A stretch of DNA of 60,963 bases, from positions 1 to 60,963 of IMG/VR virus record IMGVR_UViG_3300050004_000011; one strand, written 5' to 3'. The translations under genes were made by a program, and so were the position numbers. The notes beneath the pieces were generated by a model, which ran no database searches, was not told where the DNA came from, and worked only from the letters and a program-made list of their open reading frames with translations. Below are positions 1-60,963 of the stretch, piece after piece. This DNA is from a virus. Lineage: Duplodnaviria > Caudoviricetes. Numbering within the stretch: the first letter of the stretch is position 1; each line of letters opens with the position of its first letter.

Positions 1-11
1 GATTGATGGTG
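1..11. repeat. Terminal overlap GATTGATGGTG (copy at 60953-60963); circular contig
   Basis: Identical 11-mer at both ends and an ORF intact across the join. Confidence 0.85.
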
Positions 12-319
12 TGACCGAGAGCGCACCACCAGTAAGCGATCGCGCTCACGTTGGCGCCGCTGGTGTCGACCAGGGACGCGACGGGCACCTCGATGGGGTA
101 CCTCTGACCGGCTGCGAGCGGGATGGTGAGCGTGGTACCCTTCGCCGTGACCACCACAGCGGACTCGGCGGTCGCGCCGGCGTTGAACACGTCCACGAGT
201 TGAGCAGCGTGGTCGGGGCGGCCCACCACCGTCGTCAGGTCTGTGGTGGCGTAGTTGGCGGCGTAGGTCGTGCTGTAGTCTGCAGCGCGATTCCGGTTCA
301 CATCAGAAGGATTCTGCAC
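1..319 (-). CDS. Small putative virion protein spanning the circular junction (ends at stop 60942-60944)
   Basis: GTG at 319 opens a frame (VQNPSDVNR...WWCALGHTIN) that continues through the terminal overlap to PAP-stop, 3 nt before the ATG at 60938. Confidence 0.7.
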   Translation of the reverse strand, partial: MQNPSDVNRNRAADYSTTYAANYATTDLTTVVGRPDHAAQLVDVFNAGATAESAVVVTAKGTTLTIPLAAGQRYPIEVPVASLVDTSGANVSAIAYWWCALGHTIN

Positions 320-520
320 ACACTAGCATACCATGCGGAGCAACAACTGGCCACACGTGGCGCCACGCAAAACGACAACTCAAAGCGACAAGTGACGCCA
401 CCCCCGAAAACACGGCAAAAAACAACTGTCGTGTGCAGTGCTGTCGGAACCCCGCGTCACTTCAGAACAATTACGTTTCTTATTGACACGGGGAACCGAA
501 TGTGAAAATGACCGCACCGC

Positions 521-565
521 CCTCTCACGCCGGTAACACGGGTTCAATTCCCGTTGGGGTCACCA
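521..565 (+). other. attP core: 3' half of tRNA-Glu(CTC), anticodon loop to CCA
   Basis: CCTCTCACGCCGGTAACACGGGTTCAATTCCCGTTGGGGTCACCA has T-arm GGTTCAATTCC and a CCA end; no 5' half; lies 4 bp from the integrase stop. Confidence 0.85.
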
Positions 566-569
566 ATAA

Positions 570-1766
570 TTACGAGAGGTTGCAGGACGCGCCGGAATCC
601 AAATCGACAGTTTTCGTTGTCGGAATGGAATACTGGGCCAAAGCTGCCTCGAAATCCATTTCCGTTTCGTCCTGGGGCGCGGCCGGCAGCGCCGCCGGCA
701 GCGCGGCCTCGGGGATGTGGATCACGTCGGGGATGTGGTAGCGCTGGTGGGTGGACATGCTCTTGTGCCCGCTCGCGCGCATCGCCGTCTGTGCGTTCAG
801 GCCGCTGGCCGCCACCGCGGTTACGTAACTGCGCCGGAACGAGTAGAAGTCCGTCCGCTTCGTCTTGTCGGTGGCGTCGTGGAGCTCCGCGCGGGTGATG
901 CCTGCCTCGAGCAGCGCCTGGCGCAGATCGCGCGCGTAGGAGTGCTTCTGGAAGGGGAACACCAGACCACTGTCGGGCCTGCCCGCGTCGTCCCACCAGC
1001 CCCGCAGCGTGGCGGCTACGAGCTGCGGCAGGCCAAGGCGCTCGCGGGGGGCGGGCTCGGCGTCCTCGTCGGCGTGGTGCTCCGTCTTGGGCCTGGGGGC
1101 GTCAGCCCACATCCAGTTAGTTCGGTCCAGGTCCTCCCAGTCCCAGGCGTGCATGTCGCTGGGCCGCAGGCCGCCGAAGCACCTGCTCACGAGGGCCATG
1201 ATCGCGAGCTGCCGGCGCGGGCCGCGCACGTGGTGGGCGAAGAAGGCGGTGAACTCACTGTCGGTCAGCAGCACCCGCTTGCGGCGGTCGCGTGCAATTT
1301 TCGGGATGCGCACCCGCTCACCCTTCGCCGGGTTGTACTCGAGCACCTCGTCGCGCACGAGCTCGGCGAACACCTTGCTCATGTCCACGTGCAAATGCTT
1401 GACCGTGTCCAGCGCCAGGCCCGCGGCGCGCGCGGCCTCGAGCACGGCAGAGATCTGACCGCTCTTGATCGAAGTGACCGCAAGGTGACCCAGCACGGGC
1501 CAGGCGTACCTGCGCAGTCTGGAGAGGCGCTCATCCGCGGTGCGCATGCCGTCACGCTCGAGGACGGCGCAGACCCGCGTGCAGGCCTCGCGGAAGGACT
1601 CGGCGCCGGGCTCCGGTGTGGGGCCCCCGGCCACCAGTTCACGCATTCTGACCAGAGCCAGCCCCCGGTCGGTGGTGTGCAGCGGTATCAGCTTCCCACC
1701 CGCGATTCGTGCGGAAAACCCGCGCCCGGTGGGGACCAGTGTTCCAGTTCGTTTTCGTCCGGCCAT
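570..1766 (-). CDS. int: Tyrosine recombinase/integrase
   Basis: GLRPSD, YSFRR, GHKS..THQRY catalytic pattern; adjacent att site; start placed at MAGRKR. Confidence 0.9.
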   Translation of the reverse strand: MAGRKRTGTLVPTGRGFSARIAGGKLIPLHTTDRGLALVRMRELVAGGPTPEPGAESFREACTRVCAVLERDGMRTADERLSRLRRYAWPVLGHLAVTSIKSGQISAVLEAARAAGLALDTVKHLHVDMSKVFAELVRDEVLEYNPAKGERVRIPKIARDRRKRVLLTDSEFTAFFAHHVRGPRRQLAIMALVSRCFGGLRPSDMHAWDWEDLDRTNWMWADAPRPKTEHHADEDAEPAPRERLGLPQLVAATLRGWWDDAGRPDSGLVFPFQKHSYARDLRQALLEAGITRAELHDATDKTKRTDFYSFRRSYVTAVAASGLNAQTAMRASGHKSMSTHQRYHIPDVIHIPEAALPAALPAAPQDETEMDFEAALAQYSIPTTKTVDLDSGASCNLS

Positions 1767-1855
1767 GCTGTTGCTCCTTTGAACGGCGCTTATGGAAGTT
1801 TCTTTAGATAAAAAAAGACCACAAGTCATTTGACGCGCTGGCGACTCAGTGCACA

Positions 1856-2716
1856 ATGCATCTCATGACTCGCTCAGCAGCAACATCATCCGCACAACAC
1901 CGCGCCGTTCGTCAACCCTCCACCGTGTCCCAGCCGGCCCCCGCGCGCCAGGCGTTTCAGGTGAGTTTTGCCACGCTGGAAGAAGAAGCGGCGCACTACG
2001 ACCGACTGGCCGCTGATGCGCGCGCCCGCAAAGCCGAGCTCGAAGAGAAGGCGCGCCTGGAAGAGGAAGCACGTCTGGCCGAAGAGGCACGCAAAGCCGA
2101 AGAAGCACGCCTGGCGGCCGCCGAGGCCGAAGAAGCAAAGGAAGCCGAAATGATGCACACCACCAACGACAAGCAGAAGAAGTCTCGCTCCGCCAAAGCA
2201 AAGACCAAACTGGCCGCAGCCGAAAAGGAACGGCGCGAAGCCGCGAAGGCTGCGGCAGGGCAAAAAAAGGGCATGTTCACGCTGCGCAAGCAAATCAAGG
2301 CCGTTGGGATAACGGGACAGCGTCTCGAGAAACTGCTCTCAGAAATTCAATACATGCGGTCGGATGTGGTCGAAGCAGACGACGAGGAAGAGATCCCCAC
2401 CACTTACACAGGAACGGGTATGGGCGAAAGACTCGAAGAAATCATGGAGCTCGTGGACGAACTGGGCGTGATCTCGGCCCCCGAGGTCTCCAAGCGCGTG
2501 CTCGGCAAGGGTGGCAAAAAGTGGGAGGGCAACCCAGTTCGGCAGCAACTCATGAAGTTGGTGCGACAGGGACACCTGCAATCCGCGTCGTGCAAGGTCC
2601 CGCAAATGAGTGGCGGTATCGTCAAGCGCAGCCCCACCATCATCTACGCCCGCACCGACGCCGCACTGATGGCCTACAAGCTGAAAATGGAAGAAGATCG
2701 CAACCCCAAGCAGTGA
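1856..2716 (+). CDS. Ala/Glu/Lys-rich coiled-coil protein with C-terminal winged-HTH-like domain; possible regulator
   Basis: EEARLAEEARKAEE repeats; ISAPEVSKRV...VRQQLMKLVRQGHL resembles a wHTH; divergent from int. Confidence 0.5.
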   Translation: MHLMTRSAATSSAQHRAVRQPSTVSQPAPARQAFQVSFATLEEEAAHYDRLAADARARKAELEEKARLEEEARLAEEARKAEEARLAAAEAEEAKEAEMMHTTNDKQKKSRSAKAKTKLAAAEKERREAAKAAAGQKKGMFTLRKQIKAVGITGQRLEKLLSEIQYMRSDVVEADDEEEIPTTYTGTGMGERLEEIMELVDELGVISAPEVSKRVLGKGGKKWEGNPVRQQLMKLVRQGHLQSASCKVPQMSGGIVKRSPTIIYARTDAALMAYKLKMEEDRNPKQ

Positions 2717-2792
2717 TCCCCGAAACAGACCGTCGATCAGGACAATCCCAATAGTTGGGCACACTTGACCCCGATCCACACCCTTCCGTCGA

Positions 2793-4352
2793 TCACCGTC
2801 GGTTGGCGATCTTCGCCAGGTTCTCTCGGTACCGCCTCGATTTGTCCGCGAGGCGGTCCAGGGCCTGGGTGGTGGTGTCAACGTGATCGTCGTGGGTGAA
2901 CCGGGGGAACTTGATGTGCTCCTCCCTGACCACGTCGGCGCCGATGATGTACTCGATCTTGTCCACCTTGCGCGAGTCCCCGGGCGGGTACACCACCTGC
3001 CCTGACTCCCACTTCTCGGTGTGGACGTGGTAGCGCTCCTCCTTGGACCCCTGCGGCTCCACGCCCTTGATGCCGGGGAATTTTGATTGCATCTCCTCGA
3101 TGATCGCTGGACCGTTTGCCTTGAGCTCGATCAGCTTGATTTTTGCCCGGTGCCAGTGCGGGCGGGACTGCGCGAGCGTGAACTGCGCCTTGGACGCCAC
3201 GTAGTTCCAGTGCCCACCGACCCAGTCGATCAGACAGTACATCTCCGGGCGCCCCTCGAGCTTGCGCACGATGTAGTCATTTTGGGTGTTGGGCACGCGC
3301 GCCATGCGGTCAGCCAGGCTGCTGAAATACTCACGCACCTCGGCCAGGTCGCGGGTCACGCACCAGAGCTCGCCAGCCACCTTGCTGTGGCTCTCCTTGG
3401 TGCCCTTCGACGAGAAGTCCCACGACTGCACGAAGGTGCCCTTGGTGGGCGCGGAGATCCACTCGAGGCGCGTCCAGGACTCCTCCACGAAGCCGCCAGT
3501 GGCAGGCGTCGGGTCCTGCTGTAGTTGCGCCGAGGCCTCGTTCTTGAGCTTGATCTCCTGGGCGCGTACACGCTCCTCAGGGAACAGTTCCGGCCAGAGC
3601 AGTTCGCCCACTTCCTTGCGCGGGTCGCGAGCCCACATGCTGCGTTTCACCTGCCGTGCCGGCAGGACCAGGCTCTCGTAGCCCTCCGCGATGCACCGCC
3701 CCGCCAGGTCATTGCTGTGAACCCTTTGCATCACGACAACAATCCAGCGCTTAACGCGGGTCTGCAGGGTGCCATCAAACCATGCATCAACTTTCTTGAA
3801 TGCTGCCTCGCGCCCCAAAATTGCATCTTGAGGTTTGAGTGGATCGTCGATGATGATCCCGTCAACGTGACGTCCGGTTCCCTTCCCCTCTGGACTCGTA
3901 TTAAATCGAAATCCACCACGCGAATTTTTGAACTCGCGCAGAGCTGGCGCCTCCTTGCGCAGCTTCACGTACGGATAAGCAGTCTTGTATCGAGCATCGT
4001 TCAGGATGCTGATCATTTGCTCGCTTTGGTTGTTGAGCAGTGACTGGTCGAAGCTGCCCGCCAAAAAGCTGCAGCCCGGATCAAGTGTCCAGAACCATGC
4101 GGGCCAGAAGACGCCTACCATTTTGCTTTTGCTATGGCCGGGAGGAATGTTGATCACGAGGCGCTTGACTTCGCCCAACGTGACTGCGGTCAGATATTCG
4201 CAAATGGCCTCAAGATGCCAATTATCCAAAAAGTCTCGGGGGTCTGTGACGCCCCAGAACTGGCGGACAAATTCGTGTAAACCGCCCCGATCGATCAACT
4301 CCCGCATGATCAGGGCTTCTTCGGGGTCGAACTCGGTGTCGGCGTCAAGCAT
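2793..4352 (-). CDS. terL: Terminase large subunit
   Basis: INIPPGHSKS Walker A, IIIDDP Walker B, QSWDFS and HDDHVD nuclease motifs. Confidence 0.93.
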   Translation of the reverse strand: MLDADTEFDPEEALIMRELIDRGGLHEFVRQFWGVTDPRDFLDNWHLEAICEYLTAVTLGEVKRLVINIPPGHSKSKMVGVFWPAWFWTLDPGCSFLAGSFDQSLLNNQSEQMISILNDARYKTAYPYVKLRKEAPALREFKNSRGGFRFNTSPEGKGTGRHVDGIIIDDPLKPQDAILGREAAFKKVDAWFDGTLQTRVKRWIVVVMQRVHSNDLAGRCIAEGYESLVLPARQVKRSMWARDPRKEVGELLWPELFPEERVRAQEIKLKNEASAQLQQDPTPATGGFVEESWTRLEWISAPTKGTFVQSWDFSSKGTKESHSKVAGELWCVTRDLAEVREYFSSLADRMARVPNTQNDYIVRKLEGRPEMYCLIDWVGGHWNYVASKAQFTLAQSRPHWHRAKIKLIELKANGPAIIEEMQSKFPGIKGVEPQGSKEERYHVHTEKWESGQVVYPPGDSRKVDKIEYIIGADVVREEHIKFPRFTHDDHVDTTTQALDRLADKSRRYRENLAKIANRR

Positions 4353-4389
4353 GTGTAGTCATTTCAGGTAGGCCGGGATCCAGCGTCCA

Positions 4390-4569
4390 GTTGCAGATTC
4401 CAGGGCCTGCACGCCCTTTGGTTTGTGCCGCGGAGCACACCGCACTGACGTTCCTGCTCCCGTTGCAGATTCCAGGGCCTGCACGCCCTTTGGTTTGAGT
4501 GCATTGCTTGGCGCCGCGCAGGACGCCCGCACCGTTGCAGATTCCAGGGCCTGCACGCCCTTTGGTTTG
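4390..4569 (-). CRISPR. Mini CRISPR array: 3 identical 36-bp repeats, two 36-bp spacers
   Basis: Repeat (minus strand) CAAACCAAAGGGCGTGCAGGCCCTGGAATCTGCAAC at 4390-4425, 4462-4497, 4534-4569; unique spacers 4426-4461 and 4498-4533; 7 bp after the nuclease stop. Confidence 0.95.
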
Positions 4570-4576
4570 TCGTCAT

Positions 4577-5860
4577 TCACGCAGCCAAGGATATCGAGGC
4601 TTTGTGGAGGATGTTGCGAGCGGCGTTGATATCCGCGTCTTCGACGTGTCCGCAGCCAGGTGCTACGCACGTGTAGAGTTTGCCGTTCCTGGCTTCTTTC
4701 GCCACGTTGCCGCAATGCGAGCAGGTCTGGCTGGTATAGGCGCAATCCACCTCTCGCACGCGGTCACCAAGTCGCAGTTTGATGACATCCAGCGTCGCGT
4801 GCATGTAGGACAGCCCGCCTGTGTTGCTCTTGAAGTTCTTCGCAAGTTTCTCAACAGCAACGAACTCGTGGAGCTCAAGGCGCGGTAGTAATTCGGAGTG
4901 CAGCCAGTGTACCACGCGACGCTTGTCTGCTTGGTCGATGCGGGCAATCTTGCGGCGCGCACCAACGATCTGCTCAGGACAACGACTCAGGTCAGCCACC
5001 GACTGCAGGGCCGCTCGCGCGGTACGTGCCAGCGCAGTGCGGTCATTTTTCTTGGTGTAACCGTCACTGAGAGCCACCAGATCAGTCTGACCGACATCCA
5101 GCCCGACGCCAGGAGAAACAGGTGTAGTCAGTTTACGCGCAGGCACGATACACTTAACCGCGGCGTACCAACCGTCCGCACGCAAGTTGAGAGTCACACC
5201 CTGCACTTGCTTGCCTGGGATCGGTCGCCGAAGACGTCCCAGCAGAACCATCCCGTTCACCTTGATGCGCGCGTTGTACCAAGGCGCTCCTCGCCGCTCC
5301 CCGTAGAACCCTCCGGTTTCGACCAGAGGTGCGTTCCCCCACACCAGCGGGGCCGGGTCGTTTCTGCGCTTGTAGTTGGCGCGCTTGGTCCTCATCACAC
5401 GCTTTACCGTGTCGCGATACAACACCGCGTTGCCCAGACGACCGTAGATTGAGCGCAGGTCCTGGTACGAATCCTTGCGCCAATCTAGCTCCGGGCGACC
5501 TTTCACAGCGGCGTCGATCTGCTTGTAGTATTTCATCCACACACCCGACGCCAGCACGTCTTTGCAAGCACGCTTGTGCTCGCGCCAGAGCTCTTTGACC
5601 GCCAGTTTTTCTTCGTCAGTCGTTGGCGTCGGGGGGTTCGGAGGCTCTGGCATTACCGGTGCGTCGCCCACCAATTGCTCGCGTTTCGCACAGGCCTTGC
5701 GAGCGTTCTTGACGTCCTCACGCCCACGAACGATGTGGTTGGTGATGTTGCGCACCTCGTCTTGCAGGACGCGCAGGGTTGCGTGTGCTTCCGCGTCGGG
5801 GTAGAGACGGATAAGCTCGACACGTAGTTCGGTGTTCGGTGGTAGTATCAGTTTGTTCAT
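4577..5860 (-). CDS. Compact type V CRISPR effector (TnpB/Cas12f-like RuvC nuclease, 427 aa)
   Basis: N-terminal IRLYP; RuvC-I VGLDVG, RuvC-II VAVEKL, zinc finger TSQTCSHCG...CVAPGC, RuvC-III DADINAARNI; flanked by CRISPR repeats. Confidence 0.92.
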   Translation of the reverse strand: MNKLILPPNTELRVELIRLYPDAEAHATLRVLQDEVRNITNHIVRGREDVKNARKACAKREQLVGDAPVMPEPPNPPTPTTDEEKLAVKELWREHKRACKDVLASGVWMKYYKQIDAAVKGRPELDWRKDSYQDLRSIYGRLGNAVLYRDTVKRVMRTKRANYKRRNDPAPLVWGNAPLVETGGFYGERRGAPWYNARIKVNGMVLLGRLRRPIPGKQVQGVTLNLRADGWYAAVKCIVPARKLTTPVSPGVGLDVGQTDLVALSDGYTKKNDRTALARTARAALQSVADLSRCPEQIVGARRKIARIDQADKRRVVHWLHSELLPRLELHEFVAVEKLAKNFKSNTGGLSYMHATLDVIKLRLGDRVREVDCAYTSQTCSHCGNVAKEARNGKLYTCVAPGCGHVEDADINAARNILHKASISLAA

Positions 5861-5880
5861 GGTTCACACACCGTTGTCTA

Positions 5881-5916
5881 GTTGCAGGTTAGAGGGTCTG
5901 CACACCCTGTGAATCA
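5881..5916 (-). CRISPR. Solo degenerate repeat upstream of the effector, followed by a 20-nt guide-like segment (5861-5880)
   Basis: 26/36 identical to the array repeat; stem AGGGT/ACCCT replaces AGGGC/GCCCT; GTGCAG loop and CTGCAAC end invariant. Confidence 0.85.
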
Positions 5917-7611
5917 AAGCCACAGGCGCCCACCCCTCATCGTCAAAATCGCTCGCTTGCCATTATGGTAGACAACGGTGTGCGAAACGCTCCACGAGCT
6001 CGGACCGTGTGCGTATGGCAGCCGCCTGTTGCACACCCCCGATGAGAACACGCCGTCGCGGATGCACGCCTTGTGGCTGTGCCCCTTCACGATGCGTGTG
6101 GCCATGCGCGAGTACGCCGCGTCGCTGCCGCGCGAGCCATCAGGGCCTCGATCGCCGTGGAGTCCGCACTCGACGGGGTGGTCCGGCGGCCCCACCACGA
6201 AGGACTCATCGCCGCCCAGGAACCGGGCCAGGCTTCCGACGCCATGCCGCTGCATCGCCCACTCCAGGAAGTGCCACCCCTGCCCCTCGCGCAGCGCGCG
6301 GACGCGCGCCAGCTGGGCCTCGAGGTAGAGCTCGGCGTTGGGCAGGTCGGTCTTATAATCCGCCTCGTCCAGCCAGCGCTCTCCGTGAACGTCGTGGTTG
6401 CTCGCCACCACGACTGTCTGGCAGAAGTCACGGTGGGCTAGGTGCAGCAGCGTTGCGGTCACTTTGAGCTCGGCCTCCACGGTGTCGACATCAGCGCCAC
6501 CGATGTGCTTGGCGAAGCGCGCCGCGAAGGACTTCACCTCGTGGTGGCTCCGGTTGCGAAATGAGAGCGTGTCGTGCCAGAGTTGCACTCGGGGCCGCAG
6601 GGTGTCGATCACGCTGTCGGTTCGCCCCCAGTTCAGAGCGCGGACCGCAGGATCAATCTCGCTCGCGTGTATGTCTCCCCAAGATATGGCTTCGACGCGG
6701 TGTCCGCGGGTCACCTGCCCGTCCGCCACGCGGAACGTCAGATCGTGGAACGCGCCGTCGTCGTCCGCGTTCAATTGCCGACACCACCAATTCTCCGAGA
6801 CCAGGTCGACCTCAACAATGAGAGCACCGAACTGGTGATGGAACTCCGCTTTGATGCCCTCTTTTTTGGCGATGTAATTTCGCTGGGTGACGGCGCCGGT
6901 CGTGAAATTCAGCTTGGGCGGGCGCTCACCGATGACCGGCACGCTCTCGAGCGCGATCTTGGCGTGCGGGAAGATGCCCGACGCCGGTCCCGAGTACGAC
7001 TCCAATCCCGATAGTGGGCGGACCGCGGTCGGCAGGATGTTCATTTCTGCGCACCACAGCAGGTCCGGCGCCAAACGCCACTGGCAACTACCGTGCTTCT
7101 GGGGGTCGTCGCAGATGTACTGCTGGATGGCTGGATCGTACCAGAGCCCCTCGTGGTCGCTGCTGCTCGCACGCCCTGCCTTGGTGGCCTTCGCGCCGTA
7201 CGCAGATTTGTTGTAGCTGAACCTAGACACCATGATGCGAGCACCAGTGGCCTCCGCGTACGCTTCCAGGTTTGCCAGGAACTCCGCGTGCACTGGCGTG
7301 TTGTTCTGCGCGCTGGTCAAGATGTAACGGGCCACCTCCGGGCGGTGCGCGCCGGTGCACAGGTCGTTGGGTTGCGGTGCGGGGACGTGCCCGTGCACTA
7401 TCGGGCCGCTGTCGGGGGCCGGTTGCGCGGCGGCGCGGGCGCGGGCCTGCACGGAACGCAAGCGTGACTGAAGTTTGGTGCGCTTCCAGCCGAGCGCCTG
7501 CGCAGCGGTGTTCTGACTGCCGTGCTCCACCAGGGCCTCGATGGCGGTGCGCTCGGTAGTGCTCATGGGGAGATCGAGCAGGCTGGCGTACGGGTTGATG
7601 GGTGCGGTCAT
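5914..7611 (-). CDS. HTH plus metallophosphoesterase-fold protein (T5 A1-like nuclease)
   Basis: ILTSAQNNTPVH, WGDIH, SNHD, HGD, GHSH motifs; N-terminal HTH; start at MTAPINP. Confidence 0.7.
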   Translation of the reverse strand: MTAPINPYASLLDLPMSTTERTAIEALVEHGSQNTAAQALGWKRTKLQSRLRSVQARARAAAQPAPDSGPIVHGHVPAPQPNDLCTGAHRPEVARYILTSAQNNTPVHAEFLANLEAYAEATGARIMVSRFSYNKSAYGAKATKAGRASSSDHEGLWYDPAIQQYICDDPQKHGSCQWRLAPDLLWCAEMNILPTAVRPLSGLESYSGPASGIFPHAKIALESVPVIGERPPKLNFTTGAVTQRNYIAKKEGIKAEFHHQFGALIVEVDLVSENWWCRQLNADDDGAFHDLTFRVADGQVTRGHRVEAISWGDIHASEIDPAVRALNWGRTDSVIDTLRPRVQLWHDTLSFRNRSHHEVKSFAARFAKHIGGADVDTVEAELKVTATLLHLAHRDFCQTVVVASNHDVHGERWLDEADYKTDLPNAELYLEAQLARVRALREGQGWHFLEWAMQRHGVGSLARFLGGDESFVVGPPDHPVECGLHGDRGPDGSRGSDAAYSRMATRIVKGHSHKACIRDGVFSSGVCNRRLPYAHGPSSWSVSHTVVYHNGKRAILTMRGGRLWL

Positions 7612-7847
7612 TTTTGGGCGGTGTCCTGGGTGCGGAGGCGGTACAGGGCGCGCAGCGCGACACCCAACGAAATGAAGCTGAAGGCGAGCATGCCCGGCAG
7701 TCCTGAGTAGTAGGAGAGCAAGCCCCAGCCGACCTGGCTTGAGAGACACACCCACCAGCCCAACACGTAGCGCTGCTCGGCCAGCAGCCAGCGCGTGAGC
7801 ACAGACCAGACGCACATCACCCAACTACCGAGCTCGATGGCGGTCAC
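7608..7847 (-). CDS. Small multi-pass membrane protein
   Basis: Three hydrophobic segments; GTG start overlapping the upstream stop. Confidence 0.55.
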   Translation of the reverse strand: MTAIELGSWVMCVWSVLTRWLLAEQRYVLGWWVCLSSQVGWGLLSYYSGLPGMLAFSFISLGVALRALYRLRTQDTAQK

Positions 7848-8245
7848 GACTTGGCCGCCAGTCGCACGCGGGCCGCGGCGGCGTCTCGGGCGGATCGGCG
7901 CGTCATCAGATCCACCACCCCGGCGGGAGGCGGAACGGCAGGACGATCCAGCAAGAATGTTTCGCCGGTTACAGGATTTCCCAGGGATACTATCGAGCTC
8001 CAAGGAAGCTCACAGAAGTATGGTTGGCCTCCGAAAGACAGCATGCAGGCAATGCGCCGCACGTTCACGTGCAGATTGGACATCGGCACAGGAGTATGGA
8101 AACCGATCTCCAGGTACAGGCGTTCGTCGTCAAGGAACTCGTCTGGCACGCGCACGTCCACGTGACGCGGGTCTAGGCAGATCAAAACGTTGCCATGATT
8201 GAGCATGTTCAGAAAGAATTGCGTTGGGGGCTGCGGTGCGGTCAT
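7844..8245 (-). CDS. SspB-like ClpXP adaptor protein
   Basis: LDPRHVDVRVP...LSFGGQPYFCELPWSSI resembles the SspB fold signature. Confidence 0.65.
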   Translation of the reverse strand: MTAPQPPTQFFLNMLNHGNVLICLDPRHVDVRVPDEFLDDERLYLEIGFHTPVPMSNLHVNVRRIACMLSFGGQPYFCELPWSSIVSLGNPVTGETFLLDRPAVPPPAGVVDLMTRRSARDAAAARVRLAAKS

Positions 8246-8751
8246 TTGTTGGTGCCCTTGGCTTTGGCTTTGAGTGCTTGGTACATGCGTAGCTCTTCGA
8301 CGGTGAATTTGGACAGGTCCTCGCGGCCGCCGGCGCCGTCGGCACCCACGGTTTTGAGTTGGATCTCGCGCAGCAGGTGCACCGCGCCCACGATGTCCTT
8401 TAACGATGCAACGGCGTGTGGCTCGGTGCTGCACTGCTGGACCAGCTTGGTGGACTCGATCTCGGCGACGCGCACCAGGTTGTCCAGGATCTTGGCGGTG
8501 CTGGTGGCTTGGTCGGGCGCCAATTGCTGGGCCCTATCAAACGCCGACGCGCGCTGGGCCCACTCCCAGGCCTGGGCGGTGGCCTGCATGGCGGCGGGAG
8601 GGGCGCCACGACTGACACCCTTCTCGACCCAGTCGATGAACCCCCAATACTCGGCGTCGGTCTCGCCGGTGCGCTGCTCCCAGAGCTGCTCGAGGGCGAC
8701 GATCTTGTTGACAGAGCGCACGGTGCGCGAGAGAGAACCCCCGCGACTCAT
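8242..8751 (-). CDS. Putative terminase small subunit
   Basis: WEQRTGETDAEYWGF...WEWAQRASAFD pattern and C-terminal DLSKFTVEEL; lies between portal and terL. Confidence 0.55.
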   Translation of the reverse strand: MSRGGSLSRTVRSVNKIVALEQLWEQRTGETDAEYWGFIDWVEKGVSRGAPPAAMQATAQAWEWAQRASAFDRAQQLAPDQATSTAKILDNLVRVAEIESTKLVQQCSTEPHAVASLKDIVGAVHLLREIQLKTVGADGAGGREDLSKFTVEELRMYQALKAKAKGTNK

Positions 8752-9167
8752 GGGTACCCAGCAGCCGCGATACCTGCCAGGATATCAGTGATAGGGTCGC
8801 TGTCCTGTACCCAGGAGGTGTGTTTGATGATCACGTGCGGTGAGTTCTTCGGCAAGTTGTCGACCCAGTCATCCAGCAACACGCGGTTGATCTCAGTACG
8901 CTCGTCCAGGTGCTTCTGCCAATAGGAAGAAGGACCCGGGTCGGGAATGTGGATCACACCGGCCTCAAACAATTGTTTGACGATGGCCGTACGACTCGAA
9001 TGCAATTGCATTCCGCCAGGCAGTCCGAAGTTCATGCGCTTCAGCAGCCCGCGGTACTGCCAGGGAGTCATCGGTGCCCAGCACAGGCTTTCGGCGGTCA
9101 GGGCGGCTTGGGTCTGCACTCGGCGGCGCCGTCTGGCGCGGACTTTGGCGTTGCTCATTCCTCGCAC
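8748..9167 (-). CDS. Hypothetical protein
   Basis: ORF coupled to neighbours by overlapping stop/start. Confidence 0.55.
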   Translation of the reverse strand: MRGMSNAKVRARRRRRVQTQAALTAESLCWAPMTPWQYRGLLKRMNFGLPGGMQLHSSRTAIVKQLFEAGVIHIPDPGPSSYWQKHLDERTEINRVLLDDWVDNLPKNSPHVIIKHTSWVQDSDPITDILAGIAAAGYP

Positions 9168-9273
9168 TCCGTCAGGATGCAGTTCAAGGTTTCGATGATG
9201 TCGTCACCGTCGTACACGCCATCCTCATCCGTCTCTTCGATCAGCGCCTCGATGGCTTCGCGCAGCGTTCGCA

Positions 9274-9522
9274 TCACTCCCCTCCCTCGGTGAGGTCACT
9301 CGGATCGCCGCGCCAGATGGGGGTACTCTCGTCCCCGGACGTGTGCTCACTGACTCGAAGAATGGTACCCTTCAGTAGTTTGACCCATGCGGTCAGATCG
9401 TGCAGCTCGATTGGGTCCACGTTGTCGTAGAGCTCCTCGGTGGCGGCCTCCACGAGCTCGCGGAAGGCCTCGGGGGTCAGCTGGGTGTGTCGGGTGCGGG
9501 GGTATCGGTTGGTGTTGCTCAT
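9274..9522 (-). CDS. Hypothetical protein directly downstream of a solo repeat
   Basis: ATG at 9522, 30 nt after the repeat. Confidence 0.55.
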   Translation of the reverse strand: MSNTNRYPRTRHTQLTPEAFRELVEAATEELYDNVDPIELHDLTAWVKLLKGTILRVSEHTSGDESTPIWRGDPSDLTEGGE

Positions 9523-9552
9523 GATACTTTCAGGCGGTGTGGAAGGTGTGGT

Positions 9553-9588
9553 GTTGCAGATTCTACGGCCTGCACGCCGTGTGGTCAT
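9553..9588 (-). CRISPR. Second solo repeat, ~3.7 kb from the effector, followed by guide-like ACCACACCTTCCAC
   Basis: 29/36 identical to the array repeat; compensatory stem ACGGC/GCCGT; intergenic. Confidence 0.88.
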
Positions 9589-9589
9589 T

Positions 9590-9901
9590 TCATCCAACAA
9601 CGTTGCTGAGGAACACGTTGTGATCGGGGTCGTAGGGTTGGGGGCTGTCTGCGTCTAGGATCGAGATGTCCGTCTCGATGTAATGAAAGGTGTGGTCAAA
9701 TCGATGGGTGATGGTGCGGGGCGGGCCGCCGCGATCGGGCCGCCGGTGGAACTCGGCCACGAACTGCCCGTTGCCGCCGACCCGGAAGTGGTCGAACAGA
9801 GCCCACTCACTCTCGGGCACGCTCTCGACCCACTTCATGATGGTGGGCACCAAGTCGGGGCGCCAGTTGCGAGCAAGTCCGATGATTGAATATGAGTACA
9901 A
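9590..9901 (-). CDS. Hypothetical protein containing the self-match of the solo-repeat guide
   Basis: ORF with AAAGGA RBS before a TTG start. Confidence 0.6.
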   Translation of the reverse strand: MYSYSIIGLARNWRPDLVPTIMKWVESVPESEWALFDHFRVGGNGQFVAEFHRRPDRGGPPRTITHRFDHTFHYIETDISILDADSPQPYDPDHNVFLSNVVG

Positions 9902-10000
9902 GGTGTCCTTTGGTGGTTGTTAACCGGGGCAACCCGCCCCCCTGAAACAATCCTGACACAGCAAAAGAAACTGACCACAACTTTCGGGAGGAAAGTTTCG

Positions 10001-10696
10001 TCAGCGCTGTGGGGTAGATCCCGGACCAGGTGGGCGCACAATTGGGTACGCTTGGCACCGACACTGGTTTGGTTCACCCGGGCATCCGTGAAAGTCAGGC
10101 AGGTCCGTTAGTGGCGGTCTGTCCCAACGCTGCACGGTGCCTTCCAGCCGCCAGTGCATGGCGCGCACCTTCGAATCGTTTTGGGTTGTCCAAATATACC
10201 ACCCTGCCCCCGCCGCTTCGGCGATGATGCGCACCTGGCGCGCGTGCTCGCGCAGCACGTGGCGGGCGGCAGCGCCCGACGCAGACTCGAGGATGGTGGC
10301 CAGCGCGGCGGCCCTGAGGGCACGCTGCACGGCCCGGGTCACGGTCGCCACCCAACCGGCGGGCGCGGGCGTCGGGGCAGCGCGAGCGGCCTCCCTGGCG
10401 GCGCCCGGGGGCAATGCGGATACCACTCCCCGGCGGGCCCCTATACCGATCGCGCGCAGGGCCTTTTGGGCGGCTTCCTTCCAGCGCGTCCCCAGTGTGG
10501 GTCGGGGCTCCGCATCGTTCACCAACGCCCCCGATTCGCGCAATTCAATCACCAGCGCGGCGCGCAGCGCCGCTATCACAGCATCGGGCGGGCGCGGGCC
10601 GCGCCGGCGGCGCACCGCTGTGGACGGCACCACTGTGCTGCGCGGGTCAGGGCGCCCGTTGGGCGGCAGCCGGGGAACTCGCGGGCGGCGGATCAC
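10001..10696 (-). CDS. Head morphogenesis protein (SPP1 gp7/Mu F-like)
   Basis: YIWTTQNDSKVRAMH...PGEPNQCRC motif; follows the portal. Confidence 0.8.
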   Translation of the reverse strand: MIRRPRVPRLPPNGRPDPRSTVVPSTAVRRRRGPRPPDAVIAALRAALVIELRESGALVNDAEPRPTLGTRWKEAAQKALRAIGIGARRGVVSALPPGAAREAARAAPTPAPAGWVATVTRAVQRALRAAALATILESASGAAARHVLREHARQVRIIAEAAGAGWYIWTTQNDSKVRAMHWRLEGTVQRWDRPPLTDLPDFHGCPGEPNQCRCQAYPIVRPPGPGSTPQR

Positions 10697-10905
10697 AGAT
10701 CGAAGGCCTTGACGTAGTCGGCGGCGGACTGGAAGTTCTTGAACTTGCGGCAGTGCTTGCTGTGGCGCGGCAGGTAAACCCAGCCAGCGCTGCGCCCGCG
10801 CGCAGTGCAAAGAGACACCGTGGCTACGTAGTCGTCGTTGCGCCACAACTGCCAGCCTTTGCCGTCAGTCCAGATTGGGATCCATCCGTCTTTTGGTGCG
10901 GTCAT
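10693..10905 (-). CDS. Small hypothetical protein
   Basis: Coupled ORF between portal and head morphogenesis gene. Confidence 0.5.
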   Translation of the reverse strand: MTAPKDGWIPIWTDGKGWQLWRNDDYVATVSLCTARGRSAGWVYLPRHSKHCRKFKNFQSAADYVKAFDL

Positions 10906-12416
10906 TTTTCCTCTGCGCGCTGCTTCTGGGCAATCTTGGCGGCGCCCTGCTTGCCGGGGGCGCCCTGCGGCGGGACCTCTTCGGGCTCCCCTGCCCCCGA
11001 GACGTCGTCGCGGCTGTCCTCCGCATCAGCGCCAGACACCTCCACGAAGGTGCCAGCAGCGCGGGCCTCCGCAATCTGCTTGGCGGAGTAGCCCATGTCC
11101 CAGTAGATCTTGTCGGCGTTCGCGTGCGCTGTCCTGGTTTGGGCCTTTTCGTTGTCGGAGCTCTCCCACAGTGAAGGCCATTCCACTTCCACTTCCTTGC
11201 CGCCGTTGACCGCGGTGAGGAGCGTGCCCAGCTTGGGGCCCAGGTAGTATTTTTGGTAGTTCTGGCACGTGTTGTAGAACTGCGTCAGGTCCGCCTCTCC
11301 CTTGCTGTTGGCGTTCAGCCCGCTCGGACTCGAGGAGAAGAAAATACTGGCGGGCGTCTCGGCGCAGCCGGCCACGTTGGCCATGAGTTGCTGCATGATG
11401 GCGGGGATGTCCGTCATGCTCGCCTCGGTGCGCTCGAACTCCTCATCGTTGTCCTTGTCGAGGAACATCATCCGGTGCACGGAGCGGGTCTCCTGCAGCA
11501 CGCGCAGGCGGTCCTCGATCAGGTCCTTGGCCTCACTCGCGAGTCCCTCCACGAGGCCAGACAGTTTCATGACGCCGATGCTGGCGTCCTGCAGGATGTT
11601 GCTCACCGCTGACCACGCGAGGCCGTAGCGCCCGATGTCCTGGAGCACGGGCGTGAGCACACTGACGCCGAGCTCGGGCTGCGCGTGGCTGCCGGTCACG
11701 TCGAACACGTCCAGGCCGGTGTTGGGGACGCGCAGCGGTCGCCCGGAGAACCGAATCGATCGGGACGCATGAAAGATCTGCCCGACTCGCGGGTGCAGCG
11801 GCCCATAGGCGTTGGCGATCACCTGGTACACGGACGGCATGCCGAAGAGCGGCGAACGCGGATCCATGTCGCGCTTCAGGACGCGGAGCTCGTGCTGCGC
11901 GAAGAGATCGAAGAACGCGATACCGCCCTCGCGCTGCTCGTCAGTGAGTGGGGTGAACGGCATCCCTTTGTTGTAGCCGATCCACAGCACGCTCCCGCCG
12001 TGCGCGCGGCCGTCGAGCACCCCGCGCTCGAACACGCCCCGGGGGAAGCGCTCGTTGCGGTTCAATTGCGAGAACGTCTTGAGCAACTCACTGCTGGCCG
12101 GCGTGCCCGCGCCGTCGCCCTTGATACCGTACCCGCGCACCAGGGCCACGCTGGGCATCTTCTCGATGATGCGATCGGCAAGCCAGTCGTAGGTGTAGAG
12201 CTTGTCCACCGTCATCGGGGTGGGGATCTGCCCGGACCGGTACTGCAGCGCGGCCGTGGGGTCCAACCCGGGCATTCCCAACCCCGTCATGGGGTTCATC
12301 CAGCCGGACGTGGTGACAGACACCCCCGAGGGGCACAGCGCGGTGCTCGAGTCGGTGCGGGGGGCGGGCGCCGGGGGCGCCGCGTCGAGAAAACGGGACA
12401 GGTTGCGTGTGCGCAT
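10902..12416 (-). CDS. Portal protein (DUF1073-like)
   Basis: SGWMNPMTGLG, LYTYDWLADRIIE, DPRSPLFGMP, IFHASR, PSGLNA motifs; 504 aa. Confidence 0.85.
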   Translation of the reverse strand: MRTRNLSRFLDAAPPAPAPRTDSSTALCPSGVSVTTSGWMNPMTGLGMPGLDPTAALQYRSGQIPTPMTVDKLYTYDWLADRIIEKMPSVALVRGYGIKGDGAGTPASSELLKTFSQLNRNERFPRGVFERGVLDGRAHGGSVLWIGYNKGMPFTPLTDEQREGGIAFFDLFAQHELRVLKRDMDPRSPLFGMPSVYQVIANAYGPLHPRVGQIFHASRSIRFSGRPLRVPNTGLDVFDVTGSHAQPELGVSVLTPVLQDIGRYGLAWSAVSNILQDASIGVMKLSGLVEGLASEAKDLIEDRLRVLQETRSVHRMMFLDKDNDEEFERTEASMTDIPAIMQQLMANVAGCAETPASIFFSSSPSGLNANSKGEADLTQFYNTCQNYQKYYLGPKLGTLLTAVNGGKEVEVEWPSLWESSDNEKAQTRTAHANADKIYWDMGYSAKQIAEARAAGTFVEVSGADAEDSRDDVSGAGEPEEVPPQGAPGKQGAAKIAQKQRAEEK

Positions 12417-12475
12417 ATCTCAAAAGGGTAGCATGATGTGGTCGTTTGTGCCCGCGGGCCTGCCCGATAGTGTGG

Positions 12476-13027
12476 TCATTTCTTGTGGTCCTGCCAGGGC
12501 ACGTGGCCTACGCCCGGCACGAAGAATCCCCACCCGCGCCCGGAGAGCGGTCCGGCGAAAAACAGGGTCCAGACACCGCGCGCGCCGGGACCGGGGTGCA
12601 ATTGGGTGATCCGGTGGTACTTCGATGCCCGGATAAAATTGAACCAGCGCACGCGGCGGGTGCGGACGGAACGCCCAAACGGTGTGGCCCAGATACCGGG
12701 CGCCACCTGGTGGTGTGCCTGGTGGTCCAGCGGTGCGTGCGGGTCCACGCCCAGGATCTCCTCCGTGTACGAGCCCCAGAGCACTATCGAGAAGCTCCAC
12801 GCGAAGCTGTGATTGTGGTGCCCGTCGGTGTCGCCGGCCAGGAAGTGGTTAAGGTACACCCGCCACTCGTTGGAGCCGGACACGGCCTGCTCACGCAGAC
12901 TGTAGCGATCCATGTACGGCATGTTGCTGGGCCCGCCGGGCGTGGCGGGGCGCAGCAGGTGGCGCACCCACCCACACAGGCGAGTCAGACGCCGGGTGGT
13001 GCCGCTGTTGCCGGCGGGGGTGGTCAC
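12476..13027 (-). CDS. Cupin-like hypothetical protein
   Basis: HHNHSF..SIVLWGSYTE..YHRI..WTLFF. Confidence 0.5.
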   Translation of the reverse strand: MTTPAGNSGTTRRLTRLCGWVRHLLRPATPGGPSNMPYMDRYSLREQAVSGSNEWRVYLNHFLAGDTDGHHNHSFAWSFSIVLWGSYTEEILGVDPHAPLDHQAHHQVAPGIWATPFGRSVRTRRVRWFNFIRASKYHRITQLHPGPGARGVWTLFFAGPLSGRGWGFFVPGVGHVPWQDHKK

Positions 13028-14412
13028 GCCCCGCCCCCGGCGCCCTTGCTGGCTTTGGCGGCGCGGTTGGCCAACTCGCACACAGCCAGGAAAGCTAGCC
13101 GCTCGTCATCGTTCTCTGGCGAGTCGCCGATGTAGTCTCGCCAGTACACCAGCGTCTCCTCGCGAATGTCCTCTGTCGCCTCCAGCACCGCGCGCTCTTC
13201 GGGGGTGCACGTGTTGATCAGGTCACTCAGCGGGGTGCGGGCGTGTGCAGGCAGCCCTAACTCGGACTCCAGCTCCTTCACGCGGGCGGCGAGTTGGTTG
13301 CGCTCGGCTTCGAGCTTTCGGTAATTCAACAGCGGAGCTGCCCGCTCTGTCTCATTTGAGAGGTCCGCTAGTGCATCAATGGCCTCGGAAGCCGTCACGA
13401 AGCCGTCGCAGGACGCGCGGCGCAGAAGCCACTGCAATCGTTGGCGGATCCTCTCCAGTAGCTGGCTGTCCCGCTCCGCCGCATCAGCTCGGGCGTTGGC
13501 GGCCTCTAGGCGCGCCTTGTACTCGTCGCACCACTTCTCCAGCTCGGCAATCTTGGTCTTGGCGGCGGCGAGTTGTTCGATCAGTTCCGCGACCCGTGCG
13601 TTGTCGGCTCGGGCCACGTTCGCCCAGTCGTTGCCCCATGTCTCCAGCTCCGCAATCCGGGCGTTGGCGCGGTTTCGCTCGGCCGTTAGCGCGGCTCTCT
13701 CGGCGTCGCACTTGTCCACGCACTTGAGCTTCAGCTCCGCAATCCGGGCGTTGGCGGCGGCGAGGTCGGCACGGTCTTGTCGCCAGTGAATAAGCACGTC
13801 ATGTGGTTCCAAGTCATCAACCATCGCCTGGTAGTCGGCGAGACGGGATTCCAGCGAGACGTTCTCTGCGCGAACCTTCGCCAGTTCACTGTCAGCCATG
13901 CGCCTCAGGATGTCGTTGCCTTGCTCGGGAGTTACCGCCTGCCCCTTCGGCGCCTCGGGCTGGCAACGCTCGCACGGGGTCTCCGGTGAGCAGTCCGCGG
14001 ACCCTGCTGGCAAGGGCGCCTCGGGCTGGTCGGCGAGGACGGCGTCAAGCGCAGCCAGCCATGACGGAAGTGGCGAGTCGCGGTACAGAGCATCTGGCAA
14101 CCGCCCCAACTTATTGCGCAGGCTGTTTAGCACGGCCCGCACGCGCTTCAGGGTCGCGTTGGCGGCGGCGATGCCAGCGCGAATGTCATTGGGCGAGGCC
14201 TCGAATGGGTCCAATCTCAGCGTTTGACACGCGGCGGCGTGGCTGCGCCGCAGCTGTTCGTACTCAGCTTCGTCTGGGAATGTCTCCTCAACTGACGCAA
14301 CCAACTGCCGCGCTCTGGTGCTGGTGAGTGCTGCGTCGTAGTGGTCGTGACCTTGCGCGGCCAGTTCCAGCAGGCGGGCCCAGGTCAGTGGTACGGGGTA
14401 TCCGGCGGTCAT
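13024..14412 (-). CDS. Long coiled-coil protein
   Basis: Repeated ANARIAEL heptads. Confidence 0.65.
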   Translation of the reverse strand: MTAGYPVPLTWARLLELAAQGHDHYDAALTSTRARQLVASVEETFPDEAEYEQLRRSHAAACQTLRLDPFEASPNDIRAGIAAANATLKRVRAVLNSLRNKLGRLPDALYRDSPLPSWLAALDAVLADQPEAPLPAGSADCSPETPCERCQPEAPKGQAVTPEQGNDILRRMADSELAKVRAENVSLESRLADYQAMVDDLEPHDVLIHWRQDRADLAAANARIAELKLKCVDKCDAERAALTAERNRANARIAELETWGNDWANVARADNARVAELIEQLAAAKTKIAELEKWCDEYKARLEAANARADAAERDSQLLERIRQRLQWLLRRASCDGFVTASEAIDALADLSNETERAAPLLNYRKLEAERNQLAARVKELESELGLPAHARTPLSDLINTCTPEERAVLEATEDIREETLVYWRDYIGDSPENDDERLAFLAVCELANRAAKASKGAGGGA

Positions 14413-15047
14413 TTGGTGGCTGCTTTCGTGGTGGGGGTGGTGTATCGAGAGCGGGCGTGACGTTCCTGTAGCCAATCACCAACGGTCCGCCCGTTGGGGC
14501 CCAGCAACGCCGCATGATCCGGGATCGCGAAGTACACAATGCTCCGTTGCACTTCCGCCAGTGCGGTGACGTGGTGTGGCGTGGCGGGTCCCAGCCCCAC
14601 CAACTCACCGAGCTCGCCCAGGTGCACGGCACCCAACTCACCCAGTCCGGGGTTGGGGACGTTGCGGTACAGGTTCAGCGTGAACAGATCCATGTCCGTG
14701 TGCACCGCGCTCGCCCCCACGCCGACGGGGTATTCGAGGACGCGCAGGCAACCAAACTCCAAACGCGGGCGGTATGCAGAAGGCACGTACCATTGGAGTG
14801 CGAGTCGATACGCCCGACTCGCGGCGTACTCCAGATAACCTTGCAACAGGTCCTTGTCGTCGCTCCAGGGCATCTGCTCGAGGTACTTCATTGCCACGTG
14901 CGCGAATTTCTTCCCGGTGTCCAGCGCGGCGGGGTCGCCGTTGGGGGCCTCCACCACCCCGCGCGCGGTGGCGTTGCCCGGGTAGTCGTCGCGGAACACC
15001 AGTGCGGCCAGCGCGGCGTAGTCGGCGGCGGTGAATAGTGGGGTCAT
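14409..15047 (-). CDS. 2OG-Fe(II) oxygenase
   Basis: LRVLEYP...HTD...H...RSIVYF facial-triad pattern. Confidence 0.75.
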   Translation of the reverse strand: MTPLFTAADYAALAALVFRDDYPGNATARGVVEAPNGDPAALDTGKKFAHVAMKYLEQMPWSDDKDLLQGYLEYAASRAYRLALQWYVPSAYRPRLEFGCLRVLEYPVGVGASAVHTDMDLFTLNLYRNVPNPGLGELGAVHLGELGELVGLGPATPHHVTALAEVQRSIVYFAIPDHAALLGPNGRTVGDWLQERHARSRYTTPTTKAATK

Positions 15048-15448
15048 CGATCCAACTCCGCGTCTTCCTCGGTGGTGGCAGCATCCGCGTACAGCGTCAG
15101 CCGTAGGGGGCTCTCTTCGTACCGCGAGTATCCGAAGAACTCGGCGCCGGTCGTCTTCAGCCAGTCGAAGAACGCGGCGATCTCTCCGTCGTAGTTCTTC
15201 AAGTCGGAGCGCGACACGAAGTGCAGTTCGCCACTGATGTCGTCGATCCATGCCTTGCTGAGCGGCTCCGGCTGGAAGTAGTAGCTAGAACAGCGACCGA
15301 TCGCGGTCCAGCGAGGCTTGCTGAAGAACTCGTGGAACGGTGCGTTGAAGGGTTTTGGGCCGTCGCCGAACATGAACTCCAAGACAGCACGAGCTGGGTC
15401 GTCGGCCTTGATGCGGCCGCTGACGAAGCATTCGGTATACATTCCCAT
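15044..15448 (-). CDS. Hypothetical phage protein
   Basis: MGMYTE...LKNYDGEI..FFDWL; coupled ORF. Confidence 0.6.
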   Translation of the reverse strand: MGMYTECFVSGRIKADDPARAVLEFMFGDGPKPFNAPFHEFFSKPRWTAIGRCSSYYFQPEPLSKAWIDDISGELHFVSRSDLKNYDGEIAAFFDWLKTTGAEFFGYSRYEESPLRLTLYADAATTEEDAELDR

Positions 15449-15524
15449 GGGGGTTGCGTGGCTCCTAGTAGTGGGTGGTACTAGGAGCCTAGCAGTCATT
15501 TGTTGCGAAGCAACCGCGATGCAG

Positions 15525-16037
15525 TCACTTTTGGATCGGCAATGAATAATCGTACTCGCGCGTGGTCGGCGCCAGCCGCAGCGCAGCCCTTCCAATGCCG
15601 ATCGCGTCGAGCACGTCGGAGTGGCAGCTCTTCGGGATGTCCCGGAACAGGCGCCGCTCCCCCACTGTCAGGGTTTTGGCGATGCCCTGCTGCATCTGCT
15701 CCTTGGACAGCTTGCTCTCCTGCCTCCACACCCGCGGCGGCAGGCGCAGGGACCGCTCCGCCGGTATGCACGCGAGTGTGAAGCCCGCCCGGAACGCCAG
15801 TGATAACAGATCATTGACGTCCACGGTGCGGACGCGCTTACGGCCCTTGTTGTCGGTGTAGGTCTTCGCCTTCTCGTCACCGAAGTACCACTGCCCCTCG
15901 GTGGCGGCGATCGTCCAGGGGGTCTCGAACACCCAGCGCTCGAGGCGGTGGGATGCCTGCAGCACGCGCCCGGTACCCCACTCGAGCTCCACCGCGCCCG
16001 GTTTTAGGCCTGGATCGATCGCCACCAGGCGCTTCAT
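15525..16037 (-). CDS. RuvC-like Holliday junction resolvase
   Basis: LVAIDPG, ATEG, PRVWR, DVLDAIGI. Confidence 0.7.
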   Translation of the reverse strand: MKRLVAIDPGLKPGAVELEWGTGRVLQASHRLERWVFETPWTIAATEGQWYFGDEKAKTYTDNKGRKRVRTVDVNDLLSLAFRAGFTLACIPAERSLRLPPRVWRQESKLSKEQMQQGIAKTLTVGERRLFRDIPKSCHSDVLDAIGIGRAALRLAPTTREYDYSLPIQK

Positions 16038-16570
16038 ATTGCGCCCGGCAGGCCCGCGGCGCGCAGCACGTCCGCCGCGCCGTCCACGAAGTGGAAGGGC
16101 CGATTGGCGCCCATGCGTAGGTGCTCCTCCACCAGGCGGTCCACCGCGCGCGCCCCTGCCTCGTCTTCGTACCGCCCCGCCTGCACGAACGGCTTCGTGC
16201 GCTTCAGCAGGCAGTTCACGTCCACGATGCCGGCCTCCTGCTTGCGCTTGCGCGTGGCGTTGCACAGATCCCGCAGCGTGCACCGGGTCGCGTGGTAGTG
16301 CCGCTCGTACACAGCCCCCAGGCCCAGCGGGCTGTCGGTCACGATGTAGTCCACCTTGCCGTACAGCGAGCTCTCCCGACGCAACTGCTTGGCGAAGATG
16401 TAGACGTCGTCCCACGGACCAATGGAAACCCCGCGCCACGCCCACTGCTTGACGTACTCCGTCACCAGCTCCACGCTCAGTCCGGCGAGCTTCATGCGCG
16501 CGAACACGTCGGCAGCGGTGGTGCTCTTGCCGCACCCCGAGCCAGCCCAGAGATTGATCACTGTGGTCAC
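16034..16570 (-). CDS. P-loop kinase/ATPase (AAA_28/NadR-like)
   Basis: INLWAGSGCGKSTT; VTDSPL. Confidence 0.75.
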   Translation of the reverse strand: MTTVINLWAGSGCGKSTTAADVFARMKLAGLSVELVTEYVKQWAWRGVSIGPWDDVYIFAKQLRRESSLYGKVDYIVTDSPLGLGAVYERHYHATRCTLRDLCNATRKRKQEAGIVDVNCLLKRTKPFVQAGRYEDEAGARAVDRLVEEHLRMGANRPFHFVDGAADVLRAAGLPGAI

Positions 16571-16965
16571 AGTGCACCCCCGTCCACCACGCGGCGGCCG
16601 TGCGTCAGGGTGGTGTGGTCAGTTTTGCCGGGCAGGATTTCGCGCCACGTCTTCGCCCACGGGCCGCGGAACGACAGCACCCACGTGCGGCCGAGGGAGA
16701 CCACCTTGTGTGTGGTATCGCGCGAGGTGAAGACGGGCCACCACGACGGGAAGTGAATGTCCACCCAACCGTTTTCATGGATCTCGTCCAGACTACCACT
16801 CAGCACCCAACTCACCGCGTTGAATGCGTGCGAGTGATAGGCGTCACGGCTGCCGTTCTCGAAGCGCAGCAGCACGATAGTGAATGCCCGCTTCCACTCG
16901 ATCAGGTTGTACGCCCACACCGTGGACTCGTGGCCTCCGTCCTTGCACAGATTGAACAGTTTCAT
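16567..16965 (-). CDS. Cupin-like hypothetical protein
   Basis: YHSHAF..VLSGSLDE..THKV. Confidence 0.55.
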   Translation of the reverse strand: MKLFNLCKDGGHESTVWAYNLIEWKRAFTIVLLRFENGSRDAYHSHAFNAVSWVLSGSLDEIHENGWVDIHFPSWWPVFTSRDTTHKVVSLGRTWVLSFRGPWAKTWREILPGKTDHTTLTHGRRVVDGGAL

Positions 16966-17167
16966 TCTTCCTCCGGTGTGGTCGGTTCCGCTTTCCTAAC
17001 AGCAGCTTTTTTCTCCGCAGAGTGTGCGGCCTTGACCAGACGCTTCGCCAGACTGCGTGCTTGGTTCGGGGTGAGCCAACAATCGAAATCACCCTCCACC
17101 TCGACAATCGGGGACAGCGGCCCGCTGTTGTAGATCCCCAGGATTCCCTTCACTCTTACTCTGGTGT

Positions 17168-17812
17168 TCATTTGGTCTCCGGGAACGTCGCGGCCGGGGC
17201 CGGGGGTGCGCCCAACGTCTCGGCGTACTCCTGGAGCTCGGCATACGCACGCCAGGCCTTGCAAGTCAGTTCTTCCAGTTTGTCGCAGGTGGGGTCGGCA
17301 CTGTCTAGTGCGTGTCGGCGTTGGCAGTCCTGGTGGTCGGCGCTCTTGCCGCGGGCGTGCTGCAATGGCTGACCGGGGTTGTGTTTCTCATTGGCGGCCT
17401 TGCTCCAGCCCGCCACAGCGACGACGGCTGCGGGGAAGTACGCATCGTGACCGCTCCACACCGGAAACAGCTTGCGGTCCGCAGAACTCTTGGGAAGCAC
17501 GCTGCCGCCCTTCCACGTGTCGCGCAGCAACTGCCAAAGTGACCTCGGCGCGGACTGCTCGGCGACGCGCTGGGCGCGGATGGCTTCGATGGGATCCGGT
17601 GTGGGTTGCAGGTGCTTCTCAAGGGCGGCGATGATCTTGTCCTCACCCTCTTCGCATTCCAGGTTCCAGTAAAGCTTGGACAGAGACTCCAAGAAGTCGT
17701 TGGTACTGATGAAGTCCACTTTCGCTGTGGTGCACACGTGTTGCAGTGAACAGGAAGTGTTGCGGACGTCTTTCAGTCTCTGCAGTAATCGCTTTTTTTC
17801 TTCGTTCGTCAT
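17168..17812 (-). CDS. dATP/dGTP diphosphohydrolase-domain protein (DUF5664-like)
   Basis: YFPAAVVAVA..NEKHNPGQPL..RH..AWRAYAELQ. Confidence 0.65.
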   Translation of the reverse strand: MTNEEKKRLLQRLKDVRNTSCSLQHVCTTAKVDFISTNDFLESLSKLYWNLECEEGEDKIIAALEKHLQPTPDPIEAIRAQRVAEQSAPRSLWQLLRDTWKGGSVLPKSSADRKLFPVWSGHDAYFPAAVVAVAGWSKAANEKHNPGQPLQHARGKSADHQDCQRRHALDSADPTCDKLEELTCKAWRAYAELQEYAETLGAPPAPAATFPETK

Positions 17813-18780
17813 GCTGCTTGCCTCTTCTGTTGTTGTAGGTAGTCGTTGCACTCGTCAGTGCCCCAGATCAGTAGTTGTCCGTCCCGCACCACGCGCTCTG
17901 CGCTCTTCGACCACGTGGCACTTGCCGATGCGGGGGCGCGCAGTTGCACGTCGGGCACCTTGCGGGCGCCATAGGTCTCTATCACGTGGGTGAGTTCTTC
18001 GGCGGCTTCTGTGACCCGATCGATCAGGCACTCGAGCAGCCAGGCGTCGTAGGCCTGCATCACCATGCGGCAGCCGTACAATGCCGACCCCGGGACGGCG
18101 TAGCAGCGCCGCTGGAGCTCGAACGTCACCTCACCTGCCACTAGTGCCCCGAGGCCCTGGAACGGGCTGTTGCACGCCGCGCAGTAGGTGGCCTTGCCCC
18201 GGCGCACCACGCTTCCGATCGACGGATGTCCAATGATGACGTGGTACATCCCATCCTGGCCGCGCGTCTCTCGCATGCGATCCAGGTAGTCCTGGTCGTT
18301 GGGGTTGGCCTTGCGCCAGAAGTTGCACAGGTGCACCGCCGCCGCTTCGCTCTCCTCCCTCGAGGGGCGGGGGTTGTCGTCGGTGGAGCCCAGCTTGATG
18401 CCGTAACTGGTGCGCGCGAACCCAACTAACGTGCGATCCGCCATGCCGCCGGGCTTGCCGAAGCCGGGGACCTTGCACATGTCCCGCTTCTTCTTCATGA
18501 GCTTGTCGGCGGGGCACTTCACGTGCGTGACCGGGTCCTCGCCCTTCGCCAGGCGGAAGAACTCGTTGTACCCCATGCCGGCGTACGCGCTGCCGGTCAG
18601 GCAGTGGAGGTCGATGCCGCTGTTGATCTGCTTGGCCTTGCGCCAGTCGTTGTTCAGCCAGATCTCCACCTGCGCGAGGGTCACCATCTCGAGGGCCTCC
18701 ACGTCGGCCTCGATGAATGCGTATCCGGTGCGGGGCACGAAGCACTCGCGCACGCTGAAGTCCTGCATGACTAACGGCAT
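17809..18780 (-). CDS. Family A DNA polymerase, C-terminal palm/fingers part
   Basis: VRECFVPR, motif A FIEADVEALE, DLH, motif B RDMCKVPGFG, NSPFQG, motif C QAYDAW; start uncertain (18780 or up to 18960). Confidence 0.85.
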   Translation of the reverse strand: MPLVMQDFSVRECFVPRTGYAFIEADVEALEMVTLAQVEIWLNNDWRKAKQINSGIDLHCLTGSAYAGMGYNEFFRLAKGEDPVTHVKCPADKLMKKKRDMCKVPGFGKPGGMADRTLVGFARTSYGIKLGSTDDNPRPSREESEAAAVHLCNFWRKANPNDQDYLDRMRETRGQDGMYHVIIGHPSIGSVVRRGKATYCAACNSPFQGLGALVAGEVTFELQRRCYAVPGSALYGCRMVMQAYDAWLLECLIDRVTEAAEELTHVIETYGARKVPDVQLRAPASASATWSKSAERVVRDGQLLIWGTDECNDYLQQQKRQAA

Positions 18781-18973
18781 GAGTTCACCGAAGCGATCCA
18801 ACGGGCGCGAGGTTGCGTGAGAGGTCGACACCCGCACTGGTCGGGTTGACGGCACGGAGGTGTGCCTGCGTGCCTGCGTTCTTGCCAAGACATGCAGCGC
18901 CCGGGCAGCGCGCCAGGTCCGCTGCAATTGTGTTTCTTTGCTGGCGTGCACAGACGCCACTTGCTGCGATCGA

Positions 18974-19480
18974 TCATTTGCACTCCGGTCGCTCCCACTC
19001 GCAGCTCATATCGCCGCACAACTCCCAGATGTCCGCCAACGAGATGCAGTGACTGGCGTCGGGGTTGCCCTTGGGCCCCATCACGCCGGCGTGCTTGTGG
19101 TGGTCGGCACCCAGCAGGTGCCCCCACTCGTGCGTTGCCGTGCGCTCGATCTCCTCATCGGAGCGCGACATGTCGATCTCGATAGTGGTGCCGTCCCAGC
19201 ACCCCGTCACCGACAGGAGGTCCCCGCACTCGAACGTGCCCCAGCGAGCGCGGACCTGCGGCATGGGTGCGGTCAGATTGGTGGCGCCCTGCCAGCGCGC
19301 GGCACCGCGCTGCACGGCCTCGCGGGCGGTGATGCCGCAGCCCGACAACAAACACCCGAGCACTATCGAGAGAGGGATCAGCAGCAGGATCCACCTACCG
19401 CCATCCTGGTGAGGGCAGTCACAGTTAGTGTCGATCTCGTGCTCGGTAAAACAGTCGTTGCATTGTGCGGTCAGTTTCAT
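18974..19480 (-). CDS. Lipoprotein with HExxH metallopeptidase motif, between the polymerase halves
   Basis: Hydrophobic stretch plus LLSGC lipobox; THEWGHLLGADH...VM. Confidence 0.65.
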   Translation of the reverse strand: MKLTAQCNDCFTEHEIDTNCDCPHQDGGRWILLLIPLSIVLGCLLSGCGITAREAVQRGAARWQGATNLTAPMPQVRARWGTFECGDLLSVTGCWDGTTIEIDMSRSDEEIERTATHEWGHLLGADHHKHAGVMGPKGNPDASHCISLADIWELCGDMSCEWERPECK

Positions 19481-20988
19481 TGGTTCACCTGGGGCTCGCA
19501 GTTCGGGCAGGTCAGCACCGTCAACTTCTTGGCCACCTTCGCGGCGGTGTCGGGGTCCACCGAGAGTTCGTAGTCGCACGTCGGGCACGCAGCGAAATAG
19601 AAGCTGGTGCGCCGAAAGTTCAGGCAGTTCGGATCCGAGGACGACTGCCGCAGGTTGTTCGTCACGCCGATGCGCGTGTGCACCACCCCGCGCGCGAAGA
19701 TGAGCATGTCCTTGCTCATCAGTGCCACGTATTCGTTATATTGGCCCCACGCTTCGAGCTCGTGGTTCTGGGAGTCCTGCAGCACGTGCCGGCTCGTGGC
19801 CACCTGCCCGCCGCCGGACACCTTGCCCGTCTTCTTGTCCTTCTTCGGCTCCGTCAGCGGGGGCCTGCCCTCGTACGCCAGCGTGACCGCGGCCTTCAGG
19901 GCGGTGGTGTTCTTGCTCCACGCCGCCGTGCCGTCCGCGTTCAGGCGCTGCAACTTACAGCCGGGGCACGCGCGGTGTTTGGCGGCGCGGCGATCCCACG
20001 CAGCCACCTTCTTGGCAGTCGCCTTCGGACCCGCGGGCCTTGCCTCCATTTGCACGGGGCACACCCGGGGCGCCTTGTGCCCGGCCGCTAGTGCTGCGGC
20101 GTGGTCGCGCACTCGTTGCTGCTGCTTGTCCCACGTGGCGGCCTTCTTGGGGTCCTCGGGTCTCGTCGAGTCGGGGCGCACTCGACCGCTGGCGATGGCG
20201 GGCTTCAGGAAGCCGTTCACCTGCGCTGCGTCCTGCAGGCGCCGGAGCGCGCTCTTGGCGGCTACGGCCAGGTCACTGACGGCCGCGGGGTTCACCTTCA
20301 GGCCGTACGTGCGCCACAGGTGGTGACCCAGGTACGTGCGAACTGTCTGGCCCAGGTCCTCGAGGCGCACCAGCGGCGCCCGGCCGTTGACGGGAGTGCA
20401 CCCGCGCTCGATCATGCGGGCTGCTAGTGGGAGCATGATCTGGCCGTCGTAGTCGGCGTAAGGGAACCAGGGGTCGGGGATGCTCTCCGCGCCGTACCAC
20501 AATCCAAAGCTGGTCCTGACGTCCACCGTCGCGCCAGTGAAGGGGCACGTGGCCTCCGTGTGCTTGTCGGGGGGCGGAAGTCCGTACTGCAGACACACCT
20601 TGTCGAGCCCCAGCGGGCCACCGATGTCCCCGCGCGCGATCTGGATCATCCGCTGCAGGTACATGGTGTCGAGGACCCGGCACTCGAGGAGTGCGGTCCA
20701 GATGAGCTCTCGCAACTCGGGGTACCACTCCAGGAAGCAGCCGATGTCGAACGGGCCGTTGTGAAACCAGATCTGGCTGCGCTGCCGATCGAACATGTGG
20801 AACAGCCCATCGCGCACCCGCTTCGTGACCAGCACCTCGTGGCTGCCGCCCGTGTCCCCGAACTGCAGGCACACCGTGGGCGGGGCCTGTAGTGCGCGGT
20901 CGCCGATCTTGAAGGACTCGCTGTCACCCCCAAGCGCATCGCGCGGCAGTAGCGCCATGGCGGACGGGAGTGCGGTGAGGATGCTCAT
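19477..20988 (-). CDS. Family A DNA polymerase, N-terminal 3'-5' exonuclease/thumb part with C-terminal zinc ribbon
   Basis: DSES, FHNGPFD, LDTM, YADYD exonuclease motifs; RQSSSDPNCLN; CPTC...CPNC. Confidence 0.82.
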   Translation of the reverse strand: MSILTALPSAMALLPRDALGGDSESFKIGDRALQAPPTVCLQFGDTGGSHEVLVTKRVRDGLFHMFDRQRSQIWFHNGPFDIGCFLEWYPELRELIWTALLECRVLDTMYLQRMIQIARGDIGGPLGLDKVCLQYGLPPPDKHTEATCPFTGATVDVRTSFGLWYGAESIPDPWFPYADYDGQIMLPLAARMIERGCTPVNGRAPLVRLEDLGQTVRTYLGHHLWRTYGLKVNPAAVSDLAVAAKSALRRLQDAAQVNGFLKPAIASGRVRPDSTRPEDPKKAATWDKQQQRVRDHAAALAAGHKAPRVCPVQMEARPAGPKATAKKVAAWDRRAAKHRACPGCKLQRLNADGTAAWSKNTTALKAAVTLAYEGRPPLTEPKKDKKTGKVSGGGQVATSRHVLQDSQNHELEAWGQYNEYVALMSKDMLIFARGVVHTRIGVTNNLRQSSSDPNCLNFRRTSFYFAACPTCDYELSVDPDTAAKVAKKLTVLTCPNCEPQVNQ

Positions 20989-21235
20989 CGGCGGGCCGAA
21001 AAGTGTACGGGGCCCTGGACGAACGTCAGTTTGCCGCCGGGACGCAGGCGCGTCAGACCGCGGGTCTGCACCCACAACTGTAGGCGCTCTTCATTGAACC
21101 CATCGGGGTAGTGGACTATGATCTCGTCGAAGTGCTCGCCGACGAGTGCGTTCAACATGTCGATGTGTCTGTCACCGTTGGGACGGCGCCCGGGGAACTC
21201 CAGCGCGTGGTGGCCGTGAACGTGCAACGTCTTCA

Positions 21236-21736
21236 TCAAAACGTGACCGTTCCTTTGATCACGATGCCGCCGATAGTCAGCGCCACGTCTTCGGCGCGGT
21301 ACGTGACCGTCTTCGGGCCGTGGTACTCGCACACCGCGCGCACGCAGGTGCCGCCGCAGCACATCTCGGGCAGCACGCTGGCCGCGGGGGCCGCCGGGGG
21401 CGGCGCCGCAGGGGCGCTCGCGGTCAGGTAGCCCTTATGCGTGCAATAGGAGGCGTGCATGCCGTTCCACCAGTTGCAGCGCGAACAAGACTTCTGGGCC
21501 TTGCCAGGGCGCGGGTACTTGCTGCAAGCCGTTGAGTGCCAGCCCTTGCACCCTGTGCACTCCGCGCAGTCACCCGGCAGCATGATGTGGCCTGTGGCTG
21601 GTGGCGGGGCTGCCGCCGGCGCCTTGGGACACCAAGCCTGGTGATCAACAACTCCGAAACAATCCATGCAGTACATTTGGTGGGCTCCGTGGGCGGGGCC
21701 CCGCCCGGCATCACTACCGGGCGGGGGTGCGGTCAT
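21236..21736 (-). CDS. Cys/His-rich small protein
   Basis: Three CxxC-x(3-6)-H-xxx-C units with Pro/Ala linkers. Confidence 0.55.
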   Translation of the reverse strand: MTAPPPGSDAGRGPAHGAHQMYCMDCFGVVDHQAWCPKAPAAAPPPATGHIMLPGDCAECTGCKGWHSTACSKYPRPGKAQKSCSRCNWWNGMHASYCTHKGYLTASAPAAPPPAAPAASVLPEMCCGGTCVRAVCEYHGPKTVTYRAEDVALTIGGIVIKGTVTF

Positions 21737-21738
21737 TT

Positions 21739-22281
21739 TCAGGCGGCTTGGGCCGGGGTGTACGTGTCGCGGGGGTACTTCTTCACCGTGACGCCGTCCT
21801 GCTCGAGGTGCTTCGGATCCAGCTTGCCCGTGTCCTTGTTCGGGCGGGCCTCTTCGAGCTCGCGCTTGTGGTTCATGGGGAGGCCCATGAGTACCTTCGC
21901 GACGCCGGGCTCGGCCTTGCAGATGCTGAGCAGGTTGCCCAGCGCCTCGGGGGCGTTGAACGCGAGGATGTCCGTGCTGCCTGTGGCCGCCATGAGGATC
22001 GGCGTCATGTTGCGCCAGCAGATGGCGTTGTCGATCTCACCCGCGCCCTGGTTGAAGCGCATGATGTACGTGGCGCCCGCTTGCACCGCGTCGTTGTTGC
22101 TCTTCGTCACCTGGAACTCGAACTCGAAAAACTTGCCCTTCTTCTTGCCCTTGTCCGTCCTCACGTGCTGGAGCAGCACCTGGCCCGCGTACTCGGCGCG
22201 AGGGAAAAACGGCGTGAACTGCTTGGATGCCAAGGATGCGGCGTTGAAAGTGGATGCGAAATCGTCGTCAATACCATACAT
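21739..22281 (-). CDS. Hypothetical replication-module protein (possible SSB)
   Basis: Strongly GC3-biased codons; lies between helicase and polymerase; function is a guess from position. Confidence 0.5.
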   Translation of the reverse strand: MYGIDDDFASTFNAASLASKQFTPFFPRAEYAGQVLLQHVRTDKGKKKGKFFEFEFQVTKSNNDAVQAGATYIMRFNQGAGEIDNAICWRNMTPILMAATGSTDILAFNAPEALGNLLSICKAEPGVAKVLMGLPMNHKRELEEARPNKDTGKLDPKHLEQDGVTVKKYPRDTYTPAQAA

Positions 22282-22337
22282 AGTGTGTGTGTCGTTTCTG
22301 TGTTTGTTGTTGTGTTGAGTCGCACCCGCAGGTGCGG

Positions 22338-22808
22338 TCATTTGTTGAGGGCCCACGAGTGGAGGGGCCACTCGGGGTTGATGCCCTTGATGTGAGCCAC
22401 AGCCTCGTCGCGCGTGAGCTCGTCGAACCCCTTGGCAGAAAGGTCGCCGAAGAAGTCGAGCGGGCAATCGCGTCCGGTCTCGCGTCGGTAGATCTCCTCT
22501 GCGATGAGACTGTGCGAAGGATCTCCGTTGCCGTGTTGGAACTCTTCCTTGGCTGCGAGGCGCTTCGCTAGCGGGCGGCGCAAGGCCTCGATGTGCCCTG
22601 CCATGCAACTGGCGGTCTTGCACGAGGCAACCTGGACAGTCTCGCCGAAGTCCTGTTCATTGCCACCGACCACGAACTCTTTCATGTGGAACGTGCGCTT
22701 CTCGTTCTCGATGCTGGCGATCAGTTCCTTCTCGAATGGGTGCAGGCGGCGGGCTCTGGGTTTCTTGGTGGTGTCAGTCATGGCTGTGGTCCTTGTTGGT
22801 GCGGTCAT
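22338..22808 (-). CDS. Hypothetical protein
   Basis: ORF with CKTASCMAGH. Confidence 0.55.
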   Translation of the reverse strand: MTAPTRTTAMTDTTKKPRARRLHPFEKELIASIENEKRTFHMKEFVVGGNEQDFGETVQVASCKTASCMAGHIEALRRPLAKRLAAKEEFQHGNGDPSHSLIAEEIYRRETGRDCPLDFFGDLSAKGFDELTRDEAVAHIKGINPEWPLHSWALNK

Positions 22809-22810
22809 TT

Positions 22811-23260
22811 TCAGTCGCGAAAACTGTTGTAGTGGCCGAACGTGGCACCGCTCGCGAGTTTGCGGCCGGTGGCCACCTCTTCGCTGTAGTAGCCGTTCGA
22901 ACTCCCGTACCAGCGCACGGTCACGTAGCCCTTCACGGTGGCGAACTTGTAGAACGTCCAGGTGAAAGAATCGTAGTCGGGTGCGTCGTCGGCCCGGGTC
23001 GGGGCCTCGTTGCTGACGTCTTCGCACATCACTAGCGGGCTGCCGATCAGGTCCTCCACGTCGCCGTCGATCTGGTTGACTTCCACACTCTCGCAGCAGT
23101 CCTGAGAGTGGAAGAAGCGGAACTGGTCGCCGCTCTCCGCGGTGAACAGCACGCTCTCACTACCCACCTCGAGGCCTTCGATCCGCGTGATCGTCTGACC
23201 CTTCATGTGGCCCAGCACGTCGCCCTCGCTCCGAAACAACTCTTCTACTCCTCTGAACAT
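22811..23260 (-). CDS. Hypothetical phage protein
   Basis: HSQDCCESV...RWYGSSNGYYSE; AAAAGGA RBS. Confidence 0.7.
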   Translation of the reverse strand: MFRGVEELFRSEGDVLGHMKGQTITRIEGLEVGSESVLFTAESGDQFRFFHSQDCCESVEVNQIDGDVEDLIGSPLVMCEDVSNEAPTRADDAPDYDSFTWTFYKFATVKGYVTVRWYGSSNGYYSEEVATGRKLASGATFGHYNSFRD

Positions 23261-23272
23261 AGTGTGGTCCTT

Positions 23273-24934
23273 TTATTCCTCGGGTATCTCGACGACTACT
23301 CGGTCCACGCGCTTCCACGCGGGCCCGGCATCACTATCAGGATAGCCCGTGCGGGCGTGGCACGCTAGCGCCATTTTTCGAGGTGCGGTCAGATCTTTCT
23401 CGGCGACCAGTGATTCCTTCTCGCTCTTCGCGCACGCCATCCAGTCCTCGAGGCAGCCGAAGAGGAGCTCCACGTACACGGCATCGCAGGGCTGCAGGCT
23501 GCGATGCGTCCTTCCGAACCACTGCTCGCAGGCGTCGTTGTTACTGGGCGGCGACATGAACAGGTTGCGGTTGTATCGGTACTGCAGGTTCTTGCCGGTG
23601 CCACACGATTTGGTGCTGCAGATGATCACTGGCGCGATCTGCCCGGTAGTGGGGCGGCAGATCTGACTGATGTGCCCTCCTCGCTGGTTCTTGGCGCCCG
23701 CCCCGTAGTAGGGCCAGCCCGTCATGCGCGCCAGCTCTTCGCCCACGCCGGTGTGCGACACCCAGATGATGCTGCCACCCTGCGAGCGCCCGGCAAGCCG
23801 TGCGCTCTTTGTCCCCCACTCCTTGGCCCAGTCGAGCGCGGCGCGGGACAGCCAGGTAGTGGTGGTCACCGGGCGGTAGGTGTCCTTGACGGCCAGCCAC
23901 TCGCGGTACGGGCCCGAGGGCAGCCGCCCCGCCACGACGGCCTTGGAGATCTGCCCGGGTGTGTCCCAGGGGCCGCCAGGGGCCTTGTCGTCCTGGATGA
24001 GCGTGTTGCACATGCCGAACCACGCCTTGCGCTTGTCGAGGTAGTCCTGCGGCGGGCGTGGCACGTGCTCGTAGAACATGCCGTTGCTGAAGCAGCGCGC
24101 TAGCCCCCACTGCTCGCCGATGCCGCTGTCCAGCTTCCAGCCGTCGGGGGCCTCGCCGTCCTTGCGCAGGCGGTCCCAATGGCTCTCCATTTCCGGGGGC
24201 ATCGGCATGACAGTGTGCTTGATGTGCAGCGGCTTGTCGGTGTAGGTCTCCGCGCTGATCACGATGCCGGGCGTGTTGCGGATGATGTCCCACGTCTTCG
24301 TGTGGAAGGCGTCGTCCTCCTCGAGGCGTTTGCAGAACTCCTTGAACTCCCGCCCCTCGGGCCTCCCGTCCTCACTGATGGGAATGGGCCCTCCGCGGTC
24401 CGCACGCAGCGCCGGCACCGCCCACAGCAGCATGTGCGCGTACGTGGCGAACTGATCGCCGGGACTGCCCGATAGTGCCAGTAGCGGCACGTCGGGGTGG
24501 GCCTGCCGCCACCGGTCCACCCGGCGCGCGCGCGAGCTCTCCTTGACGGCCTTCACCTTCTGGGATTCGTCCAGGATCAGGCACGTCGGGTTGTAATTGT
24601 CCAGCAAATGGGCACCGCTCTCGGGGCCCAGCGTTTCGTAGCTCTCGAGCAAGTACTTGGTGGGGATCTGCCAGTGGAGCCGGAAGCGCTCCAGGTCATC
24701 AGTCATCTGCCTTATGTTGGACGCCTCCGTCAGGATGAGGGGACGCGCGCCGCCGATGACCGCCAGCGCAATGGCGCAGATCAATGATTTCCCCAGGCCT
24801 ACCGACGCATTCGTGAAGAGACCGCCCCCACTGGCGGCCAGCAGACACAGGCCCTGCACGGGACGCAGGGCCATGGTGCCAGTGGGAGTGCGGTAAATAT
24901 TTGTCAGCGCCGCCGCGATGGCCTCTGGTGTCAT
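23273..24934 (-). CDS. SNF2-like superfamily 2 helicase
   Basis: VGLGKS, LILDESQ, LSGSP, GTGKNLQ, EQWFGRTHR. Confidence 0.8.
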   Translation of the reverse strand: MTPEAIAAALTNIYRTPTGTMALRPVQGLCLLAASGGGLFTNASVGLGKSLICAIALAVIGGARPLILTEASNIRQMTDDLERFRLHWQIPTKYLLESYETLGPESGAHLLDNYNPTCLILDESQKVKAVKESSRARRVDRWRQAHPDVPLLALSGSPGDQFATYAHMLLWAVPALRADRGGPIPISEDGRPEGREFKEFCKRLEEDDAFHTKTWDIIRNTPGIVISAETYTDKPLHIKHTVMPMPPEMESHWDRLRKDGEAPDGWKLDSGIGEQWGLARCFSNGMFYEHVPRPPQDYLDKRKAWFGMCNTLIQDDKAPGGPWDTPGQISKAVVAGRLPSGPYREWLAVKDTYRPVTTTTWLSRAALDWAKEWGTKSARLAGRSQGGSIIWVSHTGVGEELARMTGWPYYGAGAKNQRGGHISQICRPTTGQIAPVIICSTKSCGTGKNLQYRYNRNLFMSPPSNNDACEQWFGRTHRSLQPCDAVYVELLFGCLEDWMACAKSEKESLVAEKDLTAPRKMALACHARTGYPDSDAGPAWKRVDRVVVEIPEE

Positions 24935-25101
24935 GCTTCAATCAGGCGGAAGGGAGAGGAAGACCACGATCGCAACCAGCCAGGTAAATGGCCACGCTGC
25001 TCCGAGCACACAGCAGGCAATAAACCCGTTGGCGCCGCCTTTCGAGCCCACCTGAGCCGTGAGAAGTGCTACCAGGATGTAGAGCGCCCAGAGTGCTTCG
25101 A

Positions 25102-25437
25102 TCATTCTTCGTCCTCGCAGTCCTCGTCGTCCTCGTACTCTTCTTCGACGTAGCGACACTCTTCCAGGTCGATCTTGAACTGAAAGGGTTCCACCGGTTG
25201 ACAATTGTCGAAATCGTCGATGAACTTGCTGACTTCCTCGGAGGCGGTCATCGAGTAGCTTTCGCCGTCGTCTGTTTGGAAACAGATGACGCAATCCACT
25301 TCCACATCGACCACGCCCGGCACCTGTTCCTTGATGGCCAGTGCCACTGCGCAGCAACTACTTTGCTTCCGTTCGCCGCGATCGATGTGCTCCTGCTCCA
25401 CCCGAACGGTGATCTGACGATCCGCGCAGGTGGTCAT
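25102..25437 (-). CDS. Acidic hypothetical protein
   Basis: GAGGAGG RBS; CCAVALAI. Confidence 0.6.
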   Translation of the reverse strand: MTTCADRQITVRVEQEHIDRGERKQSSCCAVALAIKEQVPGVVDVEVDCVICFQTDDGESYSMTASEEVSKFIDDFDNCQPVEPFQFKIDLEECRYVEEEYEDDEDCEDEE

Positions 25438-25600
25438 GACTGCACCTCCTCGGGATCGTAGCAACGTTCCCACGAGCCTTTGGGGTAGAGCGCGACGAAG
25501 CCGGCGTCCTTGTCAGTCAGCCACAAATCGCCGTCGTCCTTCGTCTCGACCACCTCTGCGTTCGGGTGATTGTACCGCATCCCCTGCTTCGTCTCGACGA

Positions 25601-27076
25601 TCACAGCGCACCTCGCACGCGGCGGAAGAGCTCGGCCAGGATGCGCTCGGTGCTGACCGCGTCGAAGAACGCGGGCGGCGGGGGCGTGGTGGGTACCGCG
25701 GCGGGCGCCGCCACCGGTGCGGTCACTTTCGTGCAGTCCGCCTCGAGCGCGAGCGTGGCCAGCGCGTCCACCACCTCAGGCGGGTTGACCCCCGCACCCA
25801 GGGGTGCGACCGGGGGCTTCGGCGGGCGTCCGCGGGAGCGCTTGGGGGCGGCGGGCTCAGCCGAGGGCGCAGAGGCGGCACTGGGTGCCGAATCTTGCGA
25901 GGGTTCGGCCACAACCGCCACAGACTCCGCCGGAGCAGTTGGCTGCGGCTGTGCCGTGGCGGATGTTGCCGCGCCAGCGGGCGCGGGCGTTGCGCCAGGC
26001 GGTGCGGTCACTTTTGGGTCCGTCTTGGGCTCCGTCACGCCGGTGTTGACGCCAGCGGCGCGGTTCTTCATGAGGGCATTGAGTCGTTCTTGTGGGGTCA
26101 TTTTTGGTCGTACTTTCAGTTGGATGAGATCGAGGATGGGGGTTCCGAGTTCTTCGAAGTTACAGGCGTATGCTTCACCGACGCCGCACCACATGCCCGA
26201 CTTGCGGCAGGCCTCGAAGTTGCGGTCGAAGTCATTCAGGCTAGCAGACGGATTGGCGTAGTGCCACTCGTGGATGGCGTTGATGCGCGCGACCAGCGGC
26301 AGGATGGTGTTGTGCATGAATGCTGTCGCTTCTGCGGGCGACACGAATGCGGTCACTTCCCAGGCGCGTGGGTTGCCCTTCGTCAGGAAGTACAGCCAGC
26401 GCGGGCGGCCCACACGGGCGTGCTTGGCGACCGGGTCCCACCAGCGCCAGTGCTTGGGGCCGCACATGGGCCCGGAGACCACCGCCGCGCAGCCGGTTCC
26501 CCATCCATCACAACCGCACTCCTCGGTGGGGCTCGGCAGCGGCGGGCAGTACCAGTGCGCGTCGCACAACAGGATCCAGGCGTACTTCATGACCTGGATG
26601 TCCTTCTTCAGCGCGTAATCGCTGTCGTCATCTGCCACCAGCGCGTACGCCGGATTGCCGCAGGTCTTCAAGTCGTTGTAGACCATGCTACCCAGCAGCG
26701 GGTCCGCGCGCTCGAGGTGCCCGTCCAGGAACGCCAGGTACGGGCTCCCGTCCGGGAGCGTGCCCACGTGCTCGTACTCCACCAGCATGTCGCCGCACTG
26801 ACTGATCAGGTGCGCGCCGGAGCGCAAAATGCGCCCTGTGGGGCTCTCGGGGTTGGGGACCTCCCCTGTTGCCTGGAGCACCTCTCCCGCCTCGTGCAGC
26901 GCTGTGCCGCCGCGCAGGGCGTCGGTCTCGGCCTGCTTTAGACCGAACAGGTAGTGGCCAGCGAGTTTGCGTTCACAGCCGGGCTTGCCCTTCTCGCCGC
27001 CAACCGATTTGAGTCGGCTCGCGCTGATGGTGGGGCGCTCGTACGCGGCGCGGATCAGAGCGACGTTGGTGACCAC
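25601..27076 (-). CDS. PD-(D/E)xK (RecB/Cas4-like) exonuclease with Pro/Ala tail and AT-hook
   Basis: SASRL, GTALHE, FLD..DLKT, Q..KY, C-terminal Cys cluster; KRSRGRPPK. Confidence 0.75.
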   Translation of the reverse strand: MVTNVALIRAAYERPTISASRLKSVGGEKGKPGCERKLAGHYLFGLKQAETDALRGGTALHEAGEVLQATGEVPNPESPTGRILRSGAHLISQCGDMLVEYEHVGTLPDGSPYLAFLDGHLERADPLLGSMVYNDLKTCGNPAYALVADDDSDYALKKDIQVMKYAWILLCDAHWYCPPLPSPTEECGCDGWGTGCAAVVSGPMCGPKHWRWWDPVAKHARVGRPRWLYFLTKGNPRAWEVTAFVSPAEATAFMHNTILPLVARINAIHEWHYANPSASLNDFDRNFEACRKSGMWCGVGEAYACNFEELGTPILDLIQLKVRPKMTPQERLNALMKNRAAGVNTGVTEPKTDPKVTAPPGATPAPAGAATSATAQPQPTAPAESVAVVAEPSQDSAPSAASAPSAEPAAPKRSRGRPPKPPVAPLGAGVNPPEVVDALATLALEADCTKVTAPVAAPAAVPTTPPPPAFFDAVSTERILAELFRRVRGAL

Positions 27077-27643
27077 TAGTAGGTCTCCAAATCTGCAATC
27101 AGTTCGGCCGCGCGTTGCGCTCTGACTGGGTCGGGATACGGACCGTGAATCTCACATTCTAATGAGGCCAGCAGCCTCTCGAAGGCGTTGTCCGGTGTTG
27201 AGCCAGTACCCCACAGAAGACCTTCAGGATAAAACGTCCAGCCCGCACCCTCTCCTGTGCGATCCACCAACCATAGATTCAGATTGGGGTTGTGGTACGC
27301 CGGTAACTCGGGGCGAGTCGGGTGCTTCTCACGACGCATTGGAATGTCGTAATTCAGCCACGTGCGGATATGAATCACGTTGTGTCTCACGGCACATCCC
27401 TCCGGTTCGGGGCGTCGAGGCGGATGCGGCCGGTGCCGTTGCAGCCGTTGCAGCCGGCGGCCTTGTGCTTCGTGCCCTTGACCCATTCGATCATGCAGGG
27501 GCAGGGTTTCTCGAGCGGCGCGCCGTGGCAGCCGGCGGTGGGGTACGTGTATCCGTAGTACCGCGCGAACAGTGTGTTCTCGGACTCGCGGCGCCACGTG
27601 CGTAGGGATATCTCGTCGCCGTGCGGCAGCAACCTGTTGCTGA

Positions 27644-27895
27644 TCACGCTTCCTCCTCAGCGGTCTCGACCCACGTGGCCTCGAAGTCAACGTTCACACC
27701 GCCCGGGCCGACGGCAAGCGGCACGCCCGACCAATCGCCTCCGGTCGGCACACGCACGGTCAGCTTGATGGTGATCTGCTCTGATTCCCAGGGGGCCTCT
27801 TCTGGCAATAGCGCCTGCACCACGGCTTTCAGCTTGTTGACGGGGATGCTACCTTCAATGGTTGTGGTCTTTTTGCTGCGGGTGGTGCGGGGCAT
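27644..27895 (-). CDS. Small hypothetical protein
   Basis: GGAGG RBS before ATG. Confidence 0.55.
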   Translation of the reverse strand: MPRTTRSKKTTTIEGSIPVNKLKAVVQALLPEEAPWESEQITIKLTVRVPTGGDWSGVPLAVGPGGVNVDFEATWVETAEEEA

Positions 27896-27963
27896 GGGTC
27901 CTCCGGGGCGGTGATTGGTGCGGTCACTTTGACTGTGGCAGACACGGGACTGCGGCGCCAGTA

Positions 27964-28509
27964 TTATTCGCCCGTCTCGGGATTGAATAGTCCACACGCA
28001 ATCCGCGTACAGACGAACTCGAGGGACATCTCGTCAATCCAGGTAGTTGGGTTGCTGGGTGCCGACAGCAGGTGCCCCGCGGCTTCAACGTGTTCGTGCG
28101 CGGTGTGGCCCCGGTGCATCAGCAGTGCGTGGCCGAGCTCGTGCATCAGGGACCCGCCTGAGCAATACCCCGACGGCTCTGTGGCGATCTCAATGCGCAC
28201 CAACCGCCCGGACATCTTGTGGACCAAACCCCCACACAGTTCCCTGTCCAGGTCGAACACCTGCTGCAGAAACACCACCGGCACCCCGCCCCCCGCCACT
28301 TCCACAGGCACACCCGTTGCAGTTGTCCAGCGCGCTGCCGCTGCTTCGACGACACCGGGGCGGTCTTCATTGGCCTGCAACCTCAGTGGCTGTGGTTCTT
28401 TGTCGCCTGCGGCACTACATCCAAAAAGAAACGCCGCCCCGAGTAGAGCGGCGTATCGCGTGGAAAGGGTCATCAGACTCATATTGATCTGATCGACCGG
28501 TGCGGTCAA
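27964..28509 (-). CDS. Lipoprotein with HExxH metallopeptidase motif
   Basis: LFGC lipobox; LMHELGHAL..GH. Confidence 0.6.
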   Translation of the reverse strand: MTAPVDQINMSLMTLSTRYAALLGAAFLFGCSAAGDKEPQPLRLQANEDRPGVVEAAAARWTTATGVPVEVAGGGVPVVFLQQVFDLDRELCGGLVHKMSGRLVRIEIATEPSGYCSGGSLMHELGHALLMHRGHTAHEHVEAAGHLLSAPSNPTTWIDEMSLEFVCTRIACGLFNPETGE

Positions 28510-28513
28510 ATCT

Positions 28514-29722
28514 TTATGGCCAATCTATGCCGTCCGACTGGTACACCTGGCTGCCCCTCGTGAAATACAGCTTCCCGTTGGCGATCCCGAATGCGGCCAC
28601 TGTGTTGCCAGGGAACACCATTGGTGAGCTCCACGTGAGCCCCCCGTCCTGGCTGGCAATAGCTGTCGTGTTCACCGCGAACAATGAGTTGGGGCACAGA
28701 ATGACCATGAGACCTGTGTTCTTACACACGAGTAGTCTGACCTTACTGTCTGGCAATGCAGATGACAGTGGGAAGCCGTCATCCGCCAGCGTGATGTTGC
28801 GTACAGTGCTCCACGTGTTGCCGTCCGTGCTCGAGCTCACCCGCAAACTTGTGCCTCCGGCGTACGCGAAGACGTGCCAAATGGTGTCCCCGCCGTTGCC
28901 AGCGACCCACCCAGCATTGGCCGCTGTGATTGACGCGGTGTCGACGGAGCCACTGGCATCCGACCACGACGTGCCGCCGTTGGTGGACCTGCTGAACTTG
29001 GGGAACAACCCTCCGTCGATACCGCACACCACTACCGTGCCGTTGGAGAGCACCGCCATGCCGGATTGCGTTGAGTCTAGGCTGGTGCTGGCGCTCGACC
29101 ACGCTGTGCCGTTCGCACTGAAGTGCACTAGGGCGCCGGTGGAACGATTGCACAGGAAGCGTGCGGAGGACGGATCATAAACGATCGTCTGCGGCACACC
29201 TCCAATAGCCGCGCCGGCAGTCCACGTCTGGCCCCAGTCATCTGAAAAACAATTGTTGTTGCCACCGGTACCTACCGCAATCACCCGCGGCGTGGCGGCC
29301 CCGTTGTCGGCAGCATCAGTAACCAAACTGGTGATACTGGCGAGCGTCCCTCCCAGCGAAAAGTAGTCGCAGTCGTAGGACTCGATCACCCCTGTGGAAT
29401 TGCACTTCAAGGCCAACGTCTGAAGGCCTTGTGAGATTGCGTTGCTAGCGTGCCACGCGGCCATACTGGCGCCAGTGTCGTCGATCGTGGTACCAGCCAG
29501 TCTCATCTCGCGTAGGCGCAGGTTGACGACGCCGGCCTGGCGCTTCTGTGGTTTAGTGAGTTGGTTGAACACGTAGTTGAGGTGCTGTGCGCCTGCACGA
29601 CCGGGCACGAAGCCTTCGGAGCTGAGCGCAACACCCGGGTCCACTTTCGTGGGGGTGCCTACGGCGCTACCATTTGTGTAGTTGTTGTCGCTAGCCCATT
29701 CGCGGGGGATGGTGATGCTCAT
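28514..29722 (-). CDS. Tail fibre/receptor-binding protein with Asp-box repeats
   Basis: SDDWGQTW, STNGGTSW, STDGNTW, SQDGGLTW; follows baseplate genes. Confidence 0.7.
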   Translation of the reverse strand: MSITIPREWASDNNYTNGSAVGTPTKVDPGVALSSEGFVPGRAGAQHLNYVFNQLTKPQKRQAGVVNLRLREMRLAGTTIDDTGASMAAWHASNAISQGLQTLALKCNSTGVIESYDCDYFSLGGTLASITSLVTDAADNGAATPRVIAVGTGGNNNCFSDDWGQTWTAGAAIGGVPQTIVYDPSSARFLCNRSTGALVHFSANGTAWSSASTSLDSTQSGMAVLSNGTVVVCGIDGGLFPKFSRSTNGGTSWSDASGSVDTASITAANAGWVAGNGGDTIWHVFAYAGGTSLRVSSSTDGNTWSTVRNITLADDGFPLSSALPDSKVRLLVCKNTGLMVILCPNSLFAVNTTAIASQDGGLTWSSPMVFPGNTVAAFGIANGKLYFTRGSQVYQSDGIDWP

Positions 29723-30312
29723 AGAATCCTTACGTCAAATAGTCCGGGGTCAACGCTCCCCGGGTCGGTGGTGTCGTCCAGGTCAATGCCCGTTGATTCG
29801 TAGTCGTAGTCTCCGTCATCGATGTGACTGATGAACACATGCATCCGCACGCCCAACGACCTGGTCCTCGGCAGGAGGAAGATCAGCGCCTCAATCTCTG
29901 CTTCGGTGAACGCCTCGTGCGGCAACACTGCCATCGTGGCGGGTGAGTAATGGTGCACCTGAATCTCAGGTGTACTACCGGTCGCGATGTGGATGACGTT
30001 GATCAGGTCATCCGTCAGAGTGCGCGACTTGTTGGCCGCGATCTTAGCGCGGATGACAGCTCGGTAGATCTCATCATCGGCCCAGAAACGCGGCTGGCCT
30101 ACGATGCGTCCCAGCACGTTCAGTCGCGCCGTGTCGGCGTTGTCGATGTGGTGGATCTCGAGCACTTCCCACGCGGCGTCCTCGAGCTCTTGCACCCTGC
30201 GCGTCATTGCGAGCAGCAGGCTGGCAATGCGCGGACGCCCCCAGAAAGGGCCCACGAGTTTCACGAGCGCTGCGTGGAAGTGCTCGTTGCCGGTGATGGC
30301 GGTGAGTGCCAT
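29719..30312 (-). CDS. Baseplate wedge protein (DUF2612-like)
   Basis: IDNADTARLNVLGRIVG..DDEIYR..I.AKI. Confidence 0.75.
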   Translation of the reverse strand: MALTAITGNEHFHAALVKLVGPFWGRPRIASLLLAMTRRVQELEDAAWEVLEIHHIDNADTARLNVLGRIVGQPRFWADDEIYRAVIRAKIAANKSRTLTDDLINVIHIATGSTPEIQVHHYSPATMAVLPHEAFTEAEIEALIFLLPRTRSLGVRMHVFISHIDDGDYDYESTGIDLDDTTDPGSVDPGLFDVRIL

Positions 30313-30800
30313 CAGCGCGGCTCCGCCAGCATGGCGCGGAAGCGGTTCATGTCCACCAGCTTGCCGGGGCAGGTCTTCTTCGGGTCAGGGGCACCGAACA
30401 GCACCACCTCGCGATGGCCAATGAAATGCGCCCAGGGAATGCCGAAACGCTTCTGCAACGCCCAGCACAACTCGAACAGACTGTCGTACTGCGCGAGCGT
30501 GAAGTCGCGGATGTCCCCGTCCCCGGCCAGTCCGATCCCGGTGCTGTTGGTGTTGAAGCCCTTAGCGTGCGAGCCCACCAGTTCCAGTGGGCGACCGAGC
30601 TCCACGAGCCCGTTCATGCGGATCCAGAAGTGGTATCCGATGTCATTCCAGCCGTTCCCGGTGCGGTGCCACGCGCGGATCGCCGCCGCGCTAGTGTCGT
30701 TGTTCACGCCGTCGCCCTCGGTGTGGATGACACCGAACGTGATCGTGCGGACACCCGCGCCGCGCCGAACGGCGTCAAGAACTTCAGCCGGAAGACTCAT
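30312..30800 (-). CDS. N-acetylmuramoyl-L-alanine amidase (endolysin)
   Basis: VIHT, GWNDIGYH, GSHAKGFN, GHRE, KTCPG. Confidence 0.9.
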   Translation of the reverse strand: MSLPAEVLDAVRRGAGVRTITFGVIHTEGDGVNNDTSAAAIRAWHRTGNGWNDIGYHFWIRMNGLVELGRPLELVGSHAKGFNTNSTGIGLAGDGDIRDFTLAQYDSLFELCWALQKRFGIPWAHFIGHREVVLFGAPDPKKTCPGKLVDMNRFRAMLAEPR

Positions 30801-31041
30801 CGGGCGAGCTCCCCCCGGACGGCGGCAGCGATTTCCCGGAGCCAGCCCGCGGTCGCGCGCGGGCAACTACCGACAGACCCAACTCTAGTGACGCCTGTGT
30901 CAGTTCCCTGATGTCGTCCTTGTGCTCTTCGTGAAGACGATCGAGCTGCTTGCGCAGGCTGTTTGTCTGCTTCCACAGGACTGTCACCACTCCTGCCAGA
31001 GTTGAGATCGCGCCGAGTAGTGTTCCGTGCCATGTATCCAA
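30784..31041 (-). CDS. Small single-TM protein (possible holin/antiholin)
   Basis: N-terminal TM plus coiled coil, just upstream of the amidase. Confidence 0.45.
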   Translation of the reverse strand: MDTWHGTLLGAISTLAGVVTVLWKQTNSLRKQLDRLHEEHKDDIRELTQASLELGLSVVARARPRAGSGKSLPPSGGSSPDESSG

Positions 31042-31056
31042 GATCCTTTCGAAGCC

Positions 31057-31458
31057 TCAGAATGACATCCAAACGGTACTGCCGACATAAACCAACGCCA
31101 TGCGTGCGTAGTTGGATGTCATTGAGGCAGTTCCGCCTGTCGCCAACGTTGCGCCTGTAAGCACGGCAGTGATGGTGCCTGGGTCGGACGTGCCTTCTAC
31201 GTCTAGGATTTGCACGTCACGACGTCCGCTAGCAGACGGTAGCGGTAACGTGATGCTGCGCGCGCCACTGCCGGTCACCAGGATCACCGGCGACTTCCCG
31301 TCCCACGTACCGCTGCCTGCGATGATCTGCTGCTGCGGGTGGTACTCCAGGTTGGTGCCTGCCGCGTCCACGTGCACGGTGTACCCGGCCTCGCTGGCGA
31401 TCGGCGCGTTGATGCCGTTCGTGTAGTTCTGGATCAAAGCAAAATCGAGTGCGGTCAT
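31057..31458 (-). CDS. Putative tail/virion protein
   Basis: ITLPLPSASG beta-rich; follows baseplate J. Confidence 0.5.
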   Translation of the reverse strand: MTALDFALIQNYTNGINAPIASEAGYTVHVDAAGTNLEYHPQQQIIAGSGTWDGKSPVILVTGSGARSITLPLPSASGRRDVQILDVEGTSDPGTITAVLTGATLATGGTASMTSNYARMALVYVGSTVWMSF

Positions 31459-31459
31459 T

Positions 31460-32632
31460 TTAGGATGCGTCTCCAGTCACGACGATGTCTGACGCATCGA
31501 AGGTCGCGATCTCGTCCGAGTCGATTGAGATGTTGGCGGTGCCGCTCGGGCTTGCCGCGATGCCGGTCTGCACGAAAGTGACGTCGTCCACGCCGTCCAC
31601 AGCGAACACGGCCGATAGGATCTTGTAGTAGATGACGTCGTCGCCCACGCCCAGAGTGGCAACAGCCTCGAGGATGGCGTTCTGAACGTCCTCAGCGGCC
31701 ACGCCAACGGCAGACACCACTTCGACGTCCACGAAGATGGGAACCGCTGTGGCGCGTTCGAACGCGACGTTGGTCGTGGTGCCGTCGGCCTTCGTCGCCG
31801 TGCCGCTCTCGCCGCCAAGGGCTGGAATACCTGCCGGGCGCGTGTCGTGAATGGCCTGCGCGATCTCGTCGTCATCGGCTGCACCGGGGTCACCGTCCCA
31901 CACCACCACGCGGAAGCTGTGCGGCGACAGCGCGCCCACCGTCGCGTCAGTGGTGTTCTCCTCCACCAGCACCTGCTCGACGCCGTCCACCTGCAGCACG
32001 TCGGCGCGCATGGCGTCCAGGGTACCGCTGCCGGCGCGCGCCAGGCTCGCCTCGCGCTCCGCGCGCAGGTCTTCGATGTCCTGCACGTCACTGCCGGGCG
32101 TGGCATCCGCGGCGTTCGTGACGCTGTTCCAGCCCGCCACGCTACCCGCGATGATCGTCAGCGTGCCGGCGGCCGCGCTGAACTCGCTGCCCGCGCTCTC
32201 TGCCTCGAACACCGCCGAGTAGTTGCCTGCCGTGGTGCTGACGACGGCGTCGCGATTCACCCAGCGGTTGGCGGGCTCGTCCACCACGTGCGCGACCAGG
32301 TCGCCGGCGGCGTACGTCTCGCTGGCGTCCAGGTTCACGGTACACGTGCAGAGACCCTTACTCTCCCCGTCGCGCGTGACGCCCGTCAGTAGGCTCAGCG
32401 CAACCAGGCGGGCGTCCGTGGCGTTGTCGGGGTCGAAGCCATTGACGGCCTCCTCGAGGACCTCCCAGGCCTGCGCCAGGTGGTCCGCGAAGATGCGCAC
32501 GATGTTGCCGATCGCCGTCGACTCCGACACGTCGAGCTGTGCCGAAATGGTCCCGCGCAAATCGGTGGCGATGTCGGCGGCGATCTCCTCCTGGAGAGCT
32601 CGCTCGAAGCCTTCGGCTGTCAGGCCGCTCAC
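31460..32632 (-). CDS. Baseplate J-like protein
   Basis: GLTAEGF, FDPDNA, GWNSVTN, GTLDAMRA, PHSF, PAGI. Confidence 0.85.
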   Translation of the reverse strand: MSGLTAEGFERALQEEIAADIATDLRGTISAQLDVSESTAIGNIVRIFADHLAQAWEVLEEAVNGFDPDNATDARLVALSLLTGVTRDGESKGLCTCTVNLDASETYAAGDLVAHVVDEPANRWVNRDAVVSTTAGNYSAVFEAESAGSEFSAAAGTLTIIAGSVAGWNSVTNAADATPGSDVQDIEDLRAEREASLARAGSGTLDAMRADVLQVDGVEQVLVEENTTDATVGALSPHSFRVVVWDGDPGAADDDEIAQAIHDTRPAGIPALGGESGTATKADGTTTNVAFERATAVPIFVDVEVVSAVGVAAEDVQNAILEAVATLGVGDDVIYYKILSAVFAVDGVDDVTFVQTGIAASPSGTANISIDSDEIATFDASDIVVTGDAS

Positions 32633-33027
32633 GCTGCCGCCGCCACGAAATCAAGGGTGTCTGTAATCACTGCACCGTCCGTCACCACTGCGAAGTCCAC
32701 ATATAGGGTAGCATCTGTGGTCGTTTTGTCGACACGTAGGGTCAGTTTCCGCACGCTGATCACCCCCGGGGTCTGGATGAGCATTTCGTAGAACCGGCGG
32801 CGAACGAGCTCCACCGAGGCGCCCGCCACCAGGATCTCGTCGAAGTAGGGCATACCTACGTTGAGGTCATATCGCCAGGACCCCTTGTACGTGGCGGCGC
32901 GCACCTTGATGTTTTGGCGCACCTTCTCGGCCGCGCCCACGAGTACGAAGTCCCGCCCGTCGTCGGTGAGCTCGAGATCGCCGAGAACTGGAAACCCGCG
33001 GAAGAACGTCACTTGGGCCCCCACCAC
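32629..33027 (-). CDS. Baseplate wedge/sheath initiator (gp25/W-like)
   Basis: YKGSWRYDLNVGMPY..TPGV; synteny. Confidence 0.7.
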   Translation of the reverse strand: MVGAQVTFFRGFPVLGDLELTDDGRDFVLVGAAEKVRQNIKVRAATYKGSWRYDLNVGMPYFDEILVAGASVELVRRRFYEMLIQTPGVISVRKLTLRVDKTTTDATLYVDFAVVTDGAVITDTLDFVAAAA

Positions 33028-33145
33028 AGGAAGGCCAGCACGATACCGAAAGCGAGCACTGCTGCGCAGTCCGCCACGGCGTTGCGTAGCATCGATTTGA
33101 TGAATCCCATGGGTACCACTTCCTTTACTACTGGCGGGGTGCTGG

Positions 33146-33796
33146 TCACGTGGCCTTTACTTTCGTGGCTCCGACGGAGAGCCCAGCCACGTAAGCGACC
33201 TTGGCGGCGTTGAGCGCAGCCACGAATGCGGGTCCGCCGCCGGGCGCTGTGATGCTGCCGGCGGCGCTGATGATGAGATCGAGCAAGTCAGTCATTCCAG
33301 CCTGCGTCGGGGTCTTCAACGCGACCGGGTCGCTGGCGCTATCGCTGCCCAGGTGCACGGCGCTGCTGTGCGCGAGCGTCACGTGCCCTCCAGTGACTGC
33401 CATGGGCGAGCCCTCGCGCCGCAGACCGGGGATGGCGACGGCGTTCAGGTCGTGCCGCGCCAGCATCTTGGGGGCGCTCACGCTGCCCGTGTCCCACCAG
33501 CCCGAGAAGTCGCTCTCGCTGAAGAGCACCATCACCGTGTCGCCGGCGGCGAGCGGCACGTGCAGGCCGCCCGAGGCCCCGCCGGGCCAACACACAGGTA
33601 CGTCGTCCAGCACCGGCACGGTAGTCATCTCTCCGTTTTCACCCTTGAGCTGCACCGCCAACTGGACGGACGCCACTTGCGTGGTGCTGTCGTAGCTCTT
33701 GACGATGCCGGGGCAGGACGTGTGAATGCGTTCCGCTAGTTGGTCCTGCACCGCACGCAGGATCTCGGTCCAGTCCGGATCGTTGATGTCACTCAT
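33146..33796 (-). CDS. Baseplate spike (Gp138-like)
   Basis: HTSCPGIVKSYD, DVPVCWPG, GD.V.VLFSE, RHDLNAVAIPG. Confidence 0.85.
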   Translation of the reverse strand: MSDINDPDWTEILRAVQDQLAERIHTSCPGIVKSYDSTTQVASVQLAVQLKGENGEMTTVPVLDDVPVCWPGGASGGLHVPLAAGDTVMVLFSESDFSGWWDTGSVSAPKMLARHDLNAVAIPGLRREGSPMAVTGGHVTLAHSSAVHLGSDSASDPVALKTPTQAGMTDLLDLIISAAGSITAPGGGPAFVAALNAAKVAYVAGLSVGATKVKAT

Positions 33797-34788
33797 AGCG
33801 ATGCCGCCCTACTGCCCGCCGCTGGCGGCGTGCCCACCCACGACACGTACCAGTCCTGCCCGTTGCTGGAGCCGGTGTGCTGGGTCTTCTCGACGATGAA
33901 GTTGCCCGTCACGCGCGTGCTCTCGACTCGGAATACCCTGCCGGGCAAGAGGTCCGCATTCAAGAGGCTTTTGCCTGTCACCTTGCCGAACTTGTCGATC
34001 TGCGGCGTGTCGATAAGCCCTGTCTCTGGCGTCAGTAGTGGGCCTGTCCCCGGCACCGTGGCGGTACCGACTGGGCCTGCGTAAAATGCGCCATCCTGCA
34101 CACTCCACCCCATGCCCACCGAGCGCATCAATTGCTCGAGATTGGTGGCGCTGTCGCCGTGCATGGTGATCGCCTTCGGCAGCGTGCGGCCTCCCGCGAG
34201 AAACCCACCCACCTCGAGCGCGGCGAGAGTGTTCTTGAGACCGCCCTCCCCTACCCCGAGCGTGGTCACCAGTGCTTTGACCACCGACGTCAATGGGGTG
34301 CCCTTCGGGAAGGTGCGGCTGATCTTGGCCGTCGTGATGCTGCGCTCCCCGTCTCCACCCGAGATCTGCGTCAACCAGTCAGGGCCTTGGCGCCAGGAGG
34401 ACACCTTGCGCAGGATGCCGAAGAACACCTGCCCCACACGATCGCCGTAACCGGCTTCGATACGCACGGTGACGCCGCCGTCCTGCGGGGCGAAGGCCAC
34501 GCCAGCCTTGGGCTTCTTAGGCTTCTTCGGATTCGTGACGGACAACTTCTTGGCGCGCACGGTGCCGGAGCCCTGCCCGAAGCCGCCGGATAGTTGCTCG
34601 AGCTCAGCGCGTGTGTCCTCCGACAAGTTGTAGATGAGCACGTTGGCGTTGTTCGGCGTGAGCGTGCGGTCGCGCTGCACGTTGAACGTGAACGACAGCG
34701 GGCGGAGCTCGTCCTCGCTGCCAAACTGCTTGTCGCCCACGGTCAGGCGAAAGCTGCGGCGGAAGAGGGTGTCCTTGGACAGTGTCAC
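33793..34788 (-). CDS. Baseplate hub protein
   Basis: PNNANVLIYNLS, IEAGYG, WSVQDG, TPETGLI. Confidence 0.8.
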   Translation of the reverse strand: MTLSKDTLFRRSFRLTVGDKQFGSEDELRPLSFTFNVQRDRTLTPNNANVLIYNLSEDTRAELEQLSGGFGQGSGTVRAKKLSVTNPKKPKKPKAGVAFAPQDGGVTVRIEAGYGDRVGQVFFGILRKVSSWRQGPDWLTQISGGDGERSITTAKISRTFPKGTPLTSVVKALVTTLGVGEGGLKNTLAALEVGGFLAGGRTLPKAITMHGDSATNLEQLMRSVGMGWSVQDGAFYAGPVGTATVPGTGPLLTPETGLIDTPQIDKFGKVTGKSLLNADLLPGRVFRVESTRVTGNFIVEKTQHTGSSNGQDWYVSWVGTPPAAGSRAASL

Positions 34789-35174
34789 AGGCCGTCCTCG
34801 AAGGTGATGCCATCTGCGGTGTTCTCAGCAGCTGTGGTTGACTCGGTGTAGTACAATTGACAACGCCCGCTCGGACCTAGATCGTACAATCCGGGCAGTT
34901 TGCGAAACGACTGACTGTCTCGCACGACGGACCACGCAGTCAGTTTCCCTGGCGGTCTTTCTGGCATTGCGGCGCGACGCAACAGGTCTGTACCAATGGT
35001 GACCAGTTGTCCTGTCAGGATGGCGACGCCGTCGAGCGTAGCCAAGTCGAACACCCACCCACCTCGGCGCTCGCCGAAACGAAAGGTGAACTGATAGTCG
35101 GTTCCCTCCAACTGCGTGCGGAAGACGTAGTGGGGTGTACCGTCAGTTAGTGTGGGGACTACTAGAATAGCCAT
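34785..35174 (-). CDS. Baseplate plug-like protein
   Basis: Size, synteny and YQFTFRF..W motif. Confidence 0.6.
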   Translation of the reverse strand: MAILVVPTLTDGTPHYVFRTQLEGTDYQFTFRFGERRGGWVFDLATLDGVAILTGQLVTIGTDLLRRAAMPERPPGKLTAWSVVRDSQSFRKLPGLYDLGPSGRCQLYYTESTTAAENTADGITFEDGL

Positions 35175-36023
35175 TTAGGGCCAAAAGGCTTTCTTCCACT
35201 GGTCAATGCCTGTGTTGACACGGTCGGTGGCCTTGGCGAGGTCACTGACCGGGGGCGGGGGCGGACCATGAATGGGTCCGACTGCCGATGGCTTGTTGCC
35301 TTTGTTCACCTTCGGCAGCGCGCGGAAGTCCGCGGGGTCGGGTAGCGACACGGTCGTGCCAGTGACCGTGCGGAACGCGCGTGCGGTCACTTTGAAGGTG
35401 CCCATGCCCGCCTTGCCCGCCTGCTGCAGCAACTCCACCTTGGTGAGCAAATAGTCGATGTAAAGCCTTCCCTTGAAGGACACGGTCACGAGCAGAGCGC
35501 CGTTCATGATCTCAACGAGACGGTCGTGCACATCGCCCACGCGATCCACTGCGCTGGCACTCTGCAGCGTGGACACGCGCAACGACGACGCTGTGGTCTC
35601 CACCTTGCTGCCCGACATCTGGTCCGAATTGCCGCCGGCCGCGCCGAGCAGACTGCTGATCGCGCCGCGAAGGCCTGTCGACAGTAACAGGAACCCGCCC
35701 GGCTGGAACGCGCTAGGCTGCACCTTGATGGGGTGCGTCTGGGCCTTCAGCTTCTGCCCCGGCGCCGAGATCTCTCCTGAGGTCATGGTGAAGCCGTTGC
35801 CCGCAGTCATGGGTGTCTGCGTGACCACCAGGTCCAGTGACAGTGACTCCGGCTGGATCACCACGTGATCTGTGATGACGGCCCCGGTCTCCACCACGTG
35901 GTCGGTCAGTTTCGCTTCGCGCGTGTCGTTGGCGGTCATCACCACGTCCACGTCCAACGTGCTGGTGTTGCCCGAGGCGTCCTGCCACGAGAACAGACTT
36001 TCGACTCTGGATTCAGAAGCCAT
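35175..36023 (-). CDS. Dit-like tail tube initiator
   Basis: TDHVVETGAVITDH motif; follows tape measure. Confidence 0.75.
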   Translation of the reverse strand: MASESRVESLFSWQDASGNTSTLDVDVVMTANDTREAKLTDHVVETGAVITDHVVIQPESLSLDLVVTQTPMTAGNGFTMTSGEISAPGQKLKAQTHPIKVQPSAFQPGGFLLLSTGLRGAISSLLGAAGGNSDQMSGSKVETTASSLRVSTLQSASAVDRVGDVHDRLVEIMNGALLVTVSFKGRLYIDYLLTKVELLQQAGKAGMGTFKVTARAFRTVTGTTVSLPDPADFRALPKVNKGNKPSAVGPIHGPPPPPVSDLAKATDRVNTGIDQWKKAFWP

Positions 36024-37741
36024 TACTGCGCCACCCCGAACGAAGCCCCGATGGCGTCCCTACCCCTGTCCGCGATTGCTGCGCGAGCAACAGCGTCACC
36101 TGCCCGGTTGGCAATATCTCTCGACACCTCTGGTGTGGCGCTACCTTGCACGACGATGTTGTTGTTGATGGTTGGTGCGGCACCGCCCCAAGGCACACTG
36201 CCAGCGCTGCCCGGCACACCCCAGGGCCTGTTGTTTACGCTCACCTCAGGCTCGCGAAACATCCCCCCGTGGTTCCTCATATTGGTTGTGGTGTCAGAGG
36301 ATCCCAGCCACCCGTTGACAGTGTCGTTTGCCCGACTGCTCCAACTCTTGATCATCTCAGGCAAATCGAACGACTTCATGTTGTCGATTCGTGCCTCTGC
36401 CTTGAAGGCAGGAGAGCCTTGCTCATACCTGCTGTCAGCTAGAACCGGAGAAAGGTTCTCTGCGTTGTGTCCTTCGTCCGGCTTGTCAACAGCACCTAGT
36501 TTGGCGATGCCTAGAAAATCAGCGACCTTGTCGCCCAAAGCCAAACGCAACGTGTCCCGAAGGGCATATCCGAGGTGTTCGATCTTTGCCTGGACGTACT
36601 CCACGGCTTTGCCAACCCACTCGACAGCGGAGTCGTAGAAGTTCTTCCACGTGGCGGATTGTCGTGCTGGATCTCCCAGCCACGAGAAGAAGTCTTTGAC
36701 CGACTCCCAAACCTCGCCGATCGCCTGACGCGCCTTCTCGGCACCACCCTCGCCGAAGATCTTCTCGAAGAAGCGTCCGATGATGCTGTCGCCGCCACGC
36801 ATGAACGTGACGAAGTCTTGCAGCACCAGGTACAGCGCGATGAACGGCGCCAGCGTCAGCAGCAAGTTGACTGCCAGCGCTCCGAACGCAACCGTCAACG
36901 CGCCCACCACGATGATGGCTAGCGCGATGAACGTGTTCATCGCTTCGCCCTTCTCGATCCACTCCTGTGTCCACTGGACCAAGTCACCAAGATGCTTGAT
37001 GAGCATCGTGAAAAACGGCATCATCTGCTTGATCAGCATGAGCCACTCAGTGGCGAAGCGCGTCTTGATGTTCTCGAAAGTTGGGGTCCGCTTCGCGAAC
37101 GCCCTGTCCAATTCCGGACCAGCGTCGCGGATGGCCTTCACCACGAGCTCCGAGGTGATCTTGCCGCTCTTCGCGAGCGACATGAGCTGGTCTTCGGTGC
37201 CGCCGGCGGCCCGCGCGATGATCTTGGCGAGCTCGGGCGCCTGCTCCTGGATCGAGCGGATCTCTTGCCCGCTCGCCTTGAAGTTGGTGCCGATGCCTTG
37301 CGCCAACTGGATGAGCGCCCCGCGCGACTCGCTGGCGGTGGCGCCGCTCAGAATCGTGGCCTGGTTCAGGCGGTGCGTAAAGTCGATGACCTCTTCCTGC
37401 TCGAGCCCCAGCCGCTTGGTGACCAGCGAGTACCTCTGGAAGAGCTCGGTCACGTCCTCGACAGGCGTGTACGTGTCCCGCGCGATCTTCACCACGCCGC
37501 GCTGGGCCGTGGTGAACTCGTCCGTCGTGGTCGTCACGTTGCGGATGCGGTTCTCGATCTGAGACCAGGCGTCCGCACTGTCCGTCAGCGCGCGCACCGA
37601 GAGCGCCGCCAGCGCGAAGCCGGCGATGCGCTGGAGCTGGTTGAACTTGACGACCAGTCGCGCGACGTTGCTCTGCGCTTCGATCAGTGGGGACTGATCG
37701 ATGTCGACGCCGAACCGGACAAAGATATCCCTGAGGCTCAA
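36023..37741 (-). CDS. Tape measure protein
   Basis: ALIQLAQG..QEIRSIQEQAP..GKITS tape-measure domain with TM segments. Confidence 0.88.
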   Translation of the reverse strand: MSLRDIFVRFGVDIDQSPLIEAQSNVARLVVKFNQLQRIAGFALAALSVRALTDSADAWSQIENRIRNVTTTTDEFTTAQRGVVKIARDTYTPVEDVTELFQRYSLVTKRLGLEQEEVIDFTHRLNQATILSGATASESRGALIQLAQGIGTNFKASGQEIRSIQEQAPELAKIIARAAGGTEDQLMSLAKSGKITSELVVKAIRDAGPELDRAFAKRTPTFENIKTRFATEWLMLIKQMMPFFTMLIKHLGDLVQWTQEWIEKGEAMNTFIALAIIVVGALTVAFGALAVNLLLTLAPFIALYLVLQDFVTFMRGGDSIIGRFFEKIFGEGGAEKARQAIGEVWESVKDFFSWLGDPARQSATWKNFYDSAVEWVGKAVEYVQAKIEHLGYALRDTLRLALGDKVADFLGIAKLGAVDKPDEGHNAENLSPVLADSRYEQGSPAFKAEARIDNMKSFDLPEMIKSWSSRANDTVNGWLGSSDTTTNMRNHGGMFREPEVSVNNRPWGVPGSAGSVPWGGAAPTINNNIVVQGSATPEVSRDIANRAGDAVARAAIADRGRDAIGASFGVAQ

Positions 37742-38409
37742 AACGCCATCTCCCGGGCCAGAACGGCTTTCTTCACGCGCCGGTCGCGCCACACTCGCAA
37801 CGAGTTGGTGCGTTGCGTCTCCCGATACTGCTCATTTCCGAAGAACGACTTGTCGTAGTTCTGAGCTTCCGGACTCGCCCAACGTGTTGCCAATGCTGCG
37901 CGAATCTGAGCGTTGCCGTCGGCCTCACAGCGCGCCTTCGCTTGCGCCCGGGTCTTCTCCACGCCGAGCTTCTTCGTTGCGGAGATCTTCCGACCCTTTG
38001 CCTTTTGGTCTACTCTCTTTGCCGCAATCTGCTGCCCAACCATGCGCGCAGCCCTCACCGCGGGATCTTCCCAACTGGCTGCAACAGCCGCACCCTTACG
38101 TGCACGTGCTGCCGGATGCAACCCGGCCACGCCGTCCCCGCCGGCCGTCATGTTGTAGGCAGACTTGTATTGCTGGATCAGCGCGCACTCGCTGGCCGCC
38201 GCGTCCTCGGGAGTTCTGGCGCTAGCCACCACTTGCCAGTCGAAGCCTTGTTCTCCGTACTTGCGCAGCGCTTGACAAAACACGCGCACGCCGCCGTTTC
38301 TTGCCTCCGACAGATGACAGGCCCAACGTTGCTCTGCAGGCAGTGACGTCATTCCGACGTACTGCTTGCCGTTCGTCTTGTTGGTTACGACGTAGAGGGA
38401 GACCATCAC
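37738..38409 (-). CDS. GIY-YIG homing endonuclease
   Basis: LYVVTNKTNGKQYVG, RW..H, YNMTAGGDG. Confidence 0.85.
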   Translation of the reverse strand: MMVSLYVVTNKTNGKQYVGMTSLPAEQRWACHLSEARNGGVRVFCQALRKYGEQGFDWQVVASARTPEDAAASECALIQQYKSAYNMTAGGDGVAGLHPAARARKGAAVAASWEDPAVRAARMVGQQIAAKRVDQKAKGRKISATKKLGVEKTRAQAKARCEADGNAQIRAALATRWASPEAQNYDKSFFGNEQYRETQRTNSLRVWRDRRVKKAVLAREMAF

Positions 38410-38696
38410 CGACCCTGCTGTTGCTTGGCGGCCGCTTCCGCGGCCGCGTTCATGCGCGCCTTGGCGTCACCCATGGCGTCGAGGATGCAATTGGCGTCGT
38501 CCACGCGATCGATGTCCCAGTGCTCGAAGATCTCGTGAGCAGACTGGCCTCGCATCTCTTCACTCGTGACGATTCGCCAGACTGCCCACTCGTCGATCAG
38601 GTAGTCTTCGGGGAGCTCGAGACGGCCGGCTCGGCTTGCGGCGGGGTCGGCATTTTCTTCAGCAGCCCCGCGAGAGGGCCGGACCCGTCTAAAAAA
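38406..38696 (-). CDS. Tail assembly chaperone -1 frameshift extension (gpT-like)
   Basis: Open -1 frame after slippery T TTT TTA at 38690-38696. Confidence 0.7.
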   Translation of the reverse strand, partial: FFRRVRPSRGAAEENADPAASRAGRLELPEDYLIDEWAVWRIVTSEEMRGQSAHEIFEHWDIDRVDDANCILDAMGDAKARMNAAAEAAAKQQQGR

Positions 38697-39037
38697 GCGC
38701 CGTACTCCCCCTGGACGCACTCGACCAGGAACTGCACGACGTGGTCGGGGCGGCCCCCGAAGACGTCTTCGACGAACGGCGCGAGTTGCGTCCAGTTCGG
38801 GCGCGAGTCGCTCATGAACTCGGCCTTGGCCGTGAAGATGTCTAACAGTTCCGGCAGGCAGTCGAGGCCTTCGACGGCGCGCGCGACGGCGTTGCCAACC
38901 TGTCCCGCGGGGGCGTTGTGCGCTTCTGCGAGCGCTGGCATCAGCACCTTGCCGACGAGCTTGAGGCCGGCGAGGCTGGTCTTCACCTTGAGGCGATTAA
39001 CTCGGAAGTTGGTCTCCCCGACTTTGAACTCTTTCAT
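38597..39037 (-). CDS. Tail assembly chaperone
   Basis: Position between tube and tape measure; slippery site. Confidence 0.75.
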   Translation of the reverse strand: MKEFKVGETNFRVNRLKVKTSLAGLKLVGKVLMPALAEAHNAPAGQVGNAVARAVEGLDCLPELLDIFTAKAEFMSDSRPNWTQLAPFVEDVFGGRPDHVVQFLVECVQGEYGAFLDGSGPLAGLLKKMPTPPQAEPAVSSSPKTT

Positions 39038-39055
39038 GGTGGTGGTCCTGTGCGG

Positions 39056-39602
39056 TCACTTCTTGGCGGTGGGTTTGGTGTTGCGGGCGATGAACTGAAG
39101 GCGGAGTGCGGCCTCGAGCGCGCGGCGCGCCGCGGGGGCGTCGCCGCTGCGTAGGGCGGACACCAACTCGGTGACCACCTCGCGCACGGGCGCCGCCAGG
39201 CTGGCGATGGCCAGTACGAGCCCCATCATTTGCAGGCCTCCTGGCTCTTCTGGAACTCTTCCAGGATCTCGTCCCGCGAGGGGCACTCGGAGATGTCCAC
39301 GCCGGCGTCACCGATGCGGCACTCCCGGTCCACGCGCGCCTGCGCGTAGAGGTCAGCCGCCGCGTAGCACAGAGCCCGGCTCGCCGGGGGTAGCGCGGCG
39401 CTGCACGCCACGAAGCAGAGGGCGAGTAGGAGAACCCGCATTACTACTGGACCCCCGCGTCGCCGGACACCGTGGTGCCACAGCGGCAGGGCTCGCACTT
39501 CGGCGCGGGCGCCGGGGAGGGGCTGTAGAGCCCGAACGCCGTGGCGAGTACGACTGCGATGCCGAATGCCTTGGCCGCGTTGGCTTTGGTCAGGTGCTTC
39601 AT
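39056..39602 (-). CDS. Three small membrane/lipoprotein ORFs (39444-39602, 39226-39441, 39056-39229)
   Basis: Hydrophobic N-termini; FVAC lipobox in the middle ORF. Confidence 0.5.
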
Positions 39603-39603
39603 G

Positions 39604-40044
39604 CTAATTCCCGCCCAAAATAAATTGTCCCGGCTCGATGATCGCGATGAGCTCCCAAGACACATCGGGCTTGGTGATGCCGAAACTCTGCTCCGGGAAG
39701 CCGATGATGCGGCAGCGGTCGGTCATGATGATCGTGCTGCCGTTGGCGTCCTTGCACAGGAGTGGAGCGATGCCTGCGCCGTTCGAGGCCTGGCGATCCG
39801 CGATGTGGATGGCCGTCAGTTTCGCGTGCTCCGCGGACGTGCCCTTGAACGACAACGAGATGTTGTAGACGTCGTTGTTCGTGCCGCAGAACGCGACGTG
39901 GCCGTCGGCGCCGGGGCCCTCGATCACGTACCCGGGACCGTTGGCGGAGATTTTGAAGAACGGGTCAGCGCGACCGTCGCCCAGCGCGATGCCGGCGAAG
40001 ACGACCGAGACAACTTTTGATTCGTATACGGCCAGACGTGACAT
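39604..40044 (-). CDS. Tail tube protein
   Basis: 146 aa directly after the sheath; GADG motif. Confidence 0.75.
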   Translation of the reverse strand: MSRLAVYESKVVSVVFAGIALGDGRADPFFKISANGPGYVIEGPGADGHVAFCGTNNDVYNISLSFKGTSAEHAKLTAIHIADRQASNGAGIAPLLCKDANGSTIIMTDRCRIIGFPEQSFGITKPDVSWELIAIIEPGQFILGGN

Positions 40045-40088
40045 TTAGTAAATGACTGCCTTTCGAGAATGACGTGCGGTCATTTTCA

Positions 40089-41423
40089 TCAGAATGAGAC
40101 GACGCCCTGGATCACTGTTTTTTGCATGTCATTGGGCATCACACACGCAAACTTGATGCTGCTGAGCAGCCCCGCGACCTTGTCCGCTGCACTGAGCGTG
40201 GACGCGCGCGGCACGGTGACCGTGAAGTTCGGCTCGATGATGCCCTGCGACTGGAAGTTGCTGAGCACGCCGCGGACCGCCGCCTCCTGCATGGCGAACC
40301 CGGTGTCGCTCATGGGGACGTACTCGTTGCTGAGGAACACGGCGAGCACAGCCTCGCGCATGCGCGCATCCAGCAAGTGGATGGCGTCGTTGATGCGCAG
40401 CGAGCGGCCCGACGAGGCTCGACCGAACCATGTGTGCGCCGTGCCATCGTTGAGCGCGTACACGTTGACGTTCTTGCCCTTGGCGTTCGCGATGTGCGTC
40501 GCCGTGAGCGCGTCGGCGGTCACGCCCGAGAGCTGCTTGAAGTGGTAACCGCTAGTGCCGGGGTCGAGCGCGCTCTGGCGCCCCACGATGCACGCCGCGA
40601 GGTTTCCGGGCATGTCGTTCGAGTGCCACACCGAGGCGTCATCGTAGAGGTTGCCGAAGAAATCGTTGCCCACGCCCGTGCCCGCCGCGTCGGCGATGTT
40701 GGTCGTGTCGGCGCTGTGCGCGAAGAAGGGGTTGCCGTTGGCCTCAGCCCACGCCGCCGCCGCATTGTTCTCGGCCTCGCTGAACGAGTCGATCACGAAG
40801 CGGTAGAAGCTGTGGTCACTTGCGGCCGCGGCCAGGTCCGTCGCGATGCCGGCGTCCGTGCTCGCGTCGAGCAGCTTGATCAGGCGCGGGTTGTGCCCGG
40901 AGATCATGACAGGCTCGCCCGGCGTGGCGCCGGTGAACGTGAGCTTGGTGGCCGTCGCGCTGTCGGGCGCCACCGCCGCGCCCGCGATGCCCGCGAGGCT
41001 GGCATCGATCAGGATCTCGAGAGCATCACAGATGCTGTTGACCGTGGCCGCAGCCGGCACGGTGTAACTGATGTCGCTCTCGACACCCTTATAGGTGAGC
41101 GTGAACGAATAGACCAAGCCTTCGGTCGTCAAGAGCGGCGTGAAGTCCAGGACGCTGGTCGTGAGCGCCGCGCGCTTGTACACGAGCACCTGGTCCGCGT
41201 GGGGCTCTTGCGATGCCATGCTGGACGCGAGCAGGTACCCTCGGTCAGTGAGGGCGAAGCCGTCCGTGACCATGGCCGCGAGACCTTCGCTAGAGAGCTC
41301 GTAGAGCGTGCCGCCGGAGACCGGCGCGTCACAAAATATTGCGGGCGTTCCGAAAGATGCCGCCTGGGACGCGCGGGTACCCAAAATTATGCTGACACTG
41401 ACGACTTGCGTGGAGATACTCAT
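40089..41423 (-). CDS. Tail sheath protein (DUF3383-like)
   Basis: ASFGTP, FKQLSGV, VPMSDTG, VIQGVV. Confidence 0.85.
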   Translation of the reverse strand: MSISTQVVSVSIILGTRASQAASFGTPAIFCDAPVSGGTLYELSSEGLAAMVTDGFALTDRGYLLASSMASQEPHADQVLVYKRAALTTSVLDFTPLLTTEGLVYSFTLTYKGVESDISYTVPAAATVNSICDALEILIDASLAGIAGAAVAPDSATATKLTFTGATPGEPVMISGHNPRLIKLLDASTDAGIATDLAAAASDHSFYRFVIDSFSEAENNAAAAWAEANGNPFFAHSADTTNIADAAGTGVGNDFFGNLYDDASVWHSNDMPGNLAACIVGRQSALDPGTSGYHFKQLSGVTADALTATHIANAKGKNVNVYALNDGTAHTWFGRASSGRSLRINDAIHLLDARMREAVLAVFLSNEYVPMSDTGFAMQEAAVRGVLSNFQSQGIIEPNFTVTVPRASTLSAADKVAGLLSSIKFACVMPNDMQKTVIQGVVSF

Positions 41424-41483
41424 TTTTGGGCCTTTAGTAGGTTAGCACCACATGTAGGTGCGGTCAATTCAGTGTGGTCATTT

Positions 41484-42071
41484 TCAGGAGGGGCGGACCA
41501 CGTCCTGGTCCAGGTCCGGGATGGGGTCCTCCCCGGTGTCCACCTCGGTCTCGGCGAAACGCACGGTTTGCATGTTGGGCGTCGCCTCGGACGTGGCGGG
41601 GTCCAGCGGGAAGTCAATGACGGCACGGAAGCCGAGCTCGAAGGCATAGGCACTGATGGTGCGACCCTCGTGCGCGAAGCTGATGTGGTGCACGTAGGTG
41701 CTCTCGTCGTGCTGCACCACCACCCCGCTGTCGAGCTCGAGTGAGGGGTTCAGCAGACCGGCGCGGATCTTGTGCAGCGCCACGTTGGCGTCATGGTTCG
41801 GTGCGTTGAAGATGCTCTCACAGCGGACCTGCACGCGGATGTAGTAGAGGGACGACAGGCGCCAGTACCAGGTGCCGGGGCTGTCTTCGTCCTCCACATG
41901 GCAGTTGCGGTCCTGCAGGCACTGCTCGTACAGGATGTCGAGGATCGCGAACGTCTTGGCCGCCGGGCGTGGCTCGTCCACCCACGTCACCGCGGCGTCG
42001 CTCGAGAAGGCGTTGCAGCCCTGCACCGCAGCCTTGATAGCTGTTTGGACGTCTCCGAAGGAAACGGTCAC
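41484..42071 (-). CDS. Neck/tail terminator protein
   Basis: Synteny before the sheath. Confidence 0.6.
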   Translation of the reverse strand: MTVSFGDVQTAIKAAVQGCNAFSSDAAVTWVDEPRPAAKTFAILDILYEQCLQDRNCHVEDEDSPGTWYWRLSSLYYIRVQVRCESIFNAPNHDANVALHKIRAGLLNPSLELDSGVVVQHDESTYVHHISFAHEGRTISAYAFELGFRAVIDFPLDPATSEATPNMQTVRFAETEVDTGEDPIPDLDQDVVRPS

Positions 42072-42583
42072 TGCTTGCCCCCTCGGGTCGAGAAGGACCA
42101 GAAACTGCGCAGCAGGCCCTTCGTGACCACCTTCGCGTGGATCGAGCGCATCAGTTGTCCGGTCTCCACCAGCGGGCGGGTCTCGGGGCTCTTGCCCCAC
42201 AGCGTGCGGGGTGCGTTCTTGGGCTTGATCTGACCGGCGGCGATGCGACCCACCATGGTGGCCTGCGCGCGCTGCGCGAGCACCTGAAGCGGGCCTGGAT
42301 CAAAACGTTGTGTGCGCACCATCTCCGCCAGTGCGCGGCGCAACTGATCGGTCACCCTCGAGGCGTGCAGCCCCACCCAGCCCCGGAACCACGGGCGCGC
42401 TGGGATGTCCGCAGCGGCGCTGCCGAACTCGTTGATGGTGGCCACCTCACCCACCGTGAGCGGGCCGTCGCCGTGCTTCTGGTCGAAGTCCTCGGGCTGG
42501 ATGCCCACGTTGAGATCGACGTTGATGCGTCGAACGAGGTTCAACGCGCCAGAATCGCGGATGTGCAGGCGCACCTGGTTCAT
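42068..42583 (-). CDS. Neck/tail completion protein
   Basis: INEFG..IPARPW..NAPRT..PLVETGQL. Confidence 0.75.
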   Translation of the reverse strand: MNQVRLHIRDSGALNLVRRINVDLNVGIQPEDFDQKHGDGPLTVGEVATINEFGSAAADIPARPWFRGWVGLHASRVTDQLRRALAEMVRTQRFDPGPLQVLAQRAQATMVGRIAAGQIKPKNAPRTLWGKSPETRPLVETGQLMRSIHAKVVTKGLLRSFWSFSTRGGKQ

Positions 42584-42876
42584 CAGACCACGCGCGAGCG
42601 CCCGCAGGCGAACGCTTTCTTGCGCTCGTGCAGGTCCTGTGAGTAGGTCGTCGGTTTCCCCGGCTGGCTCAGGTTGGCGTTCCGCCCCATGGGGGTCTGG
42701 GCAAGCGTGTCGGCACACTGAAGGTAGACGATGTCGTCTCGGACCTCTTCCGGCCACGCGGACCCGATGCGGCGCTCTGCGCGCGCGAGCACCGCTGTCA
42801 CCAGCGCATCGTCCTCCGCATGCAGTGGCTCAAACTCGGGGTATTCGACCAGGAACCCCGCCACCGTCGCGGTCAC
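42583..42876 (-). CDS. Head-tail adaptor (DUF4054-like)
   Basis: FLVEYPEF...TTY. Confidence 0.65.
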   Translation of the reverse strand: MTATVAGFLVEYPEFEPLHAEDDALVTAVLARAERRIGSAWPEEVRDDIVYLQCADTLAQTPMGRNANLSQPGKPTTYSQDLHERKKAFACGRSRVV

Positions 42877-43157
42877 GCCTTGCCGCCCCCGTGCGGGGTG
42901 CGGGAGAACTTGTTCTTGCCCTGCGGCGCGGGGCGCTGCGCCACCTGCACCTGTTGGAGTGCAGGAGACGTGAACTCGCCTCCAGGCGCGCGCGCGAACT
43001 CGGGCTCGTACTCCGCCTGCCCGCTCTCCACCAGGAGCTCCACCGCTGCCGAGTCGTCAGCCGGCACATTCCAGTAAGTGGGGTATTCGGGCGCCAGCGA
43101 GATGCCGCCTAGAATGACGGTACGCACGCCGGGTTTCAGTCTTGCTCTCAGCTTCAC
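42873..43157 (-). CDS. Small hypothetical head-module protein
   Basis: ORF between major capsid gene and adaptor. Confidence 0.5.
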   Translation of the reverse strand: MKLRARLKPGVRTVILGGISLAPEYPTYWNVPADDSAAVELLVESGQAEYEPEFARAPGGEFTSPALQQVQVAQRPAPQGKNKFSRTPHGGGKA

Positions 43158-43302
43158 GCTTTGCTCCAGGAAAAGAGATGCCCCGGCGGCTTGCGCCGCC
43201 GGGGCTTCATCACCACCACCAACCACTCACCCGCGGTGCACCCGCCGCGCTCGGGGAAGAGTTAGTCCCACACCCCTATCGGGGTGTGGGTTGCGGTCAT
43301 TT

Positions 43303-44280
43303 TCAGAGACCGCTCATCTTGCAGACGTTCGTGGGGTTCAGACACCGCACGCCGCCCGTCGCCATCTTGCCGGGCACCAGGTACCCGTTGGTACCGCGAA
43401 GCGCCTGACCGAACTGCAACTCACGCTGCATCAGCATCTTCGGACGGAAGGGGCTGAGATGATTCCAGGCCATGGCGCACGGCGTGACGCTGGTACCTTG
43501 CGTGGCGAGGGGCTCCCAGATCTCGATCTCGACGCCGGGGCGCTCCGCGCGGAAAATCGTCAAGGCGCTGCGCTCGAGAGAGTCGGTGCGCGTCTTGTTG
43601 GCCTTCTGCCACTGCGCGAGCGGCATGACGATCCGCGTCGCCTTGTCGCGCTGTTTGCTGGCGATGATCACGCCGTCGCACAGGCGATGCAGGTCTTCAA
43701 CAATCTCCGCCGCGGTCGCAACGGCCCACGTGGTGCCCGTACCGGCCTTGGTGACCGCGGTCACCGAGGTGACGTCCGCCAGGTTGCCGAGACCCTTGAG
43801 CGTAACGCCGTTCGCGGTGTGACCCACGCTGGCAATGACCTCAAGGAAGTTCTCCGCAGCCATGTTGCAGGCGTCGATGTTCTCCGTACCGAGCGAGAAG
43901 CCCACCTTGGCCGCCAACTCCAGATCACGGTCGAACACGCCGTAGGCGAGGCCGAACTCGTAGATCTTGAGGAACTGGTTGCTCGTCGAGAAAGACGGCA
44001 TCGGGAGCTCTTGCGTCGGGGACTTGTTCGTCAAGTTGACGGGTTCCTCGATGTACTCCTGGTACTTGCGGTCCTCGATCTGGTGCGCCCACGAAGCCAC
44101 CGGTTCGACGTCGATGATCCCGCGCCAGAAGTTGGGGCGGTACAGCGTACGGTGCTTCCCCATCAACTGAGTCAGCTCCTGCGGGTACACCAGTGAGTCC
44201 TGGCGGACGCCCTGGGGCACTAGCACGCCCGCGGGGGCGATGCCGGGGACGTTACCGCCCTGAAAAATCTCGATCTTCAT
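43303..44280 (-). CDS. Major capsid protein (DUF2184-like)
   Basis: 325 aa after decoration protein; ELAAK, GL.N, TGGV. Confidence 0.8.
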   Translation of the reverse strand: MKIEIFQGGNVPGIAPAGVLVPQGVRQDSLVYPQELTQLMGKHRTLYRPNFWRGIIDVEPVASWAHQIEDRKYQEYIEEPVNLTNKSPTQELPMPSFSTSNQFLKIYEFGLAYGVFDRDLELAAKVGFSLGTENIDACNMAAENFLEVIASVGHTANGVTLKGLGNLADVTSVTAVTKAGTGTTWAVATAAEIVEDLHRLCDGVIIASKQRDKATRIVMPLAQWQKANKTRTDSLERSALTIFRAERPGVEIEIWEPLATQGTSVTPCAMAWNHLSPFRPKMLMQRELQFGQALRGTNGYLVPGKMATGGVRCLNPTNVCKMSGL

Positions 44281-44298
44281 GATGTTCCTGGTTGTCCT

Positions 44299-45069
44299 TT
44301 ACTTGGCCGGGACGCGGACCTTGGCGACGCCGGCACCGGCGGTGGCGGAGATGAATTTGTACCCGGGAAGCAGCACACAGCGCGCCGGGGCGGTGAACAC
44401 GAATTGACTGGTCTGTGCAATCTCGAGGATGCCGTTGACCGCCGTGATCGACAGTGCTGCGTTGTCCTCGGTGGCGTCGAACGCCGTGCCGGCGTTGATG
44501 AGGGCCGCTAGGCCTTCGACGATTTCCTGCGCGGTCGCCGTGGCGTCCGTGTTCAGGGTGTACGTCTCGGTGACGACGCCGTTGTGCAGCGTGAGGCTGT
44601 ACGTGTTGCCGACAGAAGCCGTGACGGCCACGGGGGTGGCGATGATGCCGCCCGCGGGGTAGTCGCTGCCGCTGCGGAACTTGCCGAGAACGGTGTTGTC
44701 GCCGCCATCGCTGGTGATGCGGACGCATACCTTGCCGTCGACCGCAACCGCCGCTTCGACGGGAACCCAGACGTAGCCCTCTTCGAGAATGCTCGCCTGG
44801 TCACCGAGCAGGTAATCCGCTGCCGCGTTGACGTCGTTCTTGAACTCGGGGTCCAAGAGAACACCGAGCAGCGCCTTGGCTTCCGCCACCGTGGTGGGGA
44901 CCTTGCAGGACTTGCCCGCAACGGCGCCGCCGGTGACGCCAAGGCCGGCGTCGACATTCGCGTCAACAACGCGGGTCAGCGTGCTGCCGGTGTAGCCCTT
45001 GGAGCTCGCGGCGATGTGCCCTGCCTGACCGGCGGTCGGGACTTCGAGCGTGGAAATGAATGATGCCAT
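44299..45069 (-). CDS. Capsid decoration/cement protein
   Basis: EEGYVWV...GKFR; lies between protease and capsid gene. Confidence 0.7.
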   Translation of the reverse strand: MASFISTLEVPTAGQAGHIAASSKGYTGSTLTRVVDANVDAGLGVTGGAVAGKSCKVPTTVAEAKALLGVLLDPEFKNDVNAAADYLLGDQASILEEGYVWVPVEAAVAVDGKVCVRITSDGGDNTVLGKFRSGSDYPAGGIIATPVAVTASVGNTYSLTLHNGVVTETYTLNTDATATAQEIVEGLAALINAGTAFDATEDNAALSITAVNGILEIAQTSQFVFTAPARCVLLPGYKFISATAGAGVAKVRVPAK

Positions 45070-45071
45070 GA

Positions 45072-46139
45072 TTACTTGCTCCCCTCACCCTTCGCCAGCT
45101 TGGCGAGGTGGGCGCTGAAATTCTCGTCGTTGTCGAGGTTGGTGACGGCCACATCCGTGCGGACCTCGCCGGGCTTGGGCGCGTAGAACTGCGCGGGCGC
45201 GTCCGTGCGCGTGAGACCTGTGAACAGGCCTTCCACGAAGGCATCACTCTTGTCCGTGACAGAAGCGGCTCCGTAAGAAGCAACAACCGCATCCTTGCGG
45301 ATATCGCTGTCGCTCTTGCCTGACGTCTCGTACTCGGCAGGTAGAAACTGCGCCGCAGACTTGAGCAGGTTCAGACGGCCGCTGACGCGCGCATCGATCT
45401 TGGCTGGGGTCAGTTCCGCTTCGGCCTTGTCGGCGCGGGCCTTTTCCGCCGCGAGAGCACCTTCAGCCTTGTCGGCGCGATCGGTCGCTACCTTGACGGC
45501 GGACTTGTGGTCCGCATCCAACTTGTTGATGTGTGCCTCAGAGCCGTATTCAAACTCCTGGCCATCGATTTTGATTTTCATTGCTTGCCCATCGAGCCGG
45601 AGACGTGCTTCGGCGCCGGCACGCGCCTTTGAGTTACGATCGAGGATCGCGACATGGTTGAATCGGATGTTGCGCTGCACTGCGTCGTACTTCTCCCCGC
45701 TCGGGGTGACGCCGGGGGTGAAGTCGAGTTCGCAGGAGTACCCGCAGCTGACCTCGGGTGCCGCATCGGTGCGGTCAATTTCAGCGAGGACCTTGCCGTC
45801 ACTGATGACGAGCGGGGCGCGCAGCCAGAGCTCATCGGAGCCGTCCACCTTCACGCGAGCCTCGGGAGGCGCGTCGGAAACGTGACCGATCTGATGATCG
45901 CGCACGTTCTCGGGTGTGACGGACTCGGAGGGGTGATTCAGCGTGACTGGAACCGAGCCCAGGCTGGCGAGGCTGTCCGCGGCGAACACCTCATCCTCGG
46001 GGCGGTACTCGCGCAGGTCCCCGTAGACCTGGATGCCCGTCCTCGAAATGGTGGCGGGCACGCGAACGGCCCCCGCGCCGGTTCGGCTGAACTTGCCGAG
46101 CCGGGAGACATCAGAACGTTGGACGCGAGCTAAATTCAC
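45072..46139 (-). CDS. Prohead protease/scaffold (DUF2213-like)
   Basis: RTGIQVY, YRPEDEVF, VTLNHP, EVSCGY, NHVAI, RAG. Confidence 0.9.
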   Translation of the reverse strand: MNLARVQRSDVSRLGKFSRTGAGAVRVPATISRTGIQVYGDLREYRPEDEVFAADSLASLGSVPVTLNHPSESVTPENVRDHQIGHVSDAPPEARVKVDGSDELWLRAPLVISDGKVLAEIDRTDAAPEVSCGYSCELDFTPGVTPSGEKYDAVQRNIRFNHVAILDRNSKARAGAEARLRLDGQAMKIKIDGQEFEYGSEAHINKLDADHKSAVKVATDRADKAEGALAAEKARADKAEAELTPAKIDARVSGRLNLLKSAAQFLPAEYETSGKSDSDIRKDAVVASYGAASVTDKSDAFVEGLFTGLTRTDAPAQFYAPKPGEVRTDVAVTNLDNDENFSAHLAKLAKGEGSK

Positions 46140-46199
46140 AGTACCCTACAAGGGTAGCAGGGTGTAGTCCTTTGTGCAATTAGGTGCGGTCATTTTTAT

Positions 46200-46733
46200 T
46201 TACTCCTGACCCGCAGAGTTGATCTGGTTGTTCCACAGGCGGAACGAAGGTGCCGCCACGGAGTCCAGGAACTTCACGTCGCTCACGTGCAGGCCCCACT
46301 TGGCGGCCTTCTTGCACGAGCGTCGCTCGAGCTCTGCCATCACGGTGCCGCCCAGCACTTCCTTGGACGACCGCCGGGGCACGAGCCAGCCCAACTCACC
46401 GGAGACCAGGTCCTGGACGTTGGCGCGGCCGTCGCACACGTTGAGCAGGTACTTCCGCGCGTCAGTGACGTTGAACGTGACAGCGGTGCGGAGCACCACG
46501 TCAATGCCATCTTTAGTGCGCAAACTTTGCGGATCACAGACCATGCTGTAGTCGCGGGCATCCTCAGCCTCAAGGCTCTCGAGGATCGGCCACTTCCACA
46601 CGAGCCCCGGCGAAACGGTGCGATTGGGTACGCCGAGGCGCCTCACGAAGCCGACCTGCTCCGCGTCGAGCACGGCCCAGAAGAGCAACTGGCGCCAGAA
46701 CTGCGCGAGAAAACTGAAGACGGAGGCCAGCAC
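46200..46733 (-). CDS. SPFH/Band 7 domain protein
   Basis: PGLVWKWP, QSLRTKDG, KWGL. Confidence 0.75.
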   Translation of the reverse strand: MLASVFSFLAQFWRQLLFWAVLDAEQVGFVRRLGVPNRTVSPGLVWKWPILESLEAEDARDYSMVCDPQSLRTKDGIDVVLRTAVTFNVTDARKYLLNVCDGRANVQDLVSGELGWLVPRRSSKEVLGGTVMAELERRSCKKAAKWGLHVSDVKFLDSVAAPSFRLWNNQINSAGQE

Positions 46734-48067
46734 TAGCGCCAGTCCACGCTGACATCCAGATGGCTTCGGACGTAACTGCACGCGCAATTGCACCCGGCGC
46801 CGCCTACCAACCCCACCAACAGCAAGAAGATCACTAAGGGTCTGAGATCAAATGAATACATTTTATGGCCTTTCCACGTCCGCGCACACCGAGGCGCCCG
46901 CCGAGTCACGCCAGCGCCCGTCGGCATGCTGCACTTCTGCGCACACCGTCACGCGCGTGACACACCCCGTCTGCAGGCCGAGCCCGAACGCCGTGGCGAT
47001 GAGCAGCACGGCCAGGGCCTTGCGTTCGCCTCGGGTCAAGGAGTGCCTCGGAAGTCGTCGGGCACACCGCCGTCACCCCACAGGTCGGTAATCATCAACT
47101 CCTCCAGGTAGAGCTCCGCGCTGCTCGCGCCACACAACCAACCCCAGAAAAACGTCTCGAGCAGCGTGGGCGCGGTCAGGACGGCTTGCGCGGCGAGGCG
47201 GCGGCGATCGGTCAGGTCCACGTGCGGCCTCGACAACACCAACCAAACGCTGTTTCCACACGCACCATGATGTGACTCTGTTGCAGGTGCACCACGCGGG
47301 TCTTCTCCCCCACCGACAGTATTGGCGCCGGCCTGATCGGGTTGCGCCAGTTCGGTGCTAGACCGTGGTGCGCCAGCAGCGCCGCGACTTCGGCGGGGGT
47401 CACGAGTCCACCCCAACGGCGCGTTCGAACCCCGAGGCCCGCTCTCGCAACACGCGCGCCTGCTCGATGCAGCGGTCTCGGACCGCCGCCACCGCCGCTT
47501 CGCGCGTCGGAAAAACGTCCGCCGCGTCCACGTGCGTGCGGTATCCAGAATACTGCACACCCTTCACCAGCACGACCCGCTTCGCGGTGCGCCTCAGGAT
47601 CTCAACCTGACCAAACACCGGCGGGTTGTCGGTCAGTCGCGTGCACCCTCCCAACCCGAAGTCTGCCATCCAGACTATCTCGTTCATGCGTCCACCGCCC
47701 CGGCGACCAGCGTGCGACCGGCTGCGTCGAACACCTCGTAGTATTTGCGGCCCTTCTCGCGCACCTGCGGCTTCAGTCGCGCCAGGAACGTCTCCCGGAA
47801 CTCGGCGTCGCCCCACTCGGCGCTCTCCGCGCGCGAGAGGTACACCTTCACTTTGGCTCCCATGCTCATGGGACCCTCTTCCACTCGCCAGAGGCGAACT
47901 CGCTCGGGACGCGGGGTGGGCGCAACGAAGGCGGCCGGTTCGCACGCACGATGCGCAAGGCCATGATGACACCCACGACCTGCAGGAGCAGGAGGGCGCC
48001 GGTGAGTATCATTGGTGTGGTCATATGTTGAGTATGGCAGGGGTTGAGACTGGCGCCAGTGATGCGG

Positions 48068-48592
48068 TCATTTTTGCCAGATGAGAAGAACACACCCGAA
48101 CTTGGGTGACGAGCGGCGTCCCGTCTTGGGGTCCAGGATGGGGGCTCCGTCCTTGAGGAAGTGCGTGCGACCCTGCAAGAACTCGGTGGTGAACGAGGAC
48201 CACCCACCCGGTAGTGGATCTGCTTTGCCATCTCGCAAGTGCTCCACGGCCTCCTGCCACCACGGCTGTTCCGTGCGAGTGGCGGGCACCAGCATCACCA
48301 CGAGGTCGGCATCGCTGTCCCACGCCTTGAGCACCCACGACACGATGTCACTGAAGGGTGGGTTGCAGAACGCGCGAGCTCCAGCCCAATTGCCGGTAAG
48401 GCCATTGAGTCCTGGCTGCACCTCCACTGTGTCGTGGTATGCGTGCTCGGTGTAGAACTGCTGGCACTTGGCATTGGCTGGAGTGGCGCACACGTCCAGG
48501 TTGAAGCTGAAGCGCTCATCCAGGCTCTCGAACAACTCAGGAGGCGTCTCGCGGACGTCGTCCTCCGGCAGCATTGGCTCGTGGCGGTTCAC
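48068..48592 (-). CDS. Phage DNA N6-adenine methyltransferase
   Basis: ETPPELF, FNLDVCA, FCNPPFS, LVPA.RT. Confidence 0.85.
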   Translation of the reverse strand: MNRHEPMLPEDDVRETPPELFESLDERFSFNLDVCATPANAKCQQFYTEHAYHDTVEVQPGLNGLTGNWAGARAFCNPPFSDIVSWVLKAWDSDADLVVMLVPATRTEQPWWQEAVEHLRDGKADPLPGGWSSFTTEFLQGRTHFLKDGAPILDPKTGRRSSPKFGCVLLIWQK

Positions 48593-48839
48593 AACCACGC
48601 ATCCTTCTCGTCGAGCGGGGTCGGCGGCGCGCTGTCGGGCGCTGGCGCTGGCGCGGGCAGCGTGGGGGCGCACGATGATGGCGGCGGCGCGGGGATCGTG
48701 GGGCGGGTCTCGAACTCTGGATCACGCGCGAGCGTGTGCAGCAGGTCATCGTTCAGTCGGGGGCGTACGTCGTGGCGCATGATATCGAACATTTCGTTGT
48801 CTGAGTAGGGTTGGAGCCATTCAGGCCAGTGGGGTGTGG

Positions 48840-49379
48840 TCATTTTATGGCCGCCGAACACGTGCACTGGATAGCAGCACGCACGAAGGCCTGATAGTAG
48901 ACGTACTCTTCGTACGCTGCGATTGCATCATCGCTAGCTCTGTAAGTACGGGGGTTGCTGTTCACGAACTCGGGCACGCCGTTGTTCACCGCCTGGAACT
49001 CGCTCGCCTTGAGTTCGATGGGGAGCTTGCGCTCGAGCGCCTTGGCGAAGGCGGGCATGTGCACCCGCAGGAACCTGAGATCGAAGTCGAGCGCTCGGTT
49101 GCAGATGGCGTCGGCGCGCGTCCACGGACCCGCGAGCAGCATGCCCTCCACCTGGCTGAGGCGCTTGGCGTGCTCACCGCCGAAGCACTCCTCGATCAGG
49201 GCCGCATGAAATGCTGGCGCCTTGAAGCTGTCGGGCTCGTGCGCGATGACCTCGCTGAAGGTGTGCAGCACGTCGAGCTTGTCCGCATCGAGCAGGATGC
49301 AGCAGACCTCGAGGATCTGATCCTTGTGCTCATTGAAGCCAGAAGTACTTAAATCTAGTATTAAAATCGTTGCGGTCAT
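48840..49379 (-). CDS. Oligoribonuclease/DEDDh-like protein with altered active site
   Basis: LDLSTSG..DQILEV, FDLRFLRVHMP, YRASDDA. Confidence 0.7.
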   Translation of the reverse strand: MTATILILDLSTSGFNEHKDQILEVCCILLDADKLDVLHTFSEVIAHEPDSFKAPAFHAALIEECFGGEHAKRLSQVEGMLLAGPWTRADAICNRALDFDLRFLRVHMPAFAKALERKLPIELKASEFQAVNNGVPEFVNSNPRTYRASDDAIAAYEEYVYYQAFVRAAIQCTCSAAIK

Positions 49380-50044
49380 ATGTTGTTTTTCTTGGTGGTT
49401 TGACGGTTCTGCGCTGCTTCGCGCATCTTGATGCGTGCTTCAGAACTGTGTTGTCTTCCTGTAGCGGCAGCACTCATTTTCGCTATGGTCTCTGGTGAAC
49501 GGGGAACGCCTTTCAGTGGTGAAGGTTTCCCTTGCTTGGTCTTGCTGATCTTGTCTCGAACCTCTTGCGTTCTAGGCATCCCTTTGCTGTCGGGACGAGA
49601 ACAACCCATTTTCCCTGCACTAATTCGTGCTCTTGTCTCAGCGTTTGGATTGCGACCGCGACCTGCCTCTGCGATCTTTCGCTTGGCTTCTTCCGTGTGT
49701 TTTTTGCCCAGACGTGCGGCTCGGTTCTTTGCTTTGGTTTCCTCGGTGTGTTTGAGACCCCACACACCTTCCCCGCCCGCAGTCAGGTTGTATTCGGGCT
49801 TGGTGAAGCGAATCAGCGAGATCTCAGCCAATCTGGCTAGTGCTACGTTCGGGAATCCTGCAACCACCTTGAACTCAAACACTTCAGGTCCGTGCTTGCG
49901 CAGAGCTCTGTGAAATTTCGTCTTGGGTCTGGTTCGAGAAAGGCTTCTGTGATCGTGGAACCTTCTGCCTGGTTTTTGCGAGATGCCTACGTACCGTGAG
50001 CCGTTGGCTGTATTCGTGACTTGGTACACCGCTACAGCATTCAT
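49376..50044 (-). CDS. GIY-YIG homing endonuclease with NUMOD3 repeats
   Basis: VYQVTN..YVG, YNLTAGGEG, repeated HTEE.K.K; low GC. Confidence 0.88.
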   Translation of the reverse strand: MNAVAVYQVTNTANGSRYVGISQKPGRRFHDHRSLSRTRPKTKFHRALRKHGPEVFEFKVVAGFPNVALARLAEISLIRFTKPEYNLTAGGEGVWGLKHTEETKAKNRAARLGKKHTEEAKRKIAEAGRGRNPNAETRARISAGKMGCSRPDSKGMPRTQEVRDKISKTKQGKPSPLKGVPRSPETIAKMSAAATGRQHSSEARIKMREAAQNRQTTKKNNI

Positions 50045-50553
50045 GAGTGAAGCTCCGGGCAGCAATGTGCGCAGATGCAATCGGGGTCTGCATGTCTCTT
50101 GCCAGACTCAGGGTAGATGTTGACGCGCTTGCCGGTGGTGTGATCGAGCCACGTGTGGCGCTTGCGGCGTTTCTTGTGGGGGCGCGAGTCGAAGGGCAGG
50201 CACTCCCACTCGGCGCCGTCCTCGGGGAACGCCAGCGCGTGCAGCACTGCGCGGGCTTCGGGCTCGTAGGGGAGCTCCAGCTGGTCCAGCGAGTTCAGCA
50301 GGCTCTCGAGCGCGGCTACCTCGCTGCGCTCGGCTACCGGAATCAGGATGCTGCCCTTCCAGCGGCCCGTGCAGCGCCCGCGACCCACGTGCTCTTCGTG
50401 GATGTCGGCGAAGAGCGGAAAGTCATACGGTGAATCGCGCGTGTCGAGCGTGCTGTACTTCGCCATCACCCAGCCCGTGCTGGTGTTCATGCTCGTGCGG
50501 ATGCTGGGCGTGATCTGCCGTGCAAACGAAGTGGCGGGGGGAACGCGGGTCAC
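50041..50553 (-). CDS. Hypothetical protein
   Basis: First ORF of the leftward unit, divergent from the primase. Confidence 0.55.
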   Translation of the reverse strand: MTRVPPATSFARQITPSIRTSMNTSTGWVMAKYSTLDTRDSPYDFPLFADIHEEHVGRGRCTGRWKGSILIPVAERSEVAALESLLNSLDQLELPYEPEARAVLHALAFPEDGAEWECLPFDSRPHKKRRKRHTWLDHTTGKRVNIYPESGKRHADPDCICAHCCPELHS

Positions 50554-50848
50554 AGATCAAGCATGACGTGGTCATTTTGATTGCGCAAGCAGATGCGGTC
50601 AATTTGTGCTACCTTGGAAGCTGGCGCGCATTTCGCACGCCAAGCACAGAAGGAACGACCGTGTACGGTATCAAACCGCCAGACCCAACCTACGTCAAAA
50701 TCAAGCGCCACCTGGACGCGATCGCTGGCATCCTACGCGAAGCTTCAGCCGAAGAAATCGACGCTTTCGAAGATTCGTTCTCGGACAATTCGGTGATCGG
50801 CTTCGCAATAAACGCTGTGCGTGACTACTCGAAGGCGGTTTCAGGTCG

Positions 50849-53155
50849 ATGAACGCACAAAGCACAACCCCCGGTCACGCAGAACACGTGCCGGGGGTCC
50901 AGGAGACCGAGACCGAAACCAACTACTCCCAAGGTATCACTGAATTGACCGCAGCGCCACTATCCCTGACACTTTTCCTCGGCAACGAGACCAACACCAC
51001 CCCCACCGACGTCATCGAGCTCGAGTGGGAATCCCTCGAATCCACGCTGCGCCGCCTGACCGTGCCGGGCCCCAAGGGCTCTGCAGGCTACGTGGTCGCG
51101 GGCATCGTCACCGGTAACCGCTGCGAGGACAACACGGGCCCTGCAACAGCGTTGGTGGTCGACTATGAGCCACCCCCATCGCTGGCACCGATCGAATGGG
51201 ACTGCATCTGGCCCTGTGATTTCGTGGCCCATACCACCGCCTCACATGATCCGGCTGGCGTGGGCGAGCGTTGGCGTGTTTTTTTGCGCCTCGCCGAAGA
51301 TATCCCCGCCGACCGGTACAAGCAGGCCCGGCGGGCTATCGAAGCGGACCTGCCACCGGGCAGCAAGATCCGCGGCCGGAGCCAGCCGGCCTTCCTGCCA
51401 ACGCGCCACGACACCCTCTACATGAACCAGACCGGTGCCGGCGGTCTGGATTGGCGTTTGCTGCTCGCCAGCGCCCCTGTGGGAGGCCCGTTAGTTGTCG
51501 GTGAGCGTTCTGTGGGGGAGGCGCCCGACCCCGCCCTGGTGGCGCGCCTGCTCGACCAGTGGGTGCGGGTGTGGCCGGAGACCAACCGCCACGATGCGTC
51601 GTTTGCCCTCGGAGGCCTGCTCGCGCGCGGCAGCTGGCCGGATGACGTGTGCCTGGCCTTCGCCGAACAGATCCTGTTCAAGACGGACAGCAACGTGGAG
51701 GACGGCCTCGAGTGCGTGGAGCTCAGCCTGGACCGGGTCGGAGACGGCGAGACCGTATACGGCTTCCCCACCCTGCTCGGCCTGCTGCGCCTGCCGGAGG
51801 GCATCCCCACCAGCCAGCGCTCCGCGGTGCTGACCACGTTCCTCGAGAGCTTCGTGGACGCCATGAAGCCCCCCGCCCCGCCGCCAGCGCCCGCCGCCGT
51901 GGTCACGTGCGAGGGCGACCCGCCTCGCGTCGATCCCAGGGACGAGGCGTTGAACACGTGGGACGCTTTTCTGCACAAGCACCCCAAGACGGGCAAGCGC
52001 CTCGCGAACAGCTGGAACCTGGAGAACACCTTCGAGAACCATCCGTCATGGGACGGCGTGTTCGCGTGGGACGAGTTCGCCAGCAAGGTGGCGATCCTAC
52101 GGGACGGCCCCGACGGGAGCGGAATCTACGCCGGGAATTACTGGAGCCCCGACAACGGAGGCGCCTTCGCCATTCAGGTCTGGTTCACGGCCAAGAAGTT
52201 CGACGAGTTCTCGAAGACGCTGCTCATCGACGCGATCCACCGCGAAGCCGGCAAGCATTCGTTCCACCCCGTGCGTAAGTACCTGGACGAGCTCCCCCTC
52301 TGGGACGGCGTCGATCGCAACCTGTCCACGTACCTGGGCGCCGAGCAGACGGAATACCACCGAGCGGTGTGCGGGGCCTGGCTCCGGAGTGCTGTCGCTC
52401 GCGTCATGCAGCCGGGCTGTCAGGCGGACAGCATTCTGGTCCTCGAGGGGCGACAGGGTGCGCGCAAGAGCACCGCACTGCGGGTCCTCTGCCCCGACAC
52501 CCGCCACTTCCTGGTGGTGCGCTCGGACATTCGCTCGAAGGACTTCCTCAGCAACATGCGCGGGCGCTGGATCGCAGAGTTCGCTGAGGTTGACAAGCTC
52601 ATCGGCAGCCGGGACGCCAGCGAGCTCAAGGACATTCTGACCACCACCATCGACGTCTACCGCAAGGCCTACGGCGTGGACGACCTCGCGTACCCGCGCC
52701 AGCTCGTCTTCGCGGGCACCACCAACGAGCATGACTACCTGAAGGACCCCACAGGCAACCGCCGATATTGGGTGGTGCTCTGCGGCGAGCTCATCGACAC
52801 CGACGCGCTACTGCGGGACCGAGACCAACTCTGGGCCCAGGCCTACTCCGAGTACCTGCTCGGCATTCCCCACTGGCTGGACAGCCAAATGTCCGGGGTC
52901 GCCGCCGAGCAGGCCTCTGAGCGCCTGGAGAGTGACGACTGGGAGGTGGTGATCGAGACCTACCGCGCAGAACTGACCGCACTCGAAGACGGATTCACCA
53001 CCACCGACGCCCTCGGGAAATTGCCCGGAGCCATCCCCGTCGCGCAGATCGACCAGAAGCACACCCGCAGAATGGCGAAAGTCCTCAGGAAACTCGGCTT
53101 CGAATATCGCCGCAAGCGCGCGGGCGGCAGCCGAATCAAGCGCTGGTTCGCCTGA
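50849..53155 (+). CDS. Primase-like N-terminus fused to a VapE/VirE P-loop helicase
   Basis: VDYE, HTTASH, RWRVFLRL; FHPVRKYL, LEGRQGARKST, GTTN..YLKDPTGNRRYW. Confidence 0.88.
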   Translation: MNAQSTTPGHAEHVPGVQETETETNYSQGITELTAAPLSLTLFLGNETNTTPTDVIELEWESLESTLRRLTVPGPKGSAGYVVAGIVTGNRCEDNTGPATALVVDYEPPPSLAPIEWDCIWPCDFVAHTTASHDPAGVGERWRVFLRLAEDIPADRYKQARRAIEADLPPGSKIRGRSQPAFLPTRHDTLYMNQTGAGGLDWRLLLASAPVGGPLVVGERSVGEAPDPALVARLLDQWVRVWPETNRHDASFALGGLLARGSWPDDVCLAFAEQILFKTDSNVEDGLECVELSLDRVGDGETVYGFPTLLGLLRLPEGIPTSQRSAVLTTFLESFVDAMKPPAPPPAPAAVVTCEGDPPRVDPRDEALNTWDAFLHKHPKTGKRLANSWNLENTFENHPSWDGVFAWDEFASKVAILRDGPDGSGIYAGNYWSPDNGGAFAIQVWFTAKKFDEFSKTLLIDAIHREAGKHSFHPVRKYLDELPLWDGVDRNLSTYLGAEQTEYHRAVCGAWLRSAVARVMQPGCQADSILVLEGRQGARKSTALRVLCPDTRHFLVVRSDIRSKDFLSNMRGRWIAEFAEVDKLIGSRDASELKDILTTTIDVYRKAYGVDDLAYPRQLVFAGTTNEHDYLKDPTGNRRYWVVLCGELIDTDALLRDRDQLWAQAYSEYLLGIPHWLDSQMSGVAAEQASERLESDDWEVVIETYRAELTALEDGFTTTDALGKLPGAIPVAQIDQKHTRRMAKVLRKLGFEYRRKRAGGSRIKRWFA

Positions 53156-53440
53156 GGGCCCCCGTGTCTCAGGGTCCCTCCGCAGCGAGGGGCCCACCTC
53201 AGGGCCCGACCTAAATCCAGACAGTTGTTGGTGTATTCCTGGCTGGGTACCTGTCCCCCTGAGTATTTCTATTTATTCATAAGGAAGGTGGTAGCGCACA
53301 TACCCCCTCCCCCTGTTTTATAGGAGGTTGTGAGCTCGAACCAAAATCGAGGGCCCGGGGGGCCCAGCAAGCACTTTCAGGAGTACTATCGAGCAGTTAG
53401 CCTCAGGGACCCGGAGTTGGGTGGGCCCCCGAGAGGTGCC
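53153..53440. other. Putative replication origin
   Basis: About nine (CTC)AGGGNCCC-like repeats flanking an AT-rich core just after the primase-helicase. Confidence 0.5.
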
Positions 53441-54274
53441 CAGCCACCGGGCCAATTACCGAATATCCGTCAGCGAGCCGGACGTTTCCTGAGTTAAATC
53501 AGCACTGTAACGCCTCTGGCGAAAATATGGGGGATCAGCCGCGTGACCGGGACCCATTTTCCCAAAAATATCTGGGAAATACGCATACATGACTGCGAGC
53601 TCGCGCCGATCCGCACCGTGAGGCCACCCCCCAGGCCCGCCGTTCGCCTAGCACACATACGCGCACACTATCGGGCATGTCGTTGCGATAATCGGCCTGT
53701 CTAAATGGGCGCTTTCCTTAATGATATCATGCATGTGCACCGGCGTAATAGGCCGGTAACAGTGTCAACCCAGGGAGTGACCATACACTACACTACATGA
53801 CCATACAACACATGCACTGTCACACATATGCAACCCTGTGGTTGCGCATCCCATGATATAACACACTGTGTTAATTGGCCCATGACCCTATGCCCATATG
53901 TGGCCCTATGTGTACCAAGGTGGAATTAACACAGTGCACCATACCCAGTGTGCGCACTCACCCCACACCAGGTAGTGCACCGAAACGGAATTATGCCTCT
54001 CGAAAGAAAGTGACCTGACCAATTAAAAGTGACTACAGTCCTGCGTCGTGTTACCGTTCATCTAGGTATGAGCAGCAACAAGGCCCACGCAATCGAGACC
54101 GCAACCATGCCGCGCGACCCCCGCGTCCCCAGTGACATGCTCTCGCTCCACTGTGCCGCCACGCTGTCTTTCTGCCCCGTTCGCTCCGCTGAACGCCGCG
54201 CTCGCACTGACTATGTCGCGAGCTTGATTAGCGACGCGCTCGACGCCAAGGCGTGATAAAGTGACCGCACTGAA

Positions 54275-55159
54275 GTGACGATCCAATACCTGACCGGAGC
54301 GCACAACGCGGGTGTAGAGGGCATCGCCCACGACCGCAATATCGGCCTGCTAGTGCAGCCTGGCAATCGTTATGACTTGCAGGTGCACAACTATCCCGTG
54401 TGGGCGGGTGACAACGGCGCCTTTACCACTGTGAAGGGCGGCTTTTCTCCGGAGCGTTTCCGCACCATGCTGGCCCGCCCCAACTTGCTGGCGGCCCACG
54501 AAGGTCGTCTGGTTGAATACGTTGCCGAGGTGGAAGGCCGTCTCGAGCTCGAGACCTATGCGGCGCCCACGGTTGCCGCGGCGCATGCATTCGTGGCCGG
54601 CTGCGATGCTGCGCGCGTGTGTCATTCACCGTGCCTATTCGTGGTGGCGCCTGACGCGCTCATAGTGGGCGCGGACGGGCATGTCCGTGGTGATGCCGTG
54701 GCCACACTCGAGCGATTCGACGTGTGGGCGCCTGAGATCCGTGCCGCGGGCTTTCCCGTCGCACTCGTTGCACAGAACGGCCTCGAGCAATGGCTGGACT
54801 ATGTGTGGTGGGATATGGTCGATGTGTTGTTCCTCGGCGGCGGTCCCGATCCAGCGCTAGTCACCCGGGCCAACCGCAAGGGCGAGTGGAAGCTGTCCGA
54901 GCTCGCTCGAGAGTGCGTTGTCCGAGCTCAACTCGAGGGCAAGCCCACACACATGGGTCGCGTCAACTCCTACAAGCGAATGGCACTCGCACAGGCATGG
55001 GGCGTGGACACCGCGGACGGTACGTTCCTCGCGTTCGGCCCTAAGAAAAACCTACCACGGCTAGTAAAGTGGCTAGACAAGCTGAATCTGACCGCACCGC
55101 CCGCACTACTGCCGGGCGTGCCCGCAAACATCCACCAAAACATACAAAAGGCGTCATGA
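54275..55159 (+). CDS. Putative TGT/DpdA-like TIM-barrel protein
   Basis: GDNGAF, VAPD, LFLGG, HMGRVNS, DTADGT motifs. Confidence 0.5.
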   Translation: MTIQYLTGAHNAGVEGIAHDRNIGLLVQPGNRYDLQVHNYPVWAGDNGAFTTVKGGFSPERFRTMLARPNLLAAHEGRLVEYVAEVEGRLELETYAAPTVAAAHAFVAGCDAARVCHSPCLFVVAPDALIVGADGHVRGDAVATLERFDVWAPEIRAAGFPVALVAQNGLEQWLDYVWWDMVDVLFLGGGPDPALVTRANRKGEWKLSELARECVVRAQLEGKPTHMGRVNSYKRMALAQAWGVDTADGTFLAFGPKKNLPRLVKWLDKLNLTAPPALLPGVPANIHQNIQKAS

Positions 55160-55560
55160 AAGTATATCTCGCAGGGCCGATCAATGGCCGCACCGACAGT
55201 GAGTGCAAAGACTGGCGCGCGCTCGCCACAACCGAGCTCGGGGCGGACAACGTGTTTGACCCGATGGTGAGGGACTATCGGGGGCGCGAAGGCGAGCTCG
55301 GTATTGCCAAGGCGATCGTGGAACAGGACAAGGCAGACATCGATGCGAGCTCGGATGTGCTCGTATACTTCGACAGCCCGTCCGTGGGGACGGCTATGGA
55401 AATCCTGTACGCGTGGCAACGAGGTAAGCGCGTGTGGGTATGCAACGTGAGCGGCAAGGCACCATCGCCGTGGCTCGTGTATCACTCGCGGTGCATTCAG
55501 AGCTCGCTCGCGGACACCATCTCTGCAGTGCAGTGCTACCACGCCCGCACTGCAGTGTGA
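55156..55560 (+). CDS. Nucleoside 2-deoxyribosyltransferase-family protein
   Basis: KVYLAGP, D...ID, SVGTAMEI. Confidence 0.85.
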   Translation: MKVYLAGPINGRTDSECKDWRALATTELGADNVFDPMVRDYRGREGELGIAKAIVEQDKADIDASSDVLVYFDSPSVGTAMEILYAWQRGKRVWVCNVSGKAPSPWLVYHSRCIQSSLADTISAVQCYHARTAV

Positions 55561-56084
55561 ATCTGACCGCACCGTAGGAATCGACAACGGTCTGCGCTTT
55601 TACCTTCTTGTGAATCTGACCGCAGCCGTTCATAGTAAGTGAGGGCAGCGACGCTGACCTCCCCCGCCGGTGGCACCGGCTGAACCCCTCCCTTGGTGGC
55701 GATGATGACTGGGACAGGCAATTACGCGGCCAGCAAACAGCGATAGCGATACCGCGGCGAATCAAGCGGTAACCAAAGCCCGGCACCCCACAAGGTGACC
55801 GGGCATACGGCATTAGGAGACCCTGAAAATGGCCACATCACACCGCATGTCCGCTGCCCGCCGCTCGCTTGCCACGATCATCGCAGTTGCCGCACTACTC
55901 GCATGCGCTGGCATGGCCCGCGCTGATGTGTGCACGAAGGGCAAGCCGGTCATCACTACCGACAGTGCAGGCCGCACGATCATCACCACCCCCAAGGTGT
56001 GTGTGGTGACCCCCACCACGAAGTGACAGCCAGTTAGTTTTTTCGATCCCAAAACTGCAAAATAATTTCAGGAGACCAATTCCC

Positions 56085-56417
56085 ATGACCTCAGCAATCG
56101 AATCCGCCTCGTTTCAGACCTACGCCGCTTGGCTCGATGAACAACGCAACTTCGTGAGCTATGATGACAGCACCGAGCGCGCGGACTGGCTCGCGGACAA
56201 CGCGCCCGGTCACTTCCACGAACCCGATTACGCCGCGGCCGCGGCTGAACTAGGGCTCTCGTTTGACCCTGCCAACTTTGAGTACGACAGCAACGAGGGG
56301 CAGCAGATCACGGAATCGGCCGAGGCCGACATGACGAATACCGAACGCGGGTGGCTGCTGTCGTGGGAGTGGTCGGTCGACGAAAATGATACCGCTCCCG
56401 GCCCCAAGCGAAAGTGA
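56085..56417 (+). CDS. Acidic hypothetical protein
   Basis: AGGAG RBS. Confidence 0.6.
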   Translation: MTSAIESASFQTYAAWLDEQRNFVSYDDSTERADWLADNAPGHFHEPDYAAAAAELGLSFDPANFEYDSNEGQQITESAEADMTNTERGWLLSWEWSVDENDTAPGPKRK

Positions 56418-56472
56418 CCGCACCTGCTCAAGTCTGACCGCAACCACCCGTTCACATTTACAGGAGCCAATC

Positions 56473-56844
56473 ATGACCACCACGAAAAACACCACCTGCG
56501 CTGACCTCGTTCTGACTCACATCGTCGATGCCCGCGCCGGCAATCGGGCCGTACACTTCCCGCAATGGCTTGATGCACACGAAGCTGCCTGGCGCGCGCC
56601 GCGTGCGGGTGGTGAGCGCGCCATCAAGTCGCTGATCGACGGCTACGCCGCGCTCGCTGATGCATCCTTCTCCGGGTGCGGTATCCTGCTAGGCGATGAT
56701 GCGTTCTATTGTGACCATGCGGTGTCTCTCGTGGACGCCATGCGCGCAGCCCTGAACCTAGACTGTGGGCGACTGGACTGTGGTACGCTGGACCGACTCC
56801 TCTGCAGGCTGGCGGCCGCGAGTGGCGTCACCCTGGACGAGTAA
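56473..56844 (+). CDS. Hypothetical protein
   Basis: AGGAG RBS. Confidence 0.6.
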   Translation: MTTTKNTTCADLVLTHIVDARAGNRAVHFPQWLDAHEAAWRAPRAGGERAIKSLIDGYAALADASFSGCGILLGDDAFYCDHAVSLVDAMRAALNLDCGRLDCGTLDRLLCRLAAASGVTLDE

Positions 56845-56914
56845 TTCACCGACTCGCCCTACCGACCCGCCCGGCCTTGCGCCGATTGGCGGGTTTCGGG
56901 CGTTCGTGAGGACC

Positions 56915-57364
56915 GTGAATTGTCAGGTTTGCAGCAAAGTGATACCGGCAGGTACGCCTAAAAGACCGCGCAAAGTTTGCTCTATTGCTTGCCGATCTAA
57001 GCTTCCTAGCGGGAAGTGGATCCTACCTGACCGCCCCCTAACAGGTAAGGAACGTCGCGCAAGGTGTGCAGCAAAGCACCCTACTGCGATGACACGATAC
57101 AAGCGCAAGCATCGTTTGAAGCAAAAAGGTCTGACGGTTCAACAATTCTTAGACATGCTCGCGTTGCAAGATGGTAAGTGCTGTCTGTGTGAACACGTCC
57201 ACGTGGAAGGTGATGCACGAAAGTCGCTGGTTGTAGATCACTGTCATCGGTCTGGGTGCATTCGTGGACTCTTGTGCCACAGTTGCAATCGAGCAATCGG
57301 CTTGATGAAAGATGACTCCGAACGGTTGCGAAACGCTGCACAGTATTTGGAGATCTTCAAATGA
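56915..57364 (+). CDS. Endonuclease VII-type HNH homing endonuclease
   Basis: QDGKCCLC, VDHCH..G.IRGLLCHSCN; low GC. Confidence 0.88.
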   Translation: MNCQVCSKVIPAGTPKRPRKVCSIACRSKLPSGKWILPDRPLTGKERRARCAAKHPTAMTRYKRKHRLKQKGLTVQQFLDMLALQDGKCCLCEHVHVEGDARKSLVVDHCHRSGCIRGLLCHSCNRAIGLMKDDSERLRNAAQYLEIFK

Positions 57365-58410
57365 GTCTCCGCCCTTACCAGGTTGCAGCTGTCAATCAGA
57401 TTGGTGCTCATTGGGCTGCCGGACGTCGCAGAATATGCCTATCGCTCCCAACCGGAGCCGGGAAAACCGTGGTTGCTGGCGCGTGCCTGGCCCCTGCACG
57501 CAATCCACTAGCGCTCGTACACACTGACACGTTGCACGATCAGGTGTCCCGCCGACTGCCGCGCACGACCGTGCACACAATTCAGGGCGCGCTCGCCCGA
57601 GGCCGATCGTTGGCCGCGCACGACATTGTGTTTTTGGATGAGTGTCACCACATTGTTAGTCCGGAGTGGGTCCGCGCGCTCGCGTTGCTGTCTCCGAGCG
57701 CGTTGATCGTGGGAATGACCGCGACACCCGAGCGCGCGGACGGGACCGGCCTGGACAACGCCTTTGACGCGCTCGTCAGCACGGCGCGCTATTCGGATCT
57801 GTTGCGCGATCGGTACCTGACCCCGTGCGACGTGCTGCCGTGTGATGGCATGCCCCCTGCGCAGGCCTACTTGGCTCACGGCCGTGGCCGCCCTGGGGTG
57901 CTGTTCGCCACCACTATTGTGGAGTGCAGGGCAGCTGTGGCCACGCTCCGCCGGGCTGGCGTGCGGGCGGCATGCCTGGACAGCACCGTGCCCGGACCCG
58001 CCCGGCGGGCCTTGGTGGCGGCGTACGACCGTGGTGAGCTGGACGTGCTCGCCAGTCCCATGGCACTGGCCGAGGGCTTTGACAGCCCGCGCGCGGAAGT
58101 CTGCATCCTGGACCGCCAGTGCGCACACGTGGGCACGTACCTGCAAATCGTGGGGCGCGTGCTCCGAGTGCACCCCGGAAAACAGCGCGCGCTCGTGCTG
58201 GACTGTCGGGGCGCGGCCGAGCGCCACGGTCATCCGACCGCCGACCGCGTCTACAGCCTGACAGGGCGCGGCATCCGTCCGGCAGCTGCCCCGGAGTCCC
58301 GCCCTGCTCCGCCTCGCTCCGGCGTGGCCCCGCGGCCCGGCACGACGGCGCCGTGGGGCGGTGTGCTCGAGCAGGCTGTCGGGTGGTTTAAGGGGTGGCT
58401 AGCAGCGTGA
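57361..58410 (+). CDS. DExH-box helicase
   Basis: LRPYQ, PTGAGKT, DECHH, TATP, EGFD, QIVGRVLR. Confidence 0.9.
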   Translation: MSLRPYQVAAVNQIGAHWAAGRRRICLSLPTGAGKTVVAGACLAPARNPLALVHTDTLHDQVSRRLPRTTVHTIQGALARGRSLAAHDIVFLDECHHIVSPEWVRALALLSPSALIVGMTATPERADGTGLDNAFDALVSTARYSDLLRDRYLTPCDVLPCDGMPPAQAYLAHGRGRPGVLFATTIVECRAAVATLRRAGVRAACLDSTVPGPARRALVAAYDRGELDVLASPMALAEGFDSPRAEVCILDRQCAHVGTYLQIVGRVLRVHPGKQRALVLDCRGAAERHGHPTADRVYSLTGRGIRPAAAPESRPAPPRSGVAPRPGTTAPWGGVLEQAVGWFKGWLAA

Positions 58411-58586
58411 CACGCCTACACCAGACCTCGATATCCTACCCAGACTCACATTATCTCACGTTTACCCACATTGTGTGCATTTATCCTACTTTAACCTACA
58501 TTTACATACATGTAGGTTTTGGTAGGTATTTGTATGCGATGTGGGTTTTTGTCGTTTTTTTAGCGCGCTTGGTAGCGCTAGCGCTA

Positions 58587-58664
58587 GGGAAATTTTTCAC
58601 CGTTTCCAGGGGAATTTTTTTCGATTCCTGGGGGAAATTTTTTCGTCCTCTTGGGGGATTTTTT
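58587..58664. repeat. Four phased G(3-5)A(1-3)T(5-7) units
   Basis: T-tracts start at 58593, 58615, 58638, 58659. Confidence 0.75.
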
Positions 58665-58932
58665 CCTCGGGCTCGGCCGCCGGCGGCAGCACAGTGGTGT
58701 TCGGTCCCTCAAGCCCAAACACCCAGGGCGGGACGGTGGGCGACCAGCGCGCGACCGAGAATGTGACGCTGGTGTGGCGTACGAGCTCGACCCACGCGCC
58801 GCATTTGCAGGTCACGCAGTAGGTGCCAGATATGTCGGTACCCTTGTCGGGGTCGTCAAGCGATCTCCTACAGTGGGGACAGATCGGCTGACCGATCCGG
58901 GGTGCGGGCAAATCAATGGGGGGTGGTGCCAT
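58597..58932 (-). CDS. Small zinc-finger protein
   Basis: CPHC...CKCG. Confidence 0.45.
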   Translation of the reverse strand: MAPPPIDLPAPRIGQPICPHCRRSLDDPDKGTDISGTYCVTCKCGAWVELVRHTSVTFSVARWSPTVPPWVFGLEGPNTTVLPPAAEPEEKIPQEDEKISPRNRKKFPWKR

Positions 58933-58985
58933 GTGACGGACTTGGTACCGACACAGGCCCGTGACAACCCCGACACGGATCGATT

Positions 58986-60149
58986 TCAGGCGTGCAACTG
59001 CACGTTCGTTCCACCAGGAACCAGCTTGATCCAACCAGAGCGTGTGGTGCTGACGCCCGTTAGTTGTGCGATGTCGGGCAAGTATTGCATGTTGAACACG
59101 CTGTACAGACCAGCGTCGTTAATGTTGTACGTGCTCACCTGGTTGCCGCCAATGACCGTGTGACTTGCTAGACCACTGGTGCGAATGGCGTCACCGGTGA
59201 GACCGGGGCCAAAGTAATTTTTCTCCACCGAGTTCATCTGAGTGAGGCCGGCAGTGCCTTCGATCCACACGCCGTGCCCGCGTTCGGTGGTGGCACCGAC
59301 CGGGTTGTTGATGATCTCGAGGTAGTTGTTCACCACGTCAGTGGAGCTCACGCGCGTGATTTTGATGCCAGCACGATCCAAAAGCACTAGCGGGCTCACC
59401 ACACCGTTGCCGTGCACCAAATTGCGCGTGACAGTGTTGTTGCGGGGGGCCAGCGCGTTGTCGACACTCATCAAGTGAATGCCGGCGTTAGCCCAATAAC
59501 TCATGTAGTTGTCGCTCACTAGATTGCCGGCGGGTGTGTGCAACAGGATACCAGTCTGGCTCGCGCCGATGCGACAGCGCACGATCTCGGTGTCGATGGG
59601 GCGTTGCAAATAGATGCCGTAGCCCTTGTTGAAATCCTCCGTCAGAATGTGGTGGAATGAGCATCGCACCACGCCCTGCAGGTTGGTGCCCATGATGATC
59701 CCGCTCTGACCAGAGGCGTTCGTGCCACGCAACTGGAAGTGGTGGAAGCTGCTGAACTCACCGGTAGTTGCTGAAGGGAACTCACCACGGATCGCCGCGC
59801 CCGAGCCCGAGTACTTCAGAATGCTCTGCTCACCACAGCCAAAGATCTCGACACGCTCATCGAGCTCGAGCGGAGTGGTGAAGTTGAATGTGCCCTTGGG
59901 AAAGTACAGTGCGCTGCGCGCAGCAAGCGCCACGGTGAGCGCAGCCTGAATGGCTACTGTCGAATCAACTGCTGGGTTGGTGCTCGCGTAGAACGGGCGA
60001 GCAGTAACATCGATCACGCCCCCGCCGTTGTCATCTCCGGGGGGCCCCGCAGGCCCCGCAGGGCCTCGAGGCCCTGGCACCCCGCCGCGGTTGATCTGAG
60101 GCGATGGCGCGTGCGTGGAGAACGTACGCATGTTGGGAGGTATGGGCAT
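58986..60149 (-). CDS. Tailspike/depolymerase with parallel beta-helix and short collagen-like linker
   Basis: GPRGPAGPAGPPG; DSTVAIQAAL..LYFPKGTF pectate-lyase-3-like start; Asn/Ile ladders. Confidence 0.8.
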   Translation of the reverse strand: MPIPPNMRTFSTHAPSPQINRGGVPGPRGPAGPAGPPGDDNGGGVIDVTARPFYASTNPAVDSTVAIQAALTVALAARSALYFPKGTFNFTTPLELDERVEIFGCGEQSILKYSGSGAAIRGEFPSATTGEFSSFHHFQLRGTNASGQSGIIMGTNLQGVVRCSFHHILTEDFNKGYGIYLQRPIDTEIVRCRIGASQTGILLHTPAGNLVSDNYMSYWANAGIHLMSVDNALAPRNNTVTRNLVHGNGVVSPLVLLDRAGIKITRVSSTDVVNNYLEIINNPVGATTERGHGVWIEGTAGLTQMNSVEKNYFGPGLTGDAIRTSGLASHTVIGGNQVSTYNINDAGLYSVFNMQYLPDIAQLTGVSTTRSGWIKLVPGGTNVQLHA

Positions 60150-60152
60150 TTT

Positions 60153-60938
60153 TCAGACGAGAGGTGCGGAGTTTTTAAAACCGATGCGGTCAGTTGCTGA
60201 CCAAATGCCTCGCACAGCCTCCGAGTATTTGACACCCGCAGAGATGAAAACGTCCCTCCCAGCGCGCCCGATGAATGGAAGCGTGGACAAGTTGCTGCGG
60301 CGATTGCCGAGCATGATGTCACCTGGTGCCGCCTGCATTGCTGCGGGGAAAGCACCGGGGGTACCTGCTTGGTCTGCGGGCGTCAGCGCGAGCTCGGTCA
60401 GATCCGCCGTGATGACGACCTTGTCTGCTTCGGCCGCCAGCGTATCAACTTCGAAGGTGAAGAACTTGGGGGTGGCCGTCACCACGTTGATGGCCGTGGC
60501 AGCGCGGCGCGCGACCAGCCCTGTAGCGTCGTTGTAAATGGCCAACCTGAGAGACTCGTCGGAGGCGATGGTGATCACCATCGATTCGGTCGCGGCCGGG
60601 TCGTTGCTTGCGCCAGGGCCGACACGGAACAGATAGTGCTGCACCGTGAGGTTATCGGCCTCAAGCCACAGACCGAGCGCGAATTTGGTCGTGTGGAAAC
60701 ACGCGGCGGGCAACAGCAGACAGTCGGTGTCGAACGTCATGCTGCCGTCGGCCGCGCCGTTCGGCTGGCGCACGCCTGTTGGTTGTGCTGCCGCCGTGCC
60801 GCCGTGCCGGTCGGCGATGGTGCTGATCGCACCTGTAGTCCCGTTGCGCAACCAGTACGTCGTGCGCGTCGCTGGGTTGAACCCCGTCGCCCCGCCCAGC
60901 AGCATGCGGTGGTGGCGGCTCAATAGTGTGCCGACCAT
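60153..60938 (-). CDS. Putative virion beta-sandwich (LamG/ConA-like) protein
   Basis: Beta-rich composition; co-transcribed with the tailspike. Confidence 0.5.
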   Translation of the reverse strand: MVGTLLSRHHRMLLGGATGFNPATRTTYWLRNGTTGAISTIADRHGGTAAAQPTGVRQPNGAADGSMTFDTDCLLLPAACFHTTKFALGLWLEADNLTVQHYLFRVGPGASNDPAATESMVITIASDESLRLAIYNDATGLVARRAATAINVVTATPKFFTFEVDTLAAEADKVVITADLTELALTPADQAGTPGAFPAAMQAAPGDIMLGNRRSNLSTLPFIGRAGRDVFISAGVKYSEAVRGIWSATDRIGFKNSAPLV

Positions 60939-60963
60939 GGATCAGGGTGCCGGATTGATGGTG

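Follow-up and report, generated by a model that had tools for sequence, protein, structure and literature searches.

A co-oriented repeated word across the genome of an uncultured soil phage: a putative docking site for a regulator

Why does an uncultured soil phage carry the same short word dozens of times, nearly always pointing along the genes around it? We have analysed this word over the whole 60,963-nt stretch of DNA (the window), where a sequence-only reading had proposed a genome-wide control system similar to the "stoperators" of mycobacteriophage L5. Among public runs, this DNA occurs in a single one, a soil metagenome stored as contigs. Overall, the motif is most likely the docking site of a putative regulator that controls transcription genome-wide. 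More specifically, we put the chance that the copies are asymmetric operator or stoperator-like sites of a phage DNA-binding protein at slightly below one half (roughly 0.45).

Abundance and consensus of the word

The window holds 41 exact copies of TGACCGCA, 31 on the minus and 10 on the plus strand, compared with 3.72 ± 1.66 (maximum 8) in 100 dinucleotide shuffles, which agrees well with the earlier estimate by eye of about 35–40 copies against 2–3 expected. The word lies within the most enriched 8-mer and 10-mer family of the genome, and AAWNTGACCGCA occurs 25 times versus 0.03 in shuffles. A G-to-A variant, TGACCACA, contributes 10 further cores, giving 51 in total. In the exact copies, A occupies flank position −3 in 39 of 41 and A or T position −2 in 40 of 41, as expected from the AAW-N noticed earlier before most copies; the base preceding TG is unconstrained, and C is found at +8 in 27 and at +9 in 28 copies. 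That is, the window consensus is (A)AW-N-TGACC(G/A)CA-CC, an asymmetric motif of 14 letters. With a weight matrix and a cut-off of 9 bits, 73 sites are recovered in the window, while 4–14 are expected by chance according to 10 order-3 Markov simulations. All 24 example positions listed previously match exact cores, shifted by 1–4 nt since the flanks had been counted in.

This excess is not a coding artefact. When the coding sequence of the window is shuffled among synonymous codons (200 shuffles), sense copies number 25 against 3.20 ± 1.75 expected (maximum 8), and antisense copies 1 against 1.39, so the enrichment persists under codon-preserving shuffling. As the word is used in two reading frames, also stands between genes and survives the codon shuffle, the earlier view that the signal acts at the nucleic-acid level is supported. 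In the sampled bacterial genomes the motif is scarce, the exception being low-GC genomes abundant in uptake sequences. The repeated oriented word in this phage is real.

Polarity and placement relative to genes

The orientation of 48 of the 51 cores agrees with that of the local gene block, and polarity tracks every block, small ones included. The flip with transcription noted earlier is observed, and the exception mentioned near 1474 corresponds to the core at 1475–1482 (+), antisense in the integrase gene with a near-copy, TGACCGCT, at 1456. The other two exceptions are the intergenic variant core at 9972–9979 (+), which opposes its flanking genes, and the core aaaaTGACCGCAcc at 509–516 (+), which lies downstream of the integrase gene in a flank that probably does not code for protein. 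All cores below are on the minus strand unless marked (+).

Although only ~16% of the genome is non-coding, 30 of the 51 cores lie outside ORFs or at an ORF edge. At 10 of the 51 sites the gene upstream ends with the motif's own TGA as its stop codon. Such stops are found at 7603–7610 (44 nt before 7566, the likely real start of the phrog_1745 gene), 8237–8244, 10897–10904 (stop of the portal gene, with GTG 10846 of a Mu-F-like gene 58 nt further on), 22333–22340 (59 nt before ATG 22281), 39051–39058 (21 nt before ATG 39037 of a tail assembly chaperone-like gene), 48063–48070 (stop of a Dam-like methyltransferase ORF) and 56415–56422 (+; 58 nt before ATG 56473), and in the variant cores at 12471–12478 (62 nt before portal ATG 12416) and 48835–48842; the variant core at 16562–16569, without the A/W flank, sits in a GTGA stop/start overlap.

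Twelve more sites start 5–10 nt after a stop. The distance is 5 nt for the variant core at 9580–9587 (65 nt before ATG 9522) and for 31450–31457, and 6 nt for 19466–19473, 21728–21735 (followed by a GC-rich hairpin), 22800–22807 (26 nt before ATG 22781), the variant core at 41473–41480, 43292–43299 (after the stop of the major capsid gene, with a hairpin and, at 43205–43180, a terminator downstream) and 55564–55571 (+). It is 8 nt for 28501–28508 and 54262–54269 (+; 13 nt before GTG 54275), 9 nt for 40075–40082 (behind the sheath stop, 38 nt before tube ATG 40044) and 10 nt for 46185–46192 (53 nt ahead of the protease start GTG 46139, with GCTACCCT downstream at 46158). Further copies are located at 16614–16621 (variant; 51 nt before GTG 16570 of a dTMP-kinase-like gene), 27919–27926 (intergenic; 31 nt before ATG 27895), 48016–48023 (variant; intergenic), 49371–49378 (junction of a GIY-YIG gene and a 179-aa gene), 55089–55096 (+; 67 nt before ATG 55156), 55617–55624 (+; intergenic), 56435–56442 (+; 20 bp downstream of the 56415 core, 38 nt before ATG 56473) and 60185–60192 (in a small minus-strand block, 43 nt before ATG 60149 of a beta-helix, fibre-like gene). 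Close pairs in the window are spaced by 14, 19–20 and 27 bp.

A typical junction site stands 0–10 nt after a stop and 20–75 nt before the next better-supported start. It had been suggested that copies overlapping start codons explain why so many genes begin with MTA(P). The copies do lie at gene junctions, but the better-supported start is often 20–75 nt downstream; with the sites placed behind stops and that far ahead of the true start, a good number of the annotated "MTAP" starts are probably not genuine.

Another 20 of the 51 cores are within ORFs. These intragenic sites include 3305–3312 (without the A/W flank) and 4185–4192 in the TerL ORF, 5038–5045 in a transposase ORF, 6454–6461 in the phrog_1745 ORF, 9388–9395 in a small ORF, 9691–9698 (variant), 19268–19275, 23384–23391 at the 3' end of the helicase gene (upstream of GCTATCCT at 23346), 35382–35389, 40811–40818 (variant) in the sheath ORF, 45770–45777 in the protease ORF, and 50946–50953 (+; close to the 5' end) and 52974–52981 (+) in the primase/helicase ORF. 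A 491-aa ORF carries three in frame, at 25718–25725, 26003–26010 and 26348–26355.

Conservation and promoter-like contexts

We have compared the window with a syntenic 60.6-kb relative (G406), whose genes are 65–75% identical and of which 21,258 nt align at ~65–83%. The earlier reading had suggested a check of related phages; in G406 the word recurs with unchanged polarity and a matching domain structure: 41 cores, 35 co-oriented and 6 opposite. Among 45 orthologous gene pairs, 8 share an upstream site between the two genomes, 6 have one in the window alone, 2 have one in G406 alone, and the other 29 have none. Sites recur at the G406 junctions orthologous to those of the 9580 and 31450 cores, the protease junction (46185) has two there, and the portal junction (12471) has an 11-bp motif pair, one aspect of a genome in which six head-to-tail pairs are spaced by exactly 11 bp, a spacing that none of the close pairs in the window shows. 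The G406 integrase gene also contains a plus-strand copy, like site 1475. Within genes, the helicase site at 23384 is the only one sharing an alignment column with G406; the 491-aa ORF and its 519-aa ortholog have three sites each, in different columns. This reveals that intragenic sites turn over with their number maintained. The retention of the same word in so diverged a relative suggests that the motif is under purifying selection. In the distant relatives examined for the motif, none was found.

Several copies coincide with promoter-like sequences. The core at 50594–50601 forms the −35 hexamer of a sigma-70-like early leftward promoter (TTGACC-17-CAAAAT, 50574–50602, minus strand), where a weak copy, TGACCACG (at 50574, 14.6 bits), adjoins the −10 box; the equivalent stretch of G406 has two sites. 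Similarly, the core at 41459–41466, 43 nt before the sheath ATG, supplies the −35 hexamer TTGACC of the sheath promoter, whose −10-like box is GCTAACCT (41439–41446, minus strand). This promoter is conserved, as TTGACC-17-TAACCT in the window and TTGACC-16-TATCCT in G406, and so is its tandem pair, at −57/−43 in the window (the 41473 core lies 14 bp upstream of 41459) and −53/−42 in G406, 11 bp apart. The box GCTACCCT recurs on the minus strand at 12425–12432, 8 nt before the portal ATG, and at 32705–32712, with a weak copy CGACCACA ahead of each (at 12444, and at 32723, 3 nt ahead). Most copies of the motif have no −10 box.

What kind of signal would this be? An RNA-level element also fits, and a strictly sense-strand signal directly after stop codons is what it would produce. 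Copies upstream of −10-like boxes, on the other side, would be absent from a transcript starting at that promoter, and together with the 11-bp pairs in G406 they point to a double-stranded-DNA character of the motif. A site for an activator or sigma factor is a further reading; against it counts the flexible gap between the core and the GCTA of the −10-like boxes (3–4, 11–12 or 22–26 nt), which at the portal junction is 4 nt in the window and 12 nt in G406. Variable spacing to the −10 box is tolerated by repressors, not by activators or sigma factors.

For the operator-like reading we would propose the following mechanism. One sequence-specific, phage-encoded protein would recognise the consensus in double-stranded DNA and act on host RNA polymerase genome-wide in an orientation-dependent manner, possibly by repression or by blocking elongation. 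Copies overlapping −35/−10 elements (early leftward, sheath, portal, protease and helicase-3' promoters) would act as operators, and those after stops or within genes as roadblocks to read-through, like the stoperators of cluster A mycobacteriophages. In this way the bound protein might silence both the leftward array of genes, which spans 48 kb, and the early block read rightward. It could do so in a lysogen, for instance, a state we propose because the phage has an integrase.

Candidate binding protein and comparison with L5-type sites

The tyrosine integrase gene (570–1856, minus strand; Pfam matches at threshold, 27.3 and 26.9 bits) is the sole evidence for the putative temperate lifestyle. 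Transcribed divergently from it is a gene at 1856–2716 (+), whose 286-aa product, already named in the sequence-only reading, is predicted to have a long coiled coil (residues 41–150) and a C-terminal winged helix (~181–285), and is the best candidate for the putative binder. In the AlphaFold2 model, pLDDT is 82–90 in the C-terminal domain, and residues 181–285 align by VIA-align to ArsR/MarR/PadR-type winged helices with Z of 7–9.1, in the tool's "middling" range; Foldseek gave no match to the model at E ≤ 0.001. Weak co-oriented copies are present near the gene (1816 and 2211), and both it and the G406 gene at the equivalent position beside the integrase have weak co-oriented sites upstream. 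The two products are similar over the winged-helix stretch only (34% over 44 aa, E 8e-5). Such limited likeness despite an identical DNA word means that another conserved protein of unassigned role could be the true binder in place of the 1856–2716 product. Comparison of 73 proteins with PHROGs and of 78 queries with Pfam brought up no family of repressors, Cro proteins, antirepressors or other regulators of lysogeny, and no window protein showed homology with the L5 repressor.

Of the sequence-only reading, then, the nucleic-acid level of the signal, the L5-type hallmarks and the named candidate protein, now modelled with a winged helix, are supported; the MTA(P) explanation is in doubt at many junctions. 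Since no window protein matched a repressor family, the likeness to L5 would be one of analogy, not descent. According to PMC9283540, L5-type operators and stoperators comprise more than 20 asymmetric sites of ~13 bp, some at promoters and some in short intergenic regions, oriented with transcription. All sequence-level hallmarks described there are also seen in the window sites, which differ in that the proportion inside ORFs (20/51) is above the figure reported for L5-type sites.

Copy number and sequence of the word

We have counted the exact core TGACCGCA 41 times in the window, while dinucleotide shuffles hold 3.72 ± 1.66 copies, and among the 8- and 10-mers of the genome, extensions of this core are the most over-represented. 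The enrichment that the sequence-only reading had estimated by eye is thus real, and all 24 example positions that it listed are exact cores. For the longer form AAWNTGACCGCA, 25 copies are found against 0.03 in shuffles, i.e., ~410 per Mb.

Sites were selected on the core only, with the flanks free to vary. Among the 41 sites obtained in this way, A occupies position −3 in 39 and A or T occupies position −2 in 40, and C is present at +8 in 27 and at +9 in 28. Any base may stand at position −1 (A 14, C 12, G 10, T 5), the position that would have to complete a start codon. The logo of the word is 14 bp long and non-palindromic. In addition, there are 19 one-mismatch cores with the A-W flank, against 4.5 (maximum 9) in simulations, nine of which are TGACCACA. 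Overall, the window carries 51 TGACC[GA]CA cores (~0.8 per kb), and a weight matrix with a threshold of at least 9 bits finds 73 sites where 4–14 are expected by chance.

The word is also enriched relative to genes in which synonymous codons have been permuted (200 rounds). The coding sequences of the window contain 25 sense copies and 1 antisense copy, against 3.20 ± 1.75 (maximum 8) and 1.39 expected; for G406, a syntenic relative of this phage, the numbers are 15 and 5 against 3.35 and 1.71. The intragenic copies are read in both possible frames and further copies lie in non-coding DNA, which agrees with the earlier suggestion that the signal is at the nucleic-acid level. The word has no match in Rfam, and a full-text literature search with the two 8-mers has returned, among the matches listed, primers or unrelated texts.

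Within the bacterial genomes searched, we have not met a comparable density of the word. Five genomes from five phyla-level groups hold 1–15 copies of AAWNTGACCGCA in 4–8.6 Mb, and 395 of 401 sampled Pseudomonadota genomes hold no more than 20. Six Pseudomonadota genomes of ~2 Mb (G016, G184, G393, G363, G208, and G136) contain 86–296 copies, equally on both strands, and the five of them that were checked have 1273–1573 copies of a 9-mer which we take to be the Pasteurellaceae uptake-signal core. Indeed, the reverse complement of the phage word, GGTGCGGTCA-N-WTT, shares with the uptake signal the string GTGCGGT, then CA, then an A/T run, and the density of about one per kb is also alike. On the other hand, the 9-mer is absent from the window (0 copies), the phage word is distributed 40:11 by strand following the genes while the uptake signal is symmetric, and GC is 39% in three loci from the uptake-sequence genomes against 63% in the phage, a gap of 24 points. 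The resemblance should therefore be coincidental. A pattern with 15 specified bases has retrieved at least 120 single-match stretches (up to 8 kb) from 185,579 species genomes, none of which, among the matches listed, has more than three cores. The transposase of the phage has no relative in the species-genome contigs, its capsid protein has only matches of 25–29% identity in 4 of the 401 sampled Pseudomonadota genomes, and no prophage copy of the phage has been found. Among public sequencing runs, one DNA run contains the window sequence; it is a soil metagenome and possibly the source sample. No RNA run is among those listed for this sequence.

Gene map, orientation and conservation of the sites

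The record (60,963 bp) is classed as linear, with a CheckV completeness of 100% and a GC content of about 60–65%, and its PHROGs and Pfam matches are those of a contractile-tail phage. From ~50.55 kb down to 2.8 kb, nearly all genes are on the minus strand. This leftward array has among its first genes, in order, those for a Dam-like methyltransferase, an SPFH protein, the protease, the major capsid, and the neck, which are followed by the sheath, tube, tape measure, baseplate, and amidase genes, then by the helicase, a split DNA polymerase, and a dTMP-kinase-like gene, and last by the portal, a Mu-F-like gene, the phrog_1745 'DNA transfer' protein, a transposase, and TerL. For the first gene of the array (170 aa, with a basic, Cys/His-rich C-terminus) there is no usable Atlas match, and the Atlas model is poor. 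A plus-strand block at 50.85–58.8 kb contains the primase/helicase, endonuclease VII, and SNF2 helicase genes, and a small block of genes on the minus strand lies at 58.99–60.94 kb. At the left end, the integrase gene (570–1856, minus strand; PHROG E 1.6e-25, Pfam at threshold, 49% identity to the G406 integrase) is divergent from a gene of no known family (1856–2716, plus strand, 286 aa). We have found no tRNA genes in the window, and no immunity gene by homology in PHROGs or Pfam.

Several other features of the genome were observed. The 80 genes end in TGA (67), TAA (11), or TAG (2). The Shine-Dalgarno sequence is weak or absent at many well-supported starts (portal, TerL, sheath), and A-rich leaders are common. 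Behind the 3′ end of the primase/helicase gene, ~0.9 kb (53155–54029) is without ORFs and contains A/T-rich patches, palindromes, and short direct repeats, among them TGACCATACA at 53778 and 53798 (20 bp apart); it may be an origin or control region. Four genes are of the mobile-endonuclease type: the transposase (4577–5860, between TerL and the phrog_1745 gene and without a counterpart in G406), two GIY-YIG genes (37738–38409 and 49376–50080), one with NUMOD3, and the endonuclease VII gene (56765–57364). The DNA polymerase similarity is split over 17809–18801 and 19477–20988 with a 168-aa ORF (18974–19480) in between, and is also split in G406 (14144–15130 and 15498–17027). Thymidine hypermodification in other phages goes with gene sets like the one encoded here, i.e., the phrog_1745 protein (5914–7611, 50.7% identity to PhiJL001 gp05), the dTMP-kinase-like gene (16034–16570), two cupin-like 'cysteine dioxygenase' PHROG matches (12476–13027 and 16567–16965), and a nucleoside 2-deoxyribosyltransferase-like gene (55156–55560). 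Because of this resemblance, the DNA of the phage may be modified.

The 51 cores (40 minus, 11 plus) track the genes. Of the minus cores, 39 are in the minus-strand gene domain and one is in the small minus-strand block, and eight of the plus cores are in the plus-strand block. As the sequence-only reading had it, orientation flips with transcription with few exceptions: 48 of 51 cores are co-oriented with the local genes. The three remaining plus cores are at 509, 1475, and 9972. The flank around 509 has a single ORF (11–505), with a GC3 of 0.58, a non-coding composition, and no orthologue; 1475 is antisense within the integrase gene; and 9972 is opposite to the flanking genes. The weaker matrix sites keep to the same domains, with six plus sites at 348–2211 and minus sites at 58910 and 60192, so polarity also switches at blocks of 2 kb (58.9–60.9 kb and 0.3–2.7 kb). 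Since the direction of the word changes with every gene block, even one of 2 kb, it should be linked to transcription and not to replication or packaging.

With respect to genes, 30 of the 51 cores are beyond or at the edge of ORFs, and the non-coding share of the genome is ~16% (51,129 of 60,963 nt are called coding). In ten cores the TGA of the motif is itself the stop codon of the upstream gene, in 12 the core starts 5–10 nt after the first base of the stop codon (typically TGA-AAA-NTGACC), and eight are otherwise intergenic; by crude gene calls, 20 are within a same-strand ORF and one is antisense. The spacer from stop codon to word is squeezed to 0–10 nt. By contrast, spacing is retained behind the word, where the next start with good support comes 20–75 nt downstream of the junction sites. 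The distances from site to start are 62 nt for the portal, 58 nt for the Mu-F-like gene (by Pfam alignment), 43 nt for the sheath, 38 nt for the tube, 53 nt for the protease, 21 nt for the chaperone-like gene, and 43 nt for the fibre. It had been proposed that the word explains why many genes begin with MTA(P). The word does stand at many called starts, but the start of the phrog_1745 protein, judged from the N-terminus of the relative's protein, is the Met of 7566, downstream of the 'MTAP' at 7611. Gene finders likely pick the NTG within the word at such junctions. For annotation in this clade, it is thus the word, not its NTG, that marks gene junctions, and 'MTAP' starts from gene finders are suspect.

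Homologues of the sheath protein with 60–76% identity (P0002–P0058) are encoded on metagenomic contigs, several of ~60 kb, and one of them is labelled Pseudomonadota by its depositor. Two of these relatives have been read: a 6.2-kb fragment (L204) and G406, a 60,601-bp IMG/VR record. G406 is syntenic with the window and aligns with it over only 21,258 nt, at ~65–83% identity; the 45 orthologous protein pairs are 31–74% identical. The integrase gene has the same neighbours in both records but is found at opposite ends of them (left in the window, right in G406), which indicates that these 'linear' records are circularly permuted versions of a single gene map. G406 contains 41 cores of the same word, so the related phage that was to be checked does share it. 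They comprise 31 minus cores in the minus-strand domain, four plus cores in the plus-strand block, one plus core antisense within the integrase gene, as in the window, and five other exceptions; 35 of the 41 are co-oriented with the local genes. The pattern read backward, as a control, gives 1 and 0 matches. L204 carries three forward and no reverse copies.

The word is upstream of both members in eight of the 45 orthologous gene pairs, of the window member only in six, of the G406 member only in two, and of neither in 29. The tandem sites of the sheath gene are at −57/−43 in the window and −53/−42 in G406, and the word is kept in intergenic DNA of G406 that cannot be aligned. The intragenic sites are not conserved in position, save at the 3′ end of the helicase gene (alignment column 531); their number can be kept all the same, with three in each of the orthologous 491-aa and 519-aa ORFs. 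Six head-to-tail pairs of cores in G406 are spaced exactly 11 bp (5818/5829, 10994/11005, 18304/18315, 23188/23199, 42422/42433, and 48751/48762), and close pairs in the window are spaced 14, 19–20, and 27 bp. Overall, the word is real, statistically overwhelming, and kept across a clade of uncultured soil myoviruses.

More distant relatives, with a sheath identity of 31–38%, have 1 and 4 copies of the word in 56–57 kb. The enriched polar 8-mers of distant relatives themselves (31–39% sheath identity) have been considered as an analogous word and rejected, being coding repeats or local arrays. In the GenBank phage collection, neither megablast with 8 kb nor tblastn with the capsid protein found a near relative, and the tape-measure, TerL, and phrog_1745 proteins have distant matches only. 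No relative was found in IMG/VR with the capsid protein, nor with P0003 and P0122. A metagenome scan has given seven loci, none new, and the pattern with 15 specified bases has given 63 single-match stretches in IMG/VR, none enriched in cores.

Promoter boxes and a candidate binding protein

The sheath gene has a predicted promoter of sigma-70 type in both genomes, in which the word forms the −35 hexamer (TTGACC-17-TAACCT in the window, 41467–41439, minus strand; TTGACC-16-TATCCT in G406). The predicted first promoter of the leftward array (50602–50574, minus strand, TTGACC-17-CAAAAT) is also built on the word, with a weak second copy abutting its −10 box, and the equivalent stretch of G406 has two sites. 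However, TANNNT is found at 16–18 bp from only 3 of 50 window sites (0.39 expected) and 1 of 32 G406 sites (0.17 expected), and no column is conserved beyond +9 of the word. The TANNNT boxes downstream of the sites cluster at 13–15, 21–22, and 31–36 nt. Between core and −10-like box the gap is 3–4, 11–12, or 22–26 nt, and at the portal it is not the same in the window and in G406.

A second, rarer element, GCTAnnCT, has ten copies per genome, mostly on the sense strand (in the window at 41439–41446, 46151–46158, 12425–12432, 23339–23346, 32705–32712, and 35164–35171, among others; in G406 at 10974, 19375, 28411, 42403, and 47146, among others). It stands at the start of late modules, where it comes after the word: sheath, portal, protease, baseplate, and the gene following the helicase. 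Several copies are preceded by T, which makes them an extended −10-like TGCTAnnCT (TGCTAnCCT), and the element probably belongs to real late promoters. Behind the capsid gene, the site precedes a hairpin, and a further intrinsic terminator, the strongest one in this region (43180–43205, minus strand, 11 G-C pairs and a T run), is ~90 nt away from the site and ~100 nt from the end of the major capsid gene. GC-rich hairpins located 3′ of two other motif copies (~21700 and ~23340, minus strand) share TAGTGATGCCGGGC on the loop side.

As for the protein that reads the word, the product of 1856–2716, proposed by the sequence-only reading, is a reasonable candidate, nothing more. It has a single homologue (49% identity) in a search of 5.8 billion proteins, and the G406 gene at the same position (571–1272) matches it over 44 residues only (34%, pairwise E 8e-5). 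An AlphaFold2 model, the only structure modelled among the window proteins, is based on an alignment of three sequences and has a mean pLDDT of 68. It contains a long helix pair (41–150) and a C-terminal domain (pLDDT 82–90) with helices 189–203, 208–214, and 226–238 and strands 205–207, 242–252, and 255–265, which follows the H1-β1-H2-H3-β2-β3 topology of the winged helix. With residues 181–285, VIA-align gives Z values of 7.1–9.1, a range that the tool calls middling, and nearly all of the top 50 rows are winged-helix domains. Foldseek finds no match at E ≤ 0.001 (E ≥ 9.6e-3); its top rows are again winged-helix proteins, e.g., RTP, PadR, MarR, and AspA. The PDB sequence search has given two weak, irrelevant matches only. 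From the model, such a coiled-coil winged-helix protein would probably be oligomeric, not monomeric. No repressor, HTH, or sigma family has been found among the window proteins in PHROGs (73 proteins, E ≤ 1e-5) or Pfam (50 + 28 queries, with 28 small or unassigned proteins queried at E ≤ 1).

Possible functions of the sites and known systems

Based on the above analyses, we put at roughly 0.45 the probability that the copies are operator- or stoperator-like sites of a phage regulator, which would act by repression and by a block of elongation. The asymmetric 14-bp word would be recognised in duplex DNA by a protein interfering with RNA polymerase. Copies over −35 and −10 boxes, at varying positions, would be operators, and the promoter-less, co-oriented majority would work in the style of the L5 stoperators. 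Such a protein is suggested by the asymmetry of the word, by the tandems at a helical turn, by the copies on −35 and −10 boxes, and in addition by the promoter-less co-oriented copies and the conservation in unalignable intergenic DNA. A repressor is favoured since a flexible position over promoters is tolerated by repressors, but not by activators or sigma factors.

In T7-type, T4 late, and MotA-dependent middle promoters, a short conserved word also precedes many co-oriented genes, and the sheath promoter, with an A/T-rich prefix and then the core at about −30, looks much like them. The word might then be the upstream box of middle or late promoters, each copy starting a transcript with a 20–70-nt leader, and its reader might be an activator, sigma factor, or polymerase of the phage or else a sigma-appropriation factor. 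The co-orientation with genes, the distance of 20–75 nt to many real starts such as those of the portal, sheath, and protease, the kept leader spacer next to the squeezed stop-to-motif spacer, the position of the core at −35/−30 of three or four sigma-70-like promoters, and the clustering of TANNNT are all consistent with this, but we consider both the box and its reader rather unlikely. Most copies lack a −10 box at a fixed distance, the position relative to the −10-like box varies within as well as between genomes, and there is no information content past +9. In ten sites the TGA doubles as the stop codon of an ATGA/GTGA overlap, ~20 are deep in ORFs, and the capsid-gene 3′ site would fire into the hairpin and strong terminator. 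Neither a sigma factor, nor an RNA polymerase, nor a MotA/AsiA-like family has been found in PHROGs or Pfam. An RNA-level signal, i.e., an intercistronic processing site, a translational-regulator site, or a loading or pause site for antitermination, is quite unlikely too. It would fit the almost exclusive use of the sense strand, the 22 of 51 copies at stop codons or 5–10 nt behind them, the resemblance of NTG and an A-rich leader to a start region, the weak Shine-Dalgarno use, and the co-directional arrays of up to 48 kb, which would need processive transcription. Elements of the ops/nut type, which load antitermination factors, are likewise sense-strand, orientation-dependent signals in long operons, but an operon has just one or two of them, in its leader. 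Here, the exact 11-bp pairs of G406 point to contacts along a single face of the double helix, conserved copies are upstream of −10 boxes (sheath, portal, early promoters), the base completing the start codon is free, and no conserved secondary structure is seen; NusG/RfaH-like, N/Q-like, RegA-like, and endoribonuclease families have not been recognised in PHROGs and Pfam.

Very improbable is a polar DNA word independent of transcription (Chi-like, uptake-like, priming, nicking, or translocase-orienting) which is parked where it is cheapest. The density of cores, their spacing near the size of Okazaki fragments, the turnover of intragenic positions at a kept number, and the likeness to the uptake signal point in this direction. 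It is contradicted by the switch of orientation with each gene block and by the defined distances that sites keep to orthologous starts and promoter boxes, and the bacterial counts, with the word equally on both strands in the uptake-sequence genomes, do not agree with it either. Since this genome has many ATGACC starts and TGA stops, codon usage, the Met-Thr-Ala N-termini frequent in GC-rich genomes, and overlaps of the ATGA type might produce such a word as a compositional or coding artefact. This has next to no probability, and as the cause of the word it is excluded by the shuffles: the excess is 8-fold against synonymous-codon shuffles and 11-fold against dinucleotide and order-3 expectation. 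Furthermore, copies are read in two frames and are also present in non-coding DNA, including unalignable intergenic DNA of G406, and their flanks are conserved though the sites were chosen on the core alone.

Returning to the operator/stoperator reading, one specific form of it is tentative and somewhat unlikely: this clade of ~60-kb soil myoviruses may have independently evolved a transcription 'punctuation', in which a coiled-coil winged-helix protein, not related to the mycobacteriophage repressors, and ~50 co-oriented sites make a polar barrier. The protein would bind in head-to-tail fashion to sites directly behind stop codons and to −35 boxes, and the barrier would shut both initiation and read-through across the 48-kb one-directional array. 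If true, stoperator-type silencing would be a convergent, general phage strategy and not the peculiarity of one actinophage cluster, and polar roadblocks to RNA polymerase would be a recurrent means to quiet long co-directional gene arrays. If confirmed, a compact 14-bp, direction-sensitive transcription stop with its binding protein would also be of use as a tool.

Among known systems, the C1 repressor of phage P1 has asymmetric operators dispersed in the genome, some of them paired, in a Gram-negative host. The present sites, if read by one repressor, would be similar in that many scattered asymmetric sites, some paired, serve a single protein. Unlike in P1, sites are also located behind stop codons, and PHROGs and Pfam searches find no C1-like protein. 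To our knowledge, the P1 operators, ~20 in number, are at promoters only, and we know of no genome-wide co-orientation behind stop codons.

The closest comparison is with the cluster A phages, as described in PMC9283540. There, the L5-type operator/stoperator sites are in promoters and short intergenic spaces, show a striking correlation of their orientation with transcription, and no longer repress when reversed; one asymmetric site of ~13 bp is present in more than 20 copies throughout the genome (PMC9283540). The immunity repressors, such as L5 gp71 and that of TipsytheTRex, are monomeric and carry an HTH at the N-terminus and a Stoperator domain at the C-terminus, and the bound repressor stops elongation (PMC9283540). 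Orientation-dependent genome-wide silencing by one repressor has been worked out so far only for cluster A (PMC9283540). The analogy to L5 drawn by the sequence-only reading has stood with regard to number, asymmetry, promoter and intergenic placement, and co-orientation, but not with regard to homology to gp71. Like cluster A as portrayed there, this phage has an integrase and dozens of asymmetric sites of ~13–14 bp, most in short intergenic spaces and some in promoters, whose orientation is tied to transcription. Unlike cluster A, it is a contractile-tail soil phage with a probably non-actinobacterial host, more of its sites are intragenic (20 of 51), and its relative G406 has 11-bp tandem pairs. 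No protein resembling the HTH-plus-Stoperator-domain repressor is found in PHROGs or Pfam; by sequence the candidate, predicted to be a coiled-coil winged-helix protein, is unrelated to the gp71 type, so that membership of that family by descent does not apply. The sites are therefore best filed as a known kind, the operator/stoperator type, of which the unrelated candidate protein and the different phage lineage are what is new here.

What the first reader, a model, noticed from the sequence alone, without database searches (positions are those of the whole stretch)
4074..4389. Cryptic guide after the last repeat matches a synonymous allele of the adjacent terL
Seen: the first 18 nt after the terminal repeat (minus strand, 4389-4372) read TGG ACG CTG GAT CCC GGC. 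The phage's own terL (4091-4074) reads TGG ACA CTT GAT CCG GGC. Both encode WTLDPG; identity is 15/18 and all three mismatches are third positions, two of them G in the guide versus A/T in self. The site is preceded by TTC. Inference: the guide cuts terL of related phages ~300 bp from the cassette insertion point while self is protected by recoding, as free-standing homing endonucleases do.
Basis: partly seen in the sequence, partly recalled or inferred. Interest (0 to 1): 0.9.

Follow-up and report, generated by a model that had tools for sequence, protein, structure and literature searches.

The report
Phage nuclease guide aimed at rival terminase
A soil phage carries a tiny RNA-guided nuclease whose last guide is a silent-site variant of the phage's own packaging gene next door, which suggests that it cuts related phages while sparing itself.

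Summary
Minus-strand 4389-4372 follows the last of three identical 36-nt repeats. It matches terL codons 88-93 (4091-4074) at 15 of 18 bases, in frame, with all mismatches at third codon positions and TTC upstream. Random 18-mers reproduce this in 3 of 200,000 trials.

The repeats lie directly 3' of a 427-aa TnpB/Cas12f-like nuclease with an intact RuvC triad. Seven of eight distant IMG/VR relatives have the same ORF-then-array layout, so the 18-mer sits in guide position.

A solitary repeat unit at 9588-9553 shows the same pattern. Its flank echoes the neighbouring gene and fits relatives' alleles better than the phage's own.

In relatives the slot upstream of terL is empty (L005) or holds an endonuclease gene (L085).

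Best reading (about 0.5): guides against related phages' alleles of adjacent genes, giving exclusion and possibly homing-like copying.

Not shown: no exactly matching terL allele was found, because DNA was available for only two relatives. The PAM, the RNA and cleavage are all untested.

This is a new variant of known kinds: virus-borne mini-arrays, TnpB homing, TranC.

The parts
4372..4389 (-). Cryptic guide (U3): the 18 nt directly after the terminal repeat, a synonymous variant of terL codons 88-93.
4353..4371 (-). Rest of the 37-nt trailer up to the terL ATG. It has no terL likeness. It contains CCTGAAA, a 7-mer also present just after the U1 flank.
4390..4425 (-). Terminal (third) 36-nt repeat, identical to the other two.
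4426..4461 (-). Spacer 2 (36 nt). No target found.
4462..4497 (-). Second repeat.
4498..4533 (-). Spacer 1 (36 nt). Its reverse complement encodes a 7-residue run found in TerL relative P0008 (weak lead). Its first 20 nt match an unrelated IMG/VR contig (L174).
4534..4569 (-). First repeat, starting 7 nt after the stop codon of the nuclease ORF.
4577..5860 (-). 427-aa TnpB/Cas12f-like RNA-guided nuclease (P0001) with RuvC D255/E337/D410 and a Zn ribbon.
5861..5880 (-). Flank of pseudo-repeat U2. It is 18/20 complementary to 5969-5988 and ends at the nuclease ATG.
5881..5916 (-). Degenerate repeat unit U2 (26/36), starting at the stop codon of the upstream gene. Its + strand is the only good anti-repeat candidate.
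5969..5988 (-). Partner of the U2 flank, inside the upstream gene. It forms an 18-bp long-range stem.
4074..4094 (-). terL site echoed by the guide (codons 88-93) plus the preceding TTC (Phe87). It lies just after the Walker A loop.
2793..4352 (-). terL (519 aa, P0002). GC3 is 0.63 in codons 1-214 and 0.885 after that.
9553..9588 (-). Solitary repeat unit U1 (29/36 to the array repeat, with a compensated stem), lying between gene A and gene B.
9535..9552 (-). U1 flank in guide position. It echoes gene A and encodes HTFH-T, as relatives do.
9679..9696 (-). Echo of the U1 flank inside gene A (9590-9901). The first 10 nt are exact, the next two mismatches are synonymous, and the 5' flank is TTTG.

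Best explanation
The 18 nt after the last repeat is a real guide-position sequence copied from the terL allele of a related phage.

Shown:
- The phage encodes its own RuvC-intact TnpB/Cas12f-like nuclease. A mini-array abuts the 3' end of that gene on the same strand, and all lie inside the late operon just upstream of terL.
- The repeat carries a 5-bp hairpin kept by compensatory changes, followed by a conserved CTGCAAC end that abuts each spacer.
- The terminal repeat is intact, and what follows it is a synonymous variant of terL codons 88-93.
- A solitary repeat unit 5 kb away has the same design against its own neighbouring gene.

Inferred:
- Read-through transcription yields repeat-handle plus roughly 18-21-nt guide RNAs.
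- The nuclease uses them to cut terL (and gene A) of co-infecting relatives that carry TTN plus the matching allele.
- The phage's own copies escape through mismatches: positions 6, 9 and 15 in terL.
- Because each target lies within 0.3 kb of its guide unit, the result is exclusion of the rival. Where the break is repaired from the guide-bearing genome, the unit or cassette would be co-converted into the rival. That would be an RNA-guided form of the intronless homing of free-standing phage endonucleases.
For: 1. Non-random, allele-like match. It is 15/18, in frame, with third positions only. Random 18-mers do this in 3 of 200,000 trials.
2. At all three mismatched positions the guide carries a base seen in L085 or L005 terL. 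The phage's own allele uses the minor codons ACA and CTT.
3. Guide orientation. Seven of eight related IMG/VR loci have the array directly 3' of the ORF on the same strand, with the conserved hairpin at the spacer-proximal side. Hairpin covariation: 20 of 20 cells paired and 2 of 5 pairs compensated, although only 4 sequences were available.
4. The nuclease is intact. PF07282 scores 55.5 bits against a cut-off of 26.3. D255, E337 and D410 are invariant in 27 of 27 family members. D255 aligns to D191 of ISDra2 TnpB. The fold matches AsCas12f/TnpB at E 2.6e-14.
5. Second case. The U1 flank echoes gene A with the first 10 nt exact, followed by two synonymous mismatches. It then reads Thr where the phage's own gene has Tyr and both known relatives (2 of 2) have Thr. 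The local baseline for a 10-mer recurrence is 0.62% of positions.
6. Both echo sites are preceded by TT at positions -3 and -2 (TTTG, GTTC).
7. Context. The cassette is absent from the syntenic relative G001/L005. The same slot holds an endonuclease ORF in L085 (phrog_3322, E 9.6e-29). Inteins lie at Walker A in P0043/P0049. There is a GC3 break in terL at about codon 214 (p 9e-12).
8. Precedent. Virus-borne mini-arrays target related viruses close to the array, and the carrier's own loci hold point mutations (PMC6858448, passages read).
Against: - No exactly matching terL allele was found. The IMG/VR exact search gave 0 hits. The degenerate search of GTDB contigs gave 1 hit, which is not terL. 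The two relatives with DNA match at 15/18 and 14/18, no better than self.
- Only 3 of 46 clade TerL proteins have F-WTLDPG at all.
- Only 18 of the 37 trailer nt are terL-like, whereas the true spacers are 36 nt.
- The PAM is unknown. The one exact 20-nt hit of spacer 1 has flank AAT, and the U2 partner has flank TGG.
- No tracrRNA has been settled.
- There is no Cas1 and no TnpA, so how guides are acquired is unexplained.
- The GC3 break is not unique: 14% of 200-codon windows in the genome are as low.
- The orphan units in the five other viral loci examined (L175-L178, L180) show no echo.
- U2 matches self, not relatives, so not every unit fits the model.
Confidence: 0.5

Rival explanations
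1. Relic. The 18-mer is the stump of an old terL-derived spacer or guide. It was once aimed at rival phages and was later truncated by the deletion that set the cassette's 3' border. It now has no function.
For: Only 18 of 37 nt are terL-like, while the true spacers are 36 nt. It is the unit farthest from the ORF. No matching target was found.
Against: The terminal repeat is perfect, not decayed. TnpB-type guides are about 16 nt (PMC8612924, passages), so 18 nt is a full guide for this kind of enzyme. U1 and U3 share CCTGAAA right after about 18-21 nt, as if the guide were a bounded module.
Confidence: 0.2
2. Transposon-type flank or recombination scar. The cassette descends from an IS200/IS605-like element once inserted after TTC inside a terL gene. 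The 18 nt is a piece of that old flank, carried along when the cassette moved to its present slot.
For: TnpB guides are by definition the DNA flanking the right end (PMC8612924). TTC precedes the terL site, and TTC also lies at the left border of U2 (TGATTC). The best sequence match of the protein is ISDra2 TnpB.
Against: An insertion at codon 88 would destroy an essential gene. The left flank shows no terL likeness. There is no TnpA in the genome. This scenario needs several extra rearrangements. U1 shows the same allele-like echo without any nuclease gene next to it.
Confidence: 0.12
3. Self-regulation. The repeat-plus-flank RNAs guide the nuclease to bind, without cutting, partly matching sites in the phage's own genes and so tune late-gene expression. 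This would resemble the crRNA-like regulators of Cas genes and the TnpB-derived repressors (the comparison is recalled, not tested here).
For: The echoes lie within 0.3 kb in the phage's own genome. U1 has a 10-nt and U2 a 14-nt perfect PAM-proximal match to self. The units sit 20-37 nt before start codons.
Against: The terL echo has only 5 matched bases before its first mismatch, which is too few for an R-loop. The U1 flank fits relatives better than self at its distal end. The RuvC triad is intact. U2 lacks the TT flank and forms an 18-bp RNA stem instead.
Confidence: 0.1
4. Chance resemblance in a GC-rich genome, noticed after the fact.
For: A site with 3 or fewer mismatches somewhere in the window is expected 0.13 times. 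The length of 18 nt was chosen post hoc.
Against: Only 3 of 200,000 random 18-mers match terL with third-position mismatches only. An independent second case exists at U1.
Confidence: 0.03

Closest known systems
Virus-borne mini-CRISPR arrays in interviral conflict (portogloboviruses SPV1/SPV2; Medvedeva et al. 2019, PMC6858448, passages read)
   Same: Arrays of 1-2 spacers in a viral genome without adaptation genes. Spacers aim at closely related viruses. The targets lie close to the array. The carrier's own orthologous locus has point mutations that prevent self-targeting.
   Different: Those arrays borrow the host's Cas proteins and use host repeats. Here the phage brings its own hypercompact nuclease. 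The guide in question follows the terminal repeat instead of lying between two repeats. A solitary repeat unit also carries a guide. The matching rival allele has not been found here.
TnpB/omega-RNA (reRNA) of IS200/IS605 elements and transposon homing (Karvelis et al. 2021, PMC8612924, passages; review PMC13565253, passages)
   Same: A nuclease of about 400 aa with a RuvC triad and Zn ribbon. The guide is the roughly 16 nt of DNA that follows the element's structured right-end RNA. The RNA gene abuts or overlaps the 3' end of the ORF. The cut is proposed to trigger recombinational copying.
   Different: No TnpA is present. The right-end module is multiplied into a regular 72-nt array. The guide does not match the empty insertion site; it matches a site 0.3 kb away inside a neighbouring gene. 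Self is told from non-self by substitutions, not by presence or absence of the element.
TranC / compact type V effectors, including a Caudoviricetes-encoded TranC9 whose spacers hit phages (bioRxiv 10.64898/2026.03.27.714800, passages; the original paper by Jin et al. 2025 is not in the library)
   Same: A TnpB-sized effector next to a short CRISPR array with repeats of 32-38 nt. No cas1/cas2. Found in phage genomes, with superinfection exclusion as the proposed role. LaTranC appears among the sequence and fold matches.
   Different: The clade assignment was not tested. No tracrRNA was identified. Neither the trailing guide nor solitary guide units are described in the passages I read.
Free-standing homing endonucleases of phages (SegF, SegB, Mob; intronless homing and localized marker exclusion; review PMC13565253, passages)
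   Same: A nuclease gene wedged between conserved genes. The target is in a nearby conserved gene of relatives that lack it. Self is spared by sequence substitutions. Flanking DNA is co-converted. In L085 the same slot holds a protein endonuclease.
   Different: Recognition would be by RNA guide plus PAM, not by protein. Guide units could in principle home without carrying the nuclease gene. None of the homing steps has been shown here.

Membership tests
TnpB / Cas12f-like RuvC nucleases (OrfB_IS605 superfamily) | C-terminal Zn-ribbon/TNB domain | tested here: met
   PF07282: E 6.5e-15, 55.5 bits against a cut-off of 26.3. C380, C383, C398 and C403 are invariant in 27 of 27 sequences.
TnpB / Cas12f-like RuvC nucleases (OrfB_IS605 superfamily) | Split RuvC with a D-E-D catalytic triad | tested here: met
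   D255, E337 and D410 are invariant. D255 aligns with D191 of ISDra2 TnpB, the residue mutated in the D191A control.
TnpB / Cas12f-like RuvC nucleases (OrfB_IS605 superfamily) | TnpB/Cas12f fold | tested here: met
   Model pLDDT 86. Foldseek: AsCas12f 8j12 at E 2.6e-14, TM 0.57; ISDra2 TnpB 8h1j at TM 0.63 normalised by target length.
IS200/IS605 transposon | TnpA (Y1 transposase) in the element or genome | tested here: not met
   PF01797 gives no match in the whole 60,963-bp record; the control genomes respond.
IS200/IS605 transposon | Left and right ends with related subterminal hairpins, and a guide that equals the flank of the empty site | tested here: inconclusive
   U2 upstream and the repeats downstream share a hairpin. 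However, the flank matches a site 0.3 kb away, not a reconstructed empty site. In L005 the slot differs by an N-terminal extension of terL.
Type V CRISPR-Cas / TranC | Cas12/TnpB-like effector adjacent to a regular repeat-spacer array | tested here: met
   Three identical 36-nt repeats with a 72-nt period, starting 7 nt after the ORF. The same layout occurs in 7 of 8 related loci.
Type V CRISPR-Cas / TranC | tracrRNA with an anti-repeat (needed by most compact subtypes) | tested here: inconclusive
   The only strong partner of the repeat is the + strand of U2: -46.5 kcal/mol against a background mean of -24 and minimum of -38. Its transcription is unknown.
Type V CRISPR-Cas / TranC | Adaptation module (cas1/cas2) | tested here: not met
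   PF01867 (Cas1) gives no match in the record. This is common for virus-borne and TranC loci, so it does not exclude membership. Cas2 was not searched.
Type V CRISPR-Cas / TranC | crRNA-guided, PAM-dependent DNA cleavage | not testable with these tools
   Needs an RNA and cleavage assay.
Virus-borne mini-arrays for interviral conflict | Spacers match related viruses | tested here: inconclusive
   The guide matches relatives' terL at 15/18 (L005) and 14/18 (L085), and no exact match was found. The U1 flank fits relatives' residue in 2 of 2 cases. Spacer 1 has a 7-residue run in TerL P0008, at p about 0.006. Spacer 2 has none.
Virus-borne mini-arrays for interviral conflict | The carrier's own orthologous site is mutated | tested here: met
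   Three synonymous mismatches in terL. Five of 18 mismatches in gene A.
Free-standing homing endonuclease (intronless homing) | Nuclease gene between conserved genes, absent from syntenic relatives | tested here: met
   G001/L005 is syntenic genome-wide at about 65-75% nt identity and lacks the cassette.
Free-standing homing endonuclease (intronless homing) | Cleavage of the rival allele and co-conversion of the nuclease gene | not testable with these tools
   There is only an indirect hint: a GC3 break inside terL at about codon 214, which is not unique in this genome.

The most novel reading that the evidence does not exclude
The nuclease and its repeat-guide units form an RNA-guided version of free-standing homing endonucleases. 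Each unit's guide cuts the allele of the adjacent gene in related phages within 0.3 kb of the unit, and recombinational repair copies the unit into the rival. For the array this would also copy the nuclease gene. The solitary unit at 9588-9535 would then be a non-autonomous, 'guide-only' homing element that exploits a nuclease encoded 3.7 kb away. The whole arrangement would be a living intermediate between TnpB transposon homing, phage homing endonucleases and CRISPR arrays.
Probability: 0.25. Interest if true: 0.9.

Novelty: new variant of a known kind. Interest (0 to 1): 0.7.

Why it matters
If the reading holds, it links three fields that are usually treated separately: transposon-encoded TnpB homing, the free-standing homing endonucleases that shape phage genome mosaics, and the origin of type V CRISPR arrays.

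- It would show that the sequence after a terminal or solitary repeat, normally ignored in array annotation, can be a working guide.
- It would explain why virus-borne spacers tend to hit loci close to the array, a proximity left unexplained in PMC6858448.
- It would give a natural example of self/non-self discrimination by synonymous differences in an essential gene.
- It would add a 427-aa nuclease family with a short handle to the set of compact RNA-guided enzymes. The family is rare: 16 clusters at E 1e-30 or better among 1.84 billion representatives.

Tried and rejected
Search for the guide-matching allele
- The exact 18-mer in IMG/VR gave 0 hits.
- A back-translated pattern (WP.W.WTLDP) over GTDB contigs gave 1 hit. 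It lies in a non-terL frame and was rejected as chance.
- TerL-profile scans of IMG/VR and of metagenome contigs kept 80 loci each, but only one close relative each (L005 at 66%, L085 at 61%).
- Single-protein scans found none.
- GenBank phages: no DNA match, and TerL identity at most 34%.
- BLAST of the array against G001 gave nothing.

Spacer targets
- The first 20 nt of spacer 1 match L174 exactly, then the match stops (23/36). The site is in an ORF of unknown function with flank AAT. I treat it as probably chance.
- Spacer 2 has no hit.
- There are no near matches in the window, L005, L085 or G001, and no peptide-level match of 7 residues or more in their six frames.
- The 7-residue TerL run of spacer 1 is kept only as a weak lead. 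The null reached it in 29 of 5,000 and 30 of 5,000 trials.

Sequencing runs
- Four DNA runs were listed, and no RNA holder was listed.
- Laying X1-X4 gave only short pieces. There was nothing readable at 4074-4091 in the part of the output shown, and 103 rows of differences were not shown.

Nuclease family context
- The close family (26 proteins at 50-69% identity) could not be placed on DNA. It is absent from GTDB contigs, PLSDB and GenBank phages.

Other ideas dropped
- The trailer as a remnant of the terL N-terminal extension: "TLDPGLPE" against "ALPPPLPE" is 5 of 8 residues, but there is no DNA likeness to L005. Dropped.
- Rfam: no family.
- The promoter/terminator scan gave nothing usable for the minus strand near the array.
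- Two L167 spacers with 15/18 self-matches have mismatches in mixed codon phases. I judge them chance.
- Orphan units in L175-L178 and L180 show no echo and have no nuclease nearby.
- A 20/31 repeat-like hit in G001 lies in coding sequence and is at chance level.
The correct place is 5969-5988.

Limits on papers
- Supplements are closed. Supplementary Table 5 of bioRxiv 2026.03.27.714800 and Supplementary Data 2 of PMC6858448 may bear on targets and self-mutations.
- For "not in print" I rely. "Intronless homing" + "RNA-guided" + "phage" returned 2 papers, and neither reports such a system.
Full report
**What the window is.** The window is a whole IMG/VR virus record of 60,963 bp, 63% GC, rated complete by CheckV. 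It has an integrase at 570-1856. It has no DNA-level relative among GenBank phages.

**Layout of the region (minus strand).**
- A 636-aa "DNA transfer protein" gene, 7824-5914 (phrog_1745, E 4.3e-159).
- A degenerate repeat unit, U2, at 5916-5881, which starts at that gene's stop codon.
- 20 nt of flank.
- A 427-aa ORF at 5860-4577.
- 7 nt further on, three identical 36-nt repeats separated by two 36-nt spacers.
- A 37-nt trailer.
- terL, with ATG at 4352 and stop at 2793 (519 aa; phrog_38, E 4.5e-56).

**The observation.**
- They agree at 15 of 18 bases, and both encode WTLDPG.
- The mismatches are at positions 6, 9 and 15, all at third codon positions.
- TTC precedes the terL site.
- The site lies just after the Walker A loop (PPGHSKSK).
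- The likeness ends at 18 nt.

**Is it chance?**
- The tool expects 0.13 sites with 3 or fewer mismatches per window.
- Of 200,000 random 18-mers with the window's dinucleotide statistics, 0.127% hit the terL sense strand. Only 3 hit it with all mismatches on third positions.

I take the 18-mer to be derived from a terL allele.

**The nuclease.**
- Pfam finds the Cas12f1-like TNB domain at 55.5 bits against a cut-off of 26.3.
- The protein belongs to a small family: 26 full-length relatives at 50-69% identity, and 16 clusters at E 1e-30 or better among 1.84 billion representatives.
- D255, E337, D410 and four Zn-ribbon cysteines are invariant in the family.
- D255 aligns with D191 of ISDra2 TnpB.
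- A model with pLDDT 86 is closest in fold to AsCas12f and to the ISDra2 and ISFba1 TnpB structures. LaTranC, Cas12p and Cas12m follow.
- The genome has no Cas1 and no Y1 transposase.

**Orientation of the guides.**
- The only relatives with DNA are 8 IMG/VR loci at 27-32% identity.
- In 7 of them an array of about 72-nt period starts within a few bases of the ORF's stop, on the same strand. The conserved hairpin lies at the spacer-proximal (3') part of the repeat.
- L165 has a repeat like the window's.
- Across the array repeat, U1, U2 and the L165 repeat, the 5-bp stem is paired in 20 of 20 cells. Two pairs are changed on both sides. The sample is only four sequences; 17 of 500 shuffles do as well.

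So whatever follows a repeat on the minus strand is in guide position, including the sequence after the last repeat.

**Relatives of the phage.**
- TerL has a clade of about 50 proteins at 56-80% identity. DNA could be fetched for only two: L005 (66%) and L085 (61%).
- At the site, L005 reads TGGACACTCGACCCCGGC (15/18 to the guide). L085 reads TGGACGCTGCAGCCTGGT (14/18, with the first nine bases exact).
- Each base at which the guide differs from self therefore occurs in one of these two relatives.
- The phage's own allele uses ACA (12.7% of Thr codons) and CTT (9.6% of Leu codons). The guide has the common ACG and CTG.
- At the protein level, F-WTLDPG occurs in 3 of 46 clade members: the window, P0013 and P0017 (= L005). 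In P0013 the next residue is Leu, matching the guide's next codon.

**The slot upstream of terL.**
- G001, the record that holds L005, is syntenic with the window genome-wide at about 65-75% nt identity and lacks the cassette.
- The upstream genes of both end alike (...LWL*). In L005, terL starts 1 nt after that stop and has a 66-aa N-terminal extension that the window lacks. That extension gives only weak HTH hits, below the Pfam cut-offs.
- In L085 the same slot holds a 175-aa endonuclease ORF (phrog_3322, E 9.6e-29; endonuclease VII and HNH families also match).
- Two TerL relatives carry an insertion after the Walker A lysine, 12 codons upstream of the site. It has Pfam PF14528/PF14890, which I recall as LAGLIDADG and intein-splicing domains; the tool printed no names.
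- terL of the window has GC3 of 0.63 in codons 1-214 and 0.885 after that (best change point, Fisher p 9e-12). The first value is close to the nuclease ORF's 0.69. However, 14% of 200-codon windows in my crude gene set are as low, so this is only a hint of a co-converted tract.

**A second case in the same genome.** A scan for degenerate repeats found a solitary unit, U1, at 9588-9553 (29/36 to the array repeat; stem changed as in L165). It lies between gene A (9901-9590) and gene B (ATG at 9522). The window holds five units in all, all on the minus strand.
- The U1 flank (9552-9535) echoes gene A at 9696-9679. The first 10 nt are exact. The next mismatches are TTT/TTC and CAT/CAC, both synonymous.
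- The flank then reads Thr where the phage's own gene has Tyr. Both known relatives of gene A (2 of 2) have Thr there.
- The echo is preceded by TTTG. This shares TT at positions -3 and -2 with the GTTC before the terL site. Both arise from a Phe codon.
- G001 has gene A and gene B homologues but no such unit.
- Local baselines in the window: a direct 10-mer recurrence within 300 nt occurs at 0.62% of positions, and a 15/18-or-better match within 400 nt at 0.69%.
- In L167, a solitary degenerate repeat is followed by a flank that matches a site about 105 nt upstream at 23 of 25 bases.

**U2 is different.** Its flank (5880-5861) is the reverse complement of 5969-5988 inside the upstream gene (18/20, first 14 exact).
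- It resembles self, not relatives.
- Its partner has no TT flank.
- Together they form an 18-bp stem (-57.5 kcal/mol, z -5.18) that ends 2 nt before the nuclease start codon.
- The + strand of U2 is also the only good anti-repeat for the array repeat.

I leave U2 as an RNA structure, possibly for translational coupling, RNA processing or a tracrRNA. It is not explained.

**How it most likely works.**
- Shown: the anatomy, the intact catalytic residues, the guide position, and the allele-like nature of the U3 and U1 flanks.
- Inferred: read-through transcription of the late operon; processing to repeat-handle plus roughly 18-21-nt guides (TnpB guides are about 16 nt; PMC8612924); cleavage of TTN-flanked matching alleles in co-infecting relatives; and escape of self through mismatches.
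- Because each target lies within 0.3 kb of its unit, repair from the unit-bearing genome would copy the unit. This is the logic of intronless homing as summarised in PMC13565253.
- The more modest outcome is exclusion of rivals, as shown for virus-borne mini-arrays. In that case the authors noted both self-protecting point mutations and an unexplained closeness of targets to arrays (PMC6858448).

**What weighs against it.**
- No exactly matching allele was found in anything I could search.
- The PAM, the RNAs and cleavage are untested.
- The acquisition route for guides is unknown.
- Spacers 1 and 2 have no secure target.
- U2 does not fit the model.

**Comparison and novelty.**
- The effector-plus-array is a member of the known world of TnpB-derived compact type V/TranC systems. 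These include a phage-borne TranC9 whose spacers hit phages (bioRxiv 10.64898/2026.03.27.714800, passages).
- The targeting of related viruses near the array, with self spared by substitutions, is known for archaeal virus mini-arrays.
- What I did not find in print: a guide after the terminal or a solitary repeat, aimed at the adjacent essential gene's allele, in a slot otherwise used by protein homing endonucleases.

**Verdict.** New variant of a known kind. Interest 0.7. Confidence in the main reading 0.5.

Noticed in passing
window 9535-9588 (-) and 9679-9696 (-): A solitary repeat unit (U1) lies between two small genes. Its flank echoes the upstream gene (first 10 nt exact, then two synonymous mismatches). 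At its distal end it reads Thr as in both known relatives, not Tyr as in self.
   Followed up: yes
window 5861-5990 (-): The degenerate repeat U2 starts at the upstream gene's stop codon. Its 20-nt flank pairs with 5969-5988 in an 18-bp stem (-57.5 kcal/mol, z -5.18) ending 2 nt before the nuclease ATG. The + strand of U2 is the only strong anti-repeat candidate. Its function is not explained.
   Followed up: partly
window 2793-4352 (-): There is a sharp synonymous-composition break inside terL: GC3 is 0.63 in codons 1-214 and 0.885 after that. GC dips to 0.54-0.57 at 3600-4400. This may be a co-conversion tract next to the cassette, but the genome is mosaic elsewhere too.
   Followed up: partly
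L085 4468-4995 (+): In a relative, the same slot between the DNA-transfer gene and terL holds a 175-aa endonuclease ORF (phrog_3322, E 9.6e-29; endonuclease VII and HNH families also match).
   Followed up: partly
proteins P0043, P0049 (TerL relatives): A large insertion follows the Walker A lysine (K75|S76 in window numbering), with precomputed Pfam PF14528/PF14890. It looks like an intein with a homing endonuclease, 12 codons upstream of the guide-echo site.
   Followed up: partly
L005 5743-5940 (+); TerL relatives P0003, P0004, P0006, P0008 and others: Many clade TerL proteins, including the closest two, have a 60-100-aa N-terminal extension with a conserved helix-turn-helix-like stretch (only weak Pfam hits). 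The window's TerL lacks it and starts 37 nt after the array.
   Followed up: partly
L167 292-421 (+): In a distant relative's contig, 4.6 kb upstream of its nuclease gene, a solitary degenerate repeat is followed by a flank that matches a site about 105 nt upstream at 23 of 25 bases.
   Followed up: partly
L168 6645-6679 and L169 6014 onwards: Two different viral contigs with different arrays share the same 20 nt after their last good repeat. In L168 a decayed repeat follows it, so this is an old conserved terminal spacer.
   Followed up: no
window 4353-4371 and 9522-9534 (-): The U3 and U1 flanks both carry CCTGAAA right after the echo segment (guide positions 22-28 and 19-25). No Shine-Dalgarno-like sequence precedes the three downstream start codons.
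   Followed up: no
L176, L177, L180 (IMG/VR): Single copies of a closely related hairpin-plus-CTGCAAC motif occur in other viral contigs without a nuclease gene in the fetched stretch. One follows a tRNA-like 3' end, and L177 has two copies 995 nt apart.
   Followed up: partly
window 5110-5281: A contig of another soil metagenome run (X4) matches the nuclease ORF with 1 difference in 172 nt. A second piece matches at about 90%. The gene therefore occurs beyond the source sample.
   Followed up: no
window 4390-4569 (+): Read on the + strand, each repeat scores as a terminator-like hairpin followed by a T-rich run (3 of the 6 sites found in 4000-6300). This may block antisense transcription or may be coincidence.
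   Followed up: no

Follow-up and report, generated by a model that had tools for sequence, protein, structure and literature searches.

Candidate type V-U CRISPR systems consist of a TnpB-sized RuvC effector and a short adjacent array, without cas1, cas2 or cas4. The available parts of two reports infer about 50 independent associations of TnpB with arrays (PMC12669027, PMC10691335). Phage-encoded effectors of 372–474 aa beside arrays are described from landfill viromes in the accessible text of PMC12607003; this text and that of PMC10691335 show that phage type V effectors of TnpB size, next to arrays but lacking adaptation genes, are already in print. The locus described here has the same composition and is a member of a known genre, and the suggestion in the first-pass annotation that its architecture was undescribed was therefore too strong. 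What appears to be undescribed is the nuclease family itself and its neighbour-matching spacers, for which no published account was found in the accessible literature. As far as that literature extends, supplementary variant lists aside, the family could be tied to no named or numbered V-U variant. A pseudoknot repeat, dispersed solo repeats and spacers against alleles of the own neighbourhood were likewise not found in the accessible parts of the literature on type V-U and related systems. The nuclease family may already be among the predicted V-U6 to V-U45 variants.

The window, meaning the whole stretch of DNA that was analysed (60,963 bases), is the record of a complete 61-kb soil phage. 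On the minus strand, the order is an A1-like gene, a degenerate solo repeat, a 427-aa nuclease gene, an array of three repeats and two spacers, and terL (Table 1). This location between the A1-like gene and terL had been proposed earlier, as had the solo repeat upstream and the three-repeat array downstream. The former is borne out by protein family matches and the latter by the coordinates and a motif search, which gave five matches (up to three mismatches) in the window and none in 100 shuffles. The array has a period of 72 nt. Intergenic room is as scarce as had been noted, with 7 nt from the nuclease stop codon to the first repeat and 20 nt from the solo repeat to the nuclease ATG. The 5′ end of this solo repeat overlaps the stop codon of the A1-like gene. 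It is 73% identical to the array repeat across 40 nt (5877–5916) and its stem has a compensatory U-A pair. The true start of the A1-like reading frame is probably internal, as the family match begins at residue 110. The terL product is 34% identical to annotated terL genes (tblastn). The fifth repeat copy of the window, solo repeat 3, carries a CGGC/GCCG stem variant and ends 31 nt before an ATG at 9521.

Table 1. Features of the cassette and its surroundings in the window.
Feature	Position	Strand	Basis or remark
terL, terminase large subunit	2793..4352	-	phrog_38, E 4.5e-56
Flank past last repeat, 37 nt	4353..4389	-	read from sequence; runs into terL start codon
Array repeat 3 (last)	4390..4425	-	covariance model match
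Spacer 2, 36 nt	4426..4461	-	no match beyond chance
Array repeat 2	4462..4497	-	covariance model match
Spacer 1, 36 nt	4498..4533	-	no match beyond chance
Array repeat 1	4534..4569	-	covariance model match
TnpB/Cas12f-fold RuvC nuclease, 427 aa, candidate type V-U effector	4577..5860	-	Pfam, residues, structure
Inverted repeat, 3′ arm	5863..5880	-	first 18 nt past solo repeat 1; 5′ UTR of nuclease gene
Solo repeat 1 (variant)	5881..5916	-	covariance model 46.9 bits, E 8.5e-14
DNA transfer (T5 A1-like) protein gene	5914..7824	-	phrog_1745, E 4.3e-159; upstream neighbour
Inverted repeat, 5′ arm, 18 nt	5969..5986	-	within 3′ end of A1-like ORF
Solo repeat 3, intergenic	9553..9588	-	covariance model 48 bits, E 3.5e-14

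The nuclease scores 55.5 bits against the Pfam profile Cas12f1-like_TNB (cut-off 26.3) and 17.7 bits against OrfB_IS605, under the cut-off of that profile. The RuvC residues D255, E337 and D408/D410 and the zinc-finger cysteines C380/C383/C398/C403 (CxxC...CxxxxC) are invariant in all 27 family members, confirming the intact D/E/D site read from the sequence at the outset. The best Foldseek matches of the AF2 model (pLDDT 86) are AsCas12f, CnCas12f1, the TnpBs of ISDra2 and ISFba1, and Cas12p, with TM scores of 0.49–0.57. By sequence, the closest solved relatives are canonical TnpBs (ISDra2, E about 3e-13).

The family is small, and its members occur only on phage or metagenome contigs. None of 593 candidate stretches from species representatives (185,579 prokaryotes) was confirmed as a homolog. 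The repeat gave 47 single matches but no host array, and a homolog was present in none of the 50 loci checked. An array lies directly 3′ of the gene in 10 of the 14 first-fetched loci, equal to 7 of 11 distinct lineages. The linkage is seen in the window, L001/2/13, L003, L004, L005/6, L008, L009 and L012, with L073 as a further case beyond the first-fetched set, and the proteins of the array-linked loci are 27–59% identical to the window nuclease. Single-repeat, bracketed and multi-spacer forms all occur: in L011 a lone repeat leads straight into flank, in the layout of an omega-RNA guide, the nuclease genes of the window, L009 and L073 have repeats on both sides, and the arrays of relatives reach 15 repeats. 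Duplicated spacers and truncated repeats are also observed in family arrays. The cassettes lie in packaging modules, with A1-like/terL in the window and terL...portal in L001 and L012+L023; an A1-like homolog also lies upstream of the cassette in L009.

Two features of type V are present at the locus: the effector is one protein whose RuvC-like domain is split, and the regular array beside it, with unrelated spacers, is conserved across homologs. Neither a Y1 TnpA or serine resolvase (PF01797, PF00239) nor Cas1 or Cas2 was found in the whole record, in which one gene matches PF07282, and the reported absence of cas1, cas2 and tnpA holds throughout it. The 36-nt repeat is predicted to form a compact pseudoknot, with stem 1 as AGGGC/GCCCU and stem 2 as UGCAG/CUGCA, that is supported by compensatory changes. 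The 11 repeat variants give 106 cells, of which 100% pair, and both sides have changed in 3 of 10 pairs; the covariation score was reached by none of 500 shuffles. The 3′ end of the repeat is GCAAC, an ending associated with Cas12f repeats. No anti-repeat was detected, in agreement with the earlier reading, as the best scores were 7–8 against shuffled means of 8.5–9.0 in five of six loci. In L009, two full repeats on the opposite strand account for the sole “anti-repeat”. The first-pass annotation's picture of a miniature TnpB/Cas12-like phage CRISPR cassette is supported, as is its lack of a transposase, of adaptation genes and of any tracrRNA that could be detected.

Its account of the guides fared less well. 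The two outermost guides had been said to match the flanking genes, which stands on one side, where the 18 nt past solo repeat 1 are an inverted match to the 3′ end of the A1-like gene at 17 of 18 positions (94% complementary; arms 88 nt apart). The same stretch is also the nuclease gene's own 5′ UTR. On the other side, the “guide” is the contiguous DNA before the terL ATG, so that its match to the flank is trivial by construction. Judging from its layout, this flank could act as a TnpB-style terminal guide. An internal spacer had also been held to resemble a virion gene of a relative, but neither spacer has a better-than-chance match, whether in the window, among the fetched loci, in the phage collection or in IMG/VR. 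Targets were found for the relatives, in which 5 of 38 unique spacers imperfectly match (78–88%) their own cas gene or an adjacent gene, as against own-locus matches at the same score in 1 of 380 shuffled spacers. The competition idea is upheld by these spacers and not by the window's own. All five belong to L009 and L003, that is, to two of nine arrays; the neighbour-matching expected across homologs is seen there and was not seen in the window or six other arrays. The mismatches fall largely at every third base, and each of the five spacers has at least two within the first nine positions (the seed). The 5′ flanks of the L009 protospacers are TTT, TTC and TTC, giving TTY as a PAM candidate from three of three protospacers of one locus; those of the two L003 protospacers are ATGC and ATGG.

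With moderate confidence, the cassette is regarded as an unnamed V-U-like, adaptation-less phage type V CRISPR system, with a TnpB-sized nuclease, that acts against related co-infecting phages. It probably has a role in phage-against-phage competition, which for the window phage is drawn from its relatives. The cassette and the packaging genes would be transcribed together from the minus strand. The pseudoknot of each 36-nt repeat would serve as the 5′ handle of a crRNA and the 20–36 nt past the repeat as the guide, with a tracrRNA seemingly unnecessary. TnpB and Cas12f rely on long RNAs, and it would be unusual for a protein of 427 aa to need no more than a 36-nt handle; a scaffold RNA without an obvious anti-repeat is possible. 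The nuclease would then cut dsDNA bearing a matching protospacer behind a T-rich 5′ motif (TTY), as in the closest array-bearing relative. The likely targets are co-infecting related phages at or beside the homologous locus, with rival alleles of the nuclease gene and adjacent genes being recognized. The carrier would escape its own array guides through seed mismatches, and at repeat-flank junctions it would be protected by the repeat standing where the PAM would have to be. The rival would be expected to be excluded, and a likely by-product would be that the region around the cassette is inherited in a biased way, by gene conversion.

Homing is plausible, and it is tentatively proposed as an alternative that the nuclease cuts the homologous locus of a rival and that recombinational repair copies the cassette into it. 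Such a cassette would parallel the free-standing homing endonucleases found in T-even phages, with RNA as its guide. Solo repeats would be copied too, each making the sequence downstream of it a TnpB-style guide directed at alleles that lack the repeat. The matched targets are the genes directly flanking the cassette and rival cas alleles, and both the TnpB arrangement of L011 and the bracketing repeats are consistent with this. The cassettes also adjoin conserved packaging genes, and homing endonuclease genes often adjoin conserved phage genes. Solo repeats with perfectly conserved cores are dispersed, with seven in the complete 49,871-base genome G001, two in the window and four in L009; they lie on the strand of the downstream gene and are mostly intergenic. 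Intronless homing, or localized marker exclusion, in which the rival allele is distinguished by substitutions near the nuclease gene, is a concept set out in the accessible part of PMC13565253. Nevertheless, neither an empty-site relative nor a pair of relatives with and without the cassette was found, the A1-like junction of L009 has no guide match, and no consistent PAM remnant was seen 5′ of the solo repeats. Moreover, killing of the rival without copying explains the same spacer data. It is doubtful that the nuclease and the scattered repeats form a distributed RNA-guided homing/marker-exclusion network, in which each solo repeat is a minimal selfish element copied by repair and the arrays provide extra guides against rival cassette or neighbour alleles. 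If true, the free-standing homing endonucleases of phages would for the first time have an RNA-guided counterpart in this network, which would also be a living picture of TnpB flank-guides growing into CRISPR arrays without Cas1-Cas2.

The spacers could instead be aimed mainly at non-siblings, such as host defence loci, satellites and integrative elements, as with the type I-F system of phage ICP1. This is unlikely, as the only targets identified are alleles of the phage locus itself. It would account for both window spacers and 33 of the 38 unique family spacers being unmatched in phage data, and an integrase gene is present in the window phage (Pfam 27.3 bits, cut-off 27.1). There is also a precedent in the Cas12r of a Thermus phage, whose spacers mostly match integrative elements according to the available text (bioRxiv 10.64898/2026.04.20.719267).

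Somewhat less probable still is a mainly cis-regulatory role, in which the protein binds the pseudoknot RNA of the solo repeats and possibly that of the final array repeat as well. It would mask or process the 5′ UTR of whichever gene follows in the polycistronic mRNA and regulate itself through solo repeat 1. Solo repeats end 20–80 nt ahead of co-stranded start codons, although any intergenic element among packed co-oriented phage genes would lie near one. A repeat stands just 5′ of the nuclease gene in all three bracketed loci. In the window, the inverted-repeat arms give a long predicted RNA stem of 18 bp that pairs the post-repeat 5′ UTR with upstream sequence and reaches over the nuclease AUG (z -4.76; none of 200 shuffles as stable). 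However, such a stem occurs at 1 of 10 repeat-flank junctions examined and was not detected 5′ of the genes in L009 or L010. TnpB has been reported to process its own mRNA in the accessible part of PMC10278001, a precedent for this role; an intact nuclease site and arrays with foreign spacers are left unexplained by it.

It is improbable that the variant solo repeats act as RNA decoys (RNA anti-CRISPRs) that soak up the nucleases of rival cassettes. Single repeat units with such activity are described in the available part of a review (PMC11656645). The window solo repeats differ from the array repeat and resemble those of other lineages (solo repeat 1 the L011 repeat, solo repeat 3 the stems of L001 and L012), and three of four L009 solo repeats have a covarying stem-2 variant that is not present in the L009 array. 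On the other hand, one L009 and six of seven G001 solo repeats have a core identical to that of their own array. An ordinary IS200/IS605- or IS607-type TnpB insertion with a duplicated omega-RNA end, its “array” being decayed transposon ends, is very improbable despite the closeness to canonical TnpBs, the “transposase” labels of family members in their sources and the matching PHROG “transposase” families, as the gene is single-copy with neither kind of TnpA, cellular homologs are unconfirmed in the genomes scanned, 36-nt unrelated spacers are regularly spaced in arrays far longer among relatives, and the gene-array linkage holds down to 27–30% protein identity.

If the 36-nt pseudoknot handle is all that the nuclease needs, this 427-aa enzyme would rank with the smallest known DNA cutters that use a crRNA only, and would be of interest to genome editing. 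Spacers against rival cassette and neighbour alleles suggest that phages use RNA-guided nucleases much as T-even phages use protein homing endonucleases. A long-discussed link from TnpB homing through phage competition to the birth of CRISPR arrays would become directly testable. The mixed repeat forms, duplicated spacers and truncated repeats offer material on array growth without an adaptation module.

Among the known systems, TnpB/OMEGA of IS200/IS605 elements (e.g., ISDra2) shares its size, fold and catalytic residues with the nuclease, and the single repeat and flank of L011 resemble its guide, while the window has an array and solo repeats. The cassette differs in its lack of TnpA and IS ends, its single copy and phage-only distribution, its 36-nt handle in place of a long omega-RNA, and its multi-spacer arrays. 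Cas12f (V-F) is also a miniature effector with a common fold. Membership of V-F is not indicated, with no tracrRNA anti-repeat above shuffled controls in five of six loci; the profile match (E about 7e-10) covers the last 55–130 residues only, and structural alignments give 13–18% identity. As in TranC, array-bearing and single-repeat members are mixed, as expected of an intermediate. The match to LaTranC (E about 5e-8; 4.7e-8) spans 50 residues, and with no anti-repeat the family is not placed there. For both Cas12f and TranC, sequence similarity is confined to the C-terminal zinc-finger/RuvC part.

Cas-phi (V-J), Cas-lambda, the Cas12p “hacker” and Cas12r are likewise carried by phages without adaptation genes, and Cas-phi has a crRNA-only guide RNA. 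Matches of the nuclease to Cas-phi (E 5e-7) and Cas12p (E 3e-6) extend over about 60 residues each and denote remote kinship. According to the accessible parts of their descriptions, these four effectors are larger (500–800 aa versus 427 aa), Cas12p has a tracrRNA and a GTN PAM, and in Cas12r the repeat handle is 3′ and the PAM is ARG, unlike the cassette here; a crRNA-only guide RNA is also reported for Cas12r (bioRxiv 10.64898/2026.04.20.719267). Phage type V systems are presumed to be used against competing genetic elements, as is proposed here. The free-standing homing endonucleases of T-even phages (SegF, MobE) are similarly encoded between conserved phage genes, and their homing logic fits the five spacer matches of the relatives. 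These enzymes recognize their targets by protein, whereas recognition by the present cassette would be by an RNA guide.

The phage carrying the cassette is represented by a record of 100% CheckV completeness, and no end repeats were found in its 60,963 b. The features of the cassette are collected in the table, in which the phrog_1745 gene is the one that the first-pass annotation had called A1-like. With up to three mismatches allowed, the repeat motif has five matches in the window and none in 100 shuffles, and this repeat family is far beyond chance expectation. A covariance model built from the repeats recovers exactly the same five copies, its sole extra match being weak (E 0.19). The fifth copy, which lies apart from the cassette, is newly identified in this analysis. 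The stretch is covered by contigs of the soil metagenome run X1, its probable source. A run from a second soil metagenome of another study, X2, yielded short contigs with 90-99% identity to portions of the nuclease gene and the adjoining genes, so a close relative of the phage is present elsewhere; the X2 matches include window 5110-5755 among other pieces. A 428-aa ORF at window 570-1856 (-) scores 27.3 bits for the phage integrase family against a Pfam cut-off of 27.1, and the phage may therefore be temperate.

Features of the cassette locus in the window, and solo repeats (repeat copies lying outside the array) of the array-bearing relative L009
Feature	Position	Strand	Remarks
A1-like gene, phrog_1745 'DNA transfer protein'	ends at 5914	-	E 4.3e-159
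Solo repeat 1, degenerate	5881-5916	-	overlaps the stop codon of the A1-like gene
427-aa nuclease ORF	5860..4577	-	ATG 20 nt after solo repeat 1
Array, three 36-nt repeats and two 36-nt spacers	4569..4390	-	begins 7 nt past the nuclease stop
terL		-	start codon 37 nt after the array; phrog_38, E 4.5e-56; 34% identity to annotated terminases
Fifth repeat copy	9553-9588	-	intergenic; ends 31 nt ahead of an ATG
L009 solo repeats, two copies		opposite	ahead of the minus-strand thymidylate-synthase-like gene
L009 solo repeats, two further copies			one upstream of the nuclease gene; one 1 kb downstream

The nuclease contains a Cas12f1-like TNB domain (55.5 bits, Pfam cut-off 26.3), while its OrfB_IS605 score falls under the cut-off of that model. 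Aligning 27 family members shows no variation at D255, E337, D408/D410 or the four zinc-finger cysteines. AlphaFold predicts the structure with confidence (pLDDT 86, pTM 0.68), and the nearest solved structures are AsCas12f, CnCas12f1, ISDra2 TnpB, ISFba1 TnpB, Cas12p and LaTranC, all at TM 0.49-0.57 and 12-18% identity. Among solved proteins, those closest in sequence profile are an AI-designed TnpB-like nuclease and ISDra2 TnpB (~1e-13), whereas the match to Cas12f, TranC, Cas-phi and Cas12p is limited to the C-terminal part. The protein is thus a RuvC nuclease of TnpB size that belongs closely to none of the structurally characterised subtypes.

A word-indexed search returned 26 more proteins of 425-447 aa with 50-69% identity to the nuclease, below which similarity falls to ordinary TnpBs at 33% identity or less. 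In an exhaustive search of 1.84 billion representatives, 16 clusters passed E<=1e-30, and relaxing the threshold to E<=1e-10 raised the number to 127. The database names of the family proteins are 'transposase' or none. Among cultured phages, no relative above 30% identity was found (56 records, each covering less than 80% of the query), and in the species representatives of 185,579 prokaryotes none of 593 candidate stretches was confirmed as a homolog.

DNA was obtained for 14 family loci. An array lies directly 3' of the nuclease gene in L009 (59% identity, seven repeats), L001/L002/L013 (four), L012 (at least eight, continuing in L023), L003 (15) and L004 (five), as well as in L005/L006 and L008. 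L011 has one repeat followed by flank alone, the L010 locus is cut off, and L014 (8001-9371) encodes a full-length homolog of 30% identity without any repeat, the next gene beginning immediately after it. A wider family scan (444 relatives, 80 of which were kept) was dominated by generic TnpBs and added to this family L073 alone, with a 3-repeat array downstream of its nuclease gene and two repeats upstream. These two upstream repeats (L073 5850-5961) sit one spacer apart, so that arrays bracket the gene on both sides. The linkage of gene and array persists to 27-30% protein identity, and its survival across such divergence argues for a functional unit. The homolog of L008 (5974-7329), whose array has two repeats, contains an internal stop codon; this copy may be decaying, or the stop may be an assembly error. 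A motif, GAATGACGAC, spans the stop codon before the first repeat in the window (4570-4582), L004 (~7306-7320) and L005 (~6697-6711), and is common to loci whose proteins share just ~28-30% identity; a role as leader or as a signal for processing is possible. The notion that the mini-arrays borrow a known host system was rejected, since the repeat pattern in prokaryote genomes gave 47 isolated matches, all judged chance, and no arrays, and tblastn of 50 loci (these 47 and three from IMG/VR) found no nuclease homolog.

The repeat itself appears to be structured. An alignment of eleven variants from the window, L009, L011, L001 and L012 supports two interlocking helices, AGGGC/GCCCU and UGCAG/CUGCA, the first strand of helix 2 being the loop of helix 1. 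Pairing holds in 106 of 106 cells of the alignment and falls to 11-45% when the partners are shifted by 1-3 columns. Three of the ten pairs show changes on both sides (G-C to C-G, C-G to U-A and, in stem 2, A-U to G-C), and the covariation score was reached by none of 500 shuffles. Because the sample is small and partly non-independent, the pseudoknot is considered well supported but not proven. It lies directly 5' of the spacer, which is the position of type V handles. Terminator prediction on the plus strand of window 4402-4561 flags every repeat as a weak terminator-like hairpin with a T-rich stretch behind it. A terminator function was judged incidental, as the stem has just five pairs, the T-run is absent in L009, and this reading leaves the stem-2 covariation and the repeat-gene linkage unexplained.

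The components that the first-pass annotation had reported as missing are indeed absent. No Y1 transposase, serine recombinase, Cas1 or Cas2 was found in the whole 60,963-b record, which has one TNB-domain gene, and the gaps of 7 nt and 20 nt leave no intergenic room for an omega or tracr RNA. Within 1.5 kb, complementarity to the repeat did not exceed that of shuffled repeats either in the window or in four of the five relatives checked, which bears out the lack of an anti-repeat; in L009, the repeat is complemented only by two full-length copies on the opposite strand. An Rfam search gave no matches at E<=1.

Solo repeats are a recurrent feature, with four in L009 besides the two of the window. 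In the complete 49,871-b genome containing L003, the repeat core occurs 22 times: 15 copies make up the array, and the other seven are scattered over both strands, six of them with a perfect 22-nt core. The genome of L073 has one copy ~68 kb from its array. Where the gene layout is readable, solo repeats share the strand of the gene that follows and are mostly intergenic, an arrangement of limited weight since phage genomes are tightly packed. Several are unlike the array repeat of their own phage and closer to the repeats of other lineages. Possible roles are those of TnpB-style guides drawn from the flank, of binding sites in regulation, of decoys or of sites for recombination. Two variant repeats, a 21-nt spacer apart, stand ahead of the thymidylate-synthase-like gene of L009 (2551-3693, phrog_85, opposite strand), and the ~2.2-kb block with this gene is missing from the otherwise syntenic A1-like/cassette junction of the window.

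It had been proposed that a flank-targeting guide follows solo repeat 1. The 18 nt after this repeat pair at 17 of 18 positions with 5969-5986, within the 3' end of the A1-like gene. The predicted RNA fold is a long stem around the solo repeat that also takes in the nuclease AUG (-63.9 kcal/mol, z -4.76), with a stability matched by none of 200 shuffles. Reading the inverted repeat as a DNA target is weaker because the site is flanked by ATGG instead of TTY. A similar stem is absent at nine other repeat-flank junctions (one of ten positive overall) and was not seen as a 5' UTR stem upstream of the L009 or L010 nuclease genes. An RNA stem is thus preferred to a guide, and the inverted repeat is read as a lineage-specific RNA structure, possibly autoregulatory.

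The spacers of relatives provide the evidence on targeting. For each of the 38 unique spacers of nine arrays, the carrier locus (8-15 kb, array masked out) was scanned for ungapped matches. Five score 19-30, while ten rounds of shuffling (380 shuffled spacers) produced one score of 17 or more. In L009, spacer 1 matches the phage's own nuclease gene (36/42 positions), and the gene immediately downstream of the array is matched by spacer 2 (29/36) and by spacer 6 (21 of its first 24 positions, the remainder being a truncated repeat). In L003, spacer 1 matches the antisense strand of its own nuclease gene (30/35), and spacer 3 the gene immediately upstream (28/37). The mismatches follow a largely three-base period, which is the pattern expected of spacers derived from diverged alleles of coding genes. 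In every match, two or more of the first nine positions are mismatched, and such seed-proximal mismatches would spare the carrier. The 5' flanks of the three L009 protospacers are TTT, TTC and TTC; those of the two L003 protospacers, whose repeat is of a different type, are ATGC and ATGG. In two separate lineages, the gene-proximal spacer appears to target a rival allele of the nuclease gene itself. Neighbour-matching guides, as first described for the window, are found in L009 and L003, but not among the window's own two spacers or those of six other arrays.

The two window spacers had no match longer than 14 nt in a local blastn-short search of the window and 18 loci, and none in a masked-array search. 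Against 50,697 phage records, blastn gave two matches at E=4, the level of chance, and the exact 24-mer of spacer 1 had no match in IMG/VR. The earlier suggestion that an internal spacer resembles a virion gene of a relative was thus not borne out in these loci and phage records. Exact duplicate spacers occur in L012 (9373-9942), L023 (1-271), L004 (7320-7644) and L003 (7293-8290); one L012 spacer is present three times in full with a fourth copy clipped at the contig end, the others twice. Some units of these arrays have short 19-26-nt spacers or truncated pieces of the repeat 5' end. The duplicates and truncated fragments hint that the arrays change by recombination or slippage, not through Cas1-Cas2.

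An A1-like gene also lies upstream of the cassette in L009, with 53-72% amino-acid identity in segments to that of the window; ~2.2 kb of extra genes separate it from the cassette, and the downstream gene is different. In L001 and L012+L023, the cassette stands between terL and a portal-like gene. The cassettes are thus located in packaging modules, adjoining conserved genes. Relatives with an empty site, as envisaged by the homing proposal, were sought with terL and nuclease queries, at the L009 junction and in the X1 and X2 contigs, and none was accepted. The terL query found no relative in IMG/VR and a best match of 34% identity among cultured phages, and the L009 junction after the A1-like gene holds a terminator-like hairpin without similarity to the window's post-repeat flank. 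A read joint from 3272 to 7538 with 34 other letters in between was distrusted as an empty site, as it came from an 80%-likeness search.

Overall, the observation made in the first-pass annotation was largely right. Its interpretation was partly right. The competition idea draws support from the spacers of relatives, which favour a role against sibling phages at the homologous locus; strict homing is a good hypothesis that gained no direct support. Compact type V systems carried by phages form an active field. The texts consulted describe neither this nuclease family nor its pseudoknot repeat, its dispersed solo repeats or spacers directed against alleles of the region around the cassette itself. 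A literature search combining marker exclusion, phage-encoded CRISPR, Cas12, TnpB and co-infection likewise found no report of this kind. The Cas12p 'hacker' preprint describes proteins of 500-700 aa with a tracrRNA and a GTN PAM, and a myxophage paper a 610-aa Cas12m. Cas12r has 564 aa and an ARG PAM, targets integrative elements, and has a crRNA with the repeat-derived segment at its 3' end (bioRxiv 10.64898/2026.04.20.719267). Work on landfill viromes reports TnpB-like proteins of 372-474 aa encoded by viruses next to arrays that lack adaptation genes (PMC12607003), a TnpB/Cas12 classification predicts V-U6 to V-U45 (PMC10691335), and the 2025 CRISPR classification infers ~50 independent TnpB-array associations, with candidates pooled under V-U (PMC12669027). 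The nuclease family may already be among the numbered V-U variants in the supplements of the latter two. The most fitting class for the cassette is that of an unnamed, V-U-like phage system of type V, which would work most like a crRNA-only Cas12 and is descended from TnpB.
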